A stretch of DNA of 64,000 nt from Candidatus Omnitrophota bacterium (GTDB lineage: Bacteria; Omnitrophota; Gorgyraeia; Tantalellales; Tantalellaceae): the NCBI GenBank assembly GCA_049642065.1, contig JBAROK010000007.1, forward strand, positions 2,134 to 66,133, written 5' to 3'. The notes under the pieces are model-generated. The model had not been told where the DNA came from and ran no database searches. It saw nothing but the letters and a program-made list of their open reading frames with translations. Shown here piece after piece: positions 1 to 64,000 of this stretch. The translations under genes and the position numbers were made by a program. Positions within the stretch are counted from its first letter, which is position 1, and every line of letters starts with the position of its first letter.

Positions 1-1
1 G

Positions 2-3000
2 TCTGATTTCGATCAAAAGGTTAGGATAATTGGCGAGTGGCTGTTTCCCGCGATTAACGATGAGTTGAATAAGCTCGGCCTTGAAAATATTGAAGACGTT
101 GATGAGTTCGGTAATCAGGTAGTGAAGGAACGGCTGTTCAAGGAAAGAAAAGAGGCAGAGACCTCGGGGAGATTTAAAAGAGGCGAAGATGGGGAACTAG
201 CATTAGATGATACTTATGAGGAAGTAAAGGTTGTGAAGGAATTTTCCCAGATGCTTATGGATCTGGAAGCTGGACGGGTTACAGGCATTCAGCCGGGATA
301 CTTGATGTATATAGCCGAACTTGTCGAATATCTGGAAGGCAGCAGGCAGTTAAATTTTTATAGAAAAGGTACAATCGGTAATTTTAGGGTAGATGAATGC
401 ACGGTGCCTCTTAAGGGTGAGAACCATACTTTTTATGTGCTGAGGTTCCGAGATACCGGCAAGGTACTTTTTGGTGTAGCAGTTAAGGGTGATAAATGGA
501 TAAAGGTTAATGGTAGGGATGCAAACGTTGAGAATAAGCTCGGGAAGATCTATGAGCTCTTAAAGAGCGAGGGGTACACGCTGGTTGCTGAGTTAGCTGA
601 CTTCAAAATGGCTACAAGAGAAGAGCTCAAGAGCAGATTGGCGGAACTTACCGCACTGGCAAAAGACGAAGAAGTAGAGAAACGTTTTCCGATATACCAG
701 CTTGGCACAAAAGGAATCGAAGGTGGTTTTATACAGACACAGATCGCTTCACCGGGCAAAGTATTCGGAATAATCTCTATAGATACTCCTGGTAAGAAAG
801 ATTTACAGCAGGAATGGTCCTCAAAAATATATGTTCCGGGTAAAGGGTATATTGCTCCGGACGATACATCCAAGGCAAGCAAGGCGGCCGGTGCTATAGC
901 GGATTCAGGTGCTACTAATAATCATGCTAATATCACCTTGAGGCGTGAAGGTTTTGCCAGTGTGATAGGTATGGGGTCCCATCAGATGGTAGTGGAAGGG
1001 AACGTTATAAGGATAAAGTGTAACGTGCCGTCTACGGAAGATGTGATAAGGGGAAATGAAACTCGTACGATAAGACATTATAAGGAAGGGGAGGTCGTAC
1101 TAAGAGATGGCGACCTTGTCATGATAGATGCATCAGAAGATAGTTCTGACGGAGTCGTTGTTGCAGTGGGCAAAACGCAGTCAGAAGAGAAAGATTTTAG
1201 CGCCGAAGCGAAAGAACTTTTTGGTGTTCTCAGGGATATTGAACTGGGTGGTCCTCTCCAGGAGGGATCACAATACAGCCAGTTATATAAGCGAACTGTT
1301 GGGAGGATAACTGGTGCAGAGACGAAAATACGGGATATGCGTCTTCTGAACATGCGCAGGATCCTAAAAGACGCTTCAAGCGATAAAACTGTCAATCTCG
1401 CTAAGATGGTTGCCGAGATATTGATAGATACGAGCATGATAACCGATAGCGATAAAGCCAGAAGGACTCTGGAGACGCTCCTAAGAAGTCTTGACGATAA
1501 TGTGCGCGGTGAAGTGGAAGAGTTTATTAAGCTCCTTTTCGGTAAGAAGGTTTACCAGATAGAAAAAGAAATACATGCTGTGCTGGGGGAAGTAGGGATA
1601 AGTAATGTAAAGAAGAATCCGTCGTCCACGTTGCTGTACAGTAACACAGAACATATCCTGCTTGAGATCCGCGATCTTAACGATAAGATGGCTTTGGTAG
1701 CGGAGATGATACCGGGCGTGGATTACGATCCAGGAAAAGGTCTATTTGCTGAAGAAGCGGATATCATCAGGAAAAGGTTCAACGAGGCGCTTGAATATCT
1801 TCGCAGCAAGAAGCTGGATGAGCTGAGTGCGTATCATAGCGAGTACAGGATAGCGGAGATCGAACGTATCCTGAAAGCAGCTGATATTAATGAAGAAAAG
1901 TGGATAGAACTGAGCGATGAACTCGAGACGCTGAGGAGGACTTCAAGGGGATGGATGTTAGACAAGATCGAACGAGACCTAAGTAAGGTCAGAAGGGATA
2001 TTATAAAAGCGGAATGTCTCGGATGCGATCTTTCAAGCCCAGAGATGCTTACGCTTCAGATGGAAGTCAATCGTATGGTAGCTGTTGCTAACATCAAGAC
2101 GATGAGACAAAAAGGGCCGGGACGTTATGTTATAGACTTAAGTGAGCTGGGCAGCATATACAGGCAGGTTGCCGGGAACAAAGCTGCTGAGGTAGCTGAA
2201 GTGATGAAGATATCCGAATCTGCAGACAGCTATACTTACAGGACCGATTCCGGATTGACAGAGATAAGAAATATATTAAAAGACGGATTTGATCAAGTGC
2301 CTAGCGGGTTTGTCATAAGTTCTCTTGCTGTTTACAGCGTGATACAAGAAAACAGTGCTATTCGTCCAGATATAGAGGCGCTGATTTCCGGCAATGTGGC
2401 TCCTGAAGAAAAAATAGAGAAGTTAACGGAACTGTTGCTTGCCAAAGGAAAAATACCGGAATTTTTGAAAGAGATGATAGCGGAGAAATATAGTTCCATG
2501 GCAGGTGAAAGCAAGGAGCCTATAGTCATAACACGATCTACATCCCAGATGGAGGACCTTCTGGATGAAACAAGGCCCGGCGTTAGGAAAGCCGGTAAGT
2601 ATCTGTCCTTTGAATGCGTTAAGGGCATCGACCAGATAAAGAAGAACATATTTAAACATCTGGCACATTTCTGGGTAACAGAAGGAGATGTAAACGACCT
2701 TCATCCTATCCTAGTGCAGGAGATGCTTTTTGACCTGCATTCGTCTTTCGTGGCTAATTCAGTGGATTCTGCGGAAAAGAACTGGAACGTTGCGAACATA
2801 GATGCGGTGCTCGGATTGGGCAGGGGTGTCGTAGAAGGTGGGGAAGGTATAGCCATACATACCTTTAAGGCGGATAATGAGGGAAGGATAACGGGGCGTA
2901 TCGTGCCTCCCCATAACAGGATGTGGGCTCCCGCACCTTCCGGAATCGGTATCAAGCTGGTAGATGTGCCTGCGGAAATGAAAGCAGCTAGAGCTCTAAC

Positions 3001-6000
3001 CGAAGAACAGGTAGCGAAAATAGCAAAACTTGCACGTGCGTTCCAGAAATATTACAGGTTTCCTGTCAATATAGAGGGTGGTGTAACAAAAGACGGGAAG
3101 ATAGTTATATTCCAGGTGAGGCCTGATTCAACGCTGAAATCAAATTCATACAGCATGTCGGGGACCGGTATACACAGCCCGCCTGTAGAAAAAATTATAG
3201 CGCTCAGAAAACAGTATCTTGCCGCTGAAAATCCATCCGCGGAAGAACTGGGCAAAGTAGACCCCGCCGCTATATCGGAGCTGATAGATACCAACATAAA
3301 CGAATTATACCAAGCAAGAAAGTCCGAATCCGAAGTAAGAGACCTTGAATATAAACTGGTCGAGAGATTAGTTCAGTTTAAGGGTTACCATTATGACAGG
3401 GCCCGTGAAGTGGTAATGGACCTTAGGTTATACCACAGGCGCTCCGATGTGGTGGACAAACTGGACGAACTCTTCTTTGAGGAGCTAAAACAGATATTAA
3501 GAGAACGGCTGTTCGAAGAAGGGGAATTCAACAGGGACAGGGAAAAAATATCTTATTTTGTTGAGAATTTTCATAACTTGCAGGAGATCAGAGAGGGTAA
3601 AGATATACCGAATGGTAATCTTTTCAAGAGTAAACCGGAATACAGAGATGCGGTTATAACCTGGGAAGAGAGGATAGACCGGTACGCTTACAGGTATTTC
3701 ACCAACAAGGTAGCCTGGGATACAGCGAAAACTAACGCCGAAAAAGTCATATTTAACAATGTTCTGGTGAGGCATTTATCTGAAAAAGCGAAGGGTGAGA
3801 TGTATGCTTTTATAAGGTATCTCGTGCCCCGGCTTTACGAGAACATACCTCCTTTGAAACGGCTCAGACGCCCGACAATAGTTCTTATAGGCGGTACTAC
3901 TGCCAGCGGTAAATCCACTTCCGCCAGGTCTGTCGCTAAGAACCTGGGTATGCCGTATTATTTCTCTGCCGATCCTATAAGGGAAGTGCAAAGAAAGCTC
4001 ATACCGAAAGATACTAACCTGTCACCGGCTGACAAGCGGTCGAGTTTTCAGGAAGATCCGGCAGAAAAAGGGTTTATAGAACACGGGTCAAGCGTAATAA
4101 GGTCACTTAATGAATGTGCACGTTGGGCTGTCAATGAGAACAGGAGCATGGTAATAGAAGGTGTTCACCTTATCCCTGGACTTATAGATCCTAAACTTTT
4201 TGAAGAGGCGAACGTGGTGCAGATCATCGTGACAGTCGCCGACGAAAAAGGCCATGCCGCCAGGATAGAAAAAAGAGGTAAGGAAGAATCGGGAAGAGGT
4301 GGCGCTGGAAGATATCTTAAGGATTTCGATAAGATACGCAAAGCGAACGATCTTTTTGATGAACAGGCAAGGTCTCACGGCGTTGTAAGGGTGGATAATA
4401 GCAGCGATTTCACCCGTACTATCAGTGAAGTTCTTTTTTACGCGGCTGGTCCTTACAAAGATAAGGCGAAACAGGGACCGGATGAACGTTTACGGGCGAT
4501 GCTTGACAATAAAGTAACTAGGGAAAAAGTAAGGACTTCTTCCTCTTTAGGTAAGTATGTAAAGTCAGTGTACACGCTGGGAGAAAGCGACAAATTATAT
4601 ATCGATGCCAGTGAAATAGAGCCGGGAGTAATCGATAAGTCTGAAATAGAGGCTTTAAGGAATGCCATAGTCCAGACCACCTCAAGCGGTGCTCTGGTTA
4701 TAAGGGATTTTGACCGCCTTGTTGCCGAAGGCCGCTCTCTATTAGATTTTGCTGCCAGTATAGGTTTTGATGATGTGATCATCGGACAGGAAGCACTGTT
4801 CGCGCGTACCGCTAAAGAAGTAGAACCGATACTACAAGGGTTAACTGCGTATGCCGCTGAGCTTAACGTAAAAGTGCTTATAGAGAACCTGCCTACTACC
4901 GGTAATGCCGAGATATCCATTGGACTTAAGGACGCATACGGAAAAGGCGTACAGGATATTGATATGGAAGCGATAGTGCTTGCGGACGAAAATGGCGAAC
5001 CGGCCGGTATGATAGAAGACGGTGACGCCGTGTTCTTTGCCTGTAAACGCGGTGAGAGGGAGATACAGATCACGCTTCCCTTTGTCGCGGAAAAGATCGG
5101 CCAGAAATTCACGGACCTTGTAGTGAAAACATACGAGAAGATCAAGTTCGGGATAATGACACTTTATCACGACATGTTCGATCCGCTGCCAGTTGCGTTC
5201 AGGCCGATGAGACAAAAAGATCCGTTAGTAGACGTTTTAAGTGGCGCGGGCAAGAGATTCCTTCTTTCTGCCGAATCCGAGAAGATCAACCATATCACAT
5301 ATTTCTTCAAGGGGCAGTCAAGGGAGCCGATGGAAGGCGAAGAAATCTTCAGCGTAGATTCGCCTCCTAAAGATGAGCACCTTGACAGGCCGGAACTTTC
5401 TTTGCCCGCGCTTACTAAAGGTATTACTGAAAGGATGGAGACGGGCAATTTTGATTTCGTCGGTATAAACCTGGCTAACTGTGACGTTATCGGGCATTAT
5501 TACGATCCTACGGATGTAGAGAAGAACAAAGAAATAATCCAGATTAGACGCGAGGCGGCCGAAGCGGTTGATGAACACCTGGGGATACTGTTAGAGGCCG
5601 CAAAGAAACAGGGGTATTCTGTTATTGTTACCGCTGATCACGGCGTGGGAGAGGTAGCGGTAAAGAAAGGCAAGGGTGTCGGTAAACATACTACCAACCT
5701 GGTCCCGTTTATCGTGGTTGACCCGGACACTACAAAGGCGAGTGTTATTTCCATAGCTGAGACCGGAAGGCTTGGCGACGTGGCGCCGACGGTACTGGAT
5801 CTAATGAAGATGCAGAAACCGGAAGAAATGACGGGACAGAGCCTGCTCGTGGATTATCCTGAAAACGCTGATCCCAAAAAAGTTATGCTTATAGTGATGG
5901 ATGGTTGGGGTATAGGCGCAGAATCTGAAGATAACCCGATCCATATAGCTAATACACCTGTTCTGGACAGTCTTTACAAGGAATATTTGAACACTCGGAT

Positions 6001-9000
6001 AAAAGCGTCCCAGGAAGAGGTAGGGCTCCTTGCCGGTGACAGCGGTAATTCCGAAGCCGGTCATCTTAATCTCGGAGCGGGAAGAATAGTTTTAGGGGAC
6101 GATATAAGGATTGTCAATGCTGTTAAGGGTGAACCTATAGAAGGCGATACTACACTTGATGAGAACGCCGCGATACTTGAGACGATAGCTCATGCGAATG
6201 AACACGGTTCCAATCTTCACTTGATAGGACTCTTATCTGACGCAAGTTCGCATGGAAGGGTCGCCCATGTGCTGGAACTGCTCAAGCTTGCCAAGAGAAA
6301 AAGAGAAGAGTTCCGTGAGGAAGGTAAAGGTGACGGATTTAAAGAAGTCTTTATGCATATGATAACTGACGGCAGGAGCACCGAATCCGGTACTGCGCCG
6401 GTACTACTGCTTGATATGCAGAAACAGATGTCAAGGATAGGTCTTGGCAAGATCGTTGACTGTGTAGGCAGGAACCTTGCGCTTGACAGGGCATACAACT
6501 GGGGCAAAACGAAAAAAGCTTACCGGTTATTTGCCATGGGTGAAGGTAAACAGGTAGGTCCCGTGGGGATAGCCGAACAGCTTTTAAGAGATATACCGGA
6601 ACTTGGTGTCGCGTACAACTGGGATAACCATACCCTTAGCGGTGACCGTCCTGGTTTTGTGGGCAGTCTTGACGTAAGAGAACGGGTGGGCGCGATATTC
6701 GTCACTGATACGACCGTCAAAGACGAAGAGAAAAACATATTTGGAGCATTCGATGGCCATGGGGACATACCTTTCTTTGTCTATAGGATGCCGAAAGCAG
6801 CAAAAACACCCGAAAAGAAAAAGGAAGAAGAAACTATCTTAAGCGCTGAGACAGCTCAGGCCATTATTGATAAGTGCCAGGATAAACTTAAAGCTACGCG
6901 TAAGTCCCTTGAGGCTATACATGCGTATCAGTACCAGAGGGTAGTCAAGCTAGCGGAGGATCCAACCCTTCATTTTGATAAAGCACGAAAGAACCTTAAC
7001 GGCCTTTTTGCTGAGATCGAAAAAATATTAAACAGCCCTGACCTTGAGAGAAGGCAGAGGAAAGAAGCGATAAGGGCTCTTATGGAAGGGTTTATCGGGC
7101 TCTTCGGCTGGCAGACGATACAGTCAGTAAGGGAACATCTGGAAAGAGATGACCTGCCCGTAGACATACTTGACGGTGTCAACACTTATGAAGACCTCAA
7201 AAACGCTCTCAACGAGAACGCGAAAGTTAATATACCCGATGAGAAGATAGTCAATTACAGGTCAAAGATTACCCGAAGAAATATAGAGATGCGGGAGCTT
7301 GCTATTGAATATATCGAACTTGTTGAAGAGCAGAAGCGGCTTTATAACGAAGAACGTGAAGCGATACGGGAAGCTTACGTTGAAATTACCGGTGAAGAGC
7401 TAGTCGATGAGGAGAAGCTGCATGTCGCGGCAAGAAAAGCTTATCCGGAATATGTGCTGGACGTTCCGCATCTAAAGGATACGGATAAACCTACTTTTGT
7501 TAATGTTGCCGGAGTGATGGGGGTTAATAGCGCTGATGTGGCACATGCTATAGCCGAAAGGTCAGGTATCCCCTCTAGAATGCATTCTGGGATGCTGCGA
7601 GGAGTAATATCCGGGATATGGCCGGAAGATTTTATCAGCGCGACTGACAACTTTAATATCGGCAAAGATATAAAAGATGCGTATGTCAAAGCTTTTAATA
7701 AAGAAGCAAAGGCTGCATTAGAGGTTATCCTGACCGGTGAAGGGAATATCTCCAGAGCTGAAGCTGAAGCTATCCTGAAAAAGTTTGCCGAAAACTGGAA
7801 ACAGGCGATCCTCGAGCCGATTTACAGTGACTGGGTCAGGCTAACGAACCAGGGTACCAAACAAGCAATAAAGAGACTGCTAAAAGAAAAGTCCAGTCAG
7901 GTTTTTGTGGGAGTCTTCCCGGGTCTTCTTGATCCTGCGCATCATGAGGACGCGAATATCGTAAGCATTATAGTTAAAGTGGAAGATATCAATGAGCATT
8001 GGGACGGGTTCTTAGTTTCAGCAAAAGCCAGAGGAGTGGATAATCCATCAGACTGTATGGCGGAATTTTTCGCTAACAGAATACTCCAGGATCACCTGAC
8101 AGATTTGGGCAGGGACCTGATCCTGCCTGAAGTCCGTGAAACAGCTGTAGTTGACAGTTCTAATATGGAAAGTGCCGTCAGGAATGCTGTTAACAGGGTA
8201 ATCGATCCCATTGCAGATAGGTACGTTGAAGTGCCGAACGAAATAAAAGAAAAAGCAGAACTAGAAGAGAAAGTAGTTTTAGCCAAATATACCGAAGCAT
8301 GGGTAAAGTATTTAAAGATCCCTCAGATATCAATAGCATGGCTCTTAGGTTGGGCCGTTTTGAGATCGGTTTCTCCGGAAGCCGCGATAGCGTTCAGTAT
8401 AGCTTCGATATTTGGCGTTATATTCATGGTAATCGCCTCAAAAGACAGGTTGTTCCTGGAAAAGGCCGTGGCTAGCGCGGTTCTTGCTGTAGGGGTTTCT
8501 ACTTTCGTGCCAGGATGCTCAGAAGCGAAAAAAGACCCCAGGCCGGAACCAAGGCCGAATGCTGCGGCTGCTTCAGATGGAGACAAACCGGGCAATAAAG
8601 AATCGCAGGAGAAACCCTTCGAGATTAAGCCCGGCGAGAACATACCCGCCAGGGACAGAAATAAAGAAAAGAAGCCCAGTGAAGATACAATGAAAGCCGT
8701 AAGCGGTCTTATAGATAATGTGCTGGCACATACCGATAGGGACAGGACCGAAGATTACAGGAAGAACGCGAAGTTCCTGATGATCATGACGATGATGGTA
8801 GAAAGCGATCAGTTTGCCAGTTCCGTCCAGTACGGGGGAGGCCCCGCCAGGGGGCTGGCACAGTTCGAACCTGCGACGGCAAAATATGTGCGTGATCAGG
8901 TCAATAAACTAACGGAGAATAAAAGGTTCAAAAAAGCTCTCCAGGTCACTTTCGGCGAGAAATGGGAAGAGAAGATATTTGGCCTATCATCGGAAGAGAT

Positions 9001-12000
9001 CATCCGTAAGATGGAAGAGAAGCTTGAAGAAGTCAAAAAAGAACTGGCGGAAGCCGAAAAGAAAGAAGATCTTGAAAGAATGTTCAACAGGAAAGACGAG
9101 ATGGTGGATTTAGAAGAAGCGCTTGGGCGCCGCGGGTTAAGGACGTTCTTTATGAATTGGCGGTTCAGGATACTGATAATTAAAGCTCTCGGTGCGGACT
9201 GGGGATCTGTCAGCGCGATGAACGGTTACAGGATAGGGCAGGAACTTGCGCGTAACGATTTCTTTACTGTTATCATGACCCGCATAAATTATTTCAGGAA
9301 CCGCAATCCGATTCCGTCTCGCACGGATATTGGAGCTGTATATAGATATTATCTGGCGACATGGAGACCCGGAAAACCCGTTTCTTTCGAGAGGTTCAAG
9401 AGGCTTGTTAAGGTAGTAGAAGAGAGCGGTGTAATGAAAGAAGCGGTCATAGAAAAAACCGCAGCTAAAACATCTGATATAGCCGCGGACCAAAGAGAAG
9501 ATGCTCCTGCACGGATGGAGGCTAGACGCCGTCCTTGGATAGTTGTTCTATTCGTATTGACTGCTTTATCCGCTTTACTGTTCTGGATAACGTATAAAAA
9601 GATGTTCGAAAGTTTTCTTAAGAGCGCCAAACAGGGTACTGTCTTCAAGATGGACCTTTTCACCGATATATTCGACAGAAAAGATCTCCTGCGTAAGCTG
9701 GTAGCATCTGGTAAAGAAGTTACCGTGGGCAGGATCCCGGGTACGCATAAATATCTTTTCCGCATGGGAGACAAGAAATATACCACAACGGAGCTTGGCG
9801 AAGAGTATGCCGAGTACATCCCCGAAGGGCACGTTCATCCTGCAGAAGGCACAGCGGAGGAAAGAGCGAACGCTTTTATGCCGAGCGACCATGACCTGCT
9901 TAAATCCCATGGAAACTGGCGTTACATAGTTTCTGAGCTGGGAATCACCTGGTATGCGACTGACGGTGCCGTTATTGAGACAGCAATAGAGGATTACGCG
10001 ACGTTCTGGCATTCTGCCTGTCACAGGTCCCTCGATTCCATCAAGAAGATGATGGATGAGCGATTTGACGTAAAGATAGATTTTGATCAGATGGATCTTA
10101 GTAAAACGAAAACCCGTACGGGGAGATCTCTTTTGTTCGGGAAAACAGCACTGTCCGAAAAACCGGAACGCCCCTCAGGAGATGTGCACCCATTCAGCGC
10201 ATCAGAAGCTTATAAGGGCGTAGTTGTAGCTTTTGCTGTAAGCGTAGTCATGGCGGCAATGTTCGCATCCAAACTGGTATTCAATGGATTTGCGGGGTTT
10301 GATACTATTGCTACTATTAGTGCTATCGTCGGTATTTACTCCATTTTTACAACAGCGAGATATTATTTACTTGGTAAAGCCACGTATTATGCGCTTTTGG
10401 CGGAGGAACTTTCTCCTCGCCAGGCGCATGTCCGTGCGATAGCCACATCTGACGGCTGGCGTCATCCCGCTTTCCATAAACTTTTATCTAAGGAGAAAGA
10501 GATCATTGAAATCCATGAATCGTATAAGAACCATCTTATGGGCATGATAATGATAATGCCGGGGTTCCTGCTTGTGAATTTTCTTTTAAAGAGAGGTGTA
10601 ACTGAGATCGCGGATAGGGATGAAAACAGGGATAAGGTGGTTGAGCAGAGAGATTTCAGCAACCTCAGTGTGTATTTGAATAATCTCAGGAGCGAGAACG
10701 AACAACTGATATCTCCTGTACCTGTGATACGGGAAGTGGTAGAGGCCGGTTCAAGTCAGGTAAAGCAGCTCGAGGTGGGCAGGTCCGCGGAACTAGAGCT
10801 TAAAAAATCAAGGCAGGGACAGGCGGCAAGGGAAGAGCCTTCCCCGTCACAGAAGAAGATCGTGAGGAACTGGCGGTTCAGCGTGGAGCCGAAAGGGATT
10901 TTATACGGACAGGTAGAAGTAGAAGTGCTTGATAAGGTATCACAGGATGTTGTGAGCAAGGTGTATTTTCAGGATGCGCTGGAGATGATGAAGAATCTTG
11001 CCGGTGAAAGGCTCTTGTGGACTAATCCTACCTCAGCCGATAAGAGCAAAAACCTTCATTTTCACCTCTATAGGGAAAAAACCCCCTTGCCTGTAGAAAA
11101 TCATGAACTTGAACCATTATGCGAGGATAAAGATGGTGAAGGCGTCATATACACGGTCAAGGATTATCCGGACGAAGATCATCCCATAGCGGCTTTTGTG
11201 GTGAAGGGGACCCTTTCTCAGATCAATTTGATGAGCGCGAGGTGTTACGATATTGAAAAGATATTGCGTGCTAACGGTCAGACCGCCGATAAGCTTTTTG
11301 TGGAAGGGGAAGATGGAGAGATAAAAGTATATTTCTATCCCCGGAGAGCCGGTTACGCCAAGATATTTGATAGCGATAAAGCGCGTCGCCTGATCGGCCC
11401 GGTCTCGCTCAGCGGGTTATGGTCATTTGCTAATCAGAAGGATTATAGCCGTTTCACTAAGGAAGATCTGTATGGCGTACTGTCGAAAGTGGCGGTGCTG
11501 TACAAGAGCAGGAATTTTCAGAGGATAAGTGATGCCATAGTAAGGAATTTCCGCGAGGCGGAAGGTGCAGGCATACTCCCGCCCAGCGTTAGTTTCAGGT
11601 TATTTTCAGATTCACCTTTCGCTGAGGAAAGAAAAGAACCGGAAAACCTGGATGAAAGGATTCTTAGAAGGAAGAAAGTACTAGACGCTCTTTATGAGGA
11701 CGGAGTAAGAAGGGTCAACTTCACGTTTACTATCCCGACTGCCGGGATGGAGAGCGAAGACGAATGGATAATATTACAGCAGGCCCTAGAGCATGCCAAA
11801 TGGAAAGGCATGACTTCCGTGCTTTCAATACGCAATATAGTGCACAGGATCAGTGTTATTGAAAAGCAATGGGCACGCGTTGAGCAGTATATATTGCCAT
11901 GGGTGGATAAGATAAGTCTTAACGCTCAAGTGCAGAACGAGAACCTTGATAAGGCGTTACGTATTTTCGGACAGAATTGCAGCAATAAATCTATAGAGAT

Positions 12001-15000
12001 ATATACTTGTGTGAACGACCGGAACAAAGACAAAATTGAATCGCTTGCCAGGTTTATGCGGGAGTATATTGGTTCTTTTAATACGGTAGAGTGGGAGATA
12101 AGCAGGGAGAATATGGTCAGAGGCAATGATGCTATAAGCGAAGATGATTATGTCCAGTTGACCAGTAAGCTGAGAGAAGCGCATCCTGGATTACCGATTG
12201 ATTATGCCGTTTTAACAAGAGAAGAAACAAATCTCCATGTGTATAACGACGGTAAATTAGCTATAAAAGATGAGGGTGCCTTAAAGAATGTGGGAGACCT
12301 TTTCATCCCGGATACGCTTAAAGACAAGAGTAACCAGTCTGTTTTTCGAAGAATAACAGAGAATATCAGTGTGCAGTCTACTTACATACCGCGAAAAGAC
12401 GAAGTAACGGCCCTTCCTTCCACGTATGTGGCCAGTACCCGTGAAGAGTTTACGAAAGCGATAAATAAAATGCAGGCAAAGACACTTTTGCCTCATATAG
12501 AATGGGAAACAGAAGTTGCAGGCGCTATCGGTTATGTAATAGGAATGACAGACAAAGAGATAGAAATATTGGCTCTCGCCATACAGGCGCATCATCTCGG
12601 ACATATTCCCCGGGCAAAGAACAAAAAAGAATTCGAAAAAATGCTTGCCGTTCTTAAAAAAGCATACCCGCCGGACCATGACCTTAAAGGAGGCGAAGTA
12701 TGGCACATTAGAGACGCCATAAATAGATTGTTTGCTGCTGAGGGTGGCGAAGGTAAGACCGAACCGCAAAGATTCGATATATTTCGCGCAGAAATGGCTA
12801 GCCTTCTGGGTAAGAAGGACCTTACTAGTGACCAGAAAGCGATCGCCAGGTCGATGCTAGATTCAAAAGCGTATATGCAGGAAGTGCTGAAAGAGAACAA
12901 GATGAAGCTTCCAGCAGATTTAAGGATATTAACAGAATATTACGGCAGGCACGATAGGTATACTGAAGCTCGCTCCCGGGAAGAAGATCGGTTCAGGATG
13001 GAGCTATCCATAGACCCTGATAGAATGGCCAAACTGATAGCTATTTCCAGGATCGCTTCGACATTCGTTAACAGGATAGACGAATCGGTGCGTAGTCTGA
13101 GGGGAGAAGCGGGCGATTCTATGCCGGAAATAATAAGTTTTATAGTAGATAATCTCAAGAGAGATGGTGAAACAGGCGATAATATTCTTGAAGCTCTTGA
13201 TGGGCTTATTGCCCTTATCAGGGAACAGGATAGTACCATACTTTCAATAGCGAACCGGGCCAGAGGCGGGGATGAGGGACTGATGATTGCCAAATCAGAT
13301 AGGTCGTTCTTGAGGTTCCTTCAGAAAGGTGTTGGAAAGGTCAGAAACAAAAGACAGAATATGCGGATCATAGAATCGTTCAGACGCTATGAAAAAGGTA
13401 TTGTCGCTGAAGATTATTACCGATGGGCTATTGCAGCAGGGATCGTGAGTGGTTTTCTTGGTCTGATAAGCTTGTTTACGGGTTCGATGTGGGTAATAGG
13501 GGTTACCTGCTACAGCTTATGGGCTCTGGGGCGTTATTATTCCATAGGCAGGGATATTGAAAGAGGGACAGGTGCGGTACAACTGGATAAAGAACTCGCC
13601 AAAAAGACTCCTGTGGTCAAAATACGCCCGGATGGCTTACTTGAAAGGGATGAGAAGATATGCAAAAGTCTTCCTCCGTTTACCAACAGGATGCTTAAAA
13701 TACACGAAATTTTCGGGATGAGAATATCGGCGATGATATTCACACTTCCGATAGTAGGACGTATAATCACGAACACGTATGTCGAGATGAAACGGCTCAA
13801 CATGTGGATGGATTTCACGATACGAAAGAACCGGCCGCTTGTCACGTACGATGCTTTTAACCCAAGCCGCGTGAGGGGAAGAAGAGATCAAATGGACTTT
13901 GAAAATGGTTCGTGGAAGTGGAGAAGAGGTGACGGTCTTGCGCTTATAGCTGATATCGGGGATGACCTGAGGAGAAGGATAGAAGAAGTGCAGGAAGCGC
14001 TGAAAAAAGTAGTACCCGATGCCGAAAAACTTTTCTTAATGGAACCGGAAAGGTTGCACATAACCGTGGCAACGCTGACAAAAAACACTACCAGCGTTGA
14101 TACAAATCCAGAAAGAAGGGCAAAAAGGGAGTCCTTGATCAGGGAAACTAAGAGTCGCGTGTCTGCCTTAGGTAGTGGCGGGATAGAAGTCAGTTTTAGT
14201 CTTAATGATCTGACTATTTGGGATAATGGAGATATAGCTATACTGGGTAGGATGGAGAACCGGGGTTTAGACGAGATAAGAACCAGTTTAGACGAGTTTA
14301 ATTTAAGTGTTCATAAAAAAGATATAGTACACGTTACTGTTGGCAGGATATTTGATGAGGATATATCTGTCGATACGTTCAATGAAATAAGGGATGTATT
14401 AGAAAAGTTCCGTAACGGTAAAACCGAGGGTGATAAGAAGAAATTTTTTACGATGACTCCGGAGCTCTTTATCTGGGATCAGGCAGGGAAGACGGACGAC
14501 AAAAAGTACATACACATCCCGCGCACTAAAAAATCGGGCAGAGACAGTAAAAGACTGAGTAAGCTGGGCGAACCGAAAAGGCGCGATCTGAGTGGGGTCG
14601 CATCGAAAGAAACGAATCCTCTCATTGAGCGGCTTATTAAGGAAGGCAAGATAGTAGAGCTTTTTGAACAGAATGGCCAGCTTGACGCTTACAGGGTTAA
14701 ATGGGTTGAAGGATACCAGCCCGGCAGGGTGCAGGAAGAGGTGTTCGGTGAGGAAGTAGACGTGGATGAGATGTTCACAAGGTCGCAACAGGATAACATG
14801 CTCAGGTGGATGCGTCTGCACGGATTACCTGATAGTCGCGGCGGAGTGCATTTTAGAATAGCCCTCGATAACGCGGCTTTAGGCTGGACCGGAGACGAGG
14901 AACATTCCAACATAAGCCATGCAGGTTACCGCGACGGATGCATTTATATAGGTGAGCGTCTGCTCGCTTCCATATTTACCGACCCAGACGATCCATTAAG

Positions 15001-18000
15001 AAAACTTATACTAGATGAAGATGAGTACAATCATCTAAGAGACAGGGATTTTGATTGTCGTGCTGATAAAAGCAGATACGAAGCAAGACTGAAATCTGTT
15101 TTTAGCAGGGTAGAATCTATATTACGAGAACCTCCTAGAAAATATGATCTTTACCTGTGTACTTCGGACGAGAAAGCCGTATCCGTCTATGACGGTGAGG
15201 ACAGGGACAACCCCCAGAGCATTCATTGGGGCAATTTCATGCCAAGAGATCCTATCTATGTTGTGGGCAACATGAAGCCTGTAAAGGTTTCCGCGGGCCT
15301 TTATATAGCGAACGACTTTAACATAAGTTCTTCCAATATAAAGATGAAAGTTTGGATGGGGCCCGCTGATAACGTAAACAGGTGGAGCGAGATCAGGTTG
15401 GAACGTGTTTATACGAATGAGCTTGAGAAGGGTACAGAGTACCTGTTCGCCGGGATGTTACCCTCTTATTTTAAAGGAGACTTTACGTTCAAGTATTCAC
15501 TGGATGGCGGGAAAACCTGGAAATGGGCAAACCGAGGCGAGAATGATAACCGCAGGATAGAAAGAAAAAGGACTGATACGATAATCCATGAACCTATGGG
15601 ATACAGGGTGGACGAGAAGATAGTGACGCCTGATTACAAAAAACACAGAACGATACGCCTATACCAGGGGAACGAGGATCTCAGTGATATCGTAGACGCC
15701 GCCTCCAGCGCTGATGAATTTTTCTGGGGTAAGGGGATACATGATTCAGATAACGGCCATTCGTATTACAGGACTAACTTCGGGGCTTTAGAGTTCCGGT
15801 CCAGCGCAGAAGCAAAGATAATCCACATGGGCGATATTCTTTCTTCAGAGAACGAATACGAAGGGCAATTGCTTATATATTACGACGATATACAGAACGC
15901 TATAGTTATGAGGGTGAACAGCAATCCTGGTGAGGCGTTAGAACACGATGCTGTATCGGATCCACAGGAAAGGAAATGGAACAGGGCTGTTATAACTATA
16001 CCGTTGGACCATGAAGGCCGGGCGAAGCGGGTGGAGCACGAGCAGACGGTTATGGGCATATCGCGAGCGGGATTATCTATCCTGCTCAGGCACGCGGGAA
16101 TCAACAGGAAATTTCCAAAACTGTTCCGGCTGATCCAGCAGGAACTTGTGCTGTATCACGTGGACGATTACATGTTCTTGAAACACATGTATGGCAATGG
16201 CATGACGCCGGTTGAAGCGCTTAACACTGTGATGGATCATCCACAGAGTGTAAGTCCCGAGCAGATAAGTTATATAGAAAATATGGTCAAGTACACCAAA
16301 TCGCGTGTTCTTGGGCATCTGGCCTTACGTTGCCTCGGAAAGCTTGTTGATGAAGGGATGTACGATAGGGACGAATATCTCAAATACGCACGGTACACTT
16401 CTGAAAAAGACGTACTTGAAGGCATGGCTACAGCAGAAAGGGTCATAAGACAGGATGATTCCTTTTTGAAACAAATGGGCATTAACCCTGAAAAGGTTAA
16501 AAGCATATTTATGAGATGGTTCATTAACGGACCGAATAAAACGATCTATCGTGTTACCTGTAATATGTCAAATGGAGAGGAAAGGGTGTTCGCGATAGAG
16601 GTGAAATCTCCTCTGGGCTCAGCTCAGGGATACAGCATGCTGCAGATCGAGAACGCCATGCGCATATGGAAGAAGAAGAGCGATAAAGGATATGACTATG
16701 TGCCTCATGTTTTCGTCGTTAAGCGTGTAGACGATTACAGGCCGAAGATCCTTACAGCTCCGATAAAAGGTTTAAATATAGACAGGGAAGGCGAATTCCA
16801 TATTGAATCGCTTGATATAGAGTCTTCGAGAGTAGTGTATGATGACATTCTGGTTGTAGCGAGAGAATTCGTGGAAGGGTATCAGCTGCCGGATTACCTT
16901 GCTTACGGAACGGTTTCAGCAGAAGAGACGCGCAGGGCCACTGTAGCGGGGCTTAAGGCGTTTCTTAAATTGTGGAAGGACGGGCAGGACCCGGCTACAG
17001 GACGCGGACCTTTCCCGATGAGGCCTGCGCCGAGGGACGTTATTGTATATAAGATAGGTGAGACTTATCACGGTGTTGTCGCGGAGATGGACAGCCTCCG
17101 GGAAGGTTTTGCCATAAGGGAAGTAATAAGGGCCTTACAGTCCTGTGGATATGACAAGAAGGACGTGATATCCGCTGCCAGGGAAGTGCTTGCTGAGAAT
17201 GAGAGAGCGATTATAACGGAAAATTATGGCAAATACAAGAGTGAAAGAGTAACGGAGATGTTCTTTGCCGCGGATAAAGGTTCTGAGCTTCACGCGGTAC
17301 AAACTAAGGGTATGGATGATGAGGACGCTCATCGTATAGCTGTCAAGATAGCAAATACCGCATATGAGTTAGATGAGGATAAGAAGAGAGCATCTTTCAC
17401 GAAGATACGCGGTGCACTCAGATATTTGTCAGAAAAAGTTAACAGGAATACCAACATACCGGATGACCTCAGGAAAAAACTGAGCTGGAAAATAGATATT
17501 TTCTTGCGTCAGAATTTCTGGCAGAACGTCAAATATTATCCGGTACGCGCAGGACGCGCAGACGTGTTTGAGATGCTGGAAGGGTTCGTAACGGATGGCA
17601 CTGTATATCTAGTTGAAGGGTTTATTGATGACCGTGATCTTTCCCGGGAAGAGAATATAGCCGGTGTGATATTGTACCAGATCCTTTCCGAGTTATGCAG
17701 TGAAGAGCGGATGGAACAACTTCCCTCAAAACCGGATTACTGGGATAGCGTGAAGGGGCCTGAAGGCGTACAGAACCTTATACTCGGGGACAGAGAAGAA
17801 TTCGAGAGGAAAATCGCGAAATACGCCCGTAAAGAACACATCAGGATAGCCATGGAAGATAAGGTGCTTGGCAGGAACCTGGTCACTTATCAGGGGCTCA
17901 AGAACCTGCCTGAAGCCAGGAAAAACGCGGAAGAGTTCCTTGAGACTATCTGCAGGATCATGGAAACGGAAAAGCCTGAGATCAAGGGTGACGAAGATCT

Positions 18001-21000
18001 GGCAGAATATCTACGAAAACGTTTCGGTGTGCGCAAATTCGTCATAGGTGGCGGTAAAGGAACGCGTTTTTCTCCTGAAGGTATCATGGTGAAACAGCTG
18101 TTCAAGCCCGATAATTATAACACTAATATCAAACAGTCCAGGATATCCTCAGCCTTTGGTATGCTTGAAGATGTTATAGTCGTTGACGCTATAACAATAT
18201 TCAACCTTTTGCACCAGGATAAGGAACTTTTGGCTGAACATAAAACCACGATGTTCTTTAACGTCAGGGAGAATCTTGTCAACCTGATGGACTCCGGGTA
18301 CATCAATAGAGAGCAGTGTAAGGAATTAGTAGGGAAAATAAAGAACATAATCGACAATGAATTGGTCTATACGCACCGTTCAGACCATCTGCGAGATCTT
18401 GGTTCAGCGATGGAATCTGCGGCAAGAGCAGTTGAGGATGTTCTCGGGAAAAAGAATGAAAGGGCCCAGTTCGTTACCGATAAGATATCATATGCGGTGT
18501 TCAAGGTTATTATGGCTATTGGGGAGGAACTTATCGATGAGAATAAGAAGGACGAACTTTTCGGTAAGAATTGTATTGTAATACTAGATTCTGGAGACGG
18601 CCACGGAAGTGCCTATGTGGAAGCTCTGAGAGCCCTTAATTACAGTGGCAAGCTTGACCAAGCAAGGTATTCCGTTATAGTTCATGCCGATTCACCCGGA
18701 TGGGGTCTCGATGAATATCCAAATTACGTATTCATATCATATCTGAAGACGGTAAATACCGTTTCACCGCAAGTACAGGATATGCCCAAAGTGACAATAG
18801 CGGCTAAGAACCCTAGAGACAAACGTGCGCAAGGACGTGCCCGCATAGATACCATTACGGTTGAAAATGTTGGTGAGGTTCCCGTGGGTGTAAGGGAGTG
18901 GAACGAACTGAGCTACCAAGAGAAAAAAGAATCCAGAGAAAAAGCCAAGGCCCAGGATCCGACATGGTTCACCAACGCGAACATACTAATATGCGACACG
19001 ATGTGGGCCTACGATAAGAAAGATGTTTTAGAGAGCGAATACAGGCATGAATTGGGTCGTATGGGCAAGATGAAACGCCGTCCCGCGGAATACTGGAGCA
19101 GCGATTACCTTAATATTGCTGCCAGGGAATATCTGCAACTTATCAAGAAAGATCCTGAAACTGCACCTTTAACGCGGCTTGTATTTATCGGTCAAGACGC
19201 TCCTAATGCCAACAAGACACTTGGCCGGGCTCTTGAATACAGGGATGCCTTACAGAAAATGATCCTGAGAAAGATAAGAAGAATGGGCGTAGAAGTTGAT
19301 AAAGATACAACGGTGGCTATATCCAGTACTGATGTAGGCCCGAATTTTGATCTCGATAAGATAATAGAGGATATCTTTGGGGATAACCTTGAAGGCCCCG
19401 CTAAATTCGGTAACACGAAGCTGAGGGGCGCTATACATCTTGACGCTACGGTAGTTGTGCAAAAAGGAGCTATCCTGGACGGCAGGAAAAAAGATGTTTC
19501 TCTTACGGGAAATTGTGTAGTCGAGAGAGGTGTAGAGCTGCATGGTGTGGTCAGGGCAGATTATCTTTTTGACAAGAACGAGCTTCTGCCGACCAATAAG
19601 TTCTATATAACAGGCAGACAGTTCCGGGACAGCACTACCGAAGCGACAGTAGTAGATAACGTTGATTTCAGGGAACTTGGCCTCATAGTGGACGATCGTA
19701 CAAGGATATGGATAGCGAAAAAGGATAAAGGCGAGAGCGATCTTAGCGTACTGAAGAAAATATTCGGAAGCGATCACCCTGATAGCGGCAGGGTCACGGA
19801 CCAGATATTTGTGTACGGGGATGTTGTGCTGGACAGCACGGTCAGGGTGGAGAACGGTACGATGCTTGACGGTAGGGTTGATGAAGTGATCCTTGTCGGT
19901 GACACGCACGTGCATAAGGGAGTTAACCTCAAGAGCGTCAAAGCTAATGATACAACTTTTGCCGGCTGGAGTGATCTTGACATTTATCATTACAGGCAGC
20001 CTACTCATGACGGAAATGTAGGTATACGCAACTCGGAATTTGACAACTCTTACATAGAGATCCGCGCGGAGGTCATCAACTCGATGATACGGAATTCATA
20101 CGTAGCCAACGGAGCTATGGTAGAGGAATCCGATGTGGCTGATGAAGTTGTCGTGAACGGAGAAGAAGTACGGGACAGGCGCTTAAACAGGAAGGATGAT
20201 GCGTTATCGGTATCGGTAACCGCAGAAGAAGACGGCAAGGTCAATTACATGCCCGGAGCTTTCCGGCTAGAGGAACTTCCCAATGAAGATATAGAAGATA
20301 TACTCGGTTATCAGATCAAGTCCGCCAGAAAGCTTTATATGAAATTCATCTCGGATCCGATCCTTCTCGAACGCATGGTCCAGGAAACCGAACAGTTCAT
20401 ACGCAGCAGCGTGACACCTCGCTTTACGATACAGCAGATCCGGCAGTATCTCATAGCTAAAATAAGGGATAATTGCGACAAGGAACCGGATGTCAGCAAG
20501 TTCCGTCCGCTTGTGGAAGACCTTAGGGCACACGCTAAGCTATGGATGGCCAATGCGATTGAAATTGACATTAATGATGAAGCAGCATCAAAAGCCTTTT
20601 TCAAGGAACTGAGCATACTGGCTACACGCGCTAATTTCATAGATTTTTCAATAGATCCTAAAATGTTCGATATCGACCAATTGGTGGAGACGGATGAAGC
20701 GCAGAGGAAGAAGTTTACCGATCTTGTCGATGAGTTTGCCGATAGTGATCTGGCGATAGACGGTTACAGCGAGTTTGAAAAGATGGTGTTCAGCCCGGAA
20801 AAGGGCGTTTTCCTTTTCTTTACGGATAATATCGGTGAAACTGAGATCGATGCGGTTATGTGGGAATTCCTCGCGCGTATGGGGCATACCGTAGTTATAG
20901 CCGCAAAAGACGGTTTCTCGTATGCTGATATAGACGTTAAAGGTGTCGAAGAAACGGTGAATGCACATCCTTCGCTTTGTAAGCACAGGGATGAAGGCAG

Positions 21001-24000
21001 GATAAAGGTTATAGCAAGCGGGTCTATGTCAGAAGGAGTGTTTCCCCACAAGTTCAGCGACGAAGTCCAGGATGTGCTGCTTTATGGCACTAAACTTAAG
21101 GGCATAATCGCTAAAGGACAGGCGAACCTGTTCACGCTTTCGGCCCGGAACAAGATCAGCGTGCCGGTAGTGGTAATGTGCCTGTCTAAATCCAGGACGT
21201 CGAAAAAGATAACGGGTATAGATATAAAAGAGAATGAAGACGGCAGTAAACTGTTTCCTCCGATGATAGCGGTAGTGCCTGCGGGAGAGAATATCGCTAA
21301 CTGCATCGGAAGAGGCGTATTCGGAGGAAAATTAACGCGTTTTGGCAAAAAAGATGAGGGTGACTCTAGCACAGGCGATACACACGCTTTTACCGCACGG
21401 GACGGCATGAGATGGGCAAAACGGTTTTTAACTGGAGCAGCTTTATTTACTGTTGTCTCAGCAATAGCGGCTATAGGCTTTGTTCTGCATCTGGACCACT
21501 TACCGTGGGGTTTTGTAATAATCTTTGCCGGGGTAGACGTGGTGCTTGCAATGATCTCTTTGGAGTATTATCTTCTTGGGAAGGAAGCTTATAAGGCAAC
21601 GGTTAAATATATTTTTGAAGGCAGGGATTCAAGGGATATGCTTGAGGAAGATGCCGTTTCACAAAAACAGGCTATGGATACAAAGATTGCGGAACATCAG
21701 GCGAACAACATCATAAAATATCATCCGGCTTTCAGGTATCTTTCAGAACATGCTCAGGAAGCCGTAAAGATACACGAGTCGTTTGCGAGCCACAAGTTGG
21801 GCATGTTAGCCATGGTACCTGTGCTTGGTAGGATACTGTGGTTGAAACTGAGAGATGTGCATGACAGGGATATGCTCATACACTCCGATTATTCTAATAT
21901 AGAACAGGTGTTAAGGACGCAGCTTGAAAGAAACGTGGATACTGAGTTCCTGAAAGAAGCTTACCGAAAAGGAGCGAAGGAAGAGCCGATAGAAGGGTCT
22001 AGGATCCTTAAGGTTACTGACCGTTCGGGAGATCCTGATATTAAACGTCAGCAGGGATTCCTGCGGTATGAGCGTACAGTCAACAAAAGATGTACGTTCT
22101 GTAATATCCCGGACCTCTCAACAGAAGTCCACAGGTCAAAGACAGCAGAATGGGCTTTTTCAGTCGAACCGTCTCCGGTATTCAGTTCGCAGATGATAGC
22201 GATAAATTCAAGGCACATAGACCAGGGTACCATGGGGCCGGAAGTTTATTATGACATGTTCCAGATGCTTAAGAATCTTAAGGGATGGCAGATGAGCTGG
22301 CCCGGCAGGCTTAGCACCAGCCATCCGGATCATTTTCATGTCCATATGTTCGAAAGAGACAAGAACTCTCCGGTCGAAGAATACGATATGCAGCCGATAT
22401 GCAGGGACAGAAAAGGCGAAGGTGTGGTTCATTTGATAAAAGACTATCCCGACAGGGACCATGCTATAGCTGCTTTTGCCATAGCAGGGAGCATCAGGAA
22501 CGCTGCTGTATTCGCTAAAAGATGCGCTGACCTGGAAGCAATAATAAAGAGCGCCGGATATGAGGTAGACAAATTCATCACTAAGGGCGCGAATGGCGCG
22601 ATAAAGGTGCTTTTCTATCCGAGGACCGCTTCTTACATGAAAATAGGGCCCTCAGGCCGCGGGAGGTTAACCGGGCCTATTGAATTGAGCGGCATATGGG
22701 TGACTCAGGATGAGAAAGAAAGAGATGCGTTCAGCCTCCGGGATGTGCATGATATTCTTTCAAAGACCACGCTCAGGCTTTACAGCGACAGTTTCCAGGC
22801 ACTTGAGGATCAGATAAAGAGACATTTTTATGAAGCTGAGGGGATAGGCCTTTTACCGTCCAGTATGGATCTCATGGTAACGAATAAATGCAATTTGAAC
22901 TGCCCCGTTTGCTGGGGATCTTACATGCCTAAGCACAGGATATTTGCTCCGGATAACGCTGATATTGAGTGGGTGGATTTCAAGGAGAAAAAGATAAAGT
23001 ATCGTGGCACCGGACAGGAACGGGTGGAGAAGTTCGAGGATAACCAGAAAACGGCTCATGAGCTGGAAGTGATCAGGAGCAAGCTCAGCATGTACTATTG
23101 CACAGAACCGGAATCACCCGAGATAGAGCATATAAGGTTCTTTAGCCTTGCCGGTGACGGTAAGAAGGTAGAGAAGGTCACCGTCAGGTTCACTGAGGGC
23201 AAGACCGACAGTATGGCGCTCGGCAGCGACGAATATAATGATGCAGTTCTAATGGTTCAGAAAAAGATGATCGATGTCATGCATAAGAATGGTATGCGCC
23301 GCATGGTGTTCACCGGAGGAGAGCCTTTACTCGAAGATAATCTCGCGGAACTTTTAAAGTACGCTAAAGAAAAAAATATAACGACATGGCTTTTTACCAA
23401 CGGCCTTCTGATGGACGAAGAAAAAGCGGACCAGATCATGCCGTATGTGGATATGATATCGCTGTCTCTTGACGGTCATGATGACGCGACGAACTCAAGG
23501 AACAGAAAACCAGGTCATTTTGTTGCGGTGCTAAAAGTCCTTAGGATATTAAGCCGCAAATATCCCGAGAAAGAAGTGCAGATACTTACCGTTGTTACGG
23601 AGAGGAACAAAGCATATATCCGTAAGATAGGGTTCCTGCTCAGGCAGGTTACCAAGGGCCTTAAAAGTTTCCAGTGGAAACTTAATTATTACAAGCGCAT
23701 AGGCCGGTCACAGCACGAGAGAGACATAAAGAACGACGTATTTCTAATGGAGTATGGTAAATTCGTGAGCCTTGCAAAGTCCGTGCAGAAGGAGTTCACG
23801 GATATCAAGGTACGATACAGCCCGCCCGACCACGATAAGGCGTATTTATTTGTATTTCCTGACGGTACATTGTCAACGACGGTAGGCCCGGAATATCTGG
23901 AACTCGGCAACATACTTGATGCGGATACGCTCAGGGAGGAGGATAACCTTAAGATATTCAAGACCATAACCGACAATATCCGCAAACGCGCTATCTATAT

Positions 24001-26272
24001 TCCCAAGAAGGGTGCGAAAGCCATACCTGACTTCAAGAGGCGCAACGTATTAAGTGAACAGGGCTTGAATGTAACGGAAGATTTGCTCAGGGAAGCCGGA
24101 CCGGACATATACGAACATACTATGCGCATGCAAAAAATAGCTATACTAATTGCTCGTCGCTTGATCTCTAAGGGGACCAAGATAAGCGAAGAGTCTATAA
24201 GGCTTTTAAGCAGGGCAGCTTTGGCACATGATATAGGGGCAAGAGAAAAATACAATCCGGCTGTTAAGGATATACGTAAAAAGATCACCGCTGGCATACA
24301 TGAGCATCCCGATGACAGGGTAGAAATGACCCAGGTATCCCTAGATAAATGGGCAAGCACAAGAGCTCTCAAATATAAGAACGTGCCCAAAGCAGAGCTG
24401 ATAGAGACTTTAAGGATAGCCAAGGAAACGGGTAATTATTATTCTGTTTATCGCATGTATATAAAGTATGTAGCCTTAGGCAAAAAAGAGCGAGAATCTC
24501 TTACTATGGAAGAAGAAACGGTGACCAGGAACCTTTTCAACCATGGTGAAAGGTCCGTTGAAATATTGCGTGAAAACCTGATCGAAGTCCCGGCAGAATT
24601 CGAACTTCTTGTTAAATACCATCACGATTATAACGGTCTTGAAGATAGGCTCCGAGAGATGGCGAAAGAGGATAGGATCACGCCCGAGAAGAGCGAAGAG
24701 ATAAAGCTTCTTTCTACTATTCTGATAGTATCGGATGTATTCGAGCAGGGCAATAATTACATGCGTCTTGTGGAAATAGCCGGAAGGGACGAGGTCGAAA
24801 GTTTCGGGAAGACGTTCGACACTTTTAATGGTTTCATGTGGAAGAGATTCCATCAGACAGAGCATATAAGCGATACAAGGGCGATAGAGGCGCTTAAAGA
24901 TCTCGTGGTAAAGGATGTCCCGTTATCAGTTAGCGGCATGGGTTCAAGGCCAATTGTTGATAATGATCTGGCGGTTATAATAGCTGAAGCCAGAAAGGTT
25001 CAAGGAACGCAGAGGAACTGGCTTACTTCCGAAGACAGGGCTTTTCAGCTGCGGGAACTGGCCAGGCGCAATCAGCGGACTCATGCTCCGTTGACATTCG
25101 AAATAGCCGTAGGGTTACCTTCTAAACTGTATGACCGGCTTGATGAGGCTGCGCTAAATAAACTAAGAGATGTTCCGGGCATAGCCTCTATCGTAAAGGT
25201 AGAGTCATCAATGAGGGTAGAATCGATGATGGATGAACTTGCCCATAAGACCGAAGGTACCAGATGTATCAACGCGCTTATAAGCGAGGATGTGATAAGT
25301 GATACAACTGATATCTCTAAGGGAATTAAAGAGCTTGAGAAAGTGCTTTATGACTTTGTTAGTAAAGCAACCAAAGATATCCTGGCGCTTACTGATCCGG
25401 AAGTAACTGATCTGACTGAAGAAGGCGTAAAGGCAATAGATGATATCAATGAGCTTGAGGCTATTATGGGAGTTCTTATACGCGCATTACCGCATAACGA
25501 GTCCTATTTGCTAAGTGAAAAGAGCCTGAGGCAGATAAGGATAGAAAATGCGTACAGGGCATTTGTCGCTCAGCGCTCGGAAGAGACAAACCGTGTTGAA
25601 TACCTTGAAAAGATGGTTGAGAATACTGGTAAGCACTATCTGGCGCATTTCGCGGATGGACAGGCCATAATGGAGGGCAAAGGTCATATTGTGGTACCTC
25701 CGGGTCTTGAGATCCGCAAGAGACGTGAAATGCAGGGAGTGAACCGTATGATGGACGCTAATACGGACAAGTTCTTTATAGTAGCGCCGGAAAACGTCAA
25801 AACAGACGATGAGAAACAGCAGTTTAAGAGCAAGTTAATGGAAACATGGATGCTGGACGGTGTTGTATCGGAAGGAGATGTCATCATACTCGAGAGAAGA
25901 GGAATAGATAAGAATTACCGTGCCAGTGAGATCTATAAGATGGTACAGTCGGAATACAAGGATTCCACTAGCACAAATACGGGTATCAGGTGCATCAAAG
26001 GGCAGCTTGAATACGATAACGCAGCGGAAAAAGAGAACATTCTGCAGGTAGGTATGTCGCAAGATGCGGTAAGCACTGTGAACCAGTATGAGGTGTTCGT
26101 GAACCTACTGCTCACGCGTGAAGACGGCGATATGGGGTATACGATATCTGGATTACAGCAGCTGACCAAGGGGCTTTATATGTACCTGCCGTTTGCCAGG
26201 CCGATAAATCTGGAGAAAGAGATAAGGCATTATCATGACAGGTTCGTCAAAGAGGTACTCATAAAGGCCTAA
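2..26272 (+). CDS. Giant multidomain protein, 5'-partial. The frame is open from the window edge, so the ORF-track TTG at 65 is not a real start. At least 8,756 codons in the window; stop TAA at 26270-26272.
   Basis: 26.2 kb uninterrupted reading frame (frame 2) with no in-frame stop back to nt 2. Many recognisable enzyme motifs along its length (see the domain features). Followed by a strong intrinsic terminator at 26362-26390. Confidence 0.9.
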   Translation, partial: SDFDQKVRIIGEWLFPAINDELNKLGLENIEDVDEFGNQVVKERLFKERKEAETSGRFKRGEDGELALDDTYEEVKVVKEFSQMLMDLEAGRVTGIQPGYLMYIAELVEYLEGSRQLNFYRKGTIGNFRVDECTVPLKGENHTFYVLRFRDTGKVLFGVAVKGDKWIKVNGRDANVENKLGKIYELLKSEGYTLVAELADFKMATREELKSRLAELTALAKDEEVEKRFPIYQLGTKGIEGGFIQTQIASPGKVFGIISIDTPGKKDLQQEWSSKIYVPGKGYIAPDDTSKASKAAGAIADSGATNNHANITLRREGFASVIGMGSHQMVVEGNVIRIKCNVPSTEDVIRGNETRTIRHYKEGEVVLRDGDLVMIDASEDSSDGVVVAVGKTQSEEKDFSAEAKELFGVLRDIELGGPLQEGSQYSQLYKRTVGRITGAETKIRDMRLLNMRRILKDASSDKTVNLAKMVAEILIDTSMITDSDKARRTLETLLRSLDDNVRGEVEEFIKLLFGKKVYQIEKEIHAVLGEVGISNVKKNPSSTLLYSNTEHILLEIRDLNDKMALVAEMIPGVDYDPGKGLFAEEADIIRKRFNEALEYLRSKKLDELSAYHSEYRIAEIERILKAADINEEKWIELSDELETLRRTSRGWMLDKIERDLSKVRRDIIKAECLGCDLSSPEMLTLQMEVNRMVAVANIKTMRQKGPGRYVIDLSELGSIYRQVAGNKAAEVAEVMKISESADSYTYRTDSGLTEIRNILKDGFDQVPSGFVISSLAVYSVIQENSAIRPDIEALISGNVAPEEKIEKLTELLLAKGKIPEFLKEMIAEKYSSMAGESKEPIVITRSTSQMEDLLDETRPGVRKAGKYLSFECVKGIDQIKKNIFKHLAHFWVTEGDVNDLHPILVQEMLFDLHSSFVANSVDSAEKNWNVANIDAVLGLGRGVVEGGEGIAIHTFKADNEGRITGRIVPPHNRMWAPAPSGIGIKLVDVPAEMKAARALTEEQVAKIAKLARAFQKYYRFPVNIEGGVTKDGKIVIFQVRPDSTLKSNSYSMSGTGIHSPPVEKIIALRKQYLAAENPSAEELGKVDPAAISELIDTNINELYQARKSESEVRDLEYKLVERLVQFKGYHYDRAREVVMDLRLYHRRSDVVDKLDELFFEELKQILRERLFEEGEFNRDREKISYFVENFHNLQEIREGKDIPNGNLFKSKPEYRDAVITWEERIDRYAYRYFTNKVAWDTAKTNAEKVIFNNVLVRHLSEKAKGEMYAFIRYLVPRLYENIPPLKRLRRPTIVLIGGTTASGKSTSARSVAKNLGMPYYFSADPIREVQRKLIPKDTNLSPADKRSSFQEDPAEKGFIEHGSSVIRSLNECARWAVNENRSMVIEGVHLIPGLIDPKLFEEANVVQIIVTVADEKGHAARIEKRGKEESGRGGAGRYLKDFDKIRKANDLFDEQARSHGVVRVDNSSDFTRTISEVLFYAAGPYKDKAKQGPDERLRAMLDNKVTREKVRTSSSLGKYVKSVYTLGESDKLYIDASEIEPGVIDKSEIEALRNAIVQTTSSGALVIRDFDRLVAEGRSLLDFAASIGFDDVIIGQEALFARTAKEVEPILQGLTAYAAELNVKVLIENLPTTGNAEISIGLKDAYGKGVQDIDMEAIVLADENGEPAGMIEDGDAVFFACKRGEREIQITLPFVAEKIGQKFTDLVVKTYEKIKFGIMTLYHDMFDPLPVAFRPMRQKDPLVDVLSGAGKRFLLSAESEKINHITYFFKGQSREPMEGEEIFSVDSPPKDEHLDRPELSLPALTKGITERMETGNFDFVGINLANCDVIGHYYDPTDVEKNKEIIQIRREAAEAVDEHLGILLEAAKKQGYSVIVTADHGVGEVAVKKGKGVGKHTTNLVPFIVVDPDTTKASVISIAETGRLGDVAPTVLDLMKMQKPEEMTGQSLLVDYPENADPKKVMLIVMDGWGIGAESEDNPIHIANTPVLDSLYKEYLNTRIKASQEEVGLLAGDSGNSEAGHLNLGAGRIVLGDDIRIVNAVKGEPIEGDTTLDENAAILETIAHANEHGSNLHLIGLLSDASSHGRVAHVLELLKLAKRKREEFREEGKGDGFKEVFMHMITDGRSTESGTAPVLLLDMQKQMSRIGLGKIVDCVGRNLALDRAYNWGKTKKAYRLFAMGEGKQVGPVGIAEQLLRDIPELGVAYNWDNHTLSGDRPGFVGSLDVRERVGAIFVTDTTVKDEEKNIFGAFDGHGDIPFFVYRMPKAAKTPEKKKEEETILSAETAQAIIDKCQDKLKATRKSLEAIHAYQYQRVVKLAEDPTLHFDKARKNLNGLFAEIEKILNSPDLERRQRKEAIRALMEGFIGLFGWQTIQSVREHLERDDLPVDILDGVNTYEDLKNALNENAKVNIPDEKIVNYRSKITRRNIEMRELAIEYIELVEEQKRLYNEEREAIREAYVEITGEELVDEEKLHVAARKAYPEYVLDVPHLKDTDKPTFVNVAGVMGVNSADVAHAIAERSGIPSRMHSGMLRGVISGIWPEDFISATDNFNIGKDIKDAYVKAFNKEAKAALEVILTGEGNISRAEAEAILKKFAENWKQAILEPIYSDWVRLTNQGTKQAIKRLLKEKSSQVFVGVFPGLLDPAHHEDANIVSIIVKVEDINEHWDGFLVSAKARGVDNPSDCMAEFFANRILQDHLTDLGRDLILPEVRETAVVDSSNMESAVRNAVNRVIDPIADRYVEVPNEIKEKAELEEKVVLAKYTEAWVKYLKIPQISIAWLLGWAVLRSVSPEAAIAFSIASIFGVIFMVIASKDRLFLEKAVASAVLAVGVSTFVPGCSEAKKDPRPEPRPNAAAASDGDKPGNKESQEKPFEIKPGENIPARDRNKEKKPSEDTMKAVSGLIDNVLAHTDRDRTEDYRKNAKFLMIMTMMVESDQFASSVQYGGGPARGLAQFEPATAKYVRDQVNKLTENKRFKKALQVTFGEKWEEKIFGLSSEEIIRKMEEKLEEVKKELAEAEKKEDLERMFNRKDEMVDLEEALGRRGLRTFFMNWRFRILIIKALGADWGSVSAMNGYRIGQELARNDFFTVIMTRINYFRNRNPIPSRTDIGAVYRYYLATWRPGKPVSFERFKRLVKVVEESGVMKEAVIEKTAAKTSDIAADQREDAPARMEARRRPWIVVLFVLTALSALLFWITYKKMFESFLKSAKQGTVFKMDLFTDIFDRKDLLRKLVASGKEVTVGRIPGTHKYLFRMGDKKYTTTELGEEYAEYIPEGHVHPAEGTAEERANAFMPSDHDLLKSHGNWRYIVSELGITWYATDGAVIETAIEDYATFWHSACHRSLDSIKKMMDERFDVKIDFDQMDLSKTKTRTGRSLLFGKTALSEKPERPSGDVHPFSASEAYKGVVVAFAVSVVMAAMFASKLVFNGFAGFDTIATISAIVGIYSIFTTARYYLLGKATYYALLAEELSPRQAHVRAIATSDGWRHPAFHKLLSKEKEIIEIHESYKNHLMGMIMIMPGFLLVNFLLKRGVTEIADRDENRDKVVEQRDFSNLSVYLNNLRSENEQLISPVPVIREVVEAGSSQVKQLEVGRSAELELKKSRQGQAAREEPSPSQKKIVRNWRFSVEPKGILYGQVEVEVLDKVSQDVVSKVYFQDALEMMKNLAGERLLWTNPTSADKSKNLHFHLYREKTPLPVENHELEPLCEDKDGEGVIYTVKDYPDEDHPIAAFVVKGTLSQINLMSARCYDIEKILRANGQTADKLFVEGEDGEIKVYFYPRRAGYAKIFDSDKARRLIGPVSLSGLWSFANQKDYSRFTKEDLYGVLSKVAVLYKSRNFQRISDAIVRNFREAEGAGILPPSVSFRLFSDSPFAEERKEPENLDERILRRKKVLDALYEDGVRRVNFTFTIPTAGMESEDEWIILQQALEHAKWKGMTSVLSIRNIVHRISVIEKQWARVEQYILPWVDKISLNAQVQNENLDKALRIFGQNCSNKSIEIYTCVNDRNKDKIESLARFMREYIGSFNTVEWEISRENMVRGNDAISEDDYVQLTSKLREAHPGLPIDYAVLTREETNLHVYNDGKLAIKDEGALKNVGDLFIPDTLKDKSNQSVFRRITENISVQSTYIPRKDEVTALPSTYVASTREEFTKAINKMQAKTLLPHIEWETEVAGAIGYVIGMTDKEIEILALAIQAHHLGHIPRAKNKKEFEKMLAVLKKAYPPDHDLKGGEVWHIRDAINRLFAAEGGEGKTEPQRFDIFRAEMASLLGKKDLTSDQKAIARSMLDSKAYMQEVLKENKMKLPADLRILTEYYGRHDRYTEARSREEDRFRMELSIDPDRMAKLIAISRIASTFVNRIDESVRSLRGEAGDSMPEIISFIVDNLKRDGETGDNILEALDGLIALIREQDSTILSIANRARGGDEGLMIAKSDRSFLRFLQKGVGKVRNKRQNMRIIESFRRYEKGIVAEDYYRWAIAAGIVSGFLGLISLFTGSMWVIGVTCYSLWALGRYYSIGRDIERGTGAVQLDKELAKKTPVVKIRPDGLLERDEKICKSLPPFTNRMLKIHEIFGMRISAMIFTLPIVGRIITNTYVEMKRLNMWMDFTIRKNRPLVTYDAFNPSRVRGRRDQMDFENGSWKWRRGDGLALIADIGDDLRRRIEEVQEALKKVVPDAEKLFLMEPERLHITVATLTKNTTSVDTNPERRAKRESLIRETKSRVSALGSGGIEVSFSLNDLTIWDNGDIAILGRMENRGLDEIRTSLDEFNLSVHKKDIVHVTVGRIFDEDISVDTFNEIRDVLEKFRNGKTEGDKKKFFTMTPELFIWDQAGKTDDKKYIHIPRTKKSGRDSKRLSKLGEPKRRDLSGVASKETNPLIERLIKEGKIVELFEQNGQLDAYRVKWVEGYQPGRVQEEVFGEEVDVDEMFTRSQQDNMLRWMRLHGLPDSRGGVHFRIALDNAALGWTGDEEHSNISHAGYRDGCIYIGERLLASIFTDPDDPLRKLILDEDEYNHLRDRDFDCRADKSRYEARLKSVFSRVESILREPPRKYDLYLCTSDEKAVSVYDGEDRDNPQSIHWGNFMPRDPIYVVGNMKPVKVSAGLYIANDFNISSSNIKMKVWMGPADNVNRWSEIRLERVYTNELEKGTEYLFAGMLPSYFKGDFTFKYSLDGGKTWKWANRGENDNRRIERKRTDTIIHEPMGYRVDEKIVTPDYKKHRTIRLYQGNEDLSDIVDAASSADEFFWGKGIHDSDNGHSYYRTNFGALEFRSSAEAKIIHMGDILSSENEYEGQLLIYYDDIQNAIVMRVNSNPGEALEHDAVSDPQERKWNRAVITIPLDHEGRAKRVEHEQTVMGISRAGLSILLRHAGINRKFPKLFRLIQQELVLYHVDDYMFLKHMYGNGMTPVEALNTVMDHPQSVSPEQISYIENMVKYTKSRVLGHLALRCLGKLVDEGMYDRDEYLKYARYTSEKDVLEGMATAERVIRQDDSFLKQMGINPEKVKSIFMRWFINGPNKTIYRVTCNMSNGEERVFAIEVKSPLGSAQGYSMLQIENAMRIWKKKSDKGYDYVPHVFVVKRVDDYRPKILTAPIKGLNIDREGEFHIESLDIESSRVVYDDILVVAREFVEGYQLPDYLAYGTVSAEETRRATVAGLKAFLKLWKDGQDPATGRGPFPMRPAPRDVIVYKIGETYHGVVAEMDSLREGFAIREVIRALQSCGYDKKDVISAAREVLAENERAIITENYGKYKSERVTEMFFAADKGSELHAVQTKGMDDEDAHRIAVKIANTAYELDEDKKRASFTKIRGALRYLSEKVNRNTNIPDDLRKKLSWKIDIFLRQNFWQNVKYYPVRAGRADVFEMLEGFVTDGTVYLVEGFIDDRDLSREENIAGVILYQILSELCSEERMEQLPSKPDYWDSVKGPEGVQNLILGDREEFERKIAKYARKEHIRIAMEDKVLGRNLVTYQGLKNLPEARKNAEEFLETICRIMETEKPEIKGDEDLAEYLRKRFGVRKFVIGGGKGTRFSPEGIMVKQLFKPDNYNTNIKQSRISSAFGMLEDVIVVDAITIFNLLHQDKELLAEHKTTMFFNVRENLVNLMDSGYINREQCKELVGKIKNIIDNELVYTHRSDHLRDLGSAMESAARAVEDVLGKKNERAQFVTDKISYAVFKVIMAIGEELIDENKKDELFGKNCIVILDSGDGHGSAYVEALRALNYSGKLDQARYSVIVHADSPGWGLDEYPNYVFISYLKTVNTVSPQVQDMPKVTIAAKNPRDKRAQGRARIDTITVENVGEVPVGVREWNELSYQEKKESREKAKAQDPTWFTNANILICDTMWAYDKKDVLESEYRHELGRMGKMKRRPAEYWSSDYLNIAAREYLQLIKKDPETAPLTRLVFIGQDAPNANKTLGRALEYRDALQKMILRKIRRMGVEVDKDTTVAISSTDVGPNFDLDKIIEDIFGDNLEGPAKFGNTKLRGAIHLDATVVVQKGAILDGRKKDVSLTGNCVVERGVELHGVVRADYLFDKNELLPTNKFYITGRQFRDSTTEATVVDNVDFRELGLIVDDRTRIWIAKKDKGESDLSVLKKIFGSDHPDSGRVTDQIFVYGDVVLDSTVRVENGTMLDGRVDEVILVGDTHVHKGVNLKSVKANDTTFAGWSDLDIYHYRQPTHDGNVGIRNSEFDNSYIEIRAEVINSMIRNSYVANGAMVEESDVADEVVVNGEEVRDRRLNRKDDALSVSVTAEEDGKVNYMPGAFRLEELPNEDIEDILGYQIKSARKLYMKFISDPILLERMVQETEQFIRSSVTPRFTIQQIRQYLIAKIRDNCDKEPDVSKFRPLVEDLRAHAKLWMANAIEIDINDEAASKAFFKELSILATRANFIDFSIDPKMFDIDQLVETDEAQRKKFTDLVDEFADSDLAIDGYSEFEKMVFSPEKGVFLFFTDNIGETEIDAVMWEFLARMGHTVVIAAKDGFSYADIDVKGVEETVNAHPSLCKHRDEGRIKVIASGSMSEGVFPHKFSDEVQDVLLYGTKLKGIIAKGQANLFTLSARNKISVPVVVMCLSKSRTSKKITGIDIKENEDGSKLFPPMIAVVPAGENIANCIGRGVFGGKLTRFGKKDEGDSSTGDTHAFTARDGMRWAKRFLTGAALFTVVSAIAAIGFVLHLDHLPWGFVIIFAGVDVVLAMISLEYYLLGKEAYKATVKYIFEGRDSRDMLEEDAVSQKQAMDTKIAEHQANNIIKYHPAFRYLSEHAQEAVKIHESFASHKLGMLAMVPVLGRILWLKLRDVHDRDMLIHSDYSNIEQVLRTQLERNVDTEFLKEAYRKGAKEEPIEGSRILKVTDRSGDPDIKRQQGFLRYERTVNKRCTFCNIPDLSTEVHRSKTAEWAFSVEPSPVFSSQMIAINSRHIDQGTMGPEVYYDMFQMLKNLKGWQMSWPGRLSTSHPDHFHVHMFERDKNSPVEEYDMQPICRDRKGEGVVHLIKDYPDRDHAIAAFAIAGSIRNAAVFAKRCADLEAIIKSAGYEVDKFITKGANGAIKVLFYPRTASYMKIGPSGRGRLTGPIELSGIWVTQDEKERDAFSLRDVHDILSKTTLRLYSDSFQALEDQIKRHFYEAEGIGLLPSSMDLMVTNKCNLNCPVCWGSYMPKHRIFAPDNADIEWVDFKEKKIKYRGTGQERVEKFEDNQKTAHELEVIRSKLSMYYCTEPESPEIEHIRFFSLAGDGKKVEKVTVRFTEGKTDSMALGSDEYNDAVLMVQKKMIDVMHKNGMRRMVFTGGEPLLEDNLAELLKYAKEKNITTWLFTNGLLMDEEKADQIMPYVDMISLSLDGHDDATNSRNRKPGHFVAVLKVLRILSRKYPEKEVQILTVVTERNKAYIRKIGFLLRQVTKGLKSFQWKLNYYKRIGRSQHERDIKNDVFLMEYGKFVSLAKSVQKEFTDIKVRYSPPDHDKAYLFVFPDGTLSTTVGPEYLELGNILDADTLREEDNLKIFKTITDNIRKRAIYIPKKGAKAIPDFKRRNVLSEQGLNVTEDLLREAGPDIYEHTMRMQKIAILIARRLISKGTKISEESIRLLSRAALAHDIGAREKYNPAVKDIRKKITAGIHEHPDDRVEMTQVSLDKWASTRALKYKNVPKAELIETLRIAKETGNYYSVYRMYIKYVALGKKERESLTMEEETVTRNLFNHGERSVEILRENLIEVPAEFELLVKYHHDYNGLEDRLREMAKEDRITPEKSEEIKLLSTILIVSDVFEQGNNYMRLVEIAGRDEVESFGKTFDTFNGFMWKRFHQTEHISDTRAIEALKDLVVKDVPLSVSGMGSRPIVDNDLAVIIAEARKVQGTQRNWLTSEDRAFQLRELARRNQRTHAPLTFEIAVGLPSKLYDRLDEAALNKLRDVPGIASIVKVESSMRVESMMDELAHKTEGTRCINALISEDVISDTTDISKGIKELEKVLYDFVSKATKDILALTDPEVTDLTEEGVKAIDDINELEAIMGVLIRALPHNESYLLSEKSLRQIRIENAYRAFVAQRSEETNRVEYLEKMVENTGKHYLAHFADGQAIMEGKGHIVVPPGLEIRKRREMQGVNRMMDANTDKFFIVAPENVKTDDEKQQFKSKLMETWMLDGVVSEGDVIILERRGIDKNYRASEIYKMVQSEYKDSTSTNTGIRCIKGQLEYDNAAEKENILQVGMSQDAVSTVNQYEVFVNLLLTREDGDMGYTISGLQQLTKGLYMYLPFARPINLEKEIRHYHDRFVKEVLIKA
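880..1180 (+). other. PEP-utilising enzyme mobile (phospho-His) domain-like region within gene 1.
   Basis: AIADSGATNNHANITLRREGFASVIGMG...GDLVMIDASEDSSDGVVVAVGK resembles the GG.TSHAAI.ARE.G.P.VVG...DG..G.V pattern of PEP synthase / PPDK / rifampin-phosphotransferase His domains. Confidence 0.4.
2100..3130 (+). other. PEP synthase/PPDK N-terminal (ATP-grasp-like nucleotide-binding) domain-like region.
   Basis: VAGNKAAEVAEVMKI...FDQVPSGFVISSLAVY matches GGKgAnLgE...vPpGFviT. The C-terminal PVNIEGGVTKDGKIVIFQVRPDS matches the DIEWa.ddgklyiLQsRPvT end of PPDK_N. Confidence 0.45.
3865..4440 (+). other. 2-phosphoglycerate-kinase-like P-loop kinase domain.
   Basis: Walker A IVLIGGTTASGKSTSARSVA, then FSADPIREVQRK and MVIEGVHLIPGLIDP. 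This parallels the GG.SGvGKST / tD.iRevmR / iiEGvHlvP pattern of 2PGK-type kinases. Confidence 0.5.
4850..6800 (+). other. Cofactor-independent phosphoglycerate mutase (iPGM/GpmI)-like domain, circularly permuted: the C-terminal ~260 residues come first, then residues 1-~300.
   Basis: Segment 1: KRFLLSAESEKINHITYFFKG...GINLANCDVIGHYYD...VTADHGV...NLVPFIVV...GDVAPTVLDLM..PEEMTGQSLL, corresponding to iPGM residues ~325-510. Segment 2: MLIVMDGWGIG...NTPVLDSL...GDSGNSEAGHLNLGAGRIV...LHLIGLLSDASSHGRVAHV...ITDGRST...VGRNLALDRAYNW, corresponding to iPGM residues ~5-235. The residue ~250-300 region (DGDAVFFACKRGERE and GAIFVTDTTVKDEE) occurs in both segments. Confidence 0.7.
7484..8060 (+). other. 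Second, degenerate copy of the 2PGK-like kinase domain (Walker A lysine/serine lost).
   Basis: FVNVAGVMGVNSADVAHAIAERSGIP aligns with IVLIGGTTASGKSTSARSVAKNLGMP (GKST -> VNSA). VFPGLLDPAHHEDANIVSIIVKVEDINEH aligns with VHLIPGLIDPKLFEEANVVQIIVTVADEKGH. Confidence 0.5.
8330..8520 (+). other. Two or three transmembrane helices within gene 1.
   Basis: IAWLLGWAVL..., AIAFSIASIFGVIFMVIAS and AVASAVLAVGVSTFVPG are hydrophobic stretches. They are followed by the Pro/Lys-rich linker KKDPRPEPRPNAAAASDGDKPGNK. Confidence 0.5.
8690..9400 (+). other. Lytic transglycosylase (SLT/lysozyme-like) domain.
   Basis: LMIMTMMVESDQFASSVQYGGGPARGLAQFEPATAKYV fits the SLT signature E-S-x-F...S.aGA.GLMQ..P.TA with a catalytic Glu. 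Downstream GYRIGQELARNDFFTVIMTRINYF and AVYRYY are consistent with SLT family C-terminal motifs. Confidence 0.55.
10200..12990 (+). repeat. Paralogous module A of gene 1 (TM/YYLLGK segment, then HIT/GalT-like, radical-SAM-like and HD-like domains). This is the catalytically degenerate copy.
   Basis: Aligns along its length with module B (21430-24680): TTARYYLLGKATYY / SLEYYLLGKEAYKA; RHPAFHKLL..IEIHESYKNHLMGM / YHPAFRYL..VKIHESFASHKLGM; GEGVIYTVKDYPDEDHPIAAFVVKG / GEGVVHLIKDYPDRDHAIAAFAIAG; VDKISLNAQ / VDMISLSLDG. Module A lacks the Cys pair, has LHFHLY instead of HFHVHMF, lacks CxxxCxxC and GGEPLL, and has AHHLGH instead of AHDIG. Confidence 0.6.
13900..14400 (+). other. 2H phosphoesterase (LigT / cyclic phosphodiesterase)-like domain.
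   Basis: Two H-x-T-x motifs ~95 residues apart: ERLHITVATL (14054-14075) and IVHVTVGRIF (14326-14346). Each is preceded by hydrophobic strands, which is the hallmark of the 2H family. Confidence 0.35.
15300..15560 (+). other. Possible carbohydrate-binding (CBM20/21-like beta-sandwich) module.
   Basis: MKVWMGPADNV...YLFAGMLPSYFKGDFTFKYSLDGGKTWKWANRGEN resembles the W...FKY..DG..W.W..G.N pattern of starch-binding CBMs. This is a weak call. Confidence 0.2.
18020..18700 (+). other. Sugar-1-phosphate nucleotidyltransferase (NTP_transferase) domain.
   Basis: FVIGGGKGTRFSPEGIMVKQLFKP matches the GGxGTRLxPlT..PK.L signature of glucose/mannose-1-phosphate nucleotidyltransferases. Confidence 0.45.
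19380..20230 (+). other. Left-handed beta-helix (hexapeptide-repeat) region following the nucleotidyltransferase domain.
   Basis: Runs of [LIV]-G-x-x-x-x hexads: GNTKLRGAIHLDATVVVQKGAILDG, LTGNCVVERGVELHGVV, GDVVLDSTVRVENGTMLDGRVDEVILVGDTHVHKGVNL. Confidence 0.4.
20700..21200 (+). other. DUF89 (ARMT1/damage-control sugar-phosphate phosphatase)-like domain.
   Basis: VFLFFTDNIGETEIDAVMWEFLARMGHTVVIAAKDG and later IIAKGQANLFTLSAR resemble the DNxGE...D and KGxxNyE.L signatures of DUF89 proteins. Confidence 0.3.
22020..22700 (+). other. HIT-superfamily (GalT / Ap4A-phosphorylase-like) nucleotidyltransferase/phosphorylase-like domain.
   Basis: Cys-x-x-Cys (RCTFCN at ~22088-22110) upstream of the histidine triad HPDHFHVHMF (22322-22351). 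This is the arrangement seen in the GalT branch of HIT proteins. Confidence 0.4.
22870..23650 (+). other. Radical SAM domain (SPASM/MoaA-like core) with an unusually long insert between the Cys triad and the Gly-rich SAM motif.
   Basis: TNKCNLNCPVCW (CxxxCxxC; 22888-22914); ~130 aa later VFTGGEPLL (23315-23332); then YVDMISLSLDGHDD. Confidence 0.55.
24100..24760 (+). other. HD-domain phosphohydrolase-like domain.
   Basis: EHTMRMQKIAILIARRL...RAALAHDIGAR (H...HD) and downstream LLVKYHHDYNG, as expected for the HD superfamily. Confidence 0.45.
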
Positions 26273-26361
26273 TTCGCAGGTCCCGTGGGCTGCATGATTT
26301 GCGGCTCACGAAACCTGCGGGTTATGGTTAAAGTTCTACTTGGAGGTAGGACCAGGGATAG

Positions 26362-26390
26362 CAGGGAAGCAGCAGCTTCCCTGTTATTTT
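26362..26390 (+). terminator. Rho-independent terminator of gene 1.
   Basis: Perfect 9-bp GC-rich stem CAGGGAAGC (26362-70) / GCTTCCCTG (26375-83), loop AGCA, followed by TTATTTT (26384-90). Lies ~90 nt after the TAA. Confidence 0.7.
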
Positions 26391-26432
26391 GCCCCATAAG
26401 TTAGGGTAGAAAATAGTTAGAATATAGGTTAT

Positions 26433-26460
26433 TGACATGGACGTGGGAAAGTGTTATACT
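26433..26460 (+). promoter_or_regulatory. Sigma70-type promoter P1 upstream of gene 2.
   Basis: TTGACA (26433-38), 16-nt spacer, TATACT (26455-60) with an extended -10 TG at 26452-53. Confidence 0.55.
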
Positions 26461-26610
26461 GTATCTACGGTTGAGGAATTAAAAAGCTAGGATTGGTTGG
26501 TTTTAAATGGTTGGGTTAAGAATTTGACGATGTGAGGGAGAGGTAGTAAAGGTTGGGGAAAGCAACAAAGTGAAGAAATACACTACTGGTTAAGGGTTAA
26601 AAAAGGTAGA

Positions 26611-26640
26611 ACATTCTAGTTGATAAACATGCTAGAATGT
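26611..26640 (+). promoter_or_regulatory. Candidate operator: perfect 9-bp inverted repeat overlapping promoter P2.
   Basis: ACATTCTAG (26611-19) and CTAGAATGT (26632-40) are exact reverse complements with a 12-bp spacer. The repeat spans the -35 of P2. Confidence 0.4.
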
Positions 26641-26648
26641 GGTATCAT
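26620..26648 (+). promoter_or_regulatory. Sigma70-type promoter P2 upstream of gene 2.
   Basis: TTGATA (26620-25), 17-nt spacer, TATCAT (26643-48). Overlapped by a 9-bp inverted repeat. Confidence 0.4.
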
Positions 26649-26693
26649 TTAACTATTAGACGATAAAAAAGCCAGAAGGGTATATAAATAGCG

Positions 26694-26697
26694 AGGA
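26694..26697 (+). promoter_or_regulatory. Shine-Dalgarno for gene 2.
   Basis: GAGG ~8 nt upstream of ATG 26706. Confidence 0.5.
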
Positions 26698-26705
26698 AAA
26701 CAAAT

Positions 26706-29700
26706 ATGAAAGCTTGGCATGATAAAGGATCGGACAGTATAGACTTACCAAATATAGCCGCCTCCGGCGGCGAGGTAATGCCTAGTATCTCGACTTTCAA
26801 GTCAAGGCATGTAAAGTTTATCAAAACAGTCGCATTAGTTGTCGTAGGCCTGTTTCTGCATCAGCAGATCGTATGGGCTACCGGTGGCGAAGCCATTTGG
26901 ACTACTGCCTTAAAAGGGAGTAAGTACGATTATAAATATGACAATTACAAAGGTGGCCAGGACTTTGAAGTGCCTTATGACGTTGCTCAGAAACAGGCAA
27001 CCCATCTTAACGGCGGCGACGAGGTCATAATCCAGATACAGGACGCTCACGCGTCTCTTTCTGCGCAATACTCAATCGTAAAACTGCTCGATTCACTTGT
27101 TGCTAATTACGAGCTCAATTTCGTTGCCCTTGAGGGCTCGAAAGGGCTTTTGGACACATCAGTACTCAGCACATTTCCCGATAAGGACATACGCGAAAAT
27201 ACGGCTGATTTTCTCATGAGAGAAGGTCGCATGAGCGCCGGTGAGTTTTTTACCGTTACGCGCGATAATGACATACGCCTCTACGGTGTTGAAGACGATA
27301 AGCTGTACCGTAAGAACGTTGAAAGTTTCTGCGATGTAGCGTCAAACCGTACGGAGCTGGTCAGTATTGTTAAGGCTTTCGAGAAGAATATAGATGCCCT
27401 TGAAGAAAAAGTCTACTCAGATGACCTCAAGACCTTTATCGCCAAAAGCCGCGAGCACAGAGAAGGCTCTTTGAGTTTTACCGATTACTGGAAACAGATC
27501 AACGAGTTCGCAAAACGCTTCAAGCTGGATACCTCGCGTTACGAAGAGCTGAAGAAGCTTCTTGAGACGGTTGAACTGGAAACCCAGATAGATTTCGTAA
27601 GAGCCAACCAGGAAAGGCGCGATCTTATCGACGCTCTCAGCAAGAGCATGGATAAGGGGGAACTTGAAGCGCTTGTTCTTAAGTCCGTTGATTTCAAACA
27701 GAATAAGATCTCGCAGGGTGCCTTCCACAGTTACCTGGCAACCCTTGCGGAGAAACACGGGGTAAAGACCGAAGGATACGAGAATCTTATTGCTTTCACC
27801 AAATACGTTTCGCTTTACGAGACTATCGATATTTTCGGTATGTATCACGAGATAGAAGCATTCGAAGACAATCTGCGCGAAAAATTTTACCGTAACGATT
27901 ACGAACGCAAACTGCACAAGATGGCCAAAATGGCGCGTCTTCTGGATAAGCTTTACAGCATGGAGCTTACCAACGGTGATTGCGCGTATATCGATGCGAA
28001 CCGTGCCGAATATAACGCGGCTGAGTTCGCCGGGTTCATTAAGGAAACTTCCAAAAAGTACAATGTTCCTGTAGGCAGTTACGATATAGCCCAGATGCTT
28101 TCCGGTATTGATGAAGCGCTTGAATTCTACCATGTGGCTGAATCCAGAAATAAGGCCATGCTTTCTAATACTGTACGCCATATGAGAACAGAAGGGTCCA
28201 AAGTGGCAGCTCTTATCACCGGTGGTTATCACACTAAGGGTTTGACGAAACTTATGGAGGATAAGGAACTGTCTTATTTGGTTATCGTACCGAAGTTCGA
28301 GAAAGATAAGGAACGCCCTTATGTCGCCATACTTACTGGAAAGAAAAAACCGTACCAGAAGCTCCTGGATTCCGGCAAGTACCAGCTTGCTGTCGAAGCG
28401 TATTTTTATTCTACTGAAGGTGATATCACCAGGATGCAAACGGCTATATTCCACGCATTAGGTGAGACCGTTCTGGAAGGTAAGGATCTTGCAAGCATGA
28501 AAGAGCTTTGGAAAAGGGCTTACAGCTCAAGATACGAATCGTTTACACCCAGGCAGATAAAAGATATGCCTTTCGAGCCGATCGATCCGGATGAGTTCGA
28601 TAGGTTCGTGGACGACATACACGTAGTTTCCCAGGGGAGCGATAGGGTAATAATAGGGATAGGCCATGAACTTGCTTATGTTACTTTGAGCAAGCAGGAT
28701 GGTTCTACCGTTATGGGAACAGCTACTTCAAACCAGAAGGCTCATTACGCGAAAAGGCGTGAGGGGCAGATAAGGAAGGATCTTGAAAAGAGGGTGCTGA
28801 ATGACTCTGAAAGAAAGGAGATCGAGCAGAAACTAAGTTCTTCCGAGCTAGTCGAAGAGATAGCGGCTCAGCTAGGAGTTGTTAAATACGGGGTAACGAC
28901 CGTTACATTAGATAAGATTGTTACCAGGCTTAGAGCCAAGGGCGTGCAGATACCTGAGAACTGGAATGAATATACGGATCTTAAGCATCTGGTCAGTGGT
29001 TTTGCCGGCCGGGTGTTCAAAGAAATGCGCAAGATCACGCATATAAAGGTAAATAATTATATACGCGAGAATATCCCTGAAGGGCTTCTTGCGGATACCC
29101 TGGAAGAAAGGCAAGCCAATCTGAAAAAATTATACCCGGAAAAGGTAGAGAGCGCTGATTATAAAATAAGTGCAAGAGTCATACCTGTAGTAGGGCTTTA
29201 TGTCGCGACCGGCCTTAAGGCTCACTTAGGCCTCGGCAGGGCTTATGGCGAACCTGTTATGTATATTGATGACGATTATTGCGACGAACAGGTTCTCAAG
29301 CACGAGTTTTATGAAATGAGCAGATGGGAAGCTAAACGCCGGGACCTGAACCTGGACCCGCAGCAGATGAGGGACTGGATATTCAGTCACCTGGACGAAG
29401 CGCGTAAGTTGAATGATGAGTTTCACGGGCAGAATCCTTACGAGGTTGAAGATCACAGAGCACCTAACGTAAAGTTTGTTTACGCTGACGAGCTTGACAT
29501 CATTATAGCTGCTTCTTCGGATGAAATTGCCGAGAAGGTAAAGGACATAATTAAAGATCTAGTTGAGCTCAGGGATAAACCGGGAAAGATGACCCAGAAA
29601 ATCATTGATGCTGCAATAGCCGTGGTCGATGCAAAAATGAAAAAGATGGGTATAACTAAGAGTTCTGTCGAGCAGGCTACTTGGGACAAGATACAGTTCA

Positions 29701-32700
29701 AAAGACAGGCAACGATATATCATCTTCAGAAACGTATAGCAGGTAAAGCTGAACCGTCACCCTCAAAACCGCAGGCTAAAAAGAAAGCCGCGGCGCAGCC
29801 TAAGAAAAAGGTGGCTGCCGCAAAGACCCAGCCTGAGAATATAAGTGACATGATCGCAGAAGCAAGAAGGTGTTTGCCTTCGTGGAAAGTCTGGCAGGCG
29901 AATAATTTTGACAGGGCTATAGAGCTTTTGACGAAAGTTTTAGAGAAGGATAAGAATAACCAAGAGGCTAGGGAGCTTTTGCAGTTTGCCAAACGCAGCA
30001 AACTGGAAGCGGAAGATAAGATTATAAAAAGGATAAGCAATAACCTTAACGCGGCCGGAACCGCTATCTCCAACGGTAATGTGAAGAAAGGACGCAAGTT
30101 TTTAAACGCTGCATTGGATGATATCTATGCTCTTGGAGTGAGACACGAACGCGGTAAAGGGCTCAAAGATTGGTCGGATGATATCAGGAAAGAACTTAAC
30201 AGGGAAATGGATAAGCAGCGAAGCCCTGCTGAAAAACCGGCTGCCCCAAAGAAAAAACTGACTCCAAAACCGGAAGAGAAAAAAGCCGCTCCAGAAGGAG
30301 TGCACTTTGGCAAAAAAGCTTTAAGGTCAACAGGTGAAGGAATTGTAAGAGATGAGGCTCCTGCTGCTCCAGAACCCAGGCCACTTCCGCCACCACCGTC
30401 AGCAGCGCCAGTAGCGGCACCTACACTGGTACCGGCAGTATCGGACGGTCCGGTTTTTTCTCCGGAAGTAGAGAGTTTTCTTAATGTAATTAGTGTTAAG
30501 AAAAATACTTCTGCGTGGCAGAAAGTCGCCCAAGAAGCACAGAATGTCATGACGAACGGCAGGAACCTGGCTGAAGTGATGAACTATGCCGAATGCAAGG
30601 ATATAGTAACAATAGCTAACAAAAATTACGGTACCATGGGAGCTCTTATCGGTCTTTATACTCCAGCCGTACAGGGTGCGGAACAGGCTCCTACGGTAGA
30701 TATAGTCAGGGTGGTTACTGAAAACCTGCAGCTTGTAAAAGCTCAGATAGATCCGACAGTCAGGGATGCGGTGGAGAAAAAAGCTGATGAACGTCCCACG
30801 CCTGTTAGCGCTGACGGTTTTATCGCCGAAGTTGAGAATATCAGGGCAGATACATATGAGATGCTCATGCAGCCGCTTATTGACAGATTGAAAGCGGAAG
30901 CTCAGTTCGCGGAAAAGAAGGAATCGATCATACCGCAGGCGCAGGTATTAACGGATTATTCTTCGGTTATGCAAAGGATCAAGGGATTGATCGAACAGAA
31001 ACCGCACATGATATCTGATGTGCTTGCCGCTGAAATATCTGCGGTAGAAGCGGATATCGAAAGATTTAACCTGAATGAGGTTACGCTGGAAGGAAGCCGT
31101 GACCCTCATACGGGAGAGGCTTTATGGGGCCTTCTGCAGAAAGAACTTGCAATACTTAAAAGTAAAGAAGCTGCTGAAGAAACGCCTGCCCCGGCAGATG
31201 AAGCTGCTGAAGAAACGGGGGAACCTGGCTTGCTTGAAGAAGAGTATGCTGAACAAAGTAATTTGGACATTTTTCTGGTTAATTACGGTATAGAGAAAGA
31301 AAGTAAGGTCTATACTTTCGTTGTTGAAGGCATAGAAAGGGATTGGCAGGAGCGTCGCCAGGAGAATGTTGAGCTAGAAGATGAAGAGCTGAATACCCAG
31401 ATCCCCGAGGATTCGGCACAAGAGGCTACTTATAGAAGCGCGATAAGGGAAGCGGTGACAAGTATAGAAGCGGATGATTTGAATACCGCGGTTCAATCAC
31501 TAGCCACAGTGATGAATTTTGAGCAAGAGGATACACGTCGTATAAGGCTGGTATCGATATTGCTCAGTTATGTAGAAGCTGCCGAAGCGAAGAAAGACGA
31601 AGAGGAAGCACCGAAAGGTGATGAAGCTCCGGCAAAAAGACGTGAAACTACGGTAGTAGAGCCTTTTAAGGAAGAAATAGATGCGGCCAAAGCTGAAGAA
31701 GAAGCAGCAGGGGCGAAAAAATATTCCGCAGCAACGGAACGTTTTATGGAGATACTCGGTATAAGGCATGATCTCAATGTTTACGCGCTTATTGCCACTG
31801 AAGTTGAGAAGGTGGTGCAGGAAGGTAAAAAACCGCAGGAAGTAGTTAGTATGGACTTCGTTCGTGATTGCGCGAAAGAGATAAAGGCCGAATGCAGTAA
31901 ATTCGACACTCTTGTTACTACTGCTCAAGCGGAGCTGTCCATACTGGAAAAAAGCGGAATGGATCTCACCCAGAAGATAAAAGATAAACTCAAGTTCGCG
32001 TTGGGACAGGTAAACCCCAAGGCTAGAGAGGTGGTGACAGGAAAGTTACTGGCGAGAATGGAAAAAGAAGAGGAACGGCCCACTAATACAGGCGACCTCC
32101 TCGGTGCATTGCTTGATATCCGCGATGATGCCACGGAAGCTTTGGCGCAGCCTATAATCAAATATCTGCAGGAAGGCAGAAGTCAGGCTGAAAGGGACGC
32201 TCAGAAGATCATGGGTCTTTTGACCACGGCCGAAGAAGATATGAGTGCGGAGAACTATGTGAGAGCTCGTAAGAAAGCGAACCGGGTTCTTGAACTTGAT
32301 TCTGCAAACGAGGATGCGAAAAACATAATCGCCCGTATTGACAAAATAGAAGCGGCAGAGGTTTCTCCGGAAGATGCTGAAGCCAAAGCAAAAGGGGCCG
32401 CAGTTTCCGCAGCGCTTATCAAGCAGAGCGATGTTATGAGTAAAACAGTAGGACTTATAGCCAAGCTTAAACATATGGCTATGTATCCGCCGGTACTTGA
32501 AAAAGATATTCTGTCGGTTGAGAACGACATAGCGGGATACAACATGAACGAAGAGACTCTTGCGGGCGGTAAAGACAAGATCTCGGGCAGGCCGCTTTGG
32601 GACGTTCTGCAGGAAGAGCTGCAGAGAGTCAAAGAGATCTATGCTTCCCAGGAAGAAAAACCGAAAACCGCGATCGAAACTGCTGTTGAAAGTGGGATAT

Positions 32701-35700
32701 TGGAGATCCGTGCGTGGTTAGCAGATTGGCGCAAGCAGATGGAAGAAGTAGAGAGCGAAGATATTCCGGATGTTAGCAAGCTCGATGATATCATTCGCAT
32801 CAGGATGAAAGAGCTGAATGCCAGGAAGAAAGAACTTGAAAATAAAATAACAACAATGGAAAAAGAGTCAGGTAAGACTCGCAGGACTTCGACCGAGCAG
32901 CTTGAGAACATACTTAACAAGGATTTTGAGTTCACTGTTAAAGGAGACGGCGAGGTAGACGGCATAAGGCAGATAATAGCCAAGAAAGCCGCTTACAAGG
33001 TTCTCGAGCATATGGATAACTGGCATTCCCGTGTTATGAAATCCGAGGAGTTCGAGAATAAGAGCGTTAAGGCCATAGAAGAGTTCATACAAGAACAGCG
33101 TGAAGAGATGGGCCGCATAATGAAAAGGTACGGTATAACCGAGGAGACAGTGCCCGGTGAAGTAGACGAGCTTAACCGTATGTTCAATTTCTGTGCCATG
33201 CAGGCTACGGTAGAGGCGTCCAAGAGACGGAAACCGCAACTTACAGAGACGCAGCAGCTTATCGCTCTGGAAGCCCAGAGAGAACATGAAACTCAGGAGA
33301 AACATAAAAAGACCCATGTCAGCATCAAGCCTGCTAAACCGAGCCAGAGCAGCGAAACAGAAAAACTTATCGAGAGAATAAATAACGGTGAAAGCATGGA
33401 AGATATCGCTGATGACGCTATCTCTGTGATAGAGGCAATCATAGCGGATAATCAGGAAGAAGAACCCGCACGGGCAAAAGACGAATTCAGTGACCTGGTA
33501 AATCACTCTTATGAGGACGGTCATGCCGTACGTATAGTCGGGGCGATAGAGATAGCTTTCAGTAAGATACAGGATTCAGATGAAACCGAAGAAGCAGCCC
33601 GTAAAACCATGGTGGATGGCATACGTCAGATGCAGAACGTTTTTGATTCTGCTCCGGAACTTACAGGGAACGAAGAAGCCAAAAGACAAGCTTATCATAT
33701 ACAGGATCTGGGTGAATGTGTTCTTGACACGGCGTTCAGGTCAAGGTTCAGGAAGTTCAGTACGCTTTATGACAGCCAGAGAAGGGCAGTAAAAGACGTT
33801 ATCATCAAAGAAACCAGATCGAGAGACGGTATGACAAGAAGCAAGATCGGTCAGATGCCGACCTCTTCCGGTAAAACGATAGCACTTTATACAGGTGCTT
33901 ATATCATGGCCATTAAAGCTCTTAGTAATAGCGGCAAAGAGGAATCCGAAGGTGTGCTTATCACTTCTACGGAAGAGTCCAAGGCAAAGGAAGATGCGAC
34001 GGAAGCTGCCAGAGCCCTGGCGAGGCTTGGTATTCAGGTAGGGTTTATAGGCTCCAGCCCGGAAGGTCAGCCAGTAGGATACCTGTTTGACGTTACTACG
34101 AACCGTCTTGAAAAAGTTGAGAACGATACCAGGGTGTATTCTGAAGCTGTTGTGATATACAGTACGCTGGATAAGTTTGTTCATCGTTCGCAGAACGAAG
34201 AAATGGCGCAGGATCCAAGAGAAAGACAGTTCATATCTCGTAAATGGCGCCTGAGAATGGACGAAGCGGACGTGCCGCTTATATATGACCTTTCGAACCC
34301 GTTCATCGTTTCCAGTACACAGGGAGACCCCAGGTTGCTCCGCAAGATAGACCAGGTTGTCCGTGAACACATAATAGTCAAGGAACTGCGTAAAGAACTG
34401 GGTATAGACGTTTTTGACTCGATGGAGCTGCGAGATAAGCTGGCCAGAAGGGATTTCTTGAAACCTGCTGGTGATCTTACTTCTGAAGAAAGGGCGCAGA
34501 TAGAGCAGAGGATATACGGTGATACGGAGCTCTATAAGACTGACCGGAAAAAGAGAACTGTAACTTTTAACCAGGATGGGTTATATGTCCTGGCCCAACA
34601 GCTTGAGACGCTCGGTGTACCGAGAGATGCTATAAATGCGAACAGGGCGATATACGGCAGACTGGCCGAGACCGCTCTTGCCTCACATCTTTTTGACGAA
34701 AAATACAAACATTATACAGAAATGGTAGTTCGCGGCAAACAGGAAATAGTCCTTCTGGATGAAGGTACGGGCCGGGTTAAGTTCGGCCGGTTGCCATATG
34801 ATCTCCAGGCCGCTATTGAAGCTAAAGAAGACCTTCCGGTAATGCCGGAGGAAGATTCCGATCTTATATACCAGATAGACGGTATCGTTCGTGACAAGGT
34901 ACTGAACCATCCGGGGCTTTACGAGAAGAAAGAGAACGAAAGATTCGTGATGCTGAATTCCCGTGGGCTTCAAGTTATGGAAGAGGCTTTGGTGGAAGCG
35001 GGCAGAAGAGCAGATGACGTGAAACGCGATAAGGCCAAATTCGAAGAACTGGCCGAAAGGGCTCTTGCGGCATCGCTTTTCTATGTGAAAGATAAAGATT
35101 ACAGCGTTATGAAAGTTAACGAAAAAGATGAGATCATCCTCCTTGATGAAGGTACCGGTAAGCCGATGTATGGCAGGAGATTGTCGTATGGTCTTCACGC
35201 CGCGATAGAAGCCAAGGAAGGGCTTGAAGTTAAACCTGAGGGAGTCGTTGTTGCATGGGGAACCCTGAGCGGTTTTCTGGAACAGTCTTTCATCCAGTCT
35301 TTCGGTGGTGTCACGGCGACAAGCGACAGGGATGCTATGATGCAGCTTCATAAACTGGAGACTGTTGATATATTAAGAGGTTTGCGCGACGAAATGTCAA
35401 TAAGGGAATTCAATAGAGCTTATGATGACCTTGAGCCGGAAGAGAGAGCGAAAATAAATACGGTGGTTTTTGAGAGCCGCAGGGAAGAAAAAGATCCGCA
35501 GATATACGCGACCAGGACAAAGAAGGTCAAAGCAGTCTTCCGGGTTGTGATGAGAGAACATAAGAATGAGAATAAAAGGCCCATTATGATAAAGGTGGCT
35601 AATGACGTCCAAGCCCAGGAAATGGCTGCCCTTATAAGGAACGGCCTGAGTGAGAATGCTGACATAGAGCTTCTCAACAAAATGGCACAAAGGCTGTTCA

Positions 35701-38700
35701 ATAAACCATACGCTGAGCTTGACGCGGAACAGCAGAATAAGGTCAACAACATAGAGATTATGACAGCCGCAACGTACGCGGATATAGAACGTATCAAGAA
35801 AAGAGCCGGCCGGGAAGGCCAGATAACCATAGTGACGAACCTCGGTGGAAGGGGTATAGATATAAAACTTACAGCTGAATCTGCAAGGATAGGCGGACTT
35901 TTCGGTATATCCACGTATTTCGATGAACTTTCCGCTTCGGATATACAGTTCAGAGGTCGTGTCGGAAGAAACGGCCGTCCGGGTATGTGGATGGGGTTCT
36001 GGTCCCTTGAGGACAGGGCGTTCCAGAAATATGCAGAAGCTCACCCGGAAGGCGTGCAGATACTTAAAGATATGCTTGCGGCAGTCGAAAAAGATGAGAG
36101 ACAGCCAAGTAAGCATATAGGTGCCGAGCCCATAGTTAAACAGATTGTCGAAGAGATAAGGGAAAGTATCAAGAAAAGGCATATATATGGCAACCGTCAG
36201 CATCAGGAACTTTCTGAATATATAGAAAGACGTAAAGACGCGTTTTTTGGTAAAAGGGATAAGCTTGTATTCAAACTGAGGGATCTCATTGACAAAATAC
36301 AAGAAGAGAAGAAGAAATTAGAGGAAGTTGACCGCAGCATACGCGAGCATGGGGAAGAGTTCATGGACCTTATCGGTGAGTCTGCTCCGGCAATGGACGC
36401 GTCTGCTTCACAGATAATTGAAAGAGTTATGATCGCGTGCGAAATGAACGATACTGTCGGTAAGAACATAACGGACCTGGCAGCGAAAGGCGATGAGATC
36501 GCCAGTAACCTGGTAGATATCATAGGTAGCAGGGAATATATCATTGAGACGATAAGGGAGATGGAAGCCGACAGGAAAAAGCTCATGCTTCCTATAGTGA
36601 AAATGGACGTTTCCTGGAAGAGATTTCTCGCTAAAGCGGGTAATATACAGAAAGACCTTGACCGCTTTATCAGGCATTACGGATGGCGCCAGGCGCTTCT
36701 TCAGATAGATCCGGTAGTTAACCGTGAGGCTATGGTGAAGGAAGCTTACGAATCAGAGTTTGGTAAACCGCATATAGGGTTAAGTATTTTCAAGATGGCT
36801 GTCAGGGCAGTTGTTGTTTTTGGAACACTGTTCGGTGTATCCATTCTTGCGCCTTCGGTACTTGTTGGATTATTTAATGTTATCGGCTTGCCATTTACAG
36901 CGGGATATATATTCCTGCTGGTTGCGGCGACGCTGGTAGCGGTAAAACCGAAGATCGGCCTGTCTGTTTTAACGATGACCGGTTTCTGGGCCATTTTCAA
37001 GAGTCTTTTCAAGGTAATGGACCTACATTATCTTACGGTTAAACTGACATCAGACGCGTTTTCCCTGATGACAAATGACGCTTATCTGGTTTTTCTTACG
37101 GGGCTTGTAAGTGTGGTGTTCCTCGGGGTCACTCTGATGATGCAGAGGAAGTTCTTGAAACAGTTCCAGGAAGTAGACAAGAGCCTGAGGAATTTTGCAC
37201 GTGCTTTTCATGATATTGAAGGTGTAGGGTTTACCCGGGCCATGGTCAAGTTTGTGTTCCAGCAGGTGCTTAGCCTGGTAAATTATATAGCGCCAATGCT
37301 GGCAGGGCTTTGCCTGATCGTAACGGCTGCATTTCCTCCTTTTGTTAGCGGCGCCCTGGTTGTGGCACCTGTTACTGTCGGGATAGGGGCAGCTATAGGC
37401 GCGTTGGGACTTTTGACAACAGCAATAACCATATTAATCAACTGGAGACAGATCAAGGAAAGAGGCGTACACCGTCCCAGTATTCCAGAAAGATATGTTT
37501 CGGTAATAATTGACAGCGTTATCGGATTGACCACTGGTTTCTTTGTTTACACAATGGCTACACAGGTCAATCCGCTTTATATCATATTCGGTACCGCTGC
37601 GGCTGTGCTGCTTTTAATGATTACAAAAAGGAGTGTTTCCAAGGCTTTTGGAACGCACGCGATCCATAAAAAGACTGTTATGAGGGGAATGGCTCTTGCA
37701 CTTCCTCTGACAATAGCTTTGGTGCTTGTGTCACGGGCTATCGGTATGACGACTACCCCGCTTACGGCTGCGGTAGCGCTGGCGTCAGTTCCGTTTTTCA
37801 TGAGTTTAACAGGATATTTGGTTGCACAGTGGTATTCAGCTAAGAGGCTTTCCCAGATAGAGTCGAAAATAACTGGCATTTCCAGGACTAGAAGTTTTGT
37901 GGCTACTGTTTTTGAGCAGAACGTTCTTAATGTCAGACAGTGGGCTCCCGGACTTGGAGCAGCGACTACACTGGTTCTTGGAGTATGGGGGCTCTTAGGC
38001 AAGAGCAGCCTTCTCAATGGTGTGCCGATAACACTGGGAGTGCTCACCGGTCTTTATATCATGTTGCGCATAGCCAGGGAAGTATACAAGAGGCGGTATG
38101 CTAAAAGGGATGTTGCCGAAAAGACCATAAAAGATCTTCGCCTTGCCAGGAACGTTATATCAAAGGATGAGTTCTCTCGGCTCAGAGAAGCGGCTACAGC
38201 GTATAAAGCCGAACGTTTCAATACGGATAATCCGTATCTTCTGGCTGTCACAAAATTGGACGCAGCTATTGAAGGCAATTCAGTGCTTAAAAGGATATTG
38301 AAAGAGGTTACCGCGCACGGTCCTCCCAGCACCGGAAAATGGGATAAAGCCGAACTTAAAAGCTCGATTGAAAAAGTCATATTTTTTGAAAATGCCGTAG
38401 ACTTAAACGGTGATGTGGTCCAGATGGACGAGCAGGGAGAACTTGCTGTTACAGCGTATATATCTCTTTTTGAAGAGTTCAACCTGGTCAGGACATTCCT
38501 TGATAGAGCATATACATCCGCACGTGATCCAGAGAACTGGATGAAAGCCCTCAGATATTCGTTCCTATTTTCTATAGGGTTCCCGCTTCTTGTCGGTGGC
38601 GCTAAAGCCGCATATGTTAAACGTGAACAGGCGGTTGCCAAGCACGAAAGAGAAGTCGCGCAGCAGAAATTACTGCAAGAGATGAGGATGGCTAAGCTGG

Positions 38701-41700
38701 TGGAACTTCAGAACATGGAATCCGATATGGAACGCATGCTTAATTTCATGAACCGTAAGGCCAGACAGGGCGATGTTAGTGGTTTCAAGAAGATAGAAGA
38801 AAGGTTCAATAAGACCCTTGAACTTTACAGGAACGTTGATGAGGCGCTGCTGTCTGAGGAAGAAGTGGAGGCTGTTCACGAGAAGGCGGAAGATTACGAG
38901 ATACGTGCCCGTGAAGCGAAGGCATTGCTCGATAAAGTGCTTGCCGAAAGGGCGGCTTTTAAGAAAGCAAGAGAACTGGCGAAGCTGAAAGAGCAGACCG
39001 ATAAGATCGACGAGATCCTTTCGAAGATGAGCGAAGCCGCCGAAAAAGCGGATAAAGACGCTTTCGACAGGTGGAACGCCGAACTGGAATATCATCTTAA
39101 ACGTCTTGCTGAGAATCCAACAATAGGTGAGGATCACGAGCTTATACTTAACTACAGAAGGCTTGCGCAGATAGCCAGAGAGAAACTGGAACTTAAAATA
39201 AAGGCCCGCGAAAGAGAAATCGCTAAACTGGAAGCTTTGCTTAAGGATATTAACGAGGCTATCATTGAAGGCCAGAAAAGCGTTTTTGACCAGAAGATAA
39301 AAGAACTTGAAGATGCGCTGGCTGCTTCTAAATTCCTGGACGCAAGAACAAAGGACAGGTACGCCAGAAGCATAGAGAACGCTAAGGTGGCCATGGCCAG
39401 ACGTGTAGAAGCCATGGAAAAAGCTAAAGCAGAGAAAAAACAGGCGCAGGTAGCGGAGATCGAGTCTATCCTTGAAAAAATGGAAAAAGCCGCCGAAAAA
39501 GCGGATGTTGCGACTTTTAATAAATTGAAAGAAACCTTTAAGAAGGCTGTTGATTCAGCCGACCTGGTGGATGACGTCACGAAGACCGGTTACAGAGTTA
39601 GGGCTCATGAAGCCGGCGTGCAGATGATGGAAGTTGTGAAAACGATGGAAGCCTATCATGAAAGGGTGCTTCTTTTTGCTAAGAATGCGCCGTCTTATGC
39701 TTCTAGTGAGAAGTCCAAGAATTCGGAAGAAGCCTGGAAGAAGTTCCGTGAAGAGGCGGATAAGATCAGGTCTGAAGCTCCGGACGTATATGATAGGGAG
39801 AAAGCGGATGCGTATTTCCGTCTTGCAGAAATACTTCTAAGAAGCGCTCTGAGTGACAGGGTAGACGAATCAGATGTTACTAATGTTAAAGGTTTGCTTT
39901 CCCGTGCCAGAGAAAGTGAAGCAGAAATAGACAGGATAAAAGATATTATTGATAAGGTGGCCGAGGAAGGGGCCATGGATAACAAACTGTTCATACAGCT
40001 TGTGTTCGGGTATTCCTTTGGTGACAGGTTGCCCCGGTTTGCTATGGGTGAATCTTCTTCAAGTGATTTGCCGGTCAGTGTGGATTTCAACAGCATTCCG
40101 CAGACAGCTCTGGGGACCGCTGACAGGATACGCCTTGTTAATTCTTTTCAGTCGCAGCAAGATGCCGCAGGCAGATGGTGGCTGATGATCAGCGATAACG
40201 GTACTCCGGGCGATAATACCGACGATATATGGATAGCCGCCGATACCTATAACGATATTATAGATAACTTGTACCCCCAGATGCAGCAGCTTGCTAACGA
40301 TCTTGGTTATACGATAGATCCTAGCTGGGATGTTACGGTTTTTATAGCGAATGCCGGTAATACTAATGCTCCTGCGTGGCAGCAGGGCATTCGTGAGCTG
40401 GTCAACTGGCTGATAGTCGCCGAACAGGCCGGTATATACGAGGGTTCCGCCTCAGATATGCTTAATAGCATTCACGATGTATGGGACGAGGTAAACGAAT
40501 ATCTGCAGGAAAACGGAGATGGCGAAATTACGCTTAACGATTCTGAAGAGATGGGCCTTTTGCTTTGGGTAGCTTCAGGTCATGCTGATGGGCATAGTGT
40601 AGAGGATATACTTTTTCATCCCAGAGAGCTTGCGCGCTTGATGATAGATTACGCTATTTATGATAGTGACCAGGTAGCCAGGGCAAGAGCAGTCGCGGCC
40701 GCGAAGAGAAAAGCCGAGAGCATGTGGAAGACAGCGAGGAATCAGAACATGTTTACTGTGATCCAGCGTCTGATCGAGCTTAAAACAGCGCTTGCCGACG
40801 TGGACGCGTTGTCTCACGGTATAGCTGAGCTGGATGCCCGTATAAAGACCGCAGGTGAAGAAGAGAAACTTATACTGGAGCAGAGGAAACTCCTCTTGGC
40901 AAGAAGGTTAACGGCCGCTAAGAAGAAAGCAAGGATAGAAGAGGTAAGGATAAAATGGTCGCTCAGGATAGATATGAAGACGGACCTGGTAAAAAAGATG
41001 AACCTGAGAGAAGTAAGCGAAGCGGAACTCATTAAAGCGCTTCAGGAAGTTACAGGAGATTATTACGCCACACGGCTTGAAGCTGCCAGGCAGTGGGTTA
41101 TTGAAGCTGGTAAGTACGCGCCTAACGTAGTCAAGATACGCGCGAGCAGTGGTTTAATGGTGAACCTTGTAAGCTGTTTCCAGGATAATCCGATCGACGA
41201 TCTGGCGTCACTCAGCTTGCTTAATTTTGAACTTAAGCTTGACGGGTTGCGCAGCAAGGAAGCTCAGATAGCTCAGAGAGAAGTTGAAATAGCTATAGCC
41301 GCTTTCCGTGACGAGGTCAAGGATATGGATACTGAGATCAACAAACTGCGTGCCCAGATAGAAGGGCTCATGTCGGTCATCGAAAAGGACAGGGAAGTTC
41401 TCTTAGAAGCCAGAGCAGCTTACGATCGTATGATAAAGCTTTCCAGGGAAGAGCCGGCTCTTATAAACCGTACAGAGATGATGCGTGTTGTTAAGAACCT
41501 GCAGCAGGCGGAGGATGCGCTTAGATGGCATCAGCTACAGCTTAGAATGGCCAGAGCTAAACTGCAGATGTTCGGTAAAACTGCAGAAAAGAAGATTGCC
41601 GAAGATAGAAGGAGAACGGCAACGGTAAGCAATGTAGGCGAGCTTTTCTCGATAGCACTTAGAAACGGCAAGATGAACCGCGTATGGGCGAAGATAGCCA

Positions 41701-44700
41701 GGACGCGTGCTGTAAAAGAAAAAGAAGAAGCTGACAGCTGGTGGATGCCCAAACTCATATTTAATATGAACCTTTTCAAGGGATTCGAAGCTCTTGAATG
41801 GAGAGACGAAAAAATAGGCGTTACTATACATGAAGACGATCTGTTCGCGCATGCTATGGACGAGGCGGAGATAGGAATAAGTGCACGTCTTTGCCTGAGA
41901 TGGTACCTTCTTGATCTCGGTGCGGAGAACCGTGAGCTTGCCACCGAATATGCACTTAAGTCTGTCATGCTTGAATCTAAAATAAGAGGATCTCAGCTTA
42001 TGGTAGAGATAGCGAATGGTGTCTCGCGCATAAAAATGGCACAGGATGCTGTTGATATAAAAGAGCGTGATATCAGGTATAAAGGGCTGCGTATAGAAGC
42101 TATGGAAGAATCGCGGGATAAGGATCAGCAGAAATTTTATCTTATACAGCTTAAAAGAGATTTAGAAGGGGCGAAGATCGAACTTCGCATGGCGCAGGAG
42201 AACCTGAGGAGGATACTCGGTGCGACACGTACAGAAATAACCATTGAAAGGGATATGTTGGACAACATGGACCAGCAGCTGGAAAGATTCATGTCCAGCC
42301 ATCCGGATATGTTCGTAAGAGGTGTTAGCGGTAAGTGGCAGGTAACCCCGCATGGTAAGAGAGGTATGGGAGAGCTCAAAAGGGATCTCCAGAAAACACT
42401 TGATGAATTAGAACAGCTCCACAGCAGAGAAAGGCTCTCAGGGCTCGACCAGATCAAGCTCAGAGCGATGATAGCGAACCTAAGGGAAGCTCTTGCGATA
42501 ATGGACAGGCATTTTGAAACGGGTCAGAGCGTGAAACGGGAAATACCCGCTATGCTCAGGGCGCTTCATACAGCCAGGTTATCCTATATAAAGAGCCAGG
42601 TACCGAGATATACCGGAGATCTCCAGGAACTGGAACAGTTCAAGCTGGAATTACAGAGGATAATATCTGAAGCTCCGAACGATATGATCGAAAAAGAAGC
42701 TGAAGGCCTTCTTTCTATGGTGCAGGGGCATCTTATCAAGGCTTACAAACGTGAGATTGAAAAGATCTTCAGCAAAGCCCACAGGTACAACAGCCGCACA
42801 GAAGAAGAGAAAATGAACCTGGTTATCAGGTATTCTGCCGAAATGCTAAGGATAGATGCGAAGAACGATGACGCCAAAGCGTTTTTAAAGAAAGCGCAGG
42901 AAAGGATAGCTGAGCTTGAGAAGACGTCCAAAAAAGAAAGAATACAAACGGCTCTCAGGACCATGGAGGATAGGCTCAAGGATACCCCGGGTTGGCTTAC
43001 TTCTTACAGGGAATACCTGGGTTACTGCGCAGAAGGATTGAGCGCTTCCGTCGAAGCCAGGTCTTTGGCGAAAGAATACAATAGATCCGCTGAAGCATCA
43101 GACAAAATAAAACTTGATGATACGAATATCGACCTGACCGAATCACATCTATTGGACGCGATATGGAACATGGTGGCCAGAGTAGGTGTTCCTTCAGGTT
43201 ATTATAAAGGTTGGGCTCCCGAAAGTTATTACGGCAAAGGCCATATGCCTACACTTGAACTCGACGAACCTTACTGTGGAGAGGTCAGGAAAAAAGAACA
43301 GATAATTAATGAAATTTTTGACGGTTATGACCTGAATGAGCTTCTGGAGTACAAACGTTTTCTGAGGGATCTTAGGGTTAAATTAAAACGCATGGAAGGC
43401 GCTAACAGCGCTAAAGCCGGCGAACTTATCAAACATATAGATGCGTATCTTATTGCCATTGAAGCTAGGCAGGCGTTACTTGAATCCCAGGGTCAGAGGA
43501 CAAGGACCGAAGAAGAGACGAACGATATGATAAAAGACGCGATCAGTGGCATGGAAAGCGACTTGAGCAGGAGATTCGGTCTGTGGATACCGGGTATCCA
43601 CGAGTACCATACGACCAGGGGATGGATAAAAGAGTATTTAAGGGTATTCCACAGGGCACAGAAAGTAGAGATGCTCGGTCCTGACAGCGAACAGAGAGAA
43701 ACAATCAAAAAACATAAAGAAGCAGCTATAAAGAAACTGGGCGAAAGGATAGACTCCCTTGAGGTAGAAAGCAATGTTGATGATCTTATTAGCGATATAA
43801 CCCTCATGCGCGCTTTGATACGTTACCAGATACAGGAACGTGACGCCAGGTCGTTCGAGATGCAGAGTCAGATTCATCTCCTCAGGATAATGATCAACAG
43901 AATGGACGAAGCAATCGAGTCTAAAAAACCTGGTAATTATGAGGACGCGATAGCCGAAGCTGACAGGGTACTAATGACGTGCATCAGGCTGATAGACGCT
44001 AAACCGAACATGTATACCACTCTCAGGGCGAACCTCGTGAAGAAACAGAGAAATCTTATGGTAGTGGATATGCAATATAAGGCTCGAGAGCTTGATAAGC
44101 TCTTGAAGGAAATTGCCAGGGCTGATAATGGAGATGCTGAAGACTATCTTGATGAACTTGAAGAGGCAGAAAAAGCGTTGCGTAAGATATATCAGATGAC
44201 GGCTTCATTTGAGGAAGCTGAAGGGCTTACGGAAAGGGGTCCGGACGGGAAAGAAGTCCGTACGCCGATGATGATGACCCTGCTTTCCGCCAAAATGAGC
44301 CTGGATTCTTTTAACAGCGACAGGTCTCTTATATATTACAAGAAAGCCGCATACCTGTTAAACAGGACCGTGGATTTCAAGAATGATGTAGATAAGATTA
44401 CCAGGTATGGATCGGGCGCAAGGGTTGAGATAACAGCTGAACACTTGAAGCAGCTTGCCGATGCGCCGAACAGTGACATCAGCAAGAAGAGGCTTGAACA
44501 GATCCTGGAAGCGACCAGAAAAGCTTTGAGATGCGATAAGGATAACGAGCGAGCTGCTGAGCTGCACAGGGCCGTTCAGGATAAATACACGGTTATGCTG
44601 ATAGACGATCTCAACGAGCTTTGGTCGGATGTAAAAGAAAGAATGGATAACGGTAATGCAGCTACAAGAAGGCAGGTAGCTGCAATAGAGAGGACAGCTA

Positions 44701-47700
44701 ATCAGATACTTGATATCAATTCCGATCGCCTGGTTGGCGTTCTGAGACCCGGCGAAGAAAGTATAAACATGCTGCGCGAGATATCGGACAGGACAGGTGC
44801 AACGGTACTTAGCTTCGAGCATTTACCCGAGAACGTGCAGATGACCGATGCCGGCAGGAAGATATTCCAGATGCTTATCGACAGCTGTGAAAAGGCTGGC
44901 GGTACGCACAATCCTCACAGACAGATGATAATAGAACTTATTGAACGCAGGTACCACCAGGAGACAAGGGAAGCTATTTTCTGGGGCGGTCCGATTATTC
45001 ACGTTGATCTGGGCATAAGCTCAAGCGGTATGGGCCAGTTCTTTGCCAAGACAGCCACGACCCCGTGGGCCAACCTGGTTAACGTCGGGTTTACTAAGAA
45101 CGGTCTTTTCTGGGTTACAACCCCGGTTCGTAAGATACCGATCATAGGCAGCATTCTCGAGCACATACTGGGGCTGAAAGGATATATCGAGTGGAGAAAG
45201 AAGAATATGGATCTTCACGACCAAAAGTCGAAAGAACAGCTCCAGAAAGCCGAGCTGGAAGCCGTGAATCACTGGGTAGCGCTGTGGGGTACAGTAAGAC
45301 AGTACCAGACGGTAGCAGCAGCCAGGGATAGGGTATCCGCCGATCTTAAAGCGCTCAGGACAGAAAGGGAAGAGAAGAAAAAGTATCTTTCCTACAGGAG
45401 GAATTATACCGAGATCATGGATCTTGAGGGCCGTATAGCCAACAAGGAGCTTCAGCTTTCTGAGTATGACGCTGATATGCGCATGCTTGAAACACTCTTG
45501 TATTCACTGGGCGTGAACGATCCTAAGGAGTTCGTGCAGGAGGGCAGCAAGTATACTGAAGAAGGTTATGTTGACGCACGGCTTAATGAGGTTTTTGGCA
45601 TCATTGGCAGCGGGTCTAAGGAAGCGGCAAGTGAATGGGGCATGAGGATCAGGGTAAAGATAGCGCAGGATAAGGTAGCTGCCAGGCTTCCGTCGGCAGA
45701 CGGTGAATCTTCACACGTAATGCTCGAAATGTCATACGGAAAAGGGTTTGTAGGCGAGAACGAGGATGAGTGGCATACGAGCATTAAGTTCGTTCGAGAA
45801 GAGACAATAGGCGGTATCGCTGATGCCATAGGTGGGTATACCAGGTCTTCGCGCAGGCATGCCGGAAAGGCCAAAGAATATGAGCAGGAAGAACAGAGAC
45901 AGACGATGCTTCGCGAACTTGCAGATCTTAACGCAAGGTACTGGAAAGCCGTAGCTAATCACGAACAGCTTCAGAAAAAATATGAAGTCGTTTCAAAAGC
46001 CTGTGAAGACGGCAAAAAGAGAAGAGATGCTGAAGAAATCGGTGAGATGTCGCTGCGTGATCTGCAGGATCACAGGGACCAGCTCAAGAAGCAGCTGGAT
46101 AACGCGTATGCCGCGGTGAAGGCTATGGAAATGGAGTTCAGGACGCGTTTCGGCAGGGAAATACCGGACAGGAATTTTCTCAGGAATTTCGGTGCGATAT
46201 TCGGGCCGCTCGCTATAGATAGTCTTCTAGCCAAAGCCGAGACGGCTTCAAGCGATGTTGATTTCTCGCGTGATTTAAAAGTAAAAGCTCTCGGAGAATA
46301 TATTGAGAGCAGCCGTGAACGCCAGAGCACAACTCTTCACTACCTCTCCAGCATAAAGCTGGGTATAGTTTTTCAGGACAGCGAGTACACGGCAAAGCCT
46401 GTCGACGCGTATATGGCCACACTGACGTTTGTTCTTTACGGATCCAACTGGACCGCAAGGCGCGATATGGCCCGTAACGAACATATTTACAACATTTACC
46501 AGTTGCGCAAAAGACAAGCGGAACTTCCCGTGAGGTACCAGGTCAAGCTTATCGAATTGCAGGCGGCAGCTGAAATGCTAAAACTGGAACTTGCTAACCT
46601 GTCTTCAGCCACAGGCTCTATACAGGAACAGTATGAACAGATCCTTAAAGATTACAGGGCACGCCGCATAGATTTCAACACGATGAAAACCCGTCTGGAT
46701 GAGATAGACAGGGATGAGTATATAGAAAGCCTTGCGTCTTTTCTCTCAGCGTATGAAAAGTTCGTTCAAAGGACCAGAGAGCTCGGCATGGAGATGCCGG
46801 ACCTTACGGAACTTGCGAAAGCCGAGGCAGAAGAAAAAGCTGCGGCTGAGGAGAAAAAAGCTGAAGAAAAGAAAGCTGAGGAGAAGAAAGCTCCGGCAGC
46901 AGCTCCTGCGGCAAAGAAGACAGTTTATACCGCGGAGAACATTCCCTCAAGAGAAGACTTTGGCAGGGGGCTTAAAAAACGGACCGGTTGGAGATGGGGT
47001 GACCACTGGGACAGTTATACGGCTACCCATACACCTGAAGAAGTAGATGCTTTAATGGAAAGATACAGTCTGGAGCCAGCTGAAACAAATAAAGCCGGTT
47101 TTTACGCTTTCTGTGAAGGACTGGTAGAGCTTAGTTCCAAAAGAGGCCATATGTTCGGTAAAGGTGGCGCGCTTTACAGGTATCTTGTTGATACTAAGAA
47201 GATGCCTGAAGAAGATGCCATGAAAAAACTAGCCGAACTGCGCGATGTTTACTGGAAAAGGTTCTGGCAGGTTCAGGAAGAGATCGTGAAGCCGTTTCTT
47301 ACAGTGAAACTAGGGTATGAACCGGATATAGACAACGATTTTGCTCTTCTTATGGCATGGACAGATTTTACGATCGGTTCCGGCAAAGATGAAGCCGCTA
47401 TGATAAAGTTCCTCGAAACTTCGGTTGAAGGTGACAATTTAGTAGCCAAAGCCTTAAGATCGATTTTCAAAACACTGATGGTAGAGGCGCTGAACACTAA
47501 TTACGATAAAGTGAAAGATAGGGTCAGGGAAGCTTCGTTCCATATGACGGCTGACCAGCTTCAGGGAGAGGTAGAGACACGCGACGTTGATATCGATGAG
47601 TTCAGTGCTCTTATGGCCGGGTTCGAATCTGATGTCAGCAAGTTTCTCGGCGAAGAGATAGATTACAACAACGAAGCCGACAGCTGGATACTTTACCGGG

Positions 47701-50700
47701 CGGCTATATTGGCTCTTAGGGCCGGAGGAAGGGAGCAGTTCAGCAAAGACATGGAACTGATGACCATGATAAGGAATGTTTCCGGTGAATTCTTCAATTT
47801 CGATGAAATAACAGCTGACTCTGCGTTGAGAATGCCTGGAGGAGATACTCTTAGAAGGATATCGGACATGATACACGAGCTGAAGGCCAAAGGTGAAGAT
47901 ACCACCGGTCTTGAAGTCGTGTTTAATGTCCATATGCAGGCGCTTAGAAGGGGCAAGAAGGTGAACACCTGTTATGATTTCGTAAAGTGGGTAAAACGTG
48001 AGATAGATAATACCAGCGACTGGCTCAGCGAAAGGAACTTAACGCTTGCCGAGGCTATTAAGAAGAAAAAAGAAGCTCTCGCGGCCGGTAGAGATTTTTA
48101 TGTCCCGATGTTCGTTATTTATGTCAGCCAGGCGACTTCTGACCGTGACCCCAGGATAACAGGCGTTGAAGACCTCATGAAGAAAGAGAACAGGCCTATT
48201 CTTGAAAGGGTCATGAGGCAGTATTTTAGGGACCTTAGCTTTATACTTACAAAGTTTAAGACCGATGCCGAAAACGAGAAAAAAGAGATAGTCAAGAAAC
48301 TTAAAGCTGATCTATCAAAAGAAGAAAAGGCAAAACTCGAAAAAAGGCTTAAAGAACTTGAAGGGTATCTGGCTACTTACGATACGAACAACCCGTTCCT
48401 CGTAGAAGCTACGAAGAAATGGGTAAGGTTCTATCGTGAGAATTTCAAGAGCCAGGACGAATTCAACAAGTTCCTGGATGAGCAGTACAGGCCGCTTATG
48501 TCCCAGGGTAGCGTAAAAGAGTTTCTCAGGGACGTTGCCGGCATTAAAGAAGTCGACAGTCTTATGAGCGAGGACATGATGATTTACGGCGGATACCTGG
48601 CGATCATTCTCCAGAAACATGAGATAGACGCTCATGACGAAGCCGTTGTTAAGAACTTCTGTAATCTTGCTCGTCAGTTTTTCCAGAAGAACGAGTCGCT
48701 CAGGGAGCTCAAACTCGGTGAGAGTAAAGAACAGATAAAGTATTTTATAGGTCTGGGAGAACTTATGGGTACGCTGGACTCAGTGGCAAGAAGGTCTAAT
48801 AAGTCTCTTACGGACATACTGAAGGACAAAGACCTTATAACGGATATAGGTGAGCTTCTAAAGAAATACAAGTTTGAATACGTTGAAGTTCCGCGCCAGC
48901 TGGCTCTGACAGAAGATCTTATTAAGGGTAAGCTTCCGGAAGGCAAAGTTGTCATGGTAACAGCGCCTATCGTAGACAGCAAGTTTCGTGAAATAGGTGA
49001 GTCTATTTCTATAAAAGACGAGGACAACAAGAACCTGGTAACGTTCGCTCGCGTGAAAGTGCACGACAGTCTGCCGACCGATTACGCGAAAAGCGTTCAA
49101 AGAAGAGAAGTTCTTGTATACAGGCGCGATTCTGTGTATCCGCAGGAAATATTCCGTATGCCCAAGGATACCAACGTTTTCACTCTTAAAAGCCTCGTAG
49201 GTGCTGTAAAGATCGGTACCATTTCGATGGAAGAAGTGACTGATGCTGACGGTAAAGTTGTAGATACTCTATTGGTTAAGAAATACCTTCCGGGTTATAC
49301 CGACGGTTTGGGTAACTTGGTAGTCAAGATAAACAGAAAAGGTTATGGTAAGACCGTTTACGAAGAAAAGATGAAGGGCGATGAGCTGCAGAAGATATAT
49401 TACGAATACTATGATAACGACAGCCTCAAGAGCGTAAAGTACGAAGGTGTTCTTAACTCCCCGGATCCGTACAGGGATCCAAAGGGATATTTCCTTGCCG
49501 AGCAGCATGGCTTGATAGCTCTCATTGAATACGAACGTTCAGACGATCCGACAGTGACGGGTCTTTTAAAGAGGATCATTTATGGTGACGGTACAATCGC
49601 TTATTACACGCATGGGAACATAAAGAGGATAGTGTTTGGTAATCCGCATAAGCCGGATCAGGAAGCGTATCCGGTAGATTATGATTTCGCCAGGCAGCAT
49701 GAATTTATTACTGAGATGGTGTTCGATGGTACTGCTGAAGAAAGACCTGTCCTGACAAAATACAAGGACGGGACAGAGAGAAGGTATGTAACGGAAAAAA
49801 ATCTTGATAAAGCCCGGGAAGACCGCCGCAGTAACGTGCAGGCAGAAGACCTGGATAATATACAGCCCGGTAACCTGGCTGAGATAGCAGTCGGGACCAA
49901 TCCGCACATGTTTAAGAGCCCCGCGCACGTAAGACAAAAAGCACAGGAACCGAGTGCGGAAGCATTCAAAGAATACCTCGCTAAGACTATCGGCGACGAA
50001 GGGGAGAAATACTGGATAGCTATAAACGCACTTATGGACAAGATCGATAGTACACTGGACGAAAGAGTGTATACCGACGAACAGAGAGCTCTTGTGGAAA
50101 GTGCCATAGAGTCTCTTGAAAATATTAACGAGATCCTGCAAGACCCGCTCCTCGAGGAATACCTGGACGTTCTTAATGATTACCATTTCGCGAAAACCCA
50201 TGGCGGAGTAAAAAGAGTTATTTACGAAGCTACTCATAAAAAAGAATCCCGTCCGCTTCTTATTGAATATGCTGACGGTACACGGGCTATTTTTAACTAC
50301 AATGCCAAGTCGGACGAACTGAAAGGTCCCGAAAAGGATATATACGAGAAGAACAAGAACTGTTACCTCAAGATATTAATAGAAAAAGGCAAGGCCCCGG
50401 TAAGATACATTTACATAAGCAAGCGTGCTACTAACCTTGAGGACGATTGCCTTAAATATGTTGGTTACGAAGAACCGCTGATGGATAGCCGTTTCAGTAA
50501 GCTGCATAAAGGTGTTACCGCGATAATTTATACCGGTGAATCCAAAAAAGGCGGCAGGATACTTGAAAAACGGTATAGTGACGGCAGTTTCGAGAGGTAC
50601 AATTATGAACATAAGCAGTTCGGTGCCTATACTAAGACGCTCCATGAAATGGCATCCGACGGCATCCGCAAGAAAATTTTCACTTACGATGCTAAAAACC

Positions 50701-53700
50701 GGCTTATAGAGTTTACCAATCATAAAGAGATCACCGACAGATTCTATTATGCGCAGGGGTATATATTCGCTAATAGGGGCCAAAATGACAAGGGTGAAGG
50801 GAGCGGAAACGCTATTGTGATAGAAGCGGATCTCGCGGGTATGCCTATAGTTAACGGTGCGGTCTTAGTATATAAGAATACCGAGATAACGAGCCTGGAA
50901 GAGTTCTCAAATGTTGGAACTCCTGATTATGCCATGTTCTTTAACGAAGCGCTTGAAGAGCTTGCTGCAAGTGGCAACTTGAACAAGATACTCGTTGACC
51001 CCGAAATGGCTTATGATAGAGGCATATGGGGCAGGACCACAGATGGTTCTGCGCTTCTTGAGAAGACCGTGTGGGAAGAGGATGTTATAGGTACTTTTGC
51101 TACGATAATGGCTGAACCTCGTTTTAATGCGACAATGGACCGCATGATTGGTATCTGGGAAGCTTCCGTGTTAAGGGATAGCGGAAGAACCCTTACGCAC
51201 AAGTATGGTCACCAGAAGGTTGACACGCATAAACTTTATGCTGACAGGATATACTCCGAGCTTAAGAAGATGCAGGAGTGGATTGATCAGGTTCGTACAG
51301 GTGAAAAGGAGATGGACTATTTCAGGTTCGAGATGTGGCAGAGACTGATAGCTCTTAAAGTAAGGGCTTGGGAGAGGCTCGCTTACAGGGAGCTTGTTCT
51401 TAAAGAGGGGACACCCGAAAAATGGATGAACGAACGTACCGGGGCAAGCTGGTTCAGGAACGTTGTGCTTTCCTTCAGCAGGAATAATGGGCTGGATATA
51501 GTTTTTAAAGAAGTAACCGGGATGAACGCAGAAGATATTAATCCGGTAAAGAAGGCGACTATTACTGATAGGGAGCGCCCCTTTGGTGAAGAGGTTTCTG
51601 TAGAGGAAGAGGTTTCGTTAGTGCTGACCAGGGAAGACCAGTCTATAACGGTGGACATGAACGCTATGGGTACTACCGATCTTACGAATTCCACGTTCTC
51701 GTTTCTGGTAAACACAAAAGAATCGTTATGGCCGGATATCACGATAATTGCTACAGACGGGTTGGACCGCACAAGGTCCATGAGAGTATCTGCTGAGTCC
51801 GTGAAATACGAGGAATACAGGAAATACCAGAGAGTGGAATTTTCACCGAGTTCCGGGGATCTAAGCCAATATCAGGGAGACGAGGATTTTGATGTTTCTG
51901 ACATAAGAAGTATAAAGGTCGTTTTCAAGAACAGGAGCACTACTCCGGGAAGGCTGGGCGTCAAAGATATAGCGATAGAACGCTCAGGCAGTGCGGTTAG
52001 TGCCACGACCGAGAGCGATGAGAGAGTTATAGCTAAGGGAGAATGGATGTCCGCTTACGATATGGACGGGTATATGTATTATGACCTTAGCGTGAACGGC
52101 GAACCGCGTAATATGGACGGCACGCTTTTAAAAATAAAAGCACAGCTGCCTCATAATGTTGCACGCCCAGGGACAATAGTTTATGTTTCGCTGATAGATG
52201 CCCAGACGAGGGCCAAGAGTGTCGAAGCGGTAGTGGATAAGGACGGGTTTATCACGGTCGAGATAGAAGCCCTGACCAAAGGTAATTTTGATCCGAGAGA
52301 AGTGATGATGCTGAGAGTAGAATCTCCCATGGCGGAACAGGGAACAGAACTTTTCGTATGGGGTAAGATAGCGGCACTGGTCTTTTTCGGGATAATGGTT
52401 TACAGGAAAATAAGCAAATGGCTTAGAGACAAGGCTAAGGGGTCCAAGAAGAGCCGGACAGCTTTAGGCAAGAAAATCGTATCTCACGTGGATGTCAATA
52501 AACATATCCGCGAGAATTTGCCGGAAGGACTTCAAAAGCCAAAGAACATGGATGCCAGGCGCAAAGTCCTGCAGGAGACACTAGAAGCCGGACTGGACGC
52601 TTACCCTGTTTGGTCTAGTGAGCTTTATCCAAGAGTGCAGGCCAGGATAATCGAGATAAAAGATCTTTATGGGAACACGGGTGTCAAAGCGCATCTTGGT
52701 CTTGGCCGCGTATACGGCGAGCCGGTAATATATGTGGATTCATTGTATAAGAACGAGGAAGAGCTCAAGTTGCACGAGCTGTACGAGTTACGTGAATGGA
52801 TAATAAAAGCGGCCGAGCTGGGTCTTACTATTACTCAGGTAAGGATCTGGATACGTGAGAATATGGATGAAGCGCGTACATTGGCTGCTAAGATACACAA
52901 TGAGAACCCGCATAAGGTTGTTGGGCACATGCTGCCGGATACGGATATTATCTATGATACTGAGGATGATGTGATCATAGCCGCAGCTGCAGATCAGCAG
53001 GGCGAGGATCAGGAAGATAATCTTTCAGCGGAGGAAAAAGCCGTAAGGGATCGTGTATTGACAGCGGAGAACAAAGAGGACGTTCTCCTGGCGTTAGGTG
53101 TTGACCAAGTCCGGTTCGCAACTAGGGATATGTTTCAGCTACTGGCTGAGAAGAAGAAAGTAGGAAACCGCTGGGTGGGTGTATCTCTCGAGGAACTTAA
53201 GGATATGGTCATTTTTCTCCATGAAGAGATCGGACTGAGCATATATAAAGGAAAAGGAGTTTCTTTATTGAGCCGTCCGAAACAGACTCTCAGGGAAAAA
53301 GCCGATATCATTAGATCTAATAACGATTTGCCGGAAGAATACAGGGTGAGCATAACAGTAAAAAGGCTTAAGACCAGTCCAGAAAAACTTAGGGTCTTGG
53401 TCGCTGAATTGCGCGCTAAACACCAGGAAGAAGCTGGAACTCCGGCTGAAGAGGAACCGGGAATACTTGCTTCTAAGCTTGCGGAGGAATTAAGAAAATC
53501 CGAAGAGGCTCCTGCTGAAGAGGAACCGGGAATACTTGCTTCGATGCTTGCTGAGGAATTAGGACAACCTGAAAAAGCGGAAGAAGAACCAAAAGAAGCG
53601 GAAGAAGAGCCGATTGAAGAGATAACCAAAGGGGAGGCTAGCAATGATCTTATCGCGATAAGACAGTCGGTCAACGAGATGATCGGTGCCATGAAAGTAC

Positions 53701-56700
53701 TCGCCAGGGGTCTTAACTGGAGAGAGACGCAGCTTAACCAGGCTTTTACTGCCACATCCGAAGATGCCGATGAAAGTAAAATAGAGGCGCTCAGGTTTAC
53801 CTGCGACAATACAGAAGAAGAGGTGGGTGGTATTTTCACGCAGCGTAATAATGTGGACATAGCAGGCAATCTTGAGAATGCAGTTAAAAGAATGCGTTCT
53901 ATAGCTGCTGCGCTCGGTGAAGACAATATCCAGGTGACAGAATTAAACGCCAGAATAAAGATTGCAGTTGGCAATAATGACAATGTAAGAGCAAGAATAA
54001 AAGAGGTGCTTGATCTTATTGCTCTTATTAGAAAAGCGCGTGGTGTTGCCGAAGAATCTAAGGTTGCCGAAGAATTGGCGAAGCTCAAAGCTGAAGAGGA
54101 AGCCGCGGCAGCAAAGCTCAAGGCTGAAGAGGAAGAAGCAGCAAGGCTCAAAGCTGAAGAGGAAGCAGCGGCAGCAAAGCTCAAGGCTGAAGAGGATAGT
54201 CTTGATAGTGAACTTATCCAGAAGGCAGCAGAACTCAGGAATCTCTTGGGTAGCATGCAGAGGTTAGAGCAGATAGATTATGACGCTATAATAGACGACT
54301 ATGAAAAGTCCGTAAGAAAAGAAGATGACACGCTTTCTCCGTATTTGCCGGAAAACAGGGATACTGAGATGGTGAAACAGAAGCGCCATCATGTGCTTGC
54401 TGAGCTGCTTGAAGCTCGTGCGCTTATCGCAAGAATAGAGAATGCTCTGGCTGAAATGTCAGCGGCTAATATAGCGGCAGATCCGGAGAAGATTAAGACG
54501 GTTCTGGCAACTGTTGAAGGTGTTATGAACGACGCCGAAGGAGAGAGTTTCTGGGGCCGCGTGAATGATAAGGCATATAATTACTCAGCTCCCGATGACG
54601 CGTCTAAGGGTTATAGCGAACAGTACGAAAAGGATTACGCAGAAGTAATAGGCGAGCGTGAAGCAAGGCTCAAGGCCGAAGAGGAAGAAGCGGCAAGGCG
54701 TAAAGCTGAAGAGGAAGAAGAAGCAAGACTTAGAGTTGAAGAGGAAGAAAAAGCATTCCTTGAGGATATGAACACTAAGATAGCCAATATTGAAGAGATC
54801 ATCAATCTTCTAAATAGGATTATTGCCGATGCAGAAGAAGAAAAGAGTGAAATAGAAGACATGATCTCCGGTATACCTGAAGAAGGTATAGAAGAGCCGC
54901 AACTAGCAGAAATGCGTACTCAGCTTGACGAGATAGAATTAAGGATAATGGGTCTTCAGAACAGGAATAACGATCTGGAAACTGATCTCGATACTATAGA
55001 AGGTCTGCTCAGGGCAATCGAAGGCACCCCACAGGCCGAACATGAGATGTTCGCTCTTACCGGTGCGAGACTTGGGGATGCAAGGGATCTTAATAAGACT
55101 GCTGATGAAAAAATAGATGAAGCTCTTGAAGCCCTCAAAAGGGCAAGATTGCGTCTTATGGACGAACATATTAAAACGGTAGAAAGGAATGCAGCCGCAC
55201 AGGAAGAAGAAAAGCGGAGAGCTGTTGAAGCTGGAGAACTATTCCTGGGTCCGGAAGGCGAAGTGTTACCGACAGAACCTGCGGAAGAGCTTGAACCGGA
55301 GATAATACTGCCGGAGGATCAAGGAGAAGCTGATGAGCCTGAAATGGTTGAACCAGAGATAGTCGCAGCAGGACCTGGTGGTCCGGATGAACCCGGCGAA
55401 CCCGGCGAAGGCGAAGCCGAAGAAGAACCTGAAGACGAAGATGCCAAGTTTGAAAGGGAAGTTAGGGATGCCGATGATATCATGAAGACGCTCAGGAACC
55501 TGGCCAAGAAGATCAATGGCTGGATGGGCGATCTTGAAGTGGATTTCCAGGACAAAGAGGGTGAAGAAGAGATAAAAGAAGACGAAGAGATCTTCCTGCC
55601 CAGGATCAGGTCCATGGAACCGTGGACTTTCTTTGATAAGAAAAAGGTTGGACAGTACAATTTGAGTAATCTTTACAGGTCCATCCTCATGGCGGGTGTA
55701 ATGGCACTTATGTGTCATATACTTGACAACTGGATGGTTGTAGCATTGCTGCCGTATATCGCAATATTAGTTGTAAAAGGGCTGAGTCTCGAGGAAAAAG
55801 CAGCAAAATGGGAAAAGGGACTGTTACTTGCTTCTTTCTTCCTGACATTACAGTTCTTTATACCGTGGTCTTCTGGAATAAGTCTTGGAACAGTGAGTTT
55901 TTGGCTGCTAGCAGGCACTTTGTTCGCGGATAGCGTGACTCCGCTGGTGAAATATCTCGTGAGATTGTCCAACTTGGATTTCTTTGACAACAAGAAAGGT
56001 CACTCTTTCGGTAACCGTCAGCCGTTCAACTACCAGTGGAACCAGCTAAGGGAACTGACGTCAATCAGAAATACACTGCAACAGATAAGAGAAGAGATAG
56101 AAGCCAAACCGAACGTCCGGGACTGGATATGGATGGATATGAGGCCTATACGTTCTAGGGGTTTAAGAGGTGCTGGTATAGACGGCGAAGATTATGAAGG
56201 CGGTATTGAGGGAAGGACCAATACTTTCGGGGAAGTTATAGACGACGCTATTACAGAACTCGGTGCGATAATATTCGTTGGAAAAGGCAAGGTAGGAATA
56301 ACTCCTGATGAAAATATAGAAACATGGAAAAAGGAATGGGATGAACGTAAGGCACACTACAGGGCACAGAGCCCCAGATCCAATGCGGTAGGCCGCGCTC
56401 TTCTATGGAGCTCACTGTTGTCCGCCAGCATAATCGCTGCAGCAGCATATTATGGTGGGCTTACCCTTATGTCGCTTACGGGAGTTATAACGATAGCCGC
56501 AGTTTTCATGGGCACTCTTATACTGGCCGGGAAGTTGGCCAGGCTTCTTATTAAGAAACAGCTGCTTATAGATATCCCGGCTGACATGAAAAACACGACC
56601 AGAAGGGGTAACAGGCAGATATTCAGTCTCGTAGGAGAAAGAGAAGGACAGCCTTTTACCGGACATCCTTTAAAGGTCTGGGACATATGGAGACATTTGA

Positions 56701-59700
56701 CCCAGAGCGCAGCTGCCAAGAGCATAGAAGTACTTACTGAAGATTTTTCAGGTGCGGAAGATGTTAATAAAGAGACCATGAAAGGTCTGCGCGGGCAGAA
56801 GGATACTGCCGTATCGCGTGGTCCACTGGACAGCATGGCGCTTTCTGAAGCGGAAGGCCTTATAGAAAAGGTAAAACTTGTCGTCAAGACGGCACTTTTC
56901 CTGTCAGCGGTACTGGGCCTGTCATATTTGGCAGGGGTAACCATTTTCGGCGGTTCAGCATGGATATACCAGCTGACGGCCTATGGAAATACCGCGGGCT
57001 GGGATGAGATCTTCAGGCACGGGTTCGCGATAATAAAGGTAGTAAAGAATATAGCTCTCTCGGAAAGCGGAAGCTGGATGACTGTTTTACTTAAGGGCGG
57101 CCCGTTTCTGGGTGTAGGACTTCTTGCGATGATATCAAGCATGAGCCGCAAAGTGCGAGGAAGAGCCAAAGAATTTCTTATGAACGTGGGCGGTGTTCTT
57201 CTCGCTGTCGGTGCCGGTGTAGCGTTTTTAGAGATAGCATCTATAACTCAGCCAATACTGTTAGTAACAGCTTTGGGGCAGTTGATTCTCGGTAGCGTCG
57301 TTCTCGGTAGCTTATGGATATTCGGCCTTAAGTTCTTCGGGTACGATATCGGCCAGTTTGCTAAACTTTATCCGGATGAAGAAGTCGTTACATGGAAAGA
57401 TATACTCAAGAGGTTCGGATGGGCGGTTATATCGGCTAGTTTCATAGTGGGTGTACCGCGGCTTACAGGTCAATCTATAGGTGAAGCTATATTTATCGCT
57501 ACGGGTAACGTGGCTCTGGGGATCAGCCTTGGTACCGCTATTAATGTTATCCTGGCTACTTTTATGGTGTATTCCATGCTCAGGGGTTTCAGCATGTTGA
57601 TAGCCAAGAACAGGTTTAAAGCTATAGCTGTGGACGATAAGCTTTATGCAGGCGACGATGAGCCTGCGCTGGATTCTTCTACCGACAGTTTCATTAAAAC
57701 CTTCTTAGGCGGGAACCGCTATACGGAACGGGAACTAAGGGTAATAGTCAAGGCTAATAAGCTAGGTAAGGAACATCTGGATGAAGGGGACGACCCCGAC
57801 GACAGCAGACGCGATGAAAAAATGATATACGAGAGTATTATGGGTCATGGAGGCCAGCCTTCAGGTGTTGATTATTTCAGCGCTGCGATGAACGCCAGAT
57901 TTGACGAACTTACAGCCGCGCAGCTGTTAAAGCTCATGTCAAGGGCCGCTTTCAAGAAACTTGAAAGAGAAGACAGGATCCCCGAAGCGATGACCAAGAA
58001 CGAACTCGTAGGGTTCCTGGAAAGAGACGGGAATTACCGCGAACAACTGGTTGTTAGGGCACATCTCATGTATGGGGAACTGGACATAGAACAGATACTG
58101 CAGAGGCTGAGCGGAGCCGGGTTCAACGGTGTCAAGACAGAATTAAGGAAGATTAGAGAAGAAGAATTAAGAATATGCAATAAGGCTATCGCAGAAGGCG
58201 AAGATCAGCTGAGCCTGAATGAAAGCGAGATCTACGAGAATATCAAGAACAGGTACCCTGCTCTTATGCCCGAAGAGTTGGTCGAGAAACTGGAGAAATG
58301 GATCAAGATCAGCGAGCATATCAAGCTTTGGGATGTTCAGGATGTTGTAAGAGGGAAGAACCCCGAGATCGATGAGTGGCTGGAAGGCACGAACGCTGAT
58401 GAGCTCAGGCAAGTGATAGATAAGGATCACCTGGAGAAACGTCTTGTGCTCATGTATGATTTTATACCGAAGACCCAGTCGTGGCTCGTTATTATCGGTG
58501 CCAGCTGGGAAGATGAAATAAAACCCTTGGTAAACTCACTGCTTACTCTCAGGTATCCGCTGAAAAAGATGAAGTTCATCTTCGCCGGTGAGACTTGGGA
58601 TGACGGTACGGAAAGGTCCATAAGGGAAGCGCGCCTTAACGCAATGAGAAGGATGCGCGGGCTTATGGGCGAAGTGGTCAAGGGAAGCCTGCCTGAACAG
58701 TTCGAGTTCAGGGGCGCTCCTGTAAGGGAAGAAAACGCGGTGAAGTTAAGAGGTTACAAATGGATGCCGAGGTTTTTCCGTGTCATTATTACGCGTATGT
58801 TCGGTCCATATGTTGAACCGTCGCAGCCGTATACTAAGCCGGGCGCTAACACGTTCGCTCTAAAAGATTCCGATGGCGCTTACGGTATCATATACGATAC
58901 CGAGGATAAACCTGAAGACACTCAGATACTCAAGTTCATACTTGGACTTACAGATGGTATCTCAGAAACAAGGCGCCTGCAGGATGATTTCAAGACGAAA
59001 TATATGAGGACTGAACCCGTGCGTAGCCGCAAGCCCGAGGTAGATGCTCCCCTAAAGGTCAAGGTCCAACATTACAAAAGTTCTATTAATGATGCGGTAA
59101 AAGAATACAACAAGAAGCTTTCCAAGGAAAACAGGATCGTGTCTAATCGGTATAACCTGAAGAGAGGCAGGGTTTTAAAGCGTCACATGAACTGGTTCGC
59201 TACAGAAACTCTTCCCACGTTGTTAGATATCATGCATACCGGTCGCTTACATCTTCTTTCCACAGGTCTTCTTTGGAAAGAAGTGCTGAGCCAATCAAAG
59301 CAGGCTGACAGGATCAAACTCAGAAACCTTTATATAAGCCTTGCGAATATACCTGGGTATGGCCGTCTGGCGACTGACTATTTACTGAGCAACAAACAGA
59401 AGGAAGACGAGTACGCTTTTGTAGAAGGTCTTATATTCGGTGAATTCGAGAGGATCAACGCGCCGAAGAACGGCCAGGGTCGTCTTTCTCAGTCTCGTTC
59501 GGCTGGACTGGCGACGAGCTGGGTTAACGGTGCGTATTTTGAAGGTGAGTACGGCGCGTGGTATAACATGGGCTGGGACGGTTTTCATGCATTGCCGGAT
59601 ACTTTCAAGCCGCTCGGTGGTACTACTGGATGGTTCTGTACCGAGCCCGTAGAAGACATATACGTACAGGAGATTGAAGAAACAAAACCTGAAAAACTTC

Positions 59701-62700
59701 AGGAAATCGGGATCGGCGCAGATGAAAAAATTATAATAGCCGAGCACTATGCCGATAAGAAAAAGCTGCATACCATAGGTGCCTGGGACGAGATGCAGGT
59801 TGCTGAGGACTACATGCTTGGTTTTGTCGGTTGGCTTAACGGGTTAAACATAGCCAGTTTTTACACGCTTACGCCGGAAGACGCTACTTCTACCAGCGGG
59901 CTTACCATTAATACGAGGGCGCTGCAGGTTTCCAGGTGGAATAAAGGTTATATCATAGGTCTTGTAACCGTTGCTTGTAAGTGGAGCGTGCTGAAAGAGG
60001 TTTGGAAGAAGAAGGGCCCATTGGGGATGATATCTTTCCTCGTGGCCACGCTTTCAAGTGCTATACATCCGCTTCTATTCAGGTTCGCGAGAGCTTTTAC
60101 TCTGGTATGGTGTTTGTATTTTGTTCCGGTTAAATGGATAGTATCCATACTGTTGCAGATACCGGTAATCTCAGGGCTGTTCGTAACGTTCGAGAACGCT
60201 ACGGGTCTTTTTGCCGGGCTTACAACCATGCAGAACATGGTCGCCGAGATATTCCCGCAGCTGCTCAATTTTATGGGGCTCGGTTGGGGATGGATCCTGG
60301 GTCCGATGATAGTTATCGTGCCGATACTCCTGTTCAAGTACTTTACCGTAAAGGCCATGTTCAAAGGTATAAACAAGAAACTCGGTCTCAGGAGACAGGA
60401 AGAAGAAATATCCGAAGAGTATATCGATAAGAGCAGGAAAACCAGTGTTGGCGACGTCTTGAAAATGGTGAACTCCGATTCACGTGAAACATACTTTGCT
60501 GAAACTATCCGTGAGACCGCAAGAGATGATGGCGAAAGAAAAGCTGTAGCCAAGAAAGCCGGCGATTTTGTCCAGGGAAGCATGCATGAAGCCCAGATGA
60601 CACTGTTTCAGCTGCAGGACGGCAAATCGGTCATGATGGAACTGTGGGAAAGGGTAGAAATTATACTTAAGGATATGCCGTTCTATATGACAGCGGAAGA
60701 TATGCAGGAGCAGATCGGTAAGAGGCTTTCGGGCCGCGACAAAGCTAATTTTGACCTGTTATGGCCGCTTCTTACGAGACATGATGACGGTACGTACACC
60801 CTTCCGATAGGGGCGGATCTCAGTGACCTGTACCTTAAGGAACTGGCTGATGTATGGGTAAAAGCGCGTCTGGGTGAGGAACTTACTAAAGACGAAAAGA
60901 GCAAGCTCAGGCTGGTCGAACTTTTAACCGACAGCGACATGGATGTATTGTACGCACAGAAATCATATTTTGATCTATTGGGTATGGTCTCGGCGGATAT
61001 GAGATCTGAACTGGAAGCAGCAGCCCGCTCCGGACGCAGGGTTACTACAGAGCAGGCGATGACTATAATATCTCAGGATCCGGTGGAAGAGTTGAGAGTC
61101 AGGATAGCTCTGAGGATAGAACAGGGTGACTATTTTACAGTTAATTTGTTCGAGATGTACCTTAATGATCCCTCTAAGGCAGGACATATCGAGAACAAGG
61201 CCAGAGAGGTTTATTATGGCGACAAGAACAGTAAGATCGTAAAGGACGTACGCGAATATCTTGGCCTTTGCTACGACTGGCAGGATGCGCGCGAGATCAA
61301 AGATACTTCAGTTGAAGAGTTCAAGCTCATGAAGAGAGCCATAGAGACGGGTGACCTTACAGTTGAAGGCCTCATGAGAAAACCGGTCCAGACATGGGTG
61401 ACAAGGATAATAGGGGTTTTCTTCCCGGAGATGAAGACGGTCACATTAAGCCTTATAGCTCCTAGGCTCTGGCTGTTCTATGCAGGGGCTCTTGCATCGA
61501 GTATGCTGGGAATAGTGTTCATGCCGACAATGTCCATATGGTTAATGATACCGGCGTTAATAGGTGTGACCCTGGCCGGAGGCATGCTTGTAACCTTGGC
61601 TGTAATGGCAGTTGTAAATATATATATTAAATCGGCGACAGGCGACGAACGGGCCATCAGGGCTCTTTCGGTCAGGCTTGCCATGCCGAACCTTTTTATA
61701 GATTGTTACCAGACGCTTTATCTTTACGGTAACAAGGTCGCCTGGCAGGAAATAATAAGCGGAAGCCGTGTTGGATACTGGTGGCTTACCGGAAGGTCCG
61801 TAGGCGTGCTTGAGACAGTGTTCAGAAAGAACGCTGCGGCCAAGTTCCATGAAAAAGCAGAGAAGATCAGGGAATCCGAATCCCAGATGGTGGACAGTCT
61901 CTTGGAAGCAAGGCTTAAGTTCCAGACCAAATGGAACTGGGGGTTTATGCTACTGATATTCGTACTCGTTCCGCTGGGATTGAGATCGGATCTCAGGGAC
62001 GTTGTTTTTTCAAATATAGACCATGCGATAACGAACAGTTCGCACCTTATATCCAGTAACCCGGTTGTTCAGGCCATGGTAGTTGCCGGACTTTGTATTG
62101 CCGCAGCACTGCTTGTGGTCGGTCTTATTCACAAGGCTTTCAAGAAATTGGGCGACTGGAGGCAGCCGGAATTTGCAGTTACGCTGGGTATCTCTTCGGA
62201 TGTTTATGACGAGCTTATGGATCTTGACGTTAATATGAAGAAACTTGGGCAGAGAACCGGAATAACCAATTTCGTTCGTATACAGGAAGGCGATAGAGAA
62301 GCCATGATAGAAGAGCTTAAGAGTAAGACTCGCGGCGCAAAATCCGTGCTGGCTTTATTGGACAGCAGGGAGCTTCCTGTAAATCCGCACACGGACGACA
62401 TAGATTTCCAGGAACTTGAAAAGATCATAGGTGCTTTTGCTAAAGAAGCGCAGACCGATATAATCGAACTTATGCATCCGGAACTGACGAAAATGAACGC
62501 AGAAACAGTGAGGAAGATAGGTAATGTTGACCGCCTGAGGTATGTAGTGGGCGTTATGGCTCGCATCATACCCGAAGGTGAGTGTTTTGACCTCAATGAG
62601 AAGAGCATTTACGATATAAGGATAGACAACATATACAATATGCACAGGGTTGATTACACTGAGCAGGCTCGCAGGTACCTTGAAGGTATCAGGAGACAGC

Positions 62701-63335
62701 CGTATGCCCAGGATGATCGCCGGTACCTCGTCACTGCGGTGGACAAGGCGATGGACCTGAAACTCTTGGCTAACTCTATCAGAGAAAGAAGAGAGGCTAT
62801 GGAGGTCATCGGGCGTGACTCAGACCCGGTCAAGGACATAGTGATCGTGAAGAACCAGCATATCGCTTATGACCTGGACAGAGTGCTTAAAGAAACGGAA
62901 CTCGGGGAGTACCTGAGTAAAGACGACATTATCATAGTCGGCGAGAACGAGACGCTGAACGCAGAGGACCTGCTGGGTATGGTAAATGAAAAGACCGGAT
63001 TGAGCCTGCAGCGCAGCCAGATAGCGCTCGGGGCAAAAGAAGGCGTAATAAACGTGGACATGAACAAGGCAGAAGTGCGCGAACTCTTCAGTGAAGGCAA
63101 GAAGGATAGTATGCTCCTTGTACAGATGAAGGGTGGTCTTGCCAGCCAGCTCTACAGGATGATGATAGAGATCGCGGCTAACGGTGACAAAAGAGTAGAA
63201 TGGGCAGGCGATACACTAGAGAAGGTGAAAGGCCTCAAAGTGTACACCTATCTGCCCAAGATGGAGAAGATAGATCTCGAAGCTGAGATAGAGAACTACG
63301 AGAGATACATCAGCGAGATACTAGTGAGAGCGTAA
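26706..63335 (+). CDS. Giant secreted/membrane protein of 12,208 aa, containing a signal peptide, a SecA-like ATPase, polytopic TM blocks, a coiled-coil stalk, YD repeats and a GT2 processive glycosyltransferase domain.
   Basis: 36.6 kb ORF. ATG at 26706 is preceded by GAGG (26694-26697) at ~8 nt spacing and by two promoter-like elements. N-terminal hydrophobic segment [14 protein letters not shown]..VWA. Multiple family motifs recognised (see the domain features). Stop TAA at 63333-63335. Confidence 0.9.
   Translation: [12209 protein letters not shown]
26770..26880 (+). other. N-terminal signal peptide / signal anchor of gene 2.
   Basis: Positively charged KSRHVKFIK followed by [18 protein letters not shown], with a possible AxA-like cleavage at VWA-TG. 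Confidence 0.5.
29030..29525 (+). repeat. Copy 1 of a ~160-aa domain of unknown function duplicated within gene 2.
   Basis: [16 protein letters not shown]...[23 protein letters not shown]...[31 protein letters not shown] aligns with copy 2 at 52465-53000. Confidence 0.55.
33760..36060 (+). other. SecA-like translocase ATPase motor (DEAD-like NBD1, PPXD-flank, NBD2) embedded in gene 2.
   Basis: [25 protein letters not shown] matches SecA EMkTGEGKTLvatLpa[26 protein letters not shown] matches vDEvDSiLIDEAr[37 protein letters not shown] matches iIvDEfTGRtm.GRRwsdGLHQAvEAKEgv. [16 protein letters not shown] matches atIATNMAGRGTDIvL. [31 protein letters not shown] matches GGLhvIgTERHESRRIDnQLRGRsGRQGDpG. 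Confidence 0.65.
34620..35290 (+). repeat. Tandem internal duplication of a ~70-aa SecA segment (the DEGTG...[10 protein letters not shown] region).
   Basis: Copy at ~34620-34910: [54 protein letters not shown]. Copy at ~35010-35290: [55 protein letters not shown]. Confidence 0.55.
36780..38100 (+). other. Polytopic membrane domain (~10-12 predicted TM helices) in gene 2.
   Basis: Consecutive hydrophobic segments: [138 protein letters not shown] and others. Confidence 0.55.
38600..46900 (+). other. Long alpha-helical coiled-coil / fibrous stalk region of gene 2 (roughly 2,800 aa) with internal degenerate repeats.
   Basis: Sustained E/K/R/A/L/Q-rich heptad-like sequence. Internal paralogous stretches include [27 protein letters not shown] (~39010) and [27 protein letters not shown] (~39460). 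Confidence 0.45.
46841..46890 (+). repeat. 15-nt in-frame tandem repeat (x3) encoding [15 protein letters not shown].
   Basis: gctgaggagaaaaaa / gctgaagaaaagaaa / gctgaggagaagaaa. Confidence 0.6.
49230..50760 (+). other. YD/Rhs-type repeat region.
   Basis: Repeated Y/F-x-DG-[ST] and YD..GRL-like units: [66 protein letters not shown] (classic YDxxGRLI). Confidence 0.45.
52465..53000 (+). repeat. Copy 2 of the same ~160-aa domain, immediately after a TM helix.
   Basis: [16 protein letters not shown]...[23 protein letters not shown]...[31 protein letters not shown], preceded by the TM segment [12 protein letters not shown]. Confidence 0.55.
53446..53583 (+). repeat. 69-nt in-frame direct tandem repeat (2 units).
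   Basis: ctgaagaggaaccgggaatacttgcttc... occurs at 53446 and again at 53515. Encodes [23 protein letters not shown] / [23 protein letters not shown]. Confidence 0.75.
54081..54200 (+). repeat. ~30-33-nt in-frame tandem repeat (4 units) encoding KLKAEEE(E)AA(A)A.
   Basis: aagctcaaagctgaagaggaagccgcggcagca and three variants. A related [30 protein letters not shown] block lies at 54655-54760. Confidence 0.7.
55680..57620 (+). other. Second large polytopic membrane block of gene 2 (at least 12 hydrophobic helices).
   Basis: [197 protein letters not shown]. Confidence 0.55.
58440..59960 (+). other. GT2-family processive glycosyltransferase (cellulose/chitin/PNAG-synthase-like) catalytic domain.
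   Basis: [12 protein letters not shown] (GT-A start), ETWDDGT (DDG; 58599-58610), [12 protein letters not shown] (DxD; 58895-58906), [21 protein letters not shown] (ED region; 59804-), [11 protein letters not shown] (QxxRW; 59922-59939). TM helices lie on both sides. Confidence 0.6.
60010..60390 (+). other. TM helix cluster immediately after the GT2 domain.
   Basis: [69 protein letters not shown]. Confidence 0.5.
61400..62150 (+). other. C-terminal TM helix cluster of gene 2.
   Basis: [106 protein letters not shown]. Confidence 0.5.
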
Positions 63336-63422
63336 TGAACAGGCTGCATGCCGCAGGCTCCAGGCCGGGAGCCGGAAGCCTGCGGATGGGGCCTGAAACA
63401 TAAAGGACCTTAACCCAACCTG

Positions 63423-63474
63423 AAAACGTCCTTACTCCCAGGCCTTGCCAAGCTGCCTGGGGTAGGGGCGTTTT
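63423..63474 (+). terminator. Candidate intrinsic terminator of gene 2.
   Basis: Nested hairpin: AAAACG (63423-28)/CGTTTT (63469-74) around CCCAGGC (63437-43)/GCCTGGG (63455-61), ending in a TTTT run. A separate GC-rich 9-bp hairpin lies at 63351-63385 (CCGCAGGCT/AGCCTGCGG) directly after the stop, without a U-tract. Confidence 0.4.
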
Positions 63475-63598
63475 CGTATGTATAGGGAAGACATTTCCCT
63501 GCTTTTCATGTAAGTTATTTATTTTAAATAAGATACAGATAAAGGGCAGACAACGCATAAACCCTTTGTTAAATTAGAAAAAGTAAGAAAATATATGA

Positions 63599-63627
63599 TT
63601 GACCAAGAGCTTATTTATATATATAAT
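63599..63627 (+). promoter_or_regulatory. Sigma70-type promoter of the third gene.
   Basis: TTGACC (63599-604), 17-nt AT-rich spacer, TATAAT (63622-27). Located ~65 nt upstream of the ATG, with an alternating (TA)n region around it. Confidence 0.6.
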
Positions 63628-63680
63628 ATATATAGCCTAAAAGTAAGACGATAAAAAAGGCAGATATACAGTTTTTACAG

Positions 63681-63688
63681 GGGGGAGA
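63681..63688 (+). promoter_or_regulatory. Shine-Dalgarno for the third gene.
   Basis: GGGGGGAG, 4-10 nt upstream of ATG 63692. Confidence 0.5.
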
Positions 63689-63691
63689 TAG

Positions 63692-64000
63692 ATGCTGAAA
63701 CGCATCAAGTTATTTAAAATAGTATCAGTATTACTACTGATCGTGTTCGTCCATGAACAGCTTGGATGGACACAGGATGGTGCGCCTGTATGGGCGGATC
63801 TCGAAAACGTCAGCAACATCCCGTCTGGAGAACTTCCTTCTGAAATAAAGATACCTTACGATATTGGTGAAGTGTGTGATGCTACCACCAACGGTACAAG
63901 CGAAGTTATCATAAATATCCAGGATGCTCATGCATCTCTATCTTCCCAGTATTCCATAGTAAATATACTCGATAACCTTGTATCTAATTATGATGTCAAA
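63692..64000 (+). CDS. Start of a third large gene (3'-truncated by the window edge). Its N-terminus is paralogous to that of the 26706 gene.
   Basis: ATG at 63692 preceded by GGGGGGAG (63681-63688) and by a TTGACC-N17-TATAAT promoter. Signal-peptide-like MLKRIKLFKIVSVLLLIVFV. Conserved block IINIQDAHASLSSQYSIVNILDNLVSNY versus gene 2's VIIQIQDAHASLSAQYSIVKLLDSLVANY. Frame open to the window end. Confidence 0.75.
   Translation, partial: MLKRIKLFKIVSVLLLIVFVHEQLGWTQDGAPVWADLENVSNIPSGELPSEIKIPYDIGEVCDATTNGTSEVIINIQDAHASLSSQYSIVNILDNLVSNYDVK

Follow-up and report, generated by a model that had tools for sequence, protein, structure and literature searches.

The 64,000-nucleotide stretch of Candidatus Omnitrophota DNA analysed here (the window) is taken up by two extremely long open reading frames and the beginning of another, raising the question of whether these are real genes, whether they belong together, and what such proteins might do. 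Frame 2 of the + strand is stop-free from base 2 to the TAA at 26270-26272 (gene 1, 8,756 codons), a complete frame runs from the ATG at 26706 to the TAA at 63333-63335 (gene 2), and a third opens with the ATG at 63692 and continues past the right edge (gene 3, 103 codons in the window). The initial annotation had proposed three co-directional giant genes in tandem, the first extending beyond the window, and this layout was borne out, gene 1 being open at the left edge; for gene 2 the giant frame stood and its length, given as 12,208 aa, was corrected to 12,209 aa. At the base composition of the window a random codon is a stop with probability 0.060, so that frames of these lengths would lack a stop with a probability of ~1e-236 (gene 1) and ~1e-329 (gene 2); the open frames are therefore not explicable by chance, as had also been argued, and the remaining two + frames together contain thousands of stops. 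All 3-kb blocks of genes 1 and 2 exhibit the order GC1 > GC3 > GC2, a uniform coding character, and a check for collapsed repeats inside the frames, which had been named as a possible flaw, found almost no tandem repeats able to mask such an assembly.

Given the metagenomic source, it was reasonable to consider that the contig is chimeric or mis-assembled, or that a non-coding stretch lacks stops, for example through a reassigned stop codon. The gene 2 orthologue on a scaffold from another species (L007) is indeed split by a frame change into 9,408 and 3,002 aa, in a charged low-complexity zone, and for gene 2 residues 1106-6091 (window ~30020-44980) our search returned no independent contig. 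On the other hand, contig JBAROM010000060.1, from MAG GCA_049642105.1, spans the junction of genes 1 and 2 and matches window 16706-30020 (13.3 kb) with 99.947% identity, and all seven of the seven differences are synonymous, third-position changes. Scaffold L007 is collinear with gene 2 residues 6092-12209, the 3' half, at 45-50% identity, and continues into an orthologue of gene 3. In the other frames each of the three stop codons occurs abundantly, while genes 1 and 2 both terminate in TAA; the domains that can be recognised, spread along gene 1 and placed near either end of gene 2, are in frame, and homologues have the same N-to-C layout. The coding signature, the synonymous differences and the collinear second-species locus thus largely refute an artefact, together with the negligible tandem repeats, and we consider one highly improbable. 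The same MAG, labelled 'Candidatus Omnitrophota bacterium', contains a protein fragment that matches at 100% as well as the contig matching at 99.95%, and the nearest named relative is Ca. Tantalella remota, which places the window in Omnitrophota.

Both intergenic regions contain promoter-like sites, Shine-Dalgarno-like runs and very stable hairpins after the stop codon (Table 1), in agreement with the separate punctuation originally described. The T-run 3' of gene 1 is kept in two other family loci (L001 and L002), and the hairpins after gene 2 gave RNA fold z-scores of -6.6 and -6.0. Judging by these promoter-like sites and hairpins, genes 1-3 are almost certainly separate transcription units.

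Table 1. Coordinates of genes, domains and signals in the window, with the evidence for each.
Feature	Window position	Strand	Evidence or remark
Gene 1	2..26272	+	3' part of giant gene; mosaic multi-enzyme protein, membrane helices; same ORF on contig JBAROM010000060.1
PEP-utilizers swivel domain, residues 284-340	from 851	+	Pfam PF00391 E=3e-4
PEP-synthase/PPDK-type ATP-grasp domain, residues 765-1047	to 3142	+	PF01326 E=8e-25; PDB PEP synthase; NCBIfam
P-loop kinase, 2-phosphoglycerate-kinase-like, residues 1280-1481	3839..4444	+	NCBIfam, Pfam AAA_18
Circularly permuted cofactor-independent phosphoglycerate mutase-like domain, residues 1639-2194	4916..6583	+	PDB, Pfam, NCBIfam
Second, weaker 2-phosphoglycerate-kinase-like copy, residues 2610-2747	7829-8242	+	
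Hydrophobic helices: hairpin 2789-2840, single helix 3176-3201	8366..9604	+	Kyte-Doolittle 19-residue windows
Gene 1 seam, residues 3205-3413	9614..10240	+	blastp/jackhmmer
Weak LigT/2H-phosphoesterase-like region, residues 4654-4804	13961..14413	+	PF02834 E=7e-5, at cut-off
Conserved cassette	20570..24334	+	common to P0057, P0078, P0080; Pfam, NCBIfam, PADLOC, PDB
Cassette: ARMT1-like phosphatase 6857-7064; helix hairpin 7140-7193; DUF4922 7361-7449			
Cassette: viperin-like radical SAM domain 7630-7973; HD domain 8037-8111			
C-terminal family module, residues 8366-8756	25097..26269	+	ends ...EVLIKA
Hairpins after gene 1 stop	26273-26321; 26355-26390	+	second with U-rich 3' side, terminator-like; RNA fold z = -7.5
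Promoter-like site 1 before gene 2	26432-26460	+	TTGACA-17-TATACT with TG; conserved in orthologous loci
Promoter-like site 2 before gene 2	26620-26648	+	
19-nt leader motif before gene 2	26658-26676	+	AGACGATAAAAAAGCCAGA
Shine-Dalgarno-like GAGGA	26693-26697	+	8 nt 5' of gene 2 ATG
Gene 2	26706..63335	+	complete giant gene, 12,209 aa, non-repetitive, Pfam match absent over most of length
N-terminal family module	26817..28625	+	helix residues 38-58; alpha/beta core residues 90-640
Post-N segment, residues 777-947	29034..29546	+	common to 2,594-aa relative P0105; second copy within gene 2
SecA-like ATPase, residues 2376-3190	33831..36275	+	Pfam PF07517, PF01043, PF21090; PDB SecA E=4e-26; NCBIfam; motifs
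Helix bundle, residues 3356-3791, ~12 hydrophobic helices	36771..38078	+	directly after SecA-like motor
Internal seam: hydrophobic helix 8546-8567, then post-N copy 8592-8771	52341..53018	+	also in L007
C-proximal membrane region	55683..62153	+	helix clusters at residues 9660-10300, 11105-11220, 11579-11816
C-terminal family module, residues 11823-12209	62172..63332	+	ends ...EILVRA
Hairpins after gene 2 stop	63340-63395; 63421-63476; 63483-63501	+	second an A-tract/U-tract stem; third then CTTTTC
Promoter-like site before gene 3	63599-63627	+	TTGACC-17-TATAAT
Leader motif before gene 3	63646-63664	+	AGACGATAAAAAAGGCAGA
Shine-Dalgarno-like G-run before gene 3	63680-63687	+	
Gene 3	63692..64000	+	first 103 codons, further family member

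What is new here is a pair of shared head and tail modules that defines a gene family, each member consisting of an N-module, a variable middle and a C-module. The tail is an alpha/beta module of ~380 aa (AF2 pLDDT 83.6 for that of gene 1), 27% identical between genes 1 and 2 (E=5e-26). A profile search with it returned 131 representatives, in essentially all of which it lies at or near the C-terminal end, and ~30 of these, with lengths from 1,196 to 7,834 aa, also start with the N-module. Tandem arrays of the family occur in the window and in loci L001, L002, L006 and L007, and a second junction of a C-module with an N-module was found within MAG GCA_049642105.1. Gene 3 begins with a signal-peptide-like start, MLKRIKLFKIVSVLLLIVFV, followed by the beginning of the N-terminal module; its N-terminus was correctly recognised as paralogous to that of gene 2 (38% identity over 107 aa, E = 1.4e-22), and its counterpart in L007, next after the gene 2 orthologue there, is 69% identical. 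Between the modules, the middles range from <1,000 to >11,000 residues and are non-repetitive and highly variable; they combine enzyme domains of unrelated types with helical sequence that is uncharacterised and with clustered membrane helices. The window almost certainly contains three genes in a row, each transcribed on its own, whose giant products are non-repetitive, membrane-embedded mosaic proteins of a single family specific to Omnitrophota.

The head module (~550-600 aa) consists of a signal-anchor-like helix followed by a predicted TIKI/erythromycin-esterase/ChaN-like alpha/beta core with a helical insert of ~300 aa, and nearly all of its 50 homologues are labelled Omnitrophota. Its N-terminus is Sec-signal-like, with positive charges before the helix and a family consensus ...WA|Q. 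After the module a further hydrophobic helix is present in many relatives, and it would return the chain to the cytoplasm. Sequence similarity to Pfam members was not found at E <= 0.5, and a profile search against PDB gave spurious low-complexity matches only; the structure model was confident, and its best Foldseek match was EreC (E-value 0.02), with two secreted effectors, HopBA1 and RRSP, among the structural neighbours. The TIKI/TraB/ChaN/erythromycin-esterase superfamily has the active-site pattern GxxH ... E ... R ... GxxH. In the alignment of the N-module H115, E143 and R481 are invariant and G506-G507-x-H509 nearly so, and in the model each lies at a strand end. The module is predicted, from the model, to have the fold of this hydrolase superfamily, and would differ from the TIKI/TraB/PrgY/GumN/ChaN/erythromycin-esterase proteins in its ~300-aa insert, its signal-anchor helix and the thousands of cargo residues attached to it.

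Sequence matches (Pfam, PDB, NCBIfam, PADLOC) place in the middle of gene 1 phosphotransfer and phosphoglycerate enzyme-like domains, together with a cassette of viperin-like radical SAM and HD domains, and this enzyme string agrees with the polyenzyme of the initial annotation. The PEP-type domains are arranged with the swivel before the ATP-grasp, the reverse of the order in PEP synthase. The first kinase domain matches NF003259 (E=6e-35, 121 bits, below the cut-off of 343) and NF008994 (E=6e-13). The mutase-like domain aligns with PDB 1ejj (E=1e-80) in two stretches of swapped order, the C-terminal half first, and retains the catalytic motifs GNSEAGH, ANCDVIGH and TADHG, its NCBIfam score of 214 bits lying below the cut-off of 331. 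Among radical SAM families, viperin_w_prok fits residues 7630-7973 best (E=3e-21), with a lead of six orders of magnitude, and PADLOC identified pVip (E=1.6e-23); at 75.9 bits the domain does not reach the NCBIfam cut-off for the prokaryotic viperin equivalog (180 bits). A hydropathy scan on a crude scale found ~10 hydrophobic segments in gene 1, and a SecA-like domain was not seen in its visible part.

Gene 2 carries, by the same kind of evidence, a SecA-like ATPase with intact catalytic motifs and an adjoining bundle of ~12 helices. The ATPase comprises NBD1 (GKT, DEAD), a pair of preprotein-crosslinking domains and NBD2, together with the beginning of the scaffold helix, and its motifs GKT, DEAD, TNLGGRGIDI and RGRVGRNGRPG leave Walker A, Walker B and the arginine finger intact, which supports the motor proposed earlier. 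These parts it has in common with SecA. Unlike SecA, it is embedded in 12,209 aa with a covalently attached ~12-helix bundle, is only 23-27% identical, has its crosslinking domain duplicated, and has no detectable wing (Pfam SecA_SW) or C-terminal linker domain; its NCBIfam scores for SecA all fall far short of their cut-offs, the highest being 194 bits where 862 are required. By the crude hydropathy scan, gene 2 has four clusters with ~30 hydrophobic helices in all; the stretch from residue 59 to 3355 has none, the candidate at 825-843 belonging to a soluble repeated segment. The C-proximal membrane region is common to relatives P0083, P0065, P0116 and P0084.

The Pfam scan in 1,000-aa tiles that recovered the SecA-like motor and the enzyme string did not recover three other domains of the initial annotation. 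Neither a lytic transglycosylase, a GT2 synthase nor RHS/YD repeats found a match in Pfam at E <= 0.5 or in PDB sequences; the YD core motif is absent, and the single QxxRW pentapeptide (gene 2 residue 11074) is no more than chance would give (~0.3 expected); P0083 and P0084, closely related to gene 2 in this region, likewise have no GT2. Domains of this sort are present in other members of the family. Nothing in genes 1 and 2 points specifically to cell-envelope attack, with which such genes had been linked.

Giant proteins of Omnitrophota are a known class (Kizina 2022; Seymour 2023; West-Roberts 2023; Nielsen & Lui 2026), so the initial annotation was right to connect the window with the giant mosaic genes known from candidate-phylum bacteria. 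Two of its superlatives were overstated. Thousands of Omnitrophota proteins of at least 10,000 aa have been catalogued, up to 85,804 and 147,155 aa, so that those encoded here are not 'among the largest in prokaryotes'; such giants often combine 20-50 different Pfam families each, and the domain content is not 'unusually rich'. Genes 1 and 2 are mid-sized members of the class: of the size thresholds in use, an ORF > 20 kb (Seymour), >= 10,000 aa (Nielsen & Lui) and a gene > 90 kb (the 46 giants of West-Roberts), gene 2 (36.6 kb) lies above the first two and below the third, and gene 1, open at the left edge, has a visible length of at least 26.3 kb. Besides the Omnitrophota genome, they have the class's many hydrophobic helices, signal-like starts in genes 2 and 3 (both on the crude scale) and, in gene 2, divergent SecA DEAD and preprotein-binding domains that lack the wing domain.

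The closest systems are the 39,678-aa protein of V. archaeovorus and the 'Archaeovorin' type (West-Roberts et al. 2023), and the 'multi-enzyme metabolic' class and SecA_DEAD architecture cluster (Nielsen & Lui 2026), all from the same phylum. Those giants too have very long ORFs free of repeats, many membrane helices, a wing-less divergent SecA DEAD and preprotein-binding domain beside helices, strings of unrelated, otherwise cytoplasmic enzymes including radical SAM and HD, and a large Pfam-dark fraction; at 30,000-147,000 aa they are larger than the product of gene 2. Glycosyl hydrolase, glycosyltransferase, methyltransferase, NUDIX, C39/S8 peptidase, dockerin and TSP3 domains were undetected in genes 1 and 2, and the features given for the 'Archaeovorin' subtype (West-Roberts 2023) had no match in Pfam (E <= 0.5, 1,000-aa tiles) or PDB sequences. 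The 'Dockerin-type' subtype requires many dockerin/TSP3 repeats, for which there were neither Pfam matches nor internal repeats. The searched sections of West-Roberts 2023 and Nielsen & Lui 2026 do not mention the shared N-module, the C-module, the tandem paralogues or the fusion seams. Giant1-5 of Apilactobacillus kunkeei (PMC12863079) are similarly consecutive, co-directional genes for proteins of 3,000-8,000 aa that take a sizeable share of a small genome; they are unrelated in sequence, being extracellular surface proteins of a Firmicute that lack enzyme strings, a SecA-like motor and polytopic regions.

From these contents we infer that the proteins may function as membrane-embedded envelope or host-interface proteins. 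They would be located in the cytoplasmic membrane with the N-module on the outer face, and their ATP- and SAM-dependent domains would act at the cytoplasmic face. The SecA-like motor and adjoining helix bundle would thread extracytoplasmic stretches of their own giant, or of its array neighbours, through the membrane, and the result would be a structure of the envelope or of the host interface, which fits the host-dependent lifestyle proposed for the phylum. We regard this membrane-anchored threading mechanism as about evenly balanced between right and wrong. Should the N-terminal helix act as a signal anchor, the helix-free stretch of gene 2 from 59 to 3355 would leave the SecA-like ATPase on the outer side with the N-module, contradicting the cytoplasmic-face mechanism, and the topology itself derives from a crude hydropathy scale.

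The helix-free stretch is equally a point for an exported or host-delivered effector platform, in which the N- and C-modules serve export and anchoring, and cargo in the middle acts on or in a host or prey, whose ATP, SAM and metabolites would feed the kinases, mutase, radical SAM and SecA-like domains. MARTX toxins are very large and have conserved N- and C-terminal regions around a variable array of unrelated enzyme modules, much as here, and the MARTX effector RRSP is, with HopBA1, a structural neighbour of the N-module. The Sec-signal-like N-terminus (classic in gene 3), the swappable cargo between conserved ends, and the cell-wall hydrolase, RHS repeat and beta-helix of relatives are further points in its favour, as are the surface or predatory roles proposed in the literature, where a V. 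archaeovorus giant protein is reported at higher abundance in attached cells. However, gene 2 has ~30 hydrophobic helices and gene 1 several, a content more in keeping with an integral membrane protein than with a toxin that is released; the second helix right behind the N-module in many relatives also counts against the platform. MARTX toxins do not share these tens of membrane helices or the ATP-dependent, housekeeping-type enzymes; RTX repeats, an autoprocessing protease and cell-wall or carbohydrate-active domains were undetected in genes 1 and 2, and the window, which contains giants only, has no RTX/glycine-rich repeats, cysteine-protease domain, type I secretion genes or other secretion-system genes that we could see. 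We consider an effector platform rather unlikely. A more specific variant, which we think improbable, has the two modules as a dedicated insertion and delivery platform with interchangeable cargo and the arrays as a fusion nursery for larger giants, the cargo acting not in the producer but on the pools of metabolites and nucleotides in a host cell that is attached or lysed. Its cargo would be the 2-phosphoglycerate-kinase-like domains, the permuted phosphoglycerate mutase, the PEP-utilising domains and the viperin-like radical SAM enzyme.

The middles consist of independent, normally free-standing enzyme types, and one could imagine a polyprotein, made in a single round of translation, from which the TIKI-like N-module or another protease would release the individual enzymes and membrane proteins. 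The TIKI superfamily, which the N-module matches in fold, includes proteases such as Tiki and RRSP; but esterases and proteins that are not enzymes belong to it as well, and membership does not imply a protease. For other giants, West-Roberts et al. raise the possibility that peptidase domains at the N-terminus cleave their own protein, but a repeated linker or cleavage motif was not seen in these genes, which have no internal repeats, and in the predicted topology the N-module is on the outside, at a distance from most of the chain. A polyprotein is in our judgement improbable. The account of membrane-embedded proteins, taken as a whole with its parts of identity, family layout, gene contents, membrane mechanism and fusion growth, is the probable best explanation, and we hold it with moderate confidence.

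Internal seams in both genes suggest how such giants might have grown. The seam segment of gene 1 has a counterpart in relative P0060 that stops exactly at the start of the P0060 C-terminal module, and directly 3' of the seam come helices and a body that in relative P0062 begin just after the N-terminal module. Gene 2 carries at residues 8592-8771 a second copy of its post-N segment at 777-947 (42% identity, E=2e-38). Comparison with two or three proteins thus suggests that the giants grew by end-to-end fusion of adjacent family genes, in which the joint would lose C-module, spacer and N-module; internal duplication or cassette insertion could produce similar seams.

The giant genes of Omnitrophota are recognised yet functionally unexplained; much of the coding space of very small genomes goes to them, and what they do for a host-dependent or predatory life has so far only been guessed. 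The locus is not a new kind of object; it is a clean, complete example, a 12,209-aa gene with both ends and both neighbours. Its head and tail modules give a handle on phylogeny, on localisation and on finding full-length members in fragmented assemblies. A long-noted paradox is that ATP-dependent domains of these giants are predicted to lie outside the membrane, and the delivery platform described above would, if true, resolve it. The locus makes testable both this topology paradox of ATP-dependent domains behind a signal sequence and the proposed growth of giant genes by fusion of tandem neighbours.

Both giant reading frames of the initial annotation are confirmed. Gene 1 is stop-free in frame 2 of the + strand from base 2 to a TAA at 26270-26272, which gives 8,756 codons in a gene still open at the left edge, and gene 2 runs from an ATG at 26706 to a TAA at 63333-63335 and encodes 12,209 aa, not the 12,208 aa first claimed; gene 3 opens with an ATG at 63692, and 103 codons are visible before the window ends. 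Given a per-codon stop probability of 0.060 at the base composition of the window, the probability of such a stop-free run is ~1e-236 for gene 1 and ~1e-329 for gene 2. All three kinds of stop are abundant in the other two + frames (thousands combined), and therefore no stop-codon reassignment is needed. In genes 1 and 2 every 3-kb block shows the codon-position order GC1 > GC3 > GC2. Tandem Repeats Finder detected just five trivial arrays in the 64 kb, so that collapsed repeats are no concern, and self-comparison revealed no internal domain repeats save one 180-aa segment in gene 2.

Chimeric assembly had been raised as a concern, and was checked against two other loci. The start of gene 2 is matched at 100% identity by an NCBI protein fragment of 1,105 aa, annotated as hypothetical protein, partial, from Candidatus Omnitrophota bacterium. 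This fragment is encoded on JBAROM010000060.1 (23,566 bp; MAG GCA_049642105.1), a contig that ends inside gene 2 and matches window positions 16706-30020 at 99.947% identity (13,315 bases compared), thereby spanning the junction of genes 1 and 2. The seven differences are all synonymous and fall at third codon positions; the contig is a second assembly, from a near-identical strain, and purifying selection acts on the reading frame of this stretch of genes 1 and 2. Scaffold_60 of ENA ERZ23498717 (locus L007), from another species, is collinear with gene 2 residues 6092-12209 at 45-50% amino acid identity, and ~320 nt past the gene 2 orthologue the next gene begins with 103 residues that are 69% identical to gene 3. 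Independent support is missing solely for gene 2 residues 1106-6091, for which a metagenome scan queried with residues 6000-6400 returned no independent contig.

The gene 2 orthologue of L007 is called as two parts of 9,408 and 3,002 aa (12,410 aa in total, near the length of gene 2), with the frame change in a charged, low-complexity zone; the split could reflect sequencing error, a pseudogene or a genuine division. The frame change lies at 9840-10028, within an E/A/K-rich zone with ~120-aa repeats, and its counterpart in the window, ~54081-55500, holds the sole notable tandem repeats (54081-54196 and 54660-54755).

The genes share an N-terminal module of ~600 aa, the head (gene 2 residues ~27-640). 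The initial proposal that gene 3 begins as a paralogue of gene 2 is borne out, its first 100 residues matching gene 2 residues 34-137 (38% identity, E = 1.4e-22). At least 50 homologues of the head were found in a collection of 5.8 billion proteins, nearly all of them Omnitrophota proteins; contig ends truncate the majority, and complete small proteins of 437-1,270 aa also occur. At locus L005 (positions 982-12996; CP070780.1, a 1.43-Mb Omnitrophota genome) a 999-aa head-module protein is encoded between an RND efflux operon (outer-membrane factor, adaptor, two pump genes), which it follows directly, and recA, and thus head proteins occur outside giant arrays too.

Members of the TIKI/TraB/ChaN/erythromycin-esterase superfamily carry a GxxH...E...R...GxxH pattern at strand ends. 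In the head alignment Q112, D113, H115, Q121, E143, G144 and R481 are invariant and T505, G506, G507 and H509 nearly so, and in the predicted structure the conserved His, Glu, Arg and Gly-Gly-x-His lie at strand ends. Structural neighbours include ChaN, the type III effector HopBA1, a TraB family protein, the erythromycin esterase EreC and two entries of the Bacillus 'succinoglycan biosynthesis' protein BcR135. The best Foldseek match, EreC, is weak (E = 0.02, prob 0.85), and no sequence-level link to the superfamily was found, the head profile giving low-complexity noise against PDB sequences.

A second shared module, the tail, occupies the extreme C-terminus, where genes 1 and 2 are 27% identical over their last 390 residues (E = 5e-26). 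Its profile returned 131 matches among 1.84 billion representative proteins, 66 of them at E <= 1e-30, and in essentially all 131 the match reaches the last residue or comes within a few tens of residues of it. The shortest of these proteins are fragments and the longest has 7,866 aa; their extreme C-terminus is strongly conserved (...LYIYLPxARPIDLExEIRNYYERYxREVLIRA). Fold searches with the tail gave generic Rossmann/HAD-like matches alone, and no function was assigned from them.

Between head and tail, the middles of 16 complete relatives hold very diverse cargo: PEP-utilizers, PTS-HPr, glutamate dehydrogenase, WbqC, ARMT1, radical SAM, HD, B12-binding, M50 peptidase, GDPD, HAD, PEMT and PIG-L domains, together with a cell-wall hydrolase, an RHS repeat, a beta-helix and a GT2, once each. 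A compact example is the relative P0060 of Ca. Tantalella remota (L002, 266-9652; 3,128 aa), in which a complete glutamate dehydrogenase (E = 3e-63), a SleB-type cell-wall hydrolase and an M50 peptidase-like region lie between head and tail.

For genes 1 and 2, Pfam was searched with 5,000-aa and then 1,000-aa tiles (E <= 0.5), and PDB sequences with all tiles.

Domains and helix clusters located in genes 1 and 2
Feature	Gene	Residues	Window positions
PEP-utilizers swivel domain	1	284-340	
PEP-synthase-type ATP-grasp domain	1	765-1047	
2-phosphoglycerate-kinase-like P-loop kinase	1	1280-1481	
2-phosphoglycerate-kinase-like P-loop kinase, weaker second copy	1	2610-2747	
Cofactor-independent phosphoglycerate mutase (iPGM)	1	1639-2194	4916-6583
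2H-phosphoesterase-like region (weak)	1	~4654-4804	
ARMT1-like phosphatase	1	6857-7064	
DUF4922	1	7361-7449	
Radical SAM domain, closest to prokaryotic viperins	1	7630-7973	22889-24334 (with HD domain)
HD domain, adjoining the radical SAM domain	1	8037-8111	22889-24334 (with radical SAM domain)
TPR-like stretch	2	near 1063	
SecA-like ATPase	2	2376-3190	33831-36275
~12 hydrophobic helices	2	3356-3791	
Helix cluster	2	9660-10300	
Helix cluster	2	11105-11220	
Helix cluster	2	11579-11816	

In gene 1 the swivel domain precedes the ATP-grasp domain, the reverse of the usual order. The mutase is circularly permuted, residues 1642-1950 corresponding to iPGM 220-510 and residues 1959-2183 to iPGM 4-211, with the catalytic Ser and metal-ligand motifs intact; we know of no described permuted iPGM. 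A phosphoglycerate/PEP theme runs through window positions 851-8242 (residues 284-2747), which hold the swivel, the ATP-grasp, both 2-phosphoglycerate-kinase-like domains and the mutase. 2-Phosphoglycerate kinase is a typical methanogen enzyme, and methanogens are the prey of the single Omnitrophota predator studied. The radical SAM domain matches viperin below the cut-off in NCBIfam (E = 3e-21) and pVip in PADLOC (E = 1.6e-23), and its CxxxCxxC lies ~135 residues upstream of the GGEPLL motif, a spacing that implies an insertion. The cassette ARMT1-DUF4922-radical SAM-HD is kept in several relatives. About 10 hydrophobic helices are scattered through the visible part of the gene.

The SecA-like region of gene 2 retains Walker A (SSGKT), Walker B (DEAD at 2519), TNLGGRGIDI and RGRVGRNGRPG, and possesses two tandem preprotein-crosslinking domains and the start of the scaffold helix; no wing domain was found in it. 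The bundle of ~12 helices follows directly. A homologue search with the region and bundle returned canonical SecA alone, at 23-27% identity, and no giant relatives, probably owing to the word-index limit of the search. Beyond the TPR-like stretch and the ATPase there was no credible Pfam or PDB sequence match in gene 2, residues 3200-12209 included. The initial interpretation thus holds only in part: the lytic transglycosylase, GT2 and RHS/YD domains it proposed were absent from the Pfam and PDB tiles, from regex motif searches of genes 1 and 2 and from close-relative scans. Given the cell-wall hydrolase, RHS and GT2 of the relatives, the expected envelope-active domains exist in the family, and not in the window.

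The window contains two head-after-tail junctions. On a second contig of MAG GCA_049642105.1 (L004) a tail ends at 1218, and the start of another head-bearing gene follows at 1413, in comparison loci L001 and L002 P0060 stands upstream of the gene 2 orthologue, and L007 has such a junction as well. At another locus, L006, 348 nt separate a head-bearing gene from the end of a 32,700-aa giant of a different type upstream; considered as a member of the same tail family, the giant proved not to be one. The claim that each gene has its own expression signals is upheld at the level of prediction. Near-consensus sigma-70-like sites are predicted in both intergenic regions, the first (26432-26460: TTGACA, 17-nt spacer, TG, TATACT) being kept in L001 and L002; Shine-Dalgarno-like runs lie 4-8 nt before the ATG of genes 2 and 3; and each stop codon is followed by very stable hairpins (z = -7.5 and -6.6), among them A-tract/U-tract stems typical of intrinsic terminators. 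The 19-nt motif AGACGATAAAAAAGSCAGA occurs exactly twice in the 64 kb, at 26658-26676 in the gene 2 leader and at 63646-63664 in the gene 3 leader (0.01 matches expected by chance), and does not occur in the corresponding spacer of another contig from that MAG; genes 2 and 3 may share it as a regulatory or 5'-UTR element. No Rfam family was detected in the whole window at gathering thresholds.

Internal joints, or seams, in both genes suggest, on few comparators, that the genes grew by fusion of tandem neighbours. In gene 1, residues 3205-3413 have their homologue in P0060 residues 2548-2747, a segment that carries RFDVxxDF and ends where the P0060 tail begins (residue 2742); in gene 1 it is followed by helices and a ~5,300-aa body, with no tail. 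This body aligns with the relative P0062 from residue 715 through to the tail, the head of P0062 spanning 2-618 and its first post-head helix lying at ~706, just ahead of the aligned body. Most simply, gene 1 would be the product of a fusion between two adjacent genes of the family, with tail, spacer and head lost at the joint. In gene 2 a hydrophobic helix (8546-8567) precedes a segment, 8592-8771, that is 42% identical (E = 2e-38) to residues 777-947, which occupy the usual post-head place; the L007 orthologue also holds an internal post-head copy, and thus the event is old. The post-head segment recurs at residues 780-939 of P0105 (2,594 aa), a relative composed of head, post-head segment, a piece of SecA-like NBD1, helix and tail that looks like a compact version of gene 2. 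Orthologous positions differ greatly in length, the gene 2 orthologue of L001 having merely 2,048 aa. Duplication or cassette insertion are alternatives to fusion at these seams.

These are real genes of one family in tandem organisation, with an inventory of domains, intact ATPase motifs and many hydrophobic helices, and we lean towards a membrane-embedded envelope or host-interface protein with its enzymes on the cytoplasmic face and its head outside. The positive charges before the N-terminal helix and the classic signal-peptide look of gene 3 would place the head at the outer face of the cytoplasmic membrane. Many relatives have a glycine-rich hydrophobic helix within ~50 residues after the head; through it the chain would re-enter the cytoplasm, the compartment in which cargo dependent on ATP, SAM and Fe-S could work. 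The SecA-like motor with the 12-helix bundle fused to it suggests an integral device that would carry sections of the very long chains, or of neighbouring ones, across the membrane, as West-Roberts et al. also proposed.

Past the N-terminal signal-anchor helix of gene 2 there are no hydrophobic segments in residues 59-3355 (window 26879-36770), and the SecA-like ATPase would therefore naively lie outside, on the same side as the head, a paradox also noted for giants by West-Roberts et al. and by Nielsen & Lui. Residues 825-843 were considered as a second membrane helix returning the chain inward and rejected, the paralogous copy at ~8640 being polar. An ATPase predicted outside leaves room for a rival reading, which we regard as rather unlikely, in which the site of action of the cargo is not the producer but the surface or interior of a host cell; that the giants are polyproteins seems to us improbable.

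The nearest genome-collection matches to the gene 2 N-terminus (57-58% identity) are a Candidatus Tantalella remota MAG (Omnitrophota) and a MAG labelled Planctomycetia, and almost all of its named homologues are Omnitrophota, in agreement with the proposed tie of such genes to a candidate phylum. Seymour et al. reported ORFs > 20 kb in most genomes of several Omnitrophota classes, and cited a Velamenicoccus archaeovorus protein of 39,678 aa with 42 helices whose peptides were up three-fold in attached cells. West-Roberts et al. described curated Omnitrophota proteins of up to 85,804 aa, with numerous membrane helices and divergent SecA DEAD/preprotein-binding domains that lack the wing domain, and suggested that such proteins act in prey adhesion and wall digestion. 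Nielsen & Lui counted 916 proteins >= 10,000 aa in 229 genomes (5,761 including public MAGs; maximum 147,155 aa), 94% of them with membrane helices or a signal peptide, and distinguished a 'multi-enzyme metabolic' class as well as a cluster of SecA_DEAD architecture. The exceptional size first ascribed to genes 1 and 2 is overstated; they are mid-sized, ordinary members among the catalogued Omnitrophota giants. Such genes now being catalogued by the thousands, specialist interest is moderate to low. Term searches of the two main giant-protein papers turned up nothing on fusion, on terminal modules or on a TraB/esterase-like domain; what is added here is a head-and-tail sub-family, a structural assignment of its head, several domain curiosities, and evidence suggesting that its members grow by fusion in tandem arrays.

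Follow-up and report, generated by a model that had tools for sequence, protein, structure and literature searches.

A candidate phosphoglycerate phosphotransfer supermodule in a giant protein of Omnitrophota

The 5' part of a giant reading frame (ORF1) in a 64,000-nt stretch of Candidatus Omnitrophota DNA (GCA_049642065.1, JBAROK010000007.1:2134-66133; here, the window) encodes, in this order, a predicted phospho-His swivel domain with His287, a PPDK_N ATP-grasp domain, a 2-phosphoglycerate kinase (2PGK)-family P-loop kinase, and a complete cofactor-independent phosphoglycerate mutase (iPGM). The whole block spans nt 2 to 8224; it begins with the tail of a further conserved domain, which we call domain X, and also includes a second 2PGK-like unit lacking a Walker A motif. 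It is under strong purifying selection and, judged by its intact catalytic residues, is apparently active. We tentatively read it, with a likelihood approaching even, as a functional, cytoplasm-facing phosphotransfer supermodule operating along a phosphoglycerate line to 2,3-bisphosphoglycerate (2,3-BPG). The pattern of fusions and gene neighborhoods links a dikinase, a 2PGK-type kinase, a permuted iPGM and, in relatives, CpgS into one probable pathway.

Domain organization of the ORF1 block

ORF1 encodes at least 8,756 aa; its frame is open from window base 2, and it is thus cut by the window edge and continues past the 5' end. Residues are numbered from nt 65, and all of the features below lie on the plus strand. 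The first-pass annotation had placed four phosphotransfer domains between nt 880 and 6800. All four are present at about those positions, with the three large ones scoring far above chance, but the module does not stop at nt 6800: the degenerate second 2PGK-like unit carries it to about nt 8224.

The block opens with the C-terminal tail of domain X (nt 2 to 259), truncated at the window 5' edge. The corresponding region of the homolog L001 (L001p 1886-2145, covering window aa 1 to about 65) has matches at aa 397-621 of P0039 and aa 2580-2880 of P0002. Domain X had no match in Pfam, nor in the PDB by profile search, and its AlphaFold2 model from a three-sequence alignment reached a pLDDT of 31.8. 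The segment between it and the His domain (aa 66-225; nt 260 to 739; 66% identical to L001) pairs in alignment with about aa 620-780 of P0039 and gave no match in the family search. It is followed by the predicted phospho-His swivel domain of the PEP-utilizers type (nt 740 to 1264; PF00391, E = 6e-4). On its own, this domain (aa 263-319) scores 19.7 bits, below the Pfam cut-off of 23.1; however, a four-sequence profile matches PEP synthase (8A8E, E = 1.8e-5) and PPDK (2FM4, E = 1.4e-4) in their phospho-His domains, aligning the predicted catalytic His287 (nt 923 to 925), invariant across four divergent homologs, with their catalytic His. A helical spacer (aa 401-690; nt 1265 to 2134) that varies among homologs, is conserved only with L001 (73% identity), and was not matched in the family search leads to the ATP-grasp nucleotide-binding domain (nt 2135 to 3154). 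Here the predicted PPDK_N family was recovered outright (PF01326, aa 744-1026; E = 4e-25; 89.1 bits against a cut-off of 27), and comparison with PEP synthase 2OLS showed retention of RS(T/S)xxxED (R824), E1004, and Q1017-x-R-P. The PEP/pyruvate-binding TIM barrel (PF02896) had no match anywhere in ORF1 or ORF2.

A helical lead-in, helB (nt 3155 to 3829), stands ahead of each 2PGK-like domain in all homologs and matches the regions preceding both kinase copies in P0039 and P0002. The kinase itself (aa 1256-1460; nt 3830 to 4444) carries the Walker A motif GGTTASGKST with Lys1283 (nt 3911 to 3913) and finds NF003259 as the best of the NCBIfam kinase models (E = 2.5e-34), which upholds the family assignment. 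As a 2PGK equivalog it falls far short, at 119 bits against a cut-off of 343, and the family matching NF003259 also includes mevalonate-3-phosphate 5-kinase. Sequence searches recovered no solved structure homologous to this domain. Between kinase and mutase lies a 147-aa linker (nt 4445 to 4885; 63% identical to L001) that is missing from P0002 and P0039 and had no match in the family search. The second helB and 2PGK-like unit (aa about 2265-2720; nt 6857 to 8224) was recognized by its self-match to the first in phmmer and BLASTP (E = 4e-9); its Walker A is lost, the sequence at aa 2482 being AGVMGVNSAD. A Kyte-Doolittle scan found no candidate transmembrane (TM) helix in aa 1-2768, and the first one after the module is at aa 2769-2787 (nt 8369 to 8425; mean hydropathy, 1.79). 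Given at least 2,768 aa without a predicted TM helix and the need for ATP, the module should be cytoplasmic, and its earlier description as envelope associated is imprecise.

The mutase (nt 4886 to 6559) scores 355.6 bits with TIGR01307 (cut-off, 330.65) as the sum of two stretches and recovers PDB 1EJJ with E = 8e-81. Initially taken to be near complete, it is in fact complete and circularly permuted: aa 1619-1928 (nt 4919 to 5848) correspond to canonical residues 220-510 of 1EJJ and aa 1938-2162 (nt 5876 to 6550) to residues 4-211, placing the new termini near canonical residue 212-220. In the numbering of functional residues that we take for 1EJJ, the mutase retains 15 of 16 positions compared that serve in catalysis or in metal or substrate binding (D12, S62, H66, H123, R153, R185, R191, R261, R264, K336, D403, H407, D444, H445, and H462), the exception being D154S. 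The nucleophilic Ser is S1996 (nt 6050 to 6052) in GNSEAGH and not, as the first-pass annotation had it, in TADHG, which carries the metal ligands D1858 and H1859. An AlphaFold2 model (pLDDT, 90.9) bore out the expected fold, its significant PDB matches being iPGMs only; Foldseek aligns sequentially, and these matches span only about 290 columns, one iPGM half, so that the permutation does not appear as a single alignment.

Conservation, recurrence, and gene neighborhoods

The L001 homolog is 71% identical, with 0 gaps over 2,165 aa, and its identity to ORF1 is highest in the kinase (90%), followed by the mutase (83-84%) and the flanking segments (63-73%). Synonymous sites are saturated (pS, 0.67-0.80; pN, 0.06-0.24), and dN/dS is ≤0.06 in the four domain segments with estimable dS.

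Other giant proteins of Omnitrophota share the arrangement X-His-ATP-grasp-(2PGK)x2, and PPDK_N and helB-2PGK units are common to P0002, P0039, L012, L013, and L014. In the thermophilic sulfate reducer Ca. Desulfofervidus auxilii, the block forms a 2,401-aa protein with a separate permuted-iPGM gene directly after it; in L012 and L013, the permuted-iPGM gene overlaps the end of the large gene, and a variant in L014 has an HAD hydrolase in place of the iPGM. Giant proteins have acquired the iPGM domain at least three times. These comparisons also expose a widespread clade of circularly permuted iPGMs, with D154S fixed throughout, whose members databases label as ordinary glycolytic iPGMs; literature searches on permuted iPGM and on Asp154 returned nothing relevant. 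In Firmicutes, its members occur in nonglycolytic operons alongside genes for sugar kinases and HAD phosphatases, with LacI regulators governing the HAD, PfkB, and PRK neighbors. Because of these contexts, we rejected the capture of a housekeeping glycolytic mutase as is, and, taken with D154S, they indicate that the substrate of the permuted iPGMs may not be plain 2-phosphoglycerate (2-PG) or 3-phosphoglycerate (3-PG).

The stand-alone proteins most closely related to the kinase are bacterial 2PGKs (35-40% identity). Their genes immediately follow a CpgS gene in each of the five distinct loci examined (L009/L010, L011, L015/L016, and L017; a sixth locus duplicates one of them). Likewise, the closest stand-alone permuted-iPGM gene has a 4-nt overlap with a CpgS gene, to which it is translationally coupled, and this CpgS matches PDB 8ORK (E = 6e-136). 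The connection with cyclic 2,3-diphosphoglycerate (cDPG) proposed in the first-pass annotation is therefore reinforced by both enzymes. No CpgS domain was found in ORF1, ORF2, or L001 with phmmer and a three-sequence HMM, and none was found in the supermodule loci L012-L014. CpgS-2PGK operons occur in Coriobacteriia, other Actinomycetota, and Acetothermia, which suggests that extremolyte chemistry of the cDPG type extends beyond methanogenic archaea, whereas the study of the cDPG synthetase structure states that it occurs only in hyperthermophilic methanogens (PMC10690619).

Proposed pathway and alternative explanations

The most likely scheme would be a cytoplasmic line, 3-PG to 2-PG to 2,3-BPG, in which the mutase would make 2-PG out of 3-PG and the P-loop kinase would use ATP to convert 2-PG to 2,3-BPG. 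The ATP-grasp domain would charge His287 (ATP to AMP + Pi + His~P), and the swivel domain would relay this phosphate to an acceptor. Domain X probably binds this acceptor, which is most likely a further intermediate of the phosphoglycerate line. The product, 2,3-BPG or a derivative, might be used as such or passed to a cDPG synthetase encoded elsewhere. As the block also exists as a separate gene pair in D. auxilii, we regard it as a probable single pathway unit, so far undescribed, that acts on phosphoglycerates. A bolder version, which we consider rather improbable, is that the dikinase and the permuted D154S mutase constitute, together with the 2PGK-type kinases, an unrecognized bacterial route to a polyphosphorylated glycerate. 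The dikinase would here stand in for cDPG synthetase and phosphorylate 2,3-BPG, enabling its cyclization to cDPG or to a pyrophosphate solute related to it. If so, cDPG-type chemistry would extend to bacteria through a nonorthologous enzyme, and Omnitrophota would have wired the route into membrane-anchored giant proteins.

The catalytic machinery might instead have been neofunctionalized toward a nonglycolytic substrate, with the His and ATP-grasp domains phosphorylating a polymer or protein in the manner of glucan-water dikinase and the 2PGK-like and iPGM-like domains acting on a phospho-sugar acid or phosphorylated polymer end within the carbohydrate-processing machinery of the giant proteins. 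We regard this as possible but unlikely. The His domain precedes the ATP-grasp domain, the reverse of PEP synthase and PPDK and presumably the order of plant glucan-water dikinase; sugar metabolism modules are common in Omnitrophota giant proteins; and the fixed D154S, the Firmicutes gene contexts, and the subthreshold 2PGK score all point the same way. Yet the residues of 1EJJ that bind the phosphoglycerate carboxylate and phosphate are all kept, the block contains no detected carbohydrate-binding module, and, for the kinase and the mutase alike, the nearest stand-alone relatives are CpgS linked.

One possibility raised in the first-pass annotation was an on-board phosphoryl donor or energy-coupling module, which would regenerate ATP or PEP for parts of the giant proteins such as the SecA-like ATPase of ORF2. 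The domain families do interconvert PEP, 2-PG, 3-PG, and 2,3-BPG, and a SecA-like motor does lie in the neighboring giant ORF, but the set holds no ATP- or PEP-making enzyme (no enolase, pyruvate kinase, PGK, or PEP/pyruvate-binding domain in ORF1 or ORF2), the kinase and dikinase both consume ATP, and the block stands alone in D. auxilii with no giant protein to power, making this explanation quite improbable. Very improbable, in our estimate, is a prey-directed effector, delivered into a host or prey cell or exposed to one and diverting or harvesting phosphoglycerate-type metabolites such as methanogen 2,3-BPG or cDPG pools: predation or parasitism has been described for Omnitrophota, one of their giant proteins increases upon attachment to Methanosaeta, and 2PGK/cDPG chemistry is known in methanogens, but the segment shows no signal or sign of delivery, the module occurs in the nonpredatory D. 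auxilii, and ATP dependence favors a cytoplasmic site. Finally, the loss of Walker A in the second 2PGK-like unit shows that domain decay occurs in the ORF1 protein, as expected of inactive relics of captured genes serving as structural filler; nevertheless, the enzyme domains are the most conserved in the region, and the selection and residue conservation described above led us to reject this reading, to which we attach only the faintest probability.

Relationship to known systems

The ATP-grasp nucleotide and Mg motifs and the swivel domain with its predicted catalytic His relate the block to PEP synthase, PPDK, and rifampicin phosphotransferase. Unlike PEP synthase and PPDK, it has its His domain N terminal to the ATP-grasp domain, a helical spacer of about 330 aa, and domain X ahead of the His domain, and it lacks both the PEP/pyruvate TIM barrel and the rifampicin-binding domain. 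In the aligned structure, the mutase is 34-35% identical to canonical iPGM (GpmI; PF06415 and PF01676; PDB 1EJJ and 1O98); it adopts that enzyme's two-domain fold and retains every metal, nucleophile, and substrate residue but D154. It differs in carrying D154S and in being permuted from the canonical order of phosphatase N-part, transferase domain, and phosphatase C-part. The archaeal cDPG pathway of Methanothermus fervidus consists of 2-phosphoglycerate kinase and cDPG synthetase (PMC10690619). The block resembles it in the 2PGK-family kinase, whose relatives' genes adjoin CpgS, and departs from it in having no CpgS domain and in the fusion of the kinase to a dikinase and a mutase; this kinase also lacks the ATP-cone of bacterial stand-alone 2PGKs.

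With respect to its setting, the locus resembles the "Archaeovorin"-type giants (10.1101/2023.11.21.568195; 2026 preprint 10.64898/2026.06.07.730766): it is of Omnitrophota origin, a 99%-identical fragment bearing the name Candidatus Omnitrophota, has ORFs of >8,000 and 12,209 aa (ORF2) with many candidate TM segments, and contains HEAT repeats, PPDK_N, radical SAM, and HD domains, along with a SecA-like domain in ORF2 comprising only SecA_PP_bind and the SecA P-loop, without scaffold or wing. Omnitrophota giant proteins had already been described as multienzyme, with PPDK_N among their 20 most frequent domains (West-Roberts et al. 2023, 10.1101/2023.11.21.568195; 10.64898/2026.06.07.730766), so that calling such a fusion unexpected overstates the case. 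Phosphoglycerate mutase and 2PGK have 0 occurrences in these two papers, literature searches on 2PGK in Omnitrophota giants gave nothing relevant, and the X-His-ATP-grasp-2PGK block, the permuted iPGM, and the occurrence outside Omnitrophota are absent from the published descriptions. The recurrence of the block, its two-gene form in D. auxilii, and the CpgS adjacency of the kinase and mutase relatives appear to be so far undescribed, and one of the largely unannotated giant proteins of Omnitrophota now has a defined, conserved, and testable enzymatic unit.

Domain composition and topology of the ORF1 phosphotransfer block

Two giant ORFs occupy the + strand of the 64-kb window. ORF1, which ends at nt 26272, is listed as an 8,735-aa frame starting with TTG at nt 65 (residues are numbered from this codon), but it is already open from nt 2, indicating that the window edge truncates the gene. 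Scans of aa 1 to 2312 with Pfam and NCBIfam models bore out, with corrections, the four domains claimed for this region by the first-pass annotation: a PEP-utilizers phospho-His domain (aa 263 to 319; E = 6e-4, below the gathering score), a PPDK_N ATP-grasp domain (aa 744 to 1026; E = 4e-25), a P-loop domain of the 2-phosphoglycerate kinase (2PGK) family (aa 1256 to 1460; NF003259, E = 2.5e-34), and a cofactor-independent phosphoglycerate mutase (iPGM; TIGR01307, 355.6 bits against a cut-off of 330.65). The weak PEP-utilizers match is strengthened by alignment to PEP synthase structures, which places His287 on the catalytic His, and by a profile of four divergent homologs that matches the phospho-His domains at the center of PEP synthase (8A8E; E = 1.8e-5) and of PPDK (2FM4; E = 1.4e-4). 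The ATP-grasp domain retains the RSxxxxED, Glu, and Gln-x-Arg-Pro motifs; the kinase domain is a member of the 2PGK family that scores below the equivalog cut-off.

A hydropathy scan found no transmembrane (TM) candidate in ORF1 aa 1 to 2768, the first being aa 2769 to 2787, and a 71% identical homolog (L001, CAZMEZ010000021.1) has a TM hairpin about 660 aa upstream of the position matching the window start. As three of its domains depend on ATP, the block is expected to lie on the cytoplasmic side, which fits the "membrane-anchored cytoplasmic-domain" reading published for nearly half of the long proteins of Omnitrophota.

A circularly permuted phosphoglycerate mutase

The iPGM domain is circularly permuted: aa 1619 to 1928 correspond to residues 220 to 510 of the canonical structure 1EJJ and are followed by aa 1938 to 2162, corresponding to residues 4 to 211. 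Judged against what we take to be the functional residues of 1EJJ, every metal ligand and every phosphoglycerate-binding residue is conserved, as is the nucleophile (S1996, equivalent to S62), and the sole change is D154 to Ser (S2105 in ORF1). The nucleophile had earlier been misplaced in the TADHG motif, which instead holds the equivalents of D444/H445. An AlphaFold2 model of the domain built with 51 homologs (pLDDT 90.9; pTM 0.89) significantly matched only iPGMs in the PDB, each over about half of the chain, as a permutation would give.

A search of 1.84 billion representatives, together with a second homolog search, showed that the permuted order is shared by numerous stand-alone proteins about 520 aa long (40 to 46% identity). 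Firmicutes, Treponema, Acetothermia, and other metagenome-assembled genomes encode them, and databases annotate them as ordinary iPGMs; a literature search for a permuted iPGM found no description of one. In a rough neighbor-joining tree, the ORF1 domain nests inside this permuted clade, all members of which share the D154S change. The same tree groups with the canonical enzymes both the canonical-order domains of the Omnitrophota proteins P0002 and P0065 and a permuted domain that keeps D154 (aa 3850 to 4375 of P0042, a 5,027-aa protein from a Logan assembly). These placements imply that iPGM was captured at least three times by large proteins, and on them the P0042 permutation would be independent of that in the window's clade. 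By eye, the P0042 N terminus resembles that of ORF2 (IQD.H...EG...TGGYH motifs). A 727-aa protein (P0153; L008:1336-3519), whose gene adjoins a triosephosphate isomerase gene, carries a full canonical iPGM (model positions 1 to 503) to whose C-terminal end a second copy of the N-terminal half is appended; this arrangement resembles the partial tandem duplication through which a circular permutation would be expected to arise.

Relatives of the block and their gene neighborhoods

The 30.6-kb L001 contig carries an ORF across the entire 23.5 kb examined, colinear with the window without gaps over aa 1 to 2165 and with HEAT repeats over about 2,080 aa upstream. Between the two, synonymous sites are saturated (pS 0.67 to 0.80) at a pN of 0.06 to 0.24, and identity is 90% in the kinase and 83 to 84% in the mutase halves versus 63 to 73% in neighboring segments. 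L001 is labeled "uncultured Planctomycetia bacterium," whereas P0151, an NCBI fragment of 971 aa with 99% identity to the window across a 561-aa query, is named Candidatus Omnitrophota; one of these labels is probably wrong.

Three more distant proteins, namely, P0002 (a 3,482-aa Omnitrophota fragment), P0039 of locus L013 (2,401 aa; a cluster member is named Ca. Desulfofervidus auxilii, whose 2,401-aa protein is HDD45278.1), and the 2,412-aa protein of L012, share a common order: the His domain, a spacer, PPDK_N, and two tandem units, each a helical lead-in plus a 2PGK-like domain. In the window, a linker and the permuted iPGM sit between the two kinase units, the second of which (aa ~2265 to 2720) has lost its Walker A motif. 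The large genes of L012 and L013 are each overlapped at their end by a separate gene for a permuted iPGM; P0002 ends in a canonical iPGM, and L014 has a HAD hydrolase in place of the iPGM. A further conserved domain (domain X), within which the window starts, lies ahead of the His domain in L001 and P0039 but ahead of the iPGM in P0002; it had no sequence match in Pfam or the PDB, and structure prediction gave no usable model. The region downstream of the L012 pair (L012:9636-13185) encodes a tandem universal stress protein and a P-type cation ATPase, hinting at a stress or osmolyte context.

The operons of the stand-alone permuted iPGMs examined are not glycolytic. In Oscillospiraceae, the gene has four HAD hydrolase genes on one side, a PfkB kinase/H+-PPase pair on the other, and a LacI regulator upstream; on a second contig, its neighbors are HAD genes, a kinase of the PRK family, and an archaeal-type mutase. 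Such Firmicutes operons (L003:3002-10630 and L007:6469-12024), near a LacI regulator gene and combining two to four HAD hydrolases, a PfkB or PRK kinase, an archaeal-type mutase, and an H+-pyrophosphatase, suggest a non-glycolytic phospho-metabolite pathway. The closest stand-alone relative of the ORF1 iPGM (P0152, Acetothermia; gene pair at L006:6670-9629) overlaps by 4 nt a gene resembling cyclic-2,3-diphosphoglycerate (cDPG) synthetase (CpgS), whose product matches the cDPG synthetase 8ORK with E = 6e-136.

The closest stand-alone kinase relatives (35 to 40% identity; ~300 aa), mostly from Coriobacteriia and other Actinomycetota, are named 2PGK. They lie directly 3' of a CpgS gene in all five distinct loci examined (L009/L010, L011, L015/L016, and L017; a sixth is a duplicate), supporting a true 2PGK function for these relatives. 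These bacterial pairs (L009:4650-6984, L011:4641-6918, L015:8369-10696, and L017:1514-3822) derive from Coriobacteriia, other Actinomycetota, and unassigned metagenome contigs; cDPG has been stated to occur solely in hyperthermophilic methanogens (cDPGS structure paper, PMC10690619).

Proposed function and comparison with Omnitrophota giant proteins

From sequence and gene context, the best-supported reading of the block is a phosphoglycerate line in the cytoplasm, in which the permuted iPGM would equilibrate 3-PG and 2-PG and the P-loop kinase would use ATP to form 2,3-BPG. The ATP-grasp domain and the His287 swivel, as a dikinase unit, would carry out a further ATP-driven phosphoryl transfer to an acceptor, for which domain X probably provides the site; the constant fusion of this unit to the 2PGK units argues that both act in one pathway. 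Since neither the window nor the loci sharing the block yielded a CpgS domain, 2,3-BPG may be the end product or may be passed to a CpgS encoded outside these regions; another option is that the dikinase cyclizes 2,3-BPG, replacing CpgS. The D154S change and the non-glycolytic contexts raise the prospect that the substrate of the permuted clade may not be plain 2-PG/3-PG. The earlier interpretation is partly supported: the phosphoglycerate-enzyme domains stand, but the energy-coupling role suggested for them is unlikely, as the set has no ATP- or PEP-forming enzyme, and the occurrence of the module outside giant proteins weakens it further.

Further enzyme-like domains of ORF1 comprise a weak LigT/2H-phosphoesterase (window 13961-14413), an ARMT1-like damage-control phosphatase (20570-21193), DUF4922 (22082-22348), radical SAM (23261-23623), and HD (24110-24334), several of which likewise concern phosphate-ester chemistry. 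ORF2 (nt 26706-63335, + strand; 12,209 aa) contains SecA preprotein-binding and P-loop domains (window 34857-35879 and 36774-38066; ORF2 aa 2718 to 3058 and 3357 to 3787) without the scaffold/wing, and about 10 candidate TM helices cluster after them; this combination is the hallmark reported for Omnitrophota giant genes. Dense TM clusters occur in ORF2. Across window 1-64000, the coding strand of both giant ORFs has a uniformly positive GC skew (0.12 to 0.29) and a mostly positive AT skew, i.e., a purine-rich sense strand. The domain content of ORF1 and ORF2 agrees with what has been published on the giant proteins of Omnitrophota, whose 20 most frequent domains include PPDK_N, HEAT_2, and Radical_SAM. 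The papers giving that description make no mention of phosphoglycerate mutase or 2PGK, and the conserved block appears to be a previously undescribed phosphotransfer unit within the multi-enzyme giant proteins of Omnitrophota.

Follow-up and report, generated by a model that had tools for sequence, protein, structure and literature searches.

A circularly permuted iPGM-type domain within a giant protein of Candidatus Omnitrophota

In the 64,000-nucleotide stretch of Candidatus Omnitrophota DNA analyzed here (the window), nt ~4877-6565 very probably encode a complete, circularly permuted phosphomutase domain of the iPGM type, which is probably active and recruited from a clade of stand-alone permuted proteins, and the tail behind it would not be a remnant of the permutation. 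Cofactor-independent phosphoglycerate mutase (iPGM), which interconverts 3PG and 2PG without 2,3-BPG, is known from textbooks as an enzyme of two domains, and it serves as a drug target in parasites as well as bacteria. The phosphatase domain of the enzyme is joined via two hinges to its transferase domain (PMC5382265).

The domain is part of a giant open reading frame, ORF1, in which amino acids are numbered from nt 65. The frame reads through to the 5′ end of the window, which puts its true start upstream of the window and its size at 8735 aa or more. In an orthologue that is 71.6% identical over ORF1 aa 1-2790, the frame extends upstream by another 392 aa or more. ORF1 and the modules found around the permuted domain are listed below.

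nt 2..26272, + strand: giant ORF1, listed as 65..26272, 8735 aa from TTG
nt 851-1021, aa 263-319: weak match to the PEP-utilizers mobile domain (PF00391, E 0.0011, under the Pfam gathering score)
nt 2294..3142, + strand, aa 744-1026: PEP-synthase/PPDK-like ATP-binding domain (PF01326, E 8e-25; NF005057, E 3e-23)
nt 3836..4441, + strand, aa 1258-1459: 2-phosphoglycerate-kinase-like P-loop domain #1 (NF003259, E 1e-35, below the equivalog cut-off; PF13238)
nt 7829..8242, + strand, aa ~2589-2726: 2-phosphoglycerate-kinase-like domain #2, partial match (NF008994, E 1.5e-13)

The permuted domain sits between the two 2-phosphoglycerate-kinase-like domains and downstream of the PEP-synthase-like module. 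Neither of the two reaches its cut-off, the bit scores being 123.6 for domain #1 (cut-off 343) and 50.1 for domain #2 (cut-off 603). Domain #1 has the Walker A motif GGTTASGKST with GKST intact and is 89.6% identical in the orthologue. The P-loop-like stretch upstream of the domain #2 match (GVMGVNSADVA, read from the sequence) lacks GK[ST].

In canonical iPGM the phosphatase N-part is followed by the inserted transferase domain and then by the phosphatase C-part, an order that the ORF1 domain does not follow. When compared with PDB chains by phmmer, ORF1 aa 1621-1929 aligned to residues 220-510 of Geobacillus iPGM (1EJJ; 138.6 bits) and aa 1938-~2162 to residues 4-211 (135.9 bits), and because of these ranges the two halves are complementary and without overlap. 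Pfam and TIGR01307 likewise each matched the domain in two stretches of swapped order. The PF01676 (157.5 bits) and PF06415 (114.9 bits) matches identify both a phosphatase and an iPGM_N transferase domain, while the TIGR01307 score of 359.8 exceeds the equivalog cut-off of 330.65 only when the two out-of-order stretches are summed. Identity to canonical iPGM was roughly 30-40% per half in the phmmer alignments and 31-32% by Foldseek. As judged from these alignments, the ORF1 domain is genuinely a circular permutant of iPGM, composed as follows.

nt 4877..5224, + strand, aa 1605-1720: transferase-domain part B, ~ref 212-310, holding R1662 and R1665
nt 5225..5851, + strand, aa 1721-1929: phosphatase-domain C-part, ~ref 311-510 (PF01676 profile 73-251), holding K1740, D1807, H1811, D1858, H1859 and H1875
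nt 5852..5875, + strand, aa 1930-1937: linker DYPENADP, the gap between the two phmmer alignments
nt 5876..6094, + strand, aa 1938-2010: phosphatase-domain N-part, ref 4-76, holding D1946, the nucleophile S1996 and H2000
nt 6095..6565, + strand, aa 2011-2167: transferase-domain part A, ref 77-~215 (PF06415 profile 7-131), holding H2063, R2104, S2105 (for D154), R2136 and R2142
nt 6566..6814, + strand, aa 2168-2250: tail of 83 aa, earlier taken as a duplication footprint

With this arrangement the phosphatase domain is contiguous and the transferase domain is assembled from both chain ends, and both inter-domain hinges are retained. The eight-residue linker bridges what were the C-terminus and the N-terminus of the ancestral chain, and its conservation in the orthologue is 37.5%, against 81-85% for the flanking enzyme parts. 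The initial annotation of this DNA had proposed the order of C-half followed by N-half, which is borne out by phmmer, Pfam and TIGR01307, and all of the motifs it quoted were found in a single reading frame at the position given. The alignment to the Geobacillus enzyme that it named as a check returned complementary halves, not two complete independent copies. Its statement that the permutation makes the phosphatase halves contiguous is true for ref 311-511 plus 1-76, while the transferase domain becomes split. The boundaries it gave, ~250-511 followed by 1-~300, are replaced by 220-510 and 4-211, which places the breakpoint at ref ~211/220.

The metal ligands and the nucleophile of iPGM (D12, S62, D403, H407, D444, H445, and H462) correspond to D1946, S1996, D1807, H1811, D1858, H1859, and H1875, and these positions are invariant in a 78-sequence family alignment. 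H123, R153, R185, R191, R261, R264, and K336, which we take to be the basic substrate-binding residues of iPGM, are kept as H2063, R2104, R2136, R2142, R1662, R1665, and K1740, and H66 is also conserved. D154 of the DGRD motif, 98% conserved among 132 canonical sequences, is replaced by S2105. With the tested catalytic residues intact, the domain is probably active. We infer catalysis, metal use and substrate identity for the ORF1 domain: two divalent metal ions would be held by D1807/H1811/H1875 and D1946/S1996/D1858/H1859, the substrate phosphate would move to S1996 as in iPGM, and the substrate would then reorient on the transferase domain, with the phosphate returned to a neighbouring hydroxyl. 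The structure prediction that had been suggested as a further check was run, and the permuted chain folded confidently in AlphaFold2 (pLDDT 87.8, pTM 0.84), the metal site and the transferase docking being judged by pTM and pLDDT only. Average pLDDT per 10-residue block was 83-99 over aa 1615-2165, mostly >90, and exceeded 85 in transferase part B after the first 10 residues. Foldseek matched the model to iPGM structures only (E 3e-15, ~290-340 columns aligned). Each PDB match covered only about half of the model, as expected when a sequential aligner is given a permutant, and no permuted iPGM was found by Foldseek among solved structures.

The ORF1 domain is not alone in its chain order. Among the 120 best-matching database clusters, 115 were collinear with the ORF1 domain and permuted relative to 1EJJ, and stand-alone permuted genes were confirmed in 79 species-level genomes, mostly of Anaerolineae and Oscillospiraceae. 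These proteins of ~525 aa share the C-half-then-N-half order, the break at ref ~211/220 and a short linker where the old termini are joined, and they stop a few residues past the equivalent of ref ~210 (median at ORF1 aa ~2167), without a tail. Neighbor-joining bootstrap support for the main permuted clade was 60/60, 99%, and 100% in three runs, with ORF1 nested and not basal. ORF1 has all five clade-specific residues (P24, S154, L189, C259, and E263), whose sites show 88-98% conservation among canonical enzymes; of the five changes, D154S, M189L, N259C, and D263E, but not A24P, fall in substrate-binding motifs, and Ser occupies position 154 in 80% of the main clade. The placement of ORF1 points to a permutation that was inherited from a pre-existing, widespread clade, and not made in the ORF1 gene. 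MBQ1406423.1 (Oscillospiraceae) and HCS40006.1 (Anaerolineaceae) have the same order, breakpoint and five residues, with 42-45% identity over the domain. The ORF1 copy differs from these relatives in being fused into a giant protein, in its extra 83-aa tail and in having none of their gene partners.

Compared with GpmI/GpmM (PDB 1EJJ, 1O98, and 1O99; TIGR01307; PF01676 + PF06415), the ORF1 domain has the same two domains, metal ligands, Ser nucleophile, and Arg/His/Lys residues, but it is permuted at ref ~211/220, carries the five clade changes and is embedded in a giant ORF instead of forming a protein of ~510 aa. ApgM, the archaeal-type iPGM (TIGR00306, PF10143), is placed in the same alkaline-phosphatase-like superfamily and annotated with the same activity, but its cap domain is of another kind and its similarity to the ORF1 domain is weak (E 8e-7). 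A permuted iPGM was described nowhere in the literature searched, and neither was the stand-alone clade, which is without a family name of its own. Pipelines annotate the members of this clade as ordinary iPGM, since the profile score adds up both stretches irrespective of their order.

The substrate of the main clade is approached here through its pocket and its gene neighbourhood. HAD hydrolases, usually one to five genes, were found upstream in 74 of the 79 stand-alone loci and an ApgM-type mutase within 6 kb in 28; where loci were looked at closely, the ApgM gene was at most two genes downstream. Other partners in the 79 loci were a 296-aa PfkB-like protein (31), PRK-type kinases (26), and an RpiR regulator (20), and an ABC transporter was seen in two of the four loci inspected in detail. 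No TIM or PGI homologue was found near the main-clade genes in the loci tested. A homology search of both giant ORFs of the window returned no HAD, ApgM, or PRK homologues. The HAD, ApgM, and kinase context without TIM or PGI makes a plain 3PG<->2PG mutase activity uncertain, and from the remodelled pocket the substrate may be 2- or 3-phosphoglycerate or a related phospho-acid. Nevertheless, it is quite possible, although not the reading we favor, that the domain acts as a normal glycolytic mutase (3PG<->2PG) in which the chain order alone differs and the pocket changes are neutral. The metal ligands, nucleophile, and basic substrate-binding residues are all kept and the TIGR01307 score passes its cut-off, and in a second permuted lineage the pocket is canonical and the gene, in a housekeeping neighbourhood, is translationally coupled to pgi, which suggests that an enzyme of permuted topology can serve as an ordinary PGM. 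Against neutrality stand the five sites fixed differently in the main clade, four of them in substrate-binding motifs, and the HAD- and ApgM-containing loci described above.

N-C-N mosaic genes, natural forms of the type predicted by the duplication/truncation model, also exist. Taken together, these data allow a tentative and rather speculative joint reading, in which the main clade would be a distinct phosphomutase family and not a re-ordered glycolytic enzyme, with a remodelled pocket and HAD-phosphatase/kinase operons; the Omnitrophota domain and its 2-phosphoglycerate-kinase-like modules would make or consume a bisphosphorylated C3 acid, the loop at ref ~211-220 may have been permuted more than once, and the mosaics would reflect ongoing recombination between canonical and permuted forms. 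Functional divergence of the permuted clade is likely, given the pocket changes and a context without the tested glycolytic genes, and the glycolytic step may thus be assigned to the wrong gene when metabolism is reconstructed for Anaerolineae, Oscillospiraceae, and others. The family also offers a natural experiment on how far domain-insertion enzymes tolerate chain re-threading.

It is improbable that the domain has lost catalysis and persists as a structural relic inside the giant protein. Degenerate modules may occur in ORF1, as 2-phosphoglycerate-kinase-like domain #2 seems to be without a P-loop, but in the permuted domain all tested catalytic residues except D154 are intact, and its enzyme parts are 81-85% identical in the orthologue against 61% for the spacers.

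Less likely still, and largely refuted, is an origin of the permutation within the ORF1 gene by tandem duplication and truncation, with a ~250-300 segment persisting at both ends of the domain as the initial annotation had claimed. The C-half-then-N-half order is what such an event predicts, but the halves do not overlap, and the motif pair quoted for the repeat, DGDAVFFACKRGERE and GAIFVTDTTVKDEE, is similar at chance level (Smith-Waterman p = 0.35). A family HMM of ref 205-310 scored -1.7 bits against aa 2150-2300, and hhalign gave a probability of 0.2% for the tail against iPGM. No iPGM remnant was detected upstream of the domain and no DNA-level repeats were found, so that a footprint is detectable at neither end, nor in the 72%-identical orthologue, in which the tail and the N-terminal part of the domain are not similar (p = 0.165). 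A weak similarity between a different pair of segments, aa 1673-1720 and tail aa 2203-2249, for which shuffling gives p ~0.003 and one control segment in 409 scored as high, speaks for the duplication and is not fully explained; it is absent from the orthologue. In addition, ORF1 is nested among tail-less stand-alone proteins with the same breakpoint, and a footprint of the original event is therefore not expected in it. The tail is 63-74% identical in the orthologue and is modelled with pLDDT of 60-68, dropping under 50; as far as can be read from its sequence, it is a lineage-specific extension or linker without detectable iPGM homology, and not a duplication remnant.

That the order is an artefact, either of misassembly or of two partial copies of a tandem array read through, can all but be dismissed, as no point in its support was found, whereas a 99%-identical partial protein named Candidatus Omnitrophota occurs on an independent NCBI contig, the orthologue keeps the same swapped order in an uninterrupted 13.9-kb frame, and the order recurs in the stand-alone clusters and genomes.

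Based on its inherited topology, we consider the domain to have been recruited, most probably as a ready-made module, between the two 2-phosphoglycerate-kinase-like domains. Giant proteins of the 'Archaeovorin' type are known from Omnitrophota (bioRxiv 10.1101/2023.11.21.568195), and ORF1 likewise spans thousands of residues and contains PPDK_N, radical SAM, and HD modules (Pfam). Neither the main text of that study nor the 2026 Omnitrophota survey (10.64898/2026.06.07.730766) mentions phosphoglycerate mutase, the Metalloenzyme domain, or permutation. Omnitrophota giant proteins thus appear to recruit ready-made enzyme modules from families such as the permuted clade, and in ORF1 the mutase is flanked by two kinase-like modules for the same class of C3 phospho-acids. 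Hydrophobic stretches are also visible in the ORF1 translation.

Nearly the whole window is taken up by two giant plus-strand ORFs, listed below with their recognizable parts. Residues of the first, ORF1, are counted from a TTG at nt 65, and the frame holds no stop between nt 2 and this TTG and is open through the 5' edge of the window; the giant gene therefore begins upstream of it. The orthologous frame at a second genomic locus (L007) runs at least 392 aa farther upstream. In ORF1 numbering, the interval 4850-6800 spans aa ~1596-2245, and the minus-strand ORFs beneath it are at most 230 aa long and lie inside the giant frame.

Features of the two giant ORFs
65..26272, + strand: ORF1, 8735 aa counted from TTG
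aa 263-319 of ORF1: weak match to the PEP-utilizers mobile domain (E 0.0011)
aa 744-1026 of ORF1: PEP-synthase/PPDK-like module, upstream of the iPGM domain
aa 1258-1459 of ORF1 (nt 3836-4441): first 2-phosphoglycerate-kinase-like P-loop domain (NF003259, E 1e-35), with an intact Walker A motif, GGTTASGKST
aa 1605-2167 of ORF1: permuted iPGM domain
aa ~2589-2726 of ORF1 (nt 7829-8242): second 2-phosphoglycerate-kinase-like domain, partial (E 1.5e-13), downstream beyond a region of ~230 aa
26273-26705: spacer of 433 nt between the giant ORFs
26706..63335, + strand: second giant ORF, 12,209 aa
about 34857-35879, + strand: SecA-like part of the second giant ORF (Pfam)

The iPGM-like motifs quoted in the initial annotation were all found in the ORF1 frame, and its observation of a circularly permuted iPGM, with the C-half before the N-half, is correct and worth recording. 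When all PDB chains were searched with phmmer, aa 1621-1929 aligned with residues 220-510 and aa 1938-2162 with residues 4-211 of the Geobacillus stearothermophilus iPGM (1EJJ, the source of the reference numbering used here), at ~136-139 bits for each half. The two halves are complementary with zero overlap, and the matches to Pfam Metalloenzyme, Pfam iPGM_N and NCBIfam TIGR01307 are each split into two stretches that lie out of order. The phmmer alignment places the break at reference residues ~211/220, within the transferase domain, and not at ~250/300 as first proposed; an eight-residue linker, DYPENADP, connects the old C- and N-termini. The phosphatase domain is indeed contiguous after the permutation (reference residues 311-511 followed by 1-76), and the transferase domain is consequently built from both chain ends. 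Both of the hinges described for iPGMs (PMC5382265) are kept.

The equivalents of D12, S62, H66, H123, R153, R185, R191, R261, R264, K336, D403, H407, D444, H445, and H462 are conserved in the domain, and the positions of the metal ligands and of R185, R191, R261, R264, and K336 do not vary across a family alignment of 78 sequences. AlphaFold2, run with this alignment, gave a mean pLDDT of 87.8 and a pTM of 0.84, and each 10-residue block of aa 1615-2165 averaged 83-99, mostly above 90. Foldseek against the PDB returned iPGMs exclusively (E about 3e-15). It aligned ~290-340 columns with a TM of about 0.48 on the target, as is expected of a sequential aligner given a permutant; no solved chain aligned across the whole model. 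From its residues and the model the permuted domain looks functional, and the geometry of its metal site is inferred from the pLDDT and pTM values.

The permutation is older than this gene. Among the 120 best database clusters, 115 aligned collinearly with the query along ~540 residues, and every one of these is permuted relative to 1EJJ. With the sole exception of P0001, a 99%-identical partial copy of the window's own protein (971 aa; NCBI name 'Candidatus Omnitrophota bacterium'), they stand alone as proteins of roughly 510-570 aa. One genome per species was scanned for the family-specific peptide RRGERE[IV][QE]L together with GNSEAGHxN, which yielded 452 candidate loci; 79 of the 80 best carry stand-alone permuted genes, hosted mostly by Anaerolineae/Chloroflexota and Oscillospiraceae/Clostridia, and in one case by a member of the Sphaerochaetaceae. 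The 150 best representatives of 50%-identity clusters comprised 131 canonical and 16 full-length permuted sequences and three fragments. When sequences were un-permuted, aligned, and subjected to neighbor-joining (NJ) bootstrap analysis, the main permuted clade, whose 20 sequences included both ORF1 and its orthologue, was recovered at 99-100%, with ORF1 nested and not basal. The giant gene thus took up an already-permuted module, contrary to the origin in situ that the initial annotation implied, and is therefore unlikely to have kept a footprint of the original event. Permuted sequences are already present in public databases, labeled as ordinary iPGM. NCBIfam holds no dedicated model for them, and TIGR01307 passes only via the sum of two out-of-order stretches. 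Full-text literature search and targeted passages of evolutionary PGM surveys yielded no account of an iPGM that is circularly permuted. The main clade is widespread and apparently unnoticed, and the more interesting result lies at this level: a permuted clade with one member incorporated in a giant protein of Omnitrophota, where kinase-like modules lie on either side of it.

The C-terminal tail of the domain (aa 2168-2250) had been taken for a retained duplication footprint. Stand-alone relatives stop at the equivalent of aa ~2167, and the tail adds 83 residues. A family profile of reference residues 205-310 scored 112 bits on aa 1600-1725 and -1.7 bits on aa 2150-2300, hhalign assigned the tail a probability of 0.2%, and its comparison with 1EJJ residues 220-312 gave p = 0.55. 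The alignment of the two motifs said to be repeated is at chance level (p = 0.35). When the tail was compared by Smith-Waterman with the N-terminal part of the same domain, one marginal match emerged, between segments other than those initially named (aa 2203-2249 with aa 1673-1720; p = 0.0035 by shuffling, with an equal score in one of 409 control segments). This match showed no signal at the DNA level and was absent when the same test was applied to the tail of the 72%-identical orthologue (p = 0.165). Nor was a remnant of the N-half found upstream, in aa 1440-1620. AlphaFold2 confidence in the tail is 60-68, dropping below 50, and its identity to the orthologue (63-74%) is similar to that of spacers (61%), compared with 81-85% for the enzyme parts. 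With the family HMM, hhalign, orthologue, 1EJJ, and DNA-level tests all negative and the single marginal match not replicated, we rejected the tail as a duplication remnant.

The main clade carries a conserved residue of its own at five sites that are 88-98% conserved in canonical iPGMs (A24P, D154S, M189L, N259C, and D263E), and ORF1 has all five main-clade residues. Four of the changes fall within or flank the substrate-binding motifs DGRD, MDR, and NFRPDR; the literature search found no usable account of the role of Asp154. The gene context of the stand-alone genes does not look like that of a glycolytic gpmI. One to five HAD-hydrolase genes are present in 74 of the 79 loci, directly upstream and on the same strand in those inspected in detail, while a TIM or PGI homologue was found within 6 kb in none of the 79. 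Other neighbors are an ApgM-type mutase (28 loci), PRK-family kinases (26), a 296-aa PfkB-like protein (31), and an RpiR regulator (20). Judged from residues and gene neighborhoods, the main clade is probably functionally diverged. A recurrent cluster (L001 1-17417; L003, L005, L009-L019) combines one to five tandem TIGR02253-like HAD hydrolases, the permuted gene, and an ApgM-type mutase that exceeds the NF003160 cut-off with one or two ~400-aa proteins of the PRK/uridine-kinase family, an RpiR regulator, and a PhnS2/AfuA-like ABC transporter. At Oscillospiraceae loci, the downstream partner is instead the 296-aa PfkB-like protein.

A second permuted lineage (P0136 and P0408-P0410; mutually 83-85% identical, NJ bootstrap 100%) has the same breakpoint and canonical pocket residues, with 47-53% identity to canonical enzymes and 38% between its representative P0136 and the window's domain. 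The start of its gene (L087 8001-9626; L088 8001-9638) shares 8 nt with the end of pgi, and its housekeeping neighbors are trpS, scpAB, pheA, aroA, and cmk. The canonical pocket and this context suggest that a permuted chain can serve as the ordinary enzyme. At L087 there is also a gene exceeding 3057 aa that contains numerous AAA domains. Monophyly of all permuted sequences was seen in just 1-3% of NJ replicates, and no split with canonical sequences on both sides exceeded 24% support; the permutation may have arisen once or several times.

Five proteins of ~720 aa (P0002, P0004, P0007, P0009, and P0010; locus L006 1336-3519) are arranged N-half, C-half, N-half, each a mosaic that combines a canonical iPGM with a main-clade permuted gene. 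Crossovers fall at two or more different positions, and chimeric assembly is possible. In these proteins the first N-half and the middle resemble canonical enzymes, with 47-60% identity to 1EJJ, and the last N-half resembles the main clade (57-66%); the C-part is of either type depending on the protein. P0004 adjoins TIM. P0127 resembled a further permuted lineage, but it is incomplete, its contig measures 1,520 nt, and it could be the middle of such an N-C-N protein or of a tandem fusion; it was therefore set aside. Large proteins also include P0162 (5027 aa), with a permuted domain at aa 3851-4374 and canonical pocket residues, and P0181 (2349 aa), with a canonical-order domain at aa ~890-1436. 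Kinase-like modules common to these two and ORF1 were considered and rejected, the iPGM part alone being shared.

Within ORF1, the second kinase-like domain matches the C-terminal part of its family only, and the P-loop-like stretch upstream of the match lacks GK[ST], so that this P-loop looks degenerate. As the PPDK-like, kinase-like, and mutase modules all act on C3 phospho-acids, their combination suggests that they may be functionally coupled. The HAD, ApgM, PRK kinase, and RpiR partners of the stand-alone genes gave zero phmmer matches in both giant ORFs. The L007 orthologue has the same arrangement, with a frame open over the whole 13.9-kb locus and 71.6% identity over aa 1-2790. Giant PPDK-rich Omnitrophota proteins have been described as 'Archaeovorins' (bioRxiv 10.1101/2023.11.21.568195); the main text of that paper and that of a 2026 Omnitrophota survey (10.64898/2026.06.07.730766) mention neither iPGM nor a permutation.

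The L007 contig (CAZMEZ010000021.1) belongs to a MAG labeled 'uncultured Planctomycetia', as against the Omnitrophota label on the window's near-identical fragment, and one of the labels may be wrong; GC content is 0.54 at L007 and 0.46 in the window. Pfam matched solely SecA_PP_bind and P-loop_SecA in the first 10,000 aa of the second giant ORF (aa ~2718-3058). In ORF1, aa ~7734-7952 (about 23264-23920) match the prokaryotic viperin-family radical SAM model NF038283 below its cut-off (E 2e-20). Residues ~3324-4001 resemble residues ~7101-7598. Each region seems to contain hydrophobic stretches and a DUF4922/HIT-like part, with radical SAM/HD-like parts after it; the two share similar strings in the translation, and both are matched by a single stretch of the L007 orthologue, a similarity that suggests an internal module duplication.

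Follow-up and report, generated by a model that had tools for sequence, protein, structure and literature searches.

Why would a giant multi-enzyme protein carry inside it something that resembles a cell wall-cleaving enzyme, and what kind of enzyme might this be? The question is raised by the window (the whole stretch of 64,000 nucleotides analysed here), in which two adjacent ORFs encode proteins of 8.7 and 12.2 kaa with many transmembrane (TM) helices. The first, ORF1, is a gene of ~26 kb with the lysozyme-like domain in frame, and its Pfam content includes PEP-utilizers, PPDK_N, AAA_18, Metalloenzyme/iPGM_N, LigT, ARMT1-like, DUF4922, Radical_SAM and HD. ORF2 carries a divergent SecA module, which is typical of Omnitrophota giant genes. 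With its length above 5 kaa, multiple TM helices, unrelated enzyme domains, SecA-type giant neighbour and relatives in Omnitrophota MAGs, ORF1 has the features of an Omnitrophota-type giant membrane protein and probably comes from such a bacterium. The 6609-aa metagenomic protein P0180 is collinear with aa 2814-8735 at 40-50% identity. A preliminary description had placed a membrane-anchored murein lytic transglycosylase at nt 8330-9400 and considered it the clearest cell wall element of the window. The second point stands, this domain being the only cell wall-related module that Pfam finds in either of the giant ORFs. The region is real as well, although slightly short, because the domain extends to ~nt 9440 and a closing helix (aa 3157-3177) had gone unmentioned. 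The relevant features are as follows.

65..26272, + strand: ORF1, 8735 aa, giant multi-enzyme protein hosting the lysozyme-like domain (ORF list)
8318..8521, + strand: three hydrophobic segments, aa 2752-2766, 2773-2792 and 2801-2819 (Kyte-Doolittle and charge-free-stretch scans)
8522..8689, + strand: Lys/Pro/Glu-rich low-complexity linker of 56 aa (K9 P9 E8), ending in a conserved IPARDR...KKPS element
8690..9439, + strand: lysozyme-like domain of the phrog_3108 endolysin-type family, aa 2876-3125 (profile match, alignments A1/A2, hhalign, AF2)
8801..8806, + strand: Glu2913-Ser2914, predicted catalytic acid (hhalign alignment with Slt70 Glu505-Ser, precursor numbering)
8837..8872, + strand: GGPARGLAQFEP motif, aa 2925-2936, in which GLAQ is the counterpart of SLT GLMQ and Glu2935 the second family-invariant acid
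8948..9184, + strand: helical, coiled-coil-like insert of ~80 aa, aa 2962-3040, without counterpart in the phage family (window-only columns in A1)
9254..9379, + strand: C-terminal lobe motifs, namely ND (aa 3064-3065), R3073, P3084 and YYLATWRPGKP (aa 3095-3105), all invariant or nearly invariant family columns
9440..9532, + strand: charged C-terminal linker, aa 3126-3156 (translation)
9533..9595, + strand: strong closing TM helix, aa 3157-3177 (Kyte-Doolittle 2.4-2.8, biological-scale sum -2.8), followed by Lys-rich YKKMFESFLKSAK

Judged by its sequence, the domain is a member of a phage endolysin-type family, PHROG 3108. The 278-aa segment matches the phrog_3108 profile with E=1.8e-23 (84 bits) in two stretches, one N-terminal (the best, over profile positions 11-86 of 160) and one C-terminal, where the family motif was confirmed in alignment A1. 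The invariant residues defined over 123 aligned family members number ~18, and the window copy has all of them (in domain numbering E38-S39, Q47, G51, P52, A53, G55, Q58, F59, E60, D190, P209, Y221, W225, R226, P227, G228 and P230), which at an overall identity of only 20-26% argues for selection on catalysis here. With at least 1960 members, each ~160 aa long, the family bears the PHROG label "unknown function". Its member in Achromobacter phage Mano lies in a holin-holin-[phrog_3108 member]-i-spanin-o-spanin cassette and that of Pseudomonas phage YH30 directly before an Rz-like spanin, and two members are named 'Transglycosylase SLT domain-containing protein' in UniRef. The muralytic label of the family rests on such genomic positions and on annotators' names, and no biochemical assay of any member was found in the literature. 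The window copy is not a stand-alone protein of ~160 aa in a phage cassette but is internal to an 8735-aa ORF, with no holin or spanin genes near it.

The predicted active site lies in the N-terminal half of the domain, which contains VESDQF...GGPARGLAQFEP, the full stretch at aa 2912-2936 (nt 8798-8872) reading VESDQFASSVQYGGGPARGLAQFEP. Glu2913 is shared by all Omnitrophota-type copies (column E38 of alignment A4, invariant), its column is nearly invariant (≥90%) in the phage family, and both AF2 models show it closing a helix at the C-terminal end, with short beta bridges just after. In the GGPARGLAQFEP region the columns G, P, A, G, Q, F and E are invariant over the 123 sequences. When the family was compared by hhalign with E. 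coli Slt70, MltC, MltD, MltE and MltF (Prob 72.8%, P=3.2e-5, score 37.8), family E45, that is E2913-S2914 of the window, fell on Slt70 E505-S, and G2930-L-A-Q2933 on G-L-M-Q. The Omnitrophota-type copies alone gave the same register (P=0.0016), and the controls (one reversed and 15 column-shuffled) scored 7.7-15.5, with no signal. The expectation that a catalytic Glu and a GLMQ-like motif would align with bona fide SLT enzymes was thus borne out.

Does this make the domain a membrane-bound lytic transglycosylase of the canonical family 1 (GH23, Pfam SLT), which would produce 1,6-anhydroMurNAc ends? We consider this unlikely. SLT (PF01464) is the sole enzymatic Pfam family with even a weak match on the segment, sub-threshold matches recur in 22/123 family members (E<1; best E=0.00099), and SLT domains are a less common but reported component of Omnitrophota giant proteins (West-Roberts et al., 2023, bioRxiv 10.1101/2023.11.21.568195); the shared ES and GLxQ and the UniRef names above also speak for it. 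However, the segment reaches only 12.1-12.5 bits (E=0.15 and 0.11, respectively) against a gathering threshold of 21.3 bits, falling ~9 bits short, so that the SLT membership initially claimed did not pass the family search that had been named as its check. Phage_lysozyme2 matches are about as frequent (20/123). The hhalign alignment covers 35-43 N-terminal columns and then stops, with neither AYNxG (SLT motif III) nor an alignable SLT C-terminal lobe, the motifs of that lobe being others. The window's 'AMNGY' was tried as AYNxG and rejected, since it lies in the region of the lineage-specific insert and reads SMSAD, AMTDQ, AMSGQ or TMSGD in relatives. A sequence search of the PDB with the family profile came back empty, with no solved SLT structure. 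Finally, two further acids are invariant in the family, a second Glu (E2935, in QFE) and an Asp (D3065), with which a hydrolytic mechanism stays compatible; whether by transglycosylation or by hydrolysis, the predicted chemistry would be glycan cleavage. What survives of the original proposal of a murein lytic transglycosylase is a probable lysozyme-superfamily, presumably peptidoglycan-directed domain, whose real family is phrog_3108 rather than SLT.

Fold prediction points the same way. The AF2 model of family member P0004 (pLDDT 94.8) has lysozyme-superfamily enzymes as ~43 of its 50 best Foldseek matches in the PDB (TMq ≤0.50), which are statistically weak, none reaching E≤0.001. These include GH19 chitinases at the top – a further point against canonical SLT – together with phiKZ gp144, Slt/Slt70, MltE, MltF, goose lysozyme and Rpf, and matches in BFVD are tail lysozymes, lytic transglycosylases, muramidases and GH19 proteins. 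The window domain itself was modelled with a pLDDT of 74.8 overall and 57-77 around the active site. Its insert is predicted to form long helices (pLDDT ~82-94 over most of the length) and varies among relatives, being shorter in P0124 and both L008 copies, missing in P0123 and made of three tandem units in L009.

These relatives are themselves giant proteins. The module of TM segment, linker, domain and TM helix recurs in about six of them (P0123, P0124/P0180, P0126, P0128, L008 and L009), sometimes duplicated, expanded or degenerate, and phmmer links the window domain to other giant proteins with E down to 2.8e-33. Of these, P0126 and P0128 come from MAGs named Candidatus Omnitrophota, whereas the records of L008 and L009 are titled 'uncultured Planctomycetia bacterium', so that Omnitrophota is only the probable phylum of the window.

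On which side of the membrane would the domain lie? The claims of membrane helices and of a Pro/Lys-rich linker upstream were both correct. Three hydrophobic segments occupy aa 2752-2819, the first weak, the second strong and the third, rich in Ala/Val/Ser/Gly, moderate, and the last two are joined by KDRLFLEK, a short loop with positive charge; a ~40-aa hydrophobic block followed by a short K/R loop and another TM segment is the pattern common to L008 and P0128. The linker that follows (9 Lys, 9 Pro and 8 Glu) contains an IP(A/L)R(D/N)R element that L009 and the two L008 copies have kept. Beyond the domain, an equivalent of the strong helix at aa 3157-3177 is found in all the relatives listed above. 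These assignments are based on crude hydrophobicity scans. By a stricter biological-hydrophobicity sum only aa 2773-2791 passes within the upstream cluster (-1.7), which gives ORF1 eight TM helices, with the loop outside and all Pfam-identified enzyme domains inside. For the window sequence, the positive-inside rule favours neither orientation. The domain is accordingly likely to be periplasmic, as an internal loop of an inner membrane protein held at both ends. This is not the topology of a classical membrane-bound lytic transglycosylase that had been proposed, Mlt enzymes being outer membrane lipoproteins or soluble periplasmic proteins, whereas here the domain begins at aa 2876 and has no N-terminal signal peptide or lipobox Cys. 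An internal FVPGC (aa 2815-2819) was considered as a lipobox and discarded, being kept in no relative.

The same scans leave some room for a non-catalytic or cytoplasm-facing relic, with a part in structure, peptidoglycan binding or regulation, which we regard as improbable. Should the upstream cluster cross the membrane with exactly two of its three segments, the domain would be cytoplasmic and out of reach of a substrate. Likewise, in P0128 the two copies lie three helices apart, which would put them on opposite sides, at least one in the cytoplasm, if the counts are right, and the bulk of such giant proteins has been concluded to lie on the cytoplasmic face (10.64898/2026.06.07.730766). Moreover, GGPARG, QFE and WRPGKP are lost in the collinear P0124/P0180, and degeneration also affects L008 copy 1 and both copies of P0128, which suggests that catalysis is dispensable in some lineages, where a structural or binding role is possible. 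What argues against a relic in the window is the retention of the ~18 invariants despite the divergence noted above, the presence of one intact copy beside the degenerate one in L008, and the Pro/Lys-rich linkers and TM bracketing, which suit an exported loop.

We therefore favour, with moderate confidence and from the sequence, an active glycan strand-cleaving lysozyme-superfamily domain of PHROG 3108 type, incorporated as an extracytoplasmic loop in a giant multi-enzyme protein that is anchored in the inner membrane. The first ~2750 aa, with the PPDK-like, P-loop and iPGM-like modules, would stay cytoplasmic, the hydrophobic cluster at aa 2752-2819 would carry the chain across the membrane, and the Pro/Lys/Glu-rich, TonB-like linker of ~55 aa would let the domain reach the peptidoglycan layer. 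There, Glu2913, at the end of its helix beside the GGPARGLAQFE hairpin, would protonate the MurNAc-GlcNAc glycosidic bond, while the helix at aa 3157-3177 would bring the chain back to the cytoplasm and the variable helical insert might act as a spacer or regulator. The outcome could be the local opening, or holding open, of a gap in the cell's own sacculus, to accommodate either the giant protein or an envelope machine associated with it, in the manner of the lytic enzymes dedicated to secretion systems. A complete peptidoglycan synthesis pathway has been reported in Omnitrophota (10.64898/2026.06.07.730766), so that the substrate would be present in the cell's own periplasm.

The target had earlier been left between self and prey or host. 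Tethering at both ends makes action on the own sacculus most likely, and it is quite improbable that the domain is a weapon digesting the wall of host or prey bacteria during attachment. Such a role has been proposed generally for Omnitrophota giant proteins (West-Roberts et al., 2023), and it would fit the SecA module of ORF2 and an ancestry in phage lysis enzymes. Yet helices on both sides fix the domain to the producer's inner membrane, with linkers of ~30-55 aa, and the domain lacks a signal peptide, a cleavage site and any outer membrane or secretion motif; nor is a proteolytic release site evident, the lipobox-like VPGC not being conserved. Archaeal walls, besides, are not known to contain murein. 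The only cultured relative lyses precisely such prey, methanogenic archaea (10.64898/2026.06.07.730766). Finally, a chance resemblance (a short motif in a low-information giant ORF), with which the non-significant single-sequence Pfam and PDB searches would agree, is rejected as next to impossible in view of the two-stretch phrog_3108 match, the phmmer links and the negative shuffled and reversed hhalign controls.

How does this module compare with known systems? The Omnitrophota giant proteins already described (West-Roberts et al., 2023; 10.64898/2026.06.07.730766) share with the window giant ORFs, many TM helices, PPDK_N/Radical_SAM/HD and a SecA-type neighbour. The SLT domains surveyed in them are Pfam SLT; the window domain, which neither Pfam nor NCBIfam detects and which was recognised only via PHROGs, profile-profile and fold comparison, falls outside and would not be scored by such surveys, and neither work describes a TM-bracketed module with a variable helical insert. 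With GH23 family-1 enzymes (Slt70, MltC, MltD, MltE and MltF), the domain has in common the helix-end Glu-Ser, a GLMQ-type motif and, here as predictions, the lysozyme-like fold class and peptidoglycan glycan strands as substrate; it differs in its sub-threshold Pfam score, the lack of AYNxG, its own C-lobe motifs (ND, R and YYLxxWRPGKP) and the second invariant Glu.

In terms of working logic rather than sequence, the proposed parallel is with VirB1, EtgA/IagB, FlgJ and the inner membrane-anchored MltG, tethered local glycan cleavers that open the own sacculus for a large assembly, although each of these is a small protein in its own right, and MltG differs further in its YceG fold and in having only one anchor, at the N terminus. 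SAR endolysins (P1 Lyz, phage 21 R and N4 gp61) likewise hold a phage-type muralytic domain at the inner membrane, as predicted here, by a weakly hydrophobic Ala/Gly/Ser-rich helix that aa 2801-2819 resemble in composition only; they have one N-terminal anchor and are released, whereas the window has a second strong helix after the domain and no evident release mechanism. Closest of all are the PHROG 3108 phage proteins (Achromobacter phage Mano gp28, Pseudomonas phage YH30 gp57 and that of Burkholderia phage AH2, 'lysozyme' or 'endolysin' in GenBank), which match in both lobes (ES, Q, GGPARG, QFE, D, R, P, Y and WRPGKP) and in a lysozyme-like predicted fold. These are free, soluble, single-domain proteins of holin-endolysin-spanin cassettes in Proteobacteria phages, whereas the window copy, besides its low identity to them, is TM-bracketed and has the ~80-aa insert and an extra N-terminal helix. 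It is, in other words, a known kind of enzyme in unusual packaging, related most closely to small phage lysis enzymes and not to classical bacterial SLT.

The motif quoted in the preliminary description (VESDQFASSVQYGGGPARGLAQFEP) lies at aa 2912-2936, in frame upon translation within ORF1, one of the two giant ORFs that the window contains, both on the + strand. The pair correspond to two described classes of giant proteins in Omnitrophota, 'multi-enzyme' and 'SecA' (10.1101/2023.11.21.568195; 10.64898/2026.06.07.730766), and their relevant features are the following.

ORF1, 65..26272, + strand, 8735 aa; Pfam domains PEP-utilizers, PPDK_N, AAA_18, Metalloenzyme/iPGM_N, LigT, ARMT1-like, DUF4922, Radical SAM and HD
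ORF1 aa 2752-2766, 2773-2792 and 2801-2819, three hydrophobic segments upstream of the lysozyme-like domain (aa 2876-3125)
KDRLFLEK, short positively charged loop between the second and third of these segments
Linker of 56 aa after the third segment, with 9 Lys, 9 Pro and 8 Glu
ORF1 aa 3157-3177, nt 9533-9595, very hydrophobic closing TM helix, which turns the segment into a loop
ORF2, 26706..63335, + strand, 12209 aa
ORF2 aa 2718-3058, nt ~34857-35880, SecA module (divergent SecA_PP_bind and P-loop_SecA)
ORF2 nt ~36774-38070, block of about ten TM helices, after the SecA module

The TM helices, the Pro/Lys-rich linker and the motif described initially are all present and in frame (translation, hydrophobicity scans), and the closing helix, which had been missed, completes the segment; the observation is therefore confirmed, and nt 8318-9595 are the best limits for the whole unit. 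The third hydrophobic segment (nt 8465-8521, aa 2801-2819) is weakly hydrophobic and rich in Ala, Val, Ser and Gly, a SAR-anchor-like composition, and terminates in a lipobox-like VPGC that relatives do not conserve; lipoprotein processing at this site was rejected for that reason. The two ORFs are separated by 433 nt (window 26273-26705), and throughout the window (45-48% G+C) purines are in strong and uniform excess in the coding strand, with GC skew of +0.12 to +0.29 in all 2-kb bins and positive AT skew in all bins except one.

Membership of the domain in the SLT family, as first proposed, was not borne out, since its PF01464 score (12.1-12.5 bits, E=0.11-0.15) falls below the gathering score of 21.3; NCBIfam gave zero matches for the domain, and single-sequence and family-profile searches of PDB sequences gave no relevant match. 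The segment matches PHROG 3108, a family of ~160-aa phage proteins listed as 'unknown function', in two stretches (E=1.8e-23), and chance resemblance can practically be dismissed. In a large protein collection, a search retrieved seven small proteins (157-180 aa) and nothing else; these have the N-terminal motif and a C-terminal YYLATWRPGKP in common with the window segment and match PHROG 3108 with E=2e-35 to 2.4e-43. By profile search, the family comprises at least 1960 proteins, chiefly from Pseudomonas, Stutzerimonas, Azotobacter and Achromobacter genomes and from metagenomes, none of which has a precomputed Pfam domain. Across 123 aligned sequences, Q, G-P-A-x-G, Q-F-E, D, P, Y and W-R-P-G-x-P are invariant and an E-S pair is nearly so; the ORF1 copy retains all these residues, though overall identity is only 20-26% (MAFFT puts its ES pair one column off in the alignment with small family proteins, where the ungapped ES-x8-GGPARG register is that of P0005, one of the small relatives).

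Strong positional evidence that this family is muralytic comes from phages, 106 genomes of which encode a member (tblastn), since it takes the endolysin position in Gram-negative lysis cassettes. The gene order in Achromobacter phage Mano is holin, holin, family member (annotated 'endolysin'), i-spanin and o-spanin, while in Pseudomonas phage YH30 (Litunavirus) the member immediately precedes an Rz-like spanin. A literature search found no biochemically characterised member of phrog_3108.

How the domain relates to SLT enzymes was addressed by comparing profiles (hhalign) with the domains of E. coli Slt70, MltE, MltC, MltD and MltF (from NC_000913.3). The phage family aligned over 35 columns (Prob 72.8%, P=3.2e-5, score 37.8, against 8.9 for reversed and 7.7-15.5 for 15 column-shuffled controls), its ES pairing with the catalytic ES (E505 of Slt70 in precursor numbering) and its G(L/F)(A/W)Q with GLMQ, so that the expected catalytic Glu and GLMQ-like motif are both there; an independent alignment of the giant-protein copies alone gave the identical register (43 columns, P=0.0016). 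The alignment stops past the N-terminal lobe, and the AYNxG motif is absent. Because Foldseek with a model of the ORF1 copy produced only helical-bundle noise, due to an insert, a small family member (P0004) was modelled, with high confidence (AlphaFold, pLDDT 94.8, pTM 0.91); here a helix has the Glu at its C-terminal end, and short beta bridges come next in the chain. About 43 of its 50 best PDB matches, none statistically strong (TMq ≤0.50, probability ≤0.72), are lysozyme-superfamily enzymes (GH19 chitinases, phiKZ gp144, Slt/Slt70, MltE, MltF, goose lysozymes, Rpf, Pae87). The five top matches in BFVD are viral proteins without a name (148-166 aa, TMq 0.66-0.81); those ranked below are tail lysozymes, tape-measure lysozyme domains, lytic transglycosylases, muramidases and GH19 proteins.

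Profile and fold comparisons therefore point to a distinct lysozyme-superfamily family with an SLT-like catalytic lobe, and PHROG 3108, with its at least 1960 proteins, gains a reasoned assignment as a family of endolysins that have this SLT-like lobe at the N-terminus. A canonical SLT lytic transglycosylase in the strict sense is unlikely: the catalytic lobe speaks for it and the Pfam score against it, and a second invariant Glu (E2935 in QFE) together with an invariant Asp (D3065) makes hydrolysis possible beside lytic transglycosylation.

The closest relatives of the ORF1 copy, found when 1.84 billion representatives were searched exhaustively with HMMER, all lie within other very long proteins, which are P0123 (7718 aa, E=2.8e-33), P0124 (3445 aa, same cluster as P0180, 6609 aa), P0126 (2552 aa) and P0128 (4658 aa), P0126 and P0128 being named Candidatus Omnitrophota MAG proteins. 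A first scan of genome contigs with an 800-aa stretch containing the domain found no match, and a six-sequence alignment was too divergent to serve in locus search. A GTDB genome scan added two loci in records titled 'uncultured Planctomycetia bacterium', L008 (CAZNEE010000001.1) and L009 (CAZMEZ010000002.1), and a metagenome scan only L008's own contig and two small family members. Every giant relative has TM helices and a charged/Pro-rich linker before the domain, and another TM helix after it. Relative to the phage family, the ORF1 copy carries a ~80-aa insert (aa 2962-3040), predicted as long helices (pLDDT ~82-94 over most of it, 74.8 for the whole-segment AlphaFold model), which in L009 (about locus nt 10280-10920) consists of three tandem helical units of ~55 aa each and looks like a variable-length coiled-coil spacer. 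The pattern of these units is W[EQ][DE]..[AL]AMS..[DE]I...

Several copies have decayed. P0180, collinear with ORF1 aa 2814-8735 (40-50% identity), is without GGPARG, QFE and WRPGKP; both copies in P0128 (aa 1675-1935 and ~2090-2300) are degenerate; and the 5258-aa ORF of L008 has two tandem copies (locus nt ~9050-10900), the first degenerate (QLN for QFE, WDPDPP for WRPGKP) and the second intact. Since the TM-bracketed layout is kept where motifs are not, architecture is conserved and catalysis is not everywhere. It is accordingly fair to ask whether the ORF1 domain is itself a relic, non-catalytic or cytoplasmic, which we consider doubtful: its own set of family-invariant residues is complete, and its membrane context mostly points outwards. 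In L008, an ABC1/UbiB-like kinase motif (VHADVHPGNFRV) stands directly upstream of the TM cluster.

As for topology, Kyte-Doolittle and charge-free-stretch scans give three candidate helices ahead of the domain, of which the stricter Hessa biological-scale sum keeps aa 2773-2791 alone. With one or three upstream helices the domain is outside, since the N-terminal enzyme modules (PPDK_N, AAA_18, iPGM) are cytoplasmic, whereas two would put it inside. The strict set of eight helices leaves LigT, ARMT1, DUF4922, Radical SAM and HD all inside, and L008 and P0128 repeat a three-part pattern (~40-aa hydrophobic block, short K/R loop, further helix). In P0128 the two copies are separated by three helices, which sits badly with every simple topology model, and by inspection the positive-inside rule does not discriminate at the helices flanking the ORF1 domain. 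On these hydrophobicity scans, periplasmic exposure is likely. Neighbouring loops, searched to fix membrane topology, gave zero Pfam or PDB sequence matches (208-aa inter-TM segment aa 3178-3385, and aa 3509-4454). The former holds, at aa ~3245-3272 (nt ~9800-9880), EGHVHPAEGTAEERANAFMPSDHD, an unconfirmed JAB/MPN metalloprotease-like signature (HxH...S..D).

Our best explanation is that ORF1 carries an endolysin-type domain of putative lysozyme fold, probably active, predicted to be exposed as a doubly tethered periplasmic loop from which it would locally cut glycan strands of the producer's own sacculus. The preliminary description, which had left the target as self or prey, is partly supported in its interpretation: the domain is indeed the clearest wall-related element, no other wall-related Pfam domain being found in ORF1 or ORF2 (SecA_PP_bind and P-loop_SecA are the only matches in ORF2, whose other ~11,000 aa are Pfam-dark). 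A weapon directed at prey is quite improbable: West-Roberts et al. count SLT among the less frequent components and make a case for digestion of prey walls (10.1101/2023.11.21.568195), but placement between TM helices argues for the producer's own periplasm. A 2026 preprint finds peptidoglycan synthesis intact in Omnitrophota and argues that such proteins are mostly cytoplasmic and anchored in the inner membrane (10.64898/2026.06.07.730766). A conserved ~500-aa N-terminal 'head' (ORF2 aa 38-611, nt ~26817-28538), which begins with the hydrophobic stretch F[IL]K..A..V.G.FLHQQIV, is common to ORF2 and to P0123, P0128 and P0180, which bear the lysozyme-like module (23-41% identity). P0180, with its ORF2-type N-terminal start, is a mosaic in which this head is joined to the C-terminal two thirds of ORF1, suggesting that neighbouring giant genes have undergone fusion, fission or shuffling.

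Muralytic domains in giant Omnitrophota-type proteins are already known as a kind; what this case adds is the assignment to a family, the packaging between TM helices and the helical insert of variable length. These details matter because such giants are for the most part without annotation, and few recognisable domains underlie the role in wall attack proposed for them, because a wall-cleaving module can escape both Pfam and NCBIfam and be found only via a phage family of 'unknown function', and because the TM-bracketed position bears directly on the predation hypothesis. At ~270 aa, the domain fragment is small enough for expression and testing. A more speculative and rather improbable extension is that PVC/Omnitrophota giant genes captured a phage endolysin and turned it into a gated, doubly tethered periplasmic module, which, if true, would endow the cell with a switchable wall-opening device for attachment, feeding or division. 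The gate might be the release, in SAR fashion, of the upstream helix with its weak hydrophobicity or, alternatively, the coiled-coil insert of variable length, with the helices on either side linking it to the enzyme modules in the cytoplasm, which would liken it to the transmembrane control of wall cleavage by FtsEX-EnvC.

Follow-up and report, generated by a model that had tools for sequence, protein, structure and literature searches.

In Candidatus Omnitrophota and other PVC bacteria, giant genes are on record (West-Roberts et al. 2023, bioRxiv 10.1101/2023.11.21.568195) as very long open reading frames (ORFs) whose products have clusters of transmembrane (TM) segments and a SecA-like domain that is divergent. 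According to a 2026 preprint (10.64898/2026.06.07.730766), these genes commonly encode radical SAM domains and show repeated architectures that stem from old duplications. By term search, HD domains are mentioned in neither of these two papers, radical SAM is not mentioned in the former, and pseudoenzymes are not mentioned in the latter. For enzymes of the GalT family, the second histidine of the HxHxH-type triad (His2) is the nucleophile, and zinc is coordinated by the first (His1); for the class I GalTs, the zinc site has been described as essential (bioRxiv 10.64898/2026.09.13.751320).

The window, that is, the whole 64,000-nucleotide stretch of DNA that was analyzed, is filled almost entirely by two ORFs on the + strand and is uniform in base composition along its length. 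ORF p1 (65 to 26272, 8,735 aa) is open at the left window edge, so that its length is a minimum, and houses both modules described below, while ORF p2 (26706 to 63335) encodes 12,209 aa. The two match the giant multidomain proteins of Candidatus Omnitrophota in their size (at least 8.7 thousand and 12.2 thousand residues), in their many clustered TM segments, and in the divergent SecA-like domain of p2, where Pfam matches to SecA_PP_bind and P-loop_SecA precede clustered hydrophobic segments. p1 also resembles them in its enzyme domains, including radical SAM, and in its internal architectural repeats from old duplications. Pfam matches to DUF4922, Radical_SAM, and HD were found near the C terminus of p1, and those found elsewhere in it were to PEP-utilizers, PPDK_N, AAA_18, Metalloenzyme/iPGM_N, LigT (weak), and an ARMT1-like domain, a series of phospho-transfer enzymes.

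Module A (aa 3379 to 4420 of p1) and module B (aa 7122 to 8320) were found to be collinear and homologous from end to end, with a membrane-anchor element, a HIT domain of the GalT/Apa2 branch, a viperin-like radical SAM barrel, and an HD domain in that order. The claim of the initial annotation that the two align along their length was borne out by the following data. Composition-corrected BLASTP aligned the TM and HIT part over 499 aa at 30% identity (E = 2e-64) and the radical SAM and HD part over 522 aa at 23% identity (E = 2e-23), and the MAFFT alignment gave 27% identity over 1,000 aligned columns. When profiles of A-type and B-type copies were compared domain by domain with hhalign, the HIT, radical SAM, and HD domains matched at 100% (E = 6e-65), 99.94% (E = 6e-37), and 98.2% (E = 3e-14), respectively. 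The likeness is not limited to TM or low-complexity segments. In a profile-profile comparison with an independent set of 60 stand-alone radical SAM proteins, the A-type barrel alone matched at 99.5% (E = 1e-22). The extents first assigned to the modules, 10200 to 12990 and 21430 to 24680, proved roughly right but slightly short: A runs to approximately 13069, the end of its HD-like domain, or to 13324, and B runs to approximately 24739 or, if the whole of the aligned module is counted, to 25024 (aa 8320). A self-BLAST of the whole protein did not pick up the pair, whereas direct pairwise BLAST did.

No similarity between A and B was detected by blastn at the nucleotide level, and a recent duplication was rejected on this ground. 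The codon usage of A lies at a distance of 0.09 from that of the rest of the ORF, compared to 0.32 to 0.33 for the wrong frames, and the 26-kb frame is intact. From the matching codon usage and the absence of DNA-level similarity, it was deduced that the duplication is old and that A is read as coding sequence. The module is present in two copies in p1 and in none in p2. A second pair of this alive and dead kind was noticed in p1, namely, a P-loop kinase-like domain in two versions, of which one has Walker A and the other lacks it.

Module B carries the motifs CTFC, HFHVHMF, CNLNCPVC, GGEPLL, SLSLDG, H..HDIG, and YHHDY. Its CxxC (C7343, C7346) and HIT-like domain lie at 22091 to 22873 (HIT, aa 7356 to 7603; HFHVHMF, aa 7423 to 7429, nt 22331 to 22351), followed by the viperin-like radical SAM domain at 22874 to 23989 (aa 7604 to 7975; C7609/C7613/C7616 and GGEPLL), into which 107 aa are inserted after the Cys loop (22937 to 23257, aa 7625 to 7731), and by the HD domain at 23990 to 24739 (aa 7976 to 8225; H8018, H8055-D8056, and H8186-H8187-D8188, ligand pattern HHDHHD), all on the + strand. 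In Pfam, B matched Radical_SAM with 58.1 bits (threshold, 29.5), HD with 30.4 bits (threshold, 22), and DUF4922 with 20.9 bits, which is under the cut-off of 23.6, and its radical SAM domain also had viperin-like matches in the PDB. The alignment and the Radical_SAM and HD matches confirmed the earlier statement that B retains CxxC with HxHxH, CxxxCxxC with GGEPLL, and H..HD.

In module A, also on the + strand, the HIT-like domain occupies 10856 to 11599 (aa 3598 to 3845) and has no CxxC, the triad region reading NLHFHLY (aa 3663 to 3669, nt 11051 to 11071). The radical SAM-derived barrel follows at 11600 to 12394 (aa 3846 to 4110) and the HD-derived helical domain at 12395 to 13069 (aa 4111 to 4335). 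No Cys motif is present in the module, and TIPTAGMESEDE stands at the position of GGEPLL. In the radical SAM superfamily (PF04055), CX3CX2C binds the [4Fe-4S] cluster and the GGE after beta2 is the SAM-binding motif. Both are absent from A, and CX3CX2C is absent from all 10 A-type copies, while A does have a partial (beta/alpha)6 TIM barrel that shares homology with radical SAM enzymes. In the HD-derived domain H4144 is retained, HHLGH replaces HDIG, and YYGRH replaces YHHDY, giving ligands of H-HH-YGR in A versus H-HD-HHD in B, so that the metal site of A is incomplete. B is like the HD phosphohydrolases (PF01966) in passing the Pfam HD threshold and in its H..HD..HHD ligands, and A, its homologue by hhalign (98.2%), differs from them in having HH, a variable pair, for HD and YGR for HHD. 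Searches of Pfam, NCBIfam, PADLOC, and PDB sequences with A gave no match.

The assertion that A has lost every catalytic motif holds for the Cys motifs, GGEPLL, and the HD metal motif but not for His2 and His3 of the HIT-like domain. Likewise, a dead copy across three enzyme domains can be maintained for the radical SAM-like and HD-like domains, each a homologue without cofactor residues that is kept under selection, and hence a predicted pseudoenzyme, but not for the HIT-like domain, where the putative nucleophile-equivalent histidine and most of the invariant charged residues are kept. What A has lost is therefore better described as all of its metal or cofactor sites (Zn, [4Fe-4S]/SAM, and HD metal) than as all of its catalytic motifs.

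In the HIT-like domain, NLHFHLY of A aligns without gaps to HFHVHMF of B, and the second and third histidines of the triad are kept in A. The second is the sole invariant histidine across the multicopy alignments (H76 in A3/A4 and H68 in A5) and was found in 20 of the 21 HIT-like copies in which the motif is covered. In these 21 copies the upstream CxxC and His1 occur together: both were present in all 12 copies with CxxC, and neither was present in the 9 without it. The division follows the type of module, with CxxC and His1 in 0/9 A-type copies and in 12/12 B-type and other copies. Among the 10 A-type copies, His2 was retained in 9 and His3 in 8, one or both being gone in P0007 (LYLDIY) and P0014 (LHGSMY). 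The motif of P0062 and P0098 is HxHxQ, the canonical GalT-family form. From the co-occurrence of CxxC and His1, the retention of His2, and the roles of these histidines in the GalT family, the A-type change is read as the loss of a zinc site rather than of the catalytic histidine. CxxC with His1 would presumably constitute this zinc site, and His2 of A would lie at the nucleophile-equivalent position, as suggested by the motif pattern and the fold match. The A-type HIT domain presumably has residual activity or binds nucleotide. As the zinc site is described as essential in class I GalTs, its loss could also have killed the A-type domain.

A HIT/GalT-type fold was found for these domains. A profile of 14 HIT-like domains gave no real match to PDB sequences, and a Pfam search with the 14 copies gave three weak matches to DUF4922; the family assignment rests on the fold search. 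Similarity to members of the GalT branch (Apa2 Ap4A phosphorylase, DUF4931, DUF4922, and class I and II GalT) was at or below Pfam thresholds, and the A-type domains are unlike this branch of the HIT superfamily in lacking CxxC and His1.

An AF2 model of A (aa 3590 to 4335) was obtained from a shallow alignment of 10 rows that included three B-type rows and was free of rows derived from L001, the orthologous locus described below. At a pLDDT of 83.9 and a pTM of 0.67, it comprised a domain rich in beta structure (NLHFHLY lies in one of its strands), a (beta/alpha)6 barrel, and a helical domain; the HD-like part has an HD-type helical fold, with a fold match to PPX/GppA. All three folds are preserved in the predicted structure of A.

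For the radical SAM domain of B, the best NCBIfam match was viperin (NF038283), at 75.4 bits for the window and 91.7 bits for L001 compared to a cut-off of 180, and the best PADLOC match was pVip at 81.6 bits. The domain is viperin-like by its sequence matches, which falls short of a demonstrated viperin. It differs from viperin and pVip in its scores far under cut-off, in its position between a HIT-like and an HD domain within a protein of more than 8,700 aa, and in the 107-aa insert after the Cys loop; A differs from them further in having no Fe-S or SAM motif. A parallel to A, by its name, is NCBIfam TIGR04347, "pseudo-SAM/SPASM protein," in which a radical SAM-derived domain is likewise kept without its cluster cysteines. 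A is unlike pseudoenzymes of this type in that three fused domains all lack metal sites and an intact paralogue lies on the same polypeptide. A literature search for pseudo-radical-SAM enzymes and viperin-HD fusions gave nothing specific.

Relatives were sought by a scan of species-representative genomes and by an exhaustive HMMER search with a profile of A and B. Neither A nor B gave any match in word-indexed homologue searches, and a scan of metagenome contigs revealed no close relative of A. One locus, L001, labelled an uncultured Planctomycetia MAG, has an orthologous giant ORF with both modules in the same motif states; its A' is 34% identical to A and its B' 53% identical to B, with Pfam matches in B' only. 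HMMER gave 437 matches, the best being giant proteins of 2 to 6 thousand residues. P0001, P0002, P0003, and P0005 were collinear with p1, and P0004 has a tandem pair of A-type modules. Every named relative is a Candidatus Omnitrophota protein from an NCBI MAG.

In a neighbor-joining tree, 16 near-complete copies of the module fell into two clades, A-type (n = 10) and B-type (n = 6). The A-type copies come from nine giant proteins, several of them named as Candidatus Omnitrophota, and share their losses as well as motifs of their own, namely, [KN]-L-H-[FVM]-H-[LFI]-[FY], HHLG, and YYGRY, with the HH of HHLG varying to CH, YH, YD, and YN. The B-type copies have CxxC, H-x-H-x-[H/N/T], and H..HD..HHD, with CX3CX2C and GGEPL intact in four of the six. 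Among the 65 HD-like domains of the family, the degenerate ligand pattern was confined to A-type modules. The other two B-type copies, P0003 and P0005, lost the radical SAM motifs (Cys and GGE) alone, from which it was deduced that the radical SAM domain has been inactivated more than once. For the same reason, the losses in A need not have been coordinated, as had been proposed.

Constraint was measured as amino acid identity between orthologues by region, because the closest orthologue is only 34% (A) and 53% (B) identical and dS would be saturated. Comparison of the window with P0001 and L001, respectively, gave identities of 41% and 50% for the HIT domain of A, 32% and 35% for its radical SAM-like domain, and 35% and 35% for its HD-like domain. 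The corresponding values for B were 49% and 58% (HIT), 69% and 72% (radical SAM), and 46% and 48% (HD), the radical SAM domain of B being the best conserved part of the entire protein. Against a background of 39 to 49% for the rest of the protein, the domains of A lie at 32 to 50%, and judging by these sequence comparisons, the domains without cofactor sites have changed somewhat more quickly than the protein as a whole yet are clearly constrained. Sixty-five positions are conserved in both types; approximately half fall within the HIT domain, and many carry charged residues. R3726, E3731, D3742, K3743, R3760, R3827, E3831, and E3833 are among those in the HIT domain. A further 56 positions are conserved in the A-type and different or variable in the B-type, 26 of them in the HIT domain; examples are WTNxxSAD, K3714, R3735, E3978, E4026, Y4029, R4102, H4177, R4183, Y4201-P4202, and D4266. 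The view that A is retained as a structural or regulatory pseudoenzyme instead of decaying at random was upheld as to retention, by the clade of 10 copies, the orthologue identities, the codon usage, the intact frame, and the fold, whereas the part of scaffold or regulator is one that we infer.

With moderate confidence, the data are interpreted as an ancient duplication of the cassette after which A became a selected pseudo-radical-SAM/pseudo-HD scaffold with a zinc-free HIT domain, probably nucleotide binding and possibly reactive. p1 would be a giant membrane-anchored multienzyme protein of the Candidatus Omnitrophota kind with two ancient paralogues of a cassette of approximately 1,000 aa, consisting of the anchor, termed here the TM/HES element, a GalT/Apa2-branch HIT domain for nucleotidyl transfer, a viperin-like radical SAM barrel, and an HD phosphohydrolase. 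B, with all of its cofactor sites (the presumed Zn site of CxxC and His1, [4Fe-4S]/SAM, and HD metal), would probably be a working nucleotide-modifying cassette, its substrate presumably being a nucleotide. The A-type sister clade would have shed every one of the metal and cofactor ligands prior to the split of the lineages sampled, while keeping the folds and the HIT nucleophile histidine. Its zinc-free HIT domain would most likely still bind nucleotide and may still form a nucleotidyl-histidine intermediate, with the dead barrel and HD domain serving as structural or ligand-binding partners rather than as catalysts.

That all three domains of A are inert, the HIT-like one included, and that the module is a structural or regulatory spacer is deemed unlikely, though it carries some weight. 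His2 and His3 survive in most A-type copies, the HIT domain is the best conserved domain of A between orthologues (41 to 50% versus 32 to 35% for the other two), and many of its charged residues are invariant in both types, all of which speaks against an inert spacer. Such a spacer would nonetheless explain why A is blank in the Pfam, NCBIfam, PADLOC, and PDB sequence searches, and it is consistent with the loss of CxxC and His1, given a zinc site that is described as essential in class I GalTs (10.64898/2026.09.13.751320), and with the further decay of the HIT motif in P0007 and P0014. The P-loop kinase-like pair with and without Walker A suggests in addition that inert paralogues may be common in p1. 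A further proposal, that the A-type barrel and/or the HD-derived domain is a neofunctionalized enzyme in which conserved A-specific residues form a new active site that needs no metal, is considered improbable. It draws on the 56 A-specific positions and on the recurrence of HHLG and YYGRY; however, 26 of these positions belong to the HIT domain, HHLG varies at its HH pair, the radical SAM-like and HD-like parts have a higher rate of evolution than the protein has on average, and no known family matches A.

Neutral decay, with A a relic of duplication drifting to loss or a likeness due to chance or low complexity, was discounted because of the conservation across orthologues (32 to 50% identity) and is regarded as having hardly any probability. 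The faster evolution of A relative to B and the lack of DNA-level similarity would be expected of a relic, but the composition-corrected E values of 2e-64 and 2e-23, the clade of 10 copies with shared motifs, the confident fold prediction, and the intact 26-kb frame, in which A has the codon usage of the rest of the ORF while the wrong frames differ threefold, would not. Beyond the preferred reading of a selected scaffold with a zinc-free HIT domain, a more specific function can be imagined, albeit as a rather doubtful one: the A-type module may be a dedicated metal-free nucleotide-binding partner of B that senses, sequesters, hands over, or detoxifies the modified nucleotide made by B, and thus a regulator or immunity domain built into one and the same giant membrane-anchored polypeptide. 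B might then, equally speculatively, make a viperin-type and possibly chain-terminating nucleotide, for which A would use its viperin-like and HD-like pockets and the reactive HIT histidine.

The locus offers a concrete and testable example of growth in giant bacterial proteins, in which a three-enzyme cassette is duplicated and a metal-stripped copy is kept in the long term. Relative to the family libraries and literature compared, the cassette of HIT, viperin-like radical SAM, and HD domains and the cofactor-less clade that is its sister are new, as is the TM/HES element, and all of these appear to be undescribed in both Omnitrophota giant-gene papers. Nothing is overturned, as both pseudoenzyme paralogues and giant proteins with repeated architectures were already known. 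If it is true that the intact cassette yields viperin-type nucleotide analogues, this would be relevant to the predatory or parasitic lifestyle proposed for Omnitrophota.

The TM/HES element is a recurrent membrane element of 150 aa that brackets such cassettes and is absent from the family libraries and literature compared. On the + strand of the window, one copy precedes module A (10196 to 10648, aa 3378 to 3528; HMM E = 3e-39) and consists of a TM hairpin, RYYLLGK, HPAF, and IHESYKNHLMGM; a second lies directly 3' of module A (13403 to 13825, aa 4447 to 4587; E = 3e-20), and another precedes module B (21392 to 21889, aa 7110 to 7275; E = 3e-35). The copy before module A was modelled by AF2 with a pLDDT of 92.5, and a Foldseek search of the PDB with the fold gave nothing better than E = 0.78. 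Were A the metal-free partner of B, the element could, as a long shot, be a new kind of module punctuation, serving as an anchor or a processing site. Homologous elements also occur in tandem, merely 13 to 30 aa apart, from which it was deduced that each spans the membrane an even number of times. Together with flanks that are K/R rich on both sides, this would place A and B on the same side of the membrane, and both modules are presumably cytoplasmic. The idea that A lost its Fe-S and SAM sites through having moved outside the membrane was rejected on these two grounds, the tandem spacing and the K/R-rich flanks.

The two paralogous HIT/radical-SAM/HD modules of the giant ORF p1 were found to be bracketed by copies of a recurrent membrane element of ~150 amino acids, the TM/HES element, which is made up of a TM hairpin and the motifs RYFLLGK, SDGYRHPAF, and LHESFxSHFxGMLAILPG. 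Copies 1 and 3 precede modules A and B at window positions 10196-10648 (p1 aa 3378-3528) and 21392-21889 (aa 7110-7275), respectively, and copy 2 directly follows module A at 13403-13825 (aa 4447-4587). At least 51 copies, including these three, were counted across the 150 related proteins listed, the L001 locus and the window, with no more than five per protein, and H-E plus one Pro were invariant. The AF2 model of the element had a pLDDT of 92.5; Pfam gave no match to it, and a PDB fold search returned nothing better than E=0.78.

The element is present with module B of the window, unlike the B-type module of the orthologous giant ORF q1 in L001 (CAZGQR010000010.1), where no recognizable copy was observed at aa ~3251-3321 (YYLLGK, HPAF, and HES all absent). 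Since the two orthologues differ in this respect, the TM/HES anchor was deduced to be a nonobligatory part of the cassette. In the radical-SAM domain of module B, the CX3CX2C loop is separated from GGEPLL by an insertion of 107 aa (window 22937-23257; p1 aa 7625-7731), which is common to the related giant proteins P0002 and P0005 and missing in the orthologues from L001, P0001, and P0003.

Besides A and B, p1 holds a second pair of intact and degenerate paralogues, a P-loop kinase-like domain at window 3800-4564 (aa ~1246-1500) and a copy lacking Walker A at 7418-8317 (aa ~2452-2751; BLASTP E=5e-10). The intact member has the Walker A sequence GGTTASGKST and matches Pfam AAA_18; AGVMGVNSAD aligns to this position in the degenerate copy, for which no Pfam match was obtained.

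The C-terminal ~390 aa of p1 (window 25094-26269; aa 8344-8735) and of the second giant ORF, p2 (62169-63332; aa 11822-12209), are homologous (27% identity, E=8e-26). This domain matched no family, and it also ends P0004, which has two A-type modules in tandem, and the L001 ORF. Within p2 (12209 aa), SecA_PP_bind and P-loop_SecA domains (window 34857-35879; aa ~2718-3058) are followed by a TM cluster of about 10 hydrophobic segments at aa ~3369-3769, an arrangement matching that of published giant Omnitrophota genes. Internal duplication was also observed in p2, between aa 775-949 and 8590-8773 and between aa 1213-1505 and 1636-1997, with phmmer E values of 1.8e-39 and down to 6e-14.
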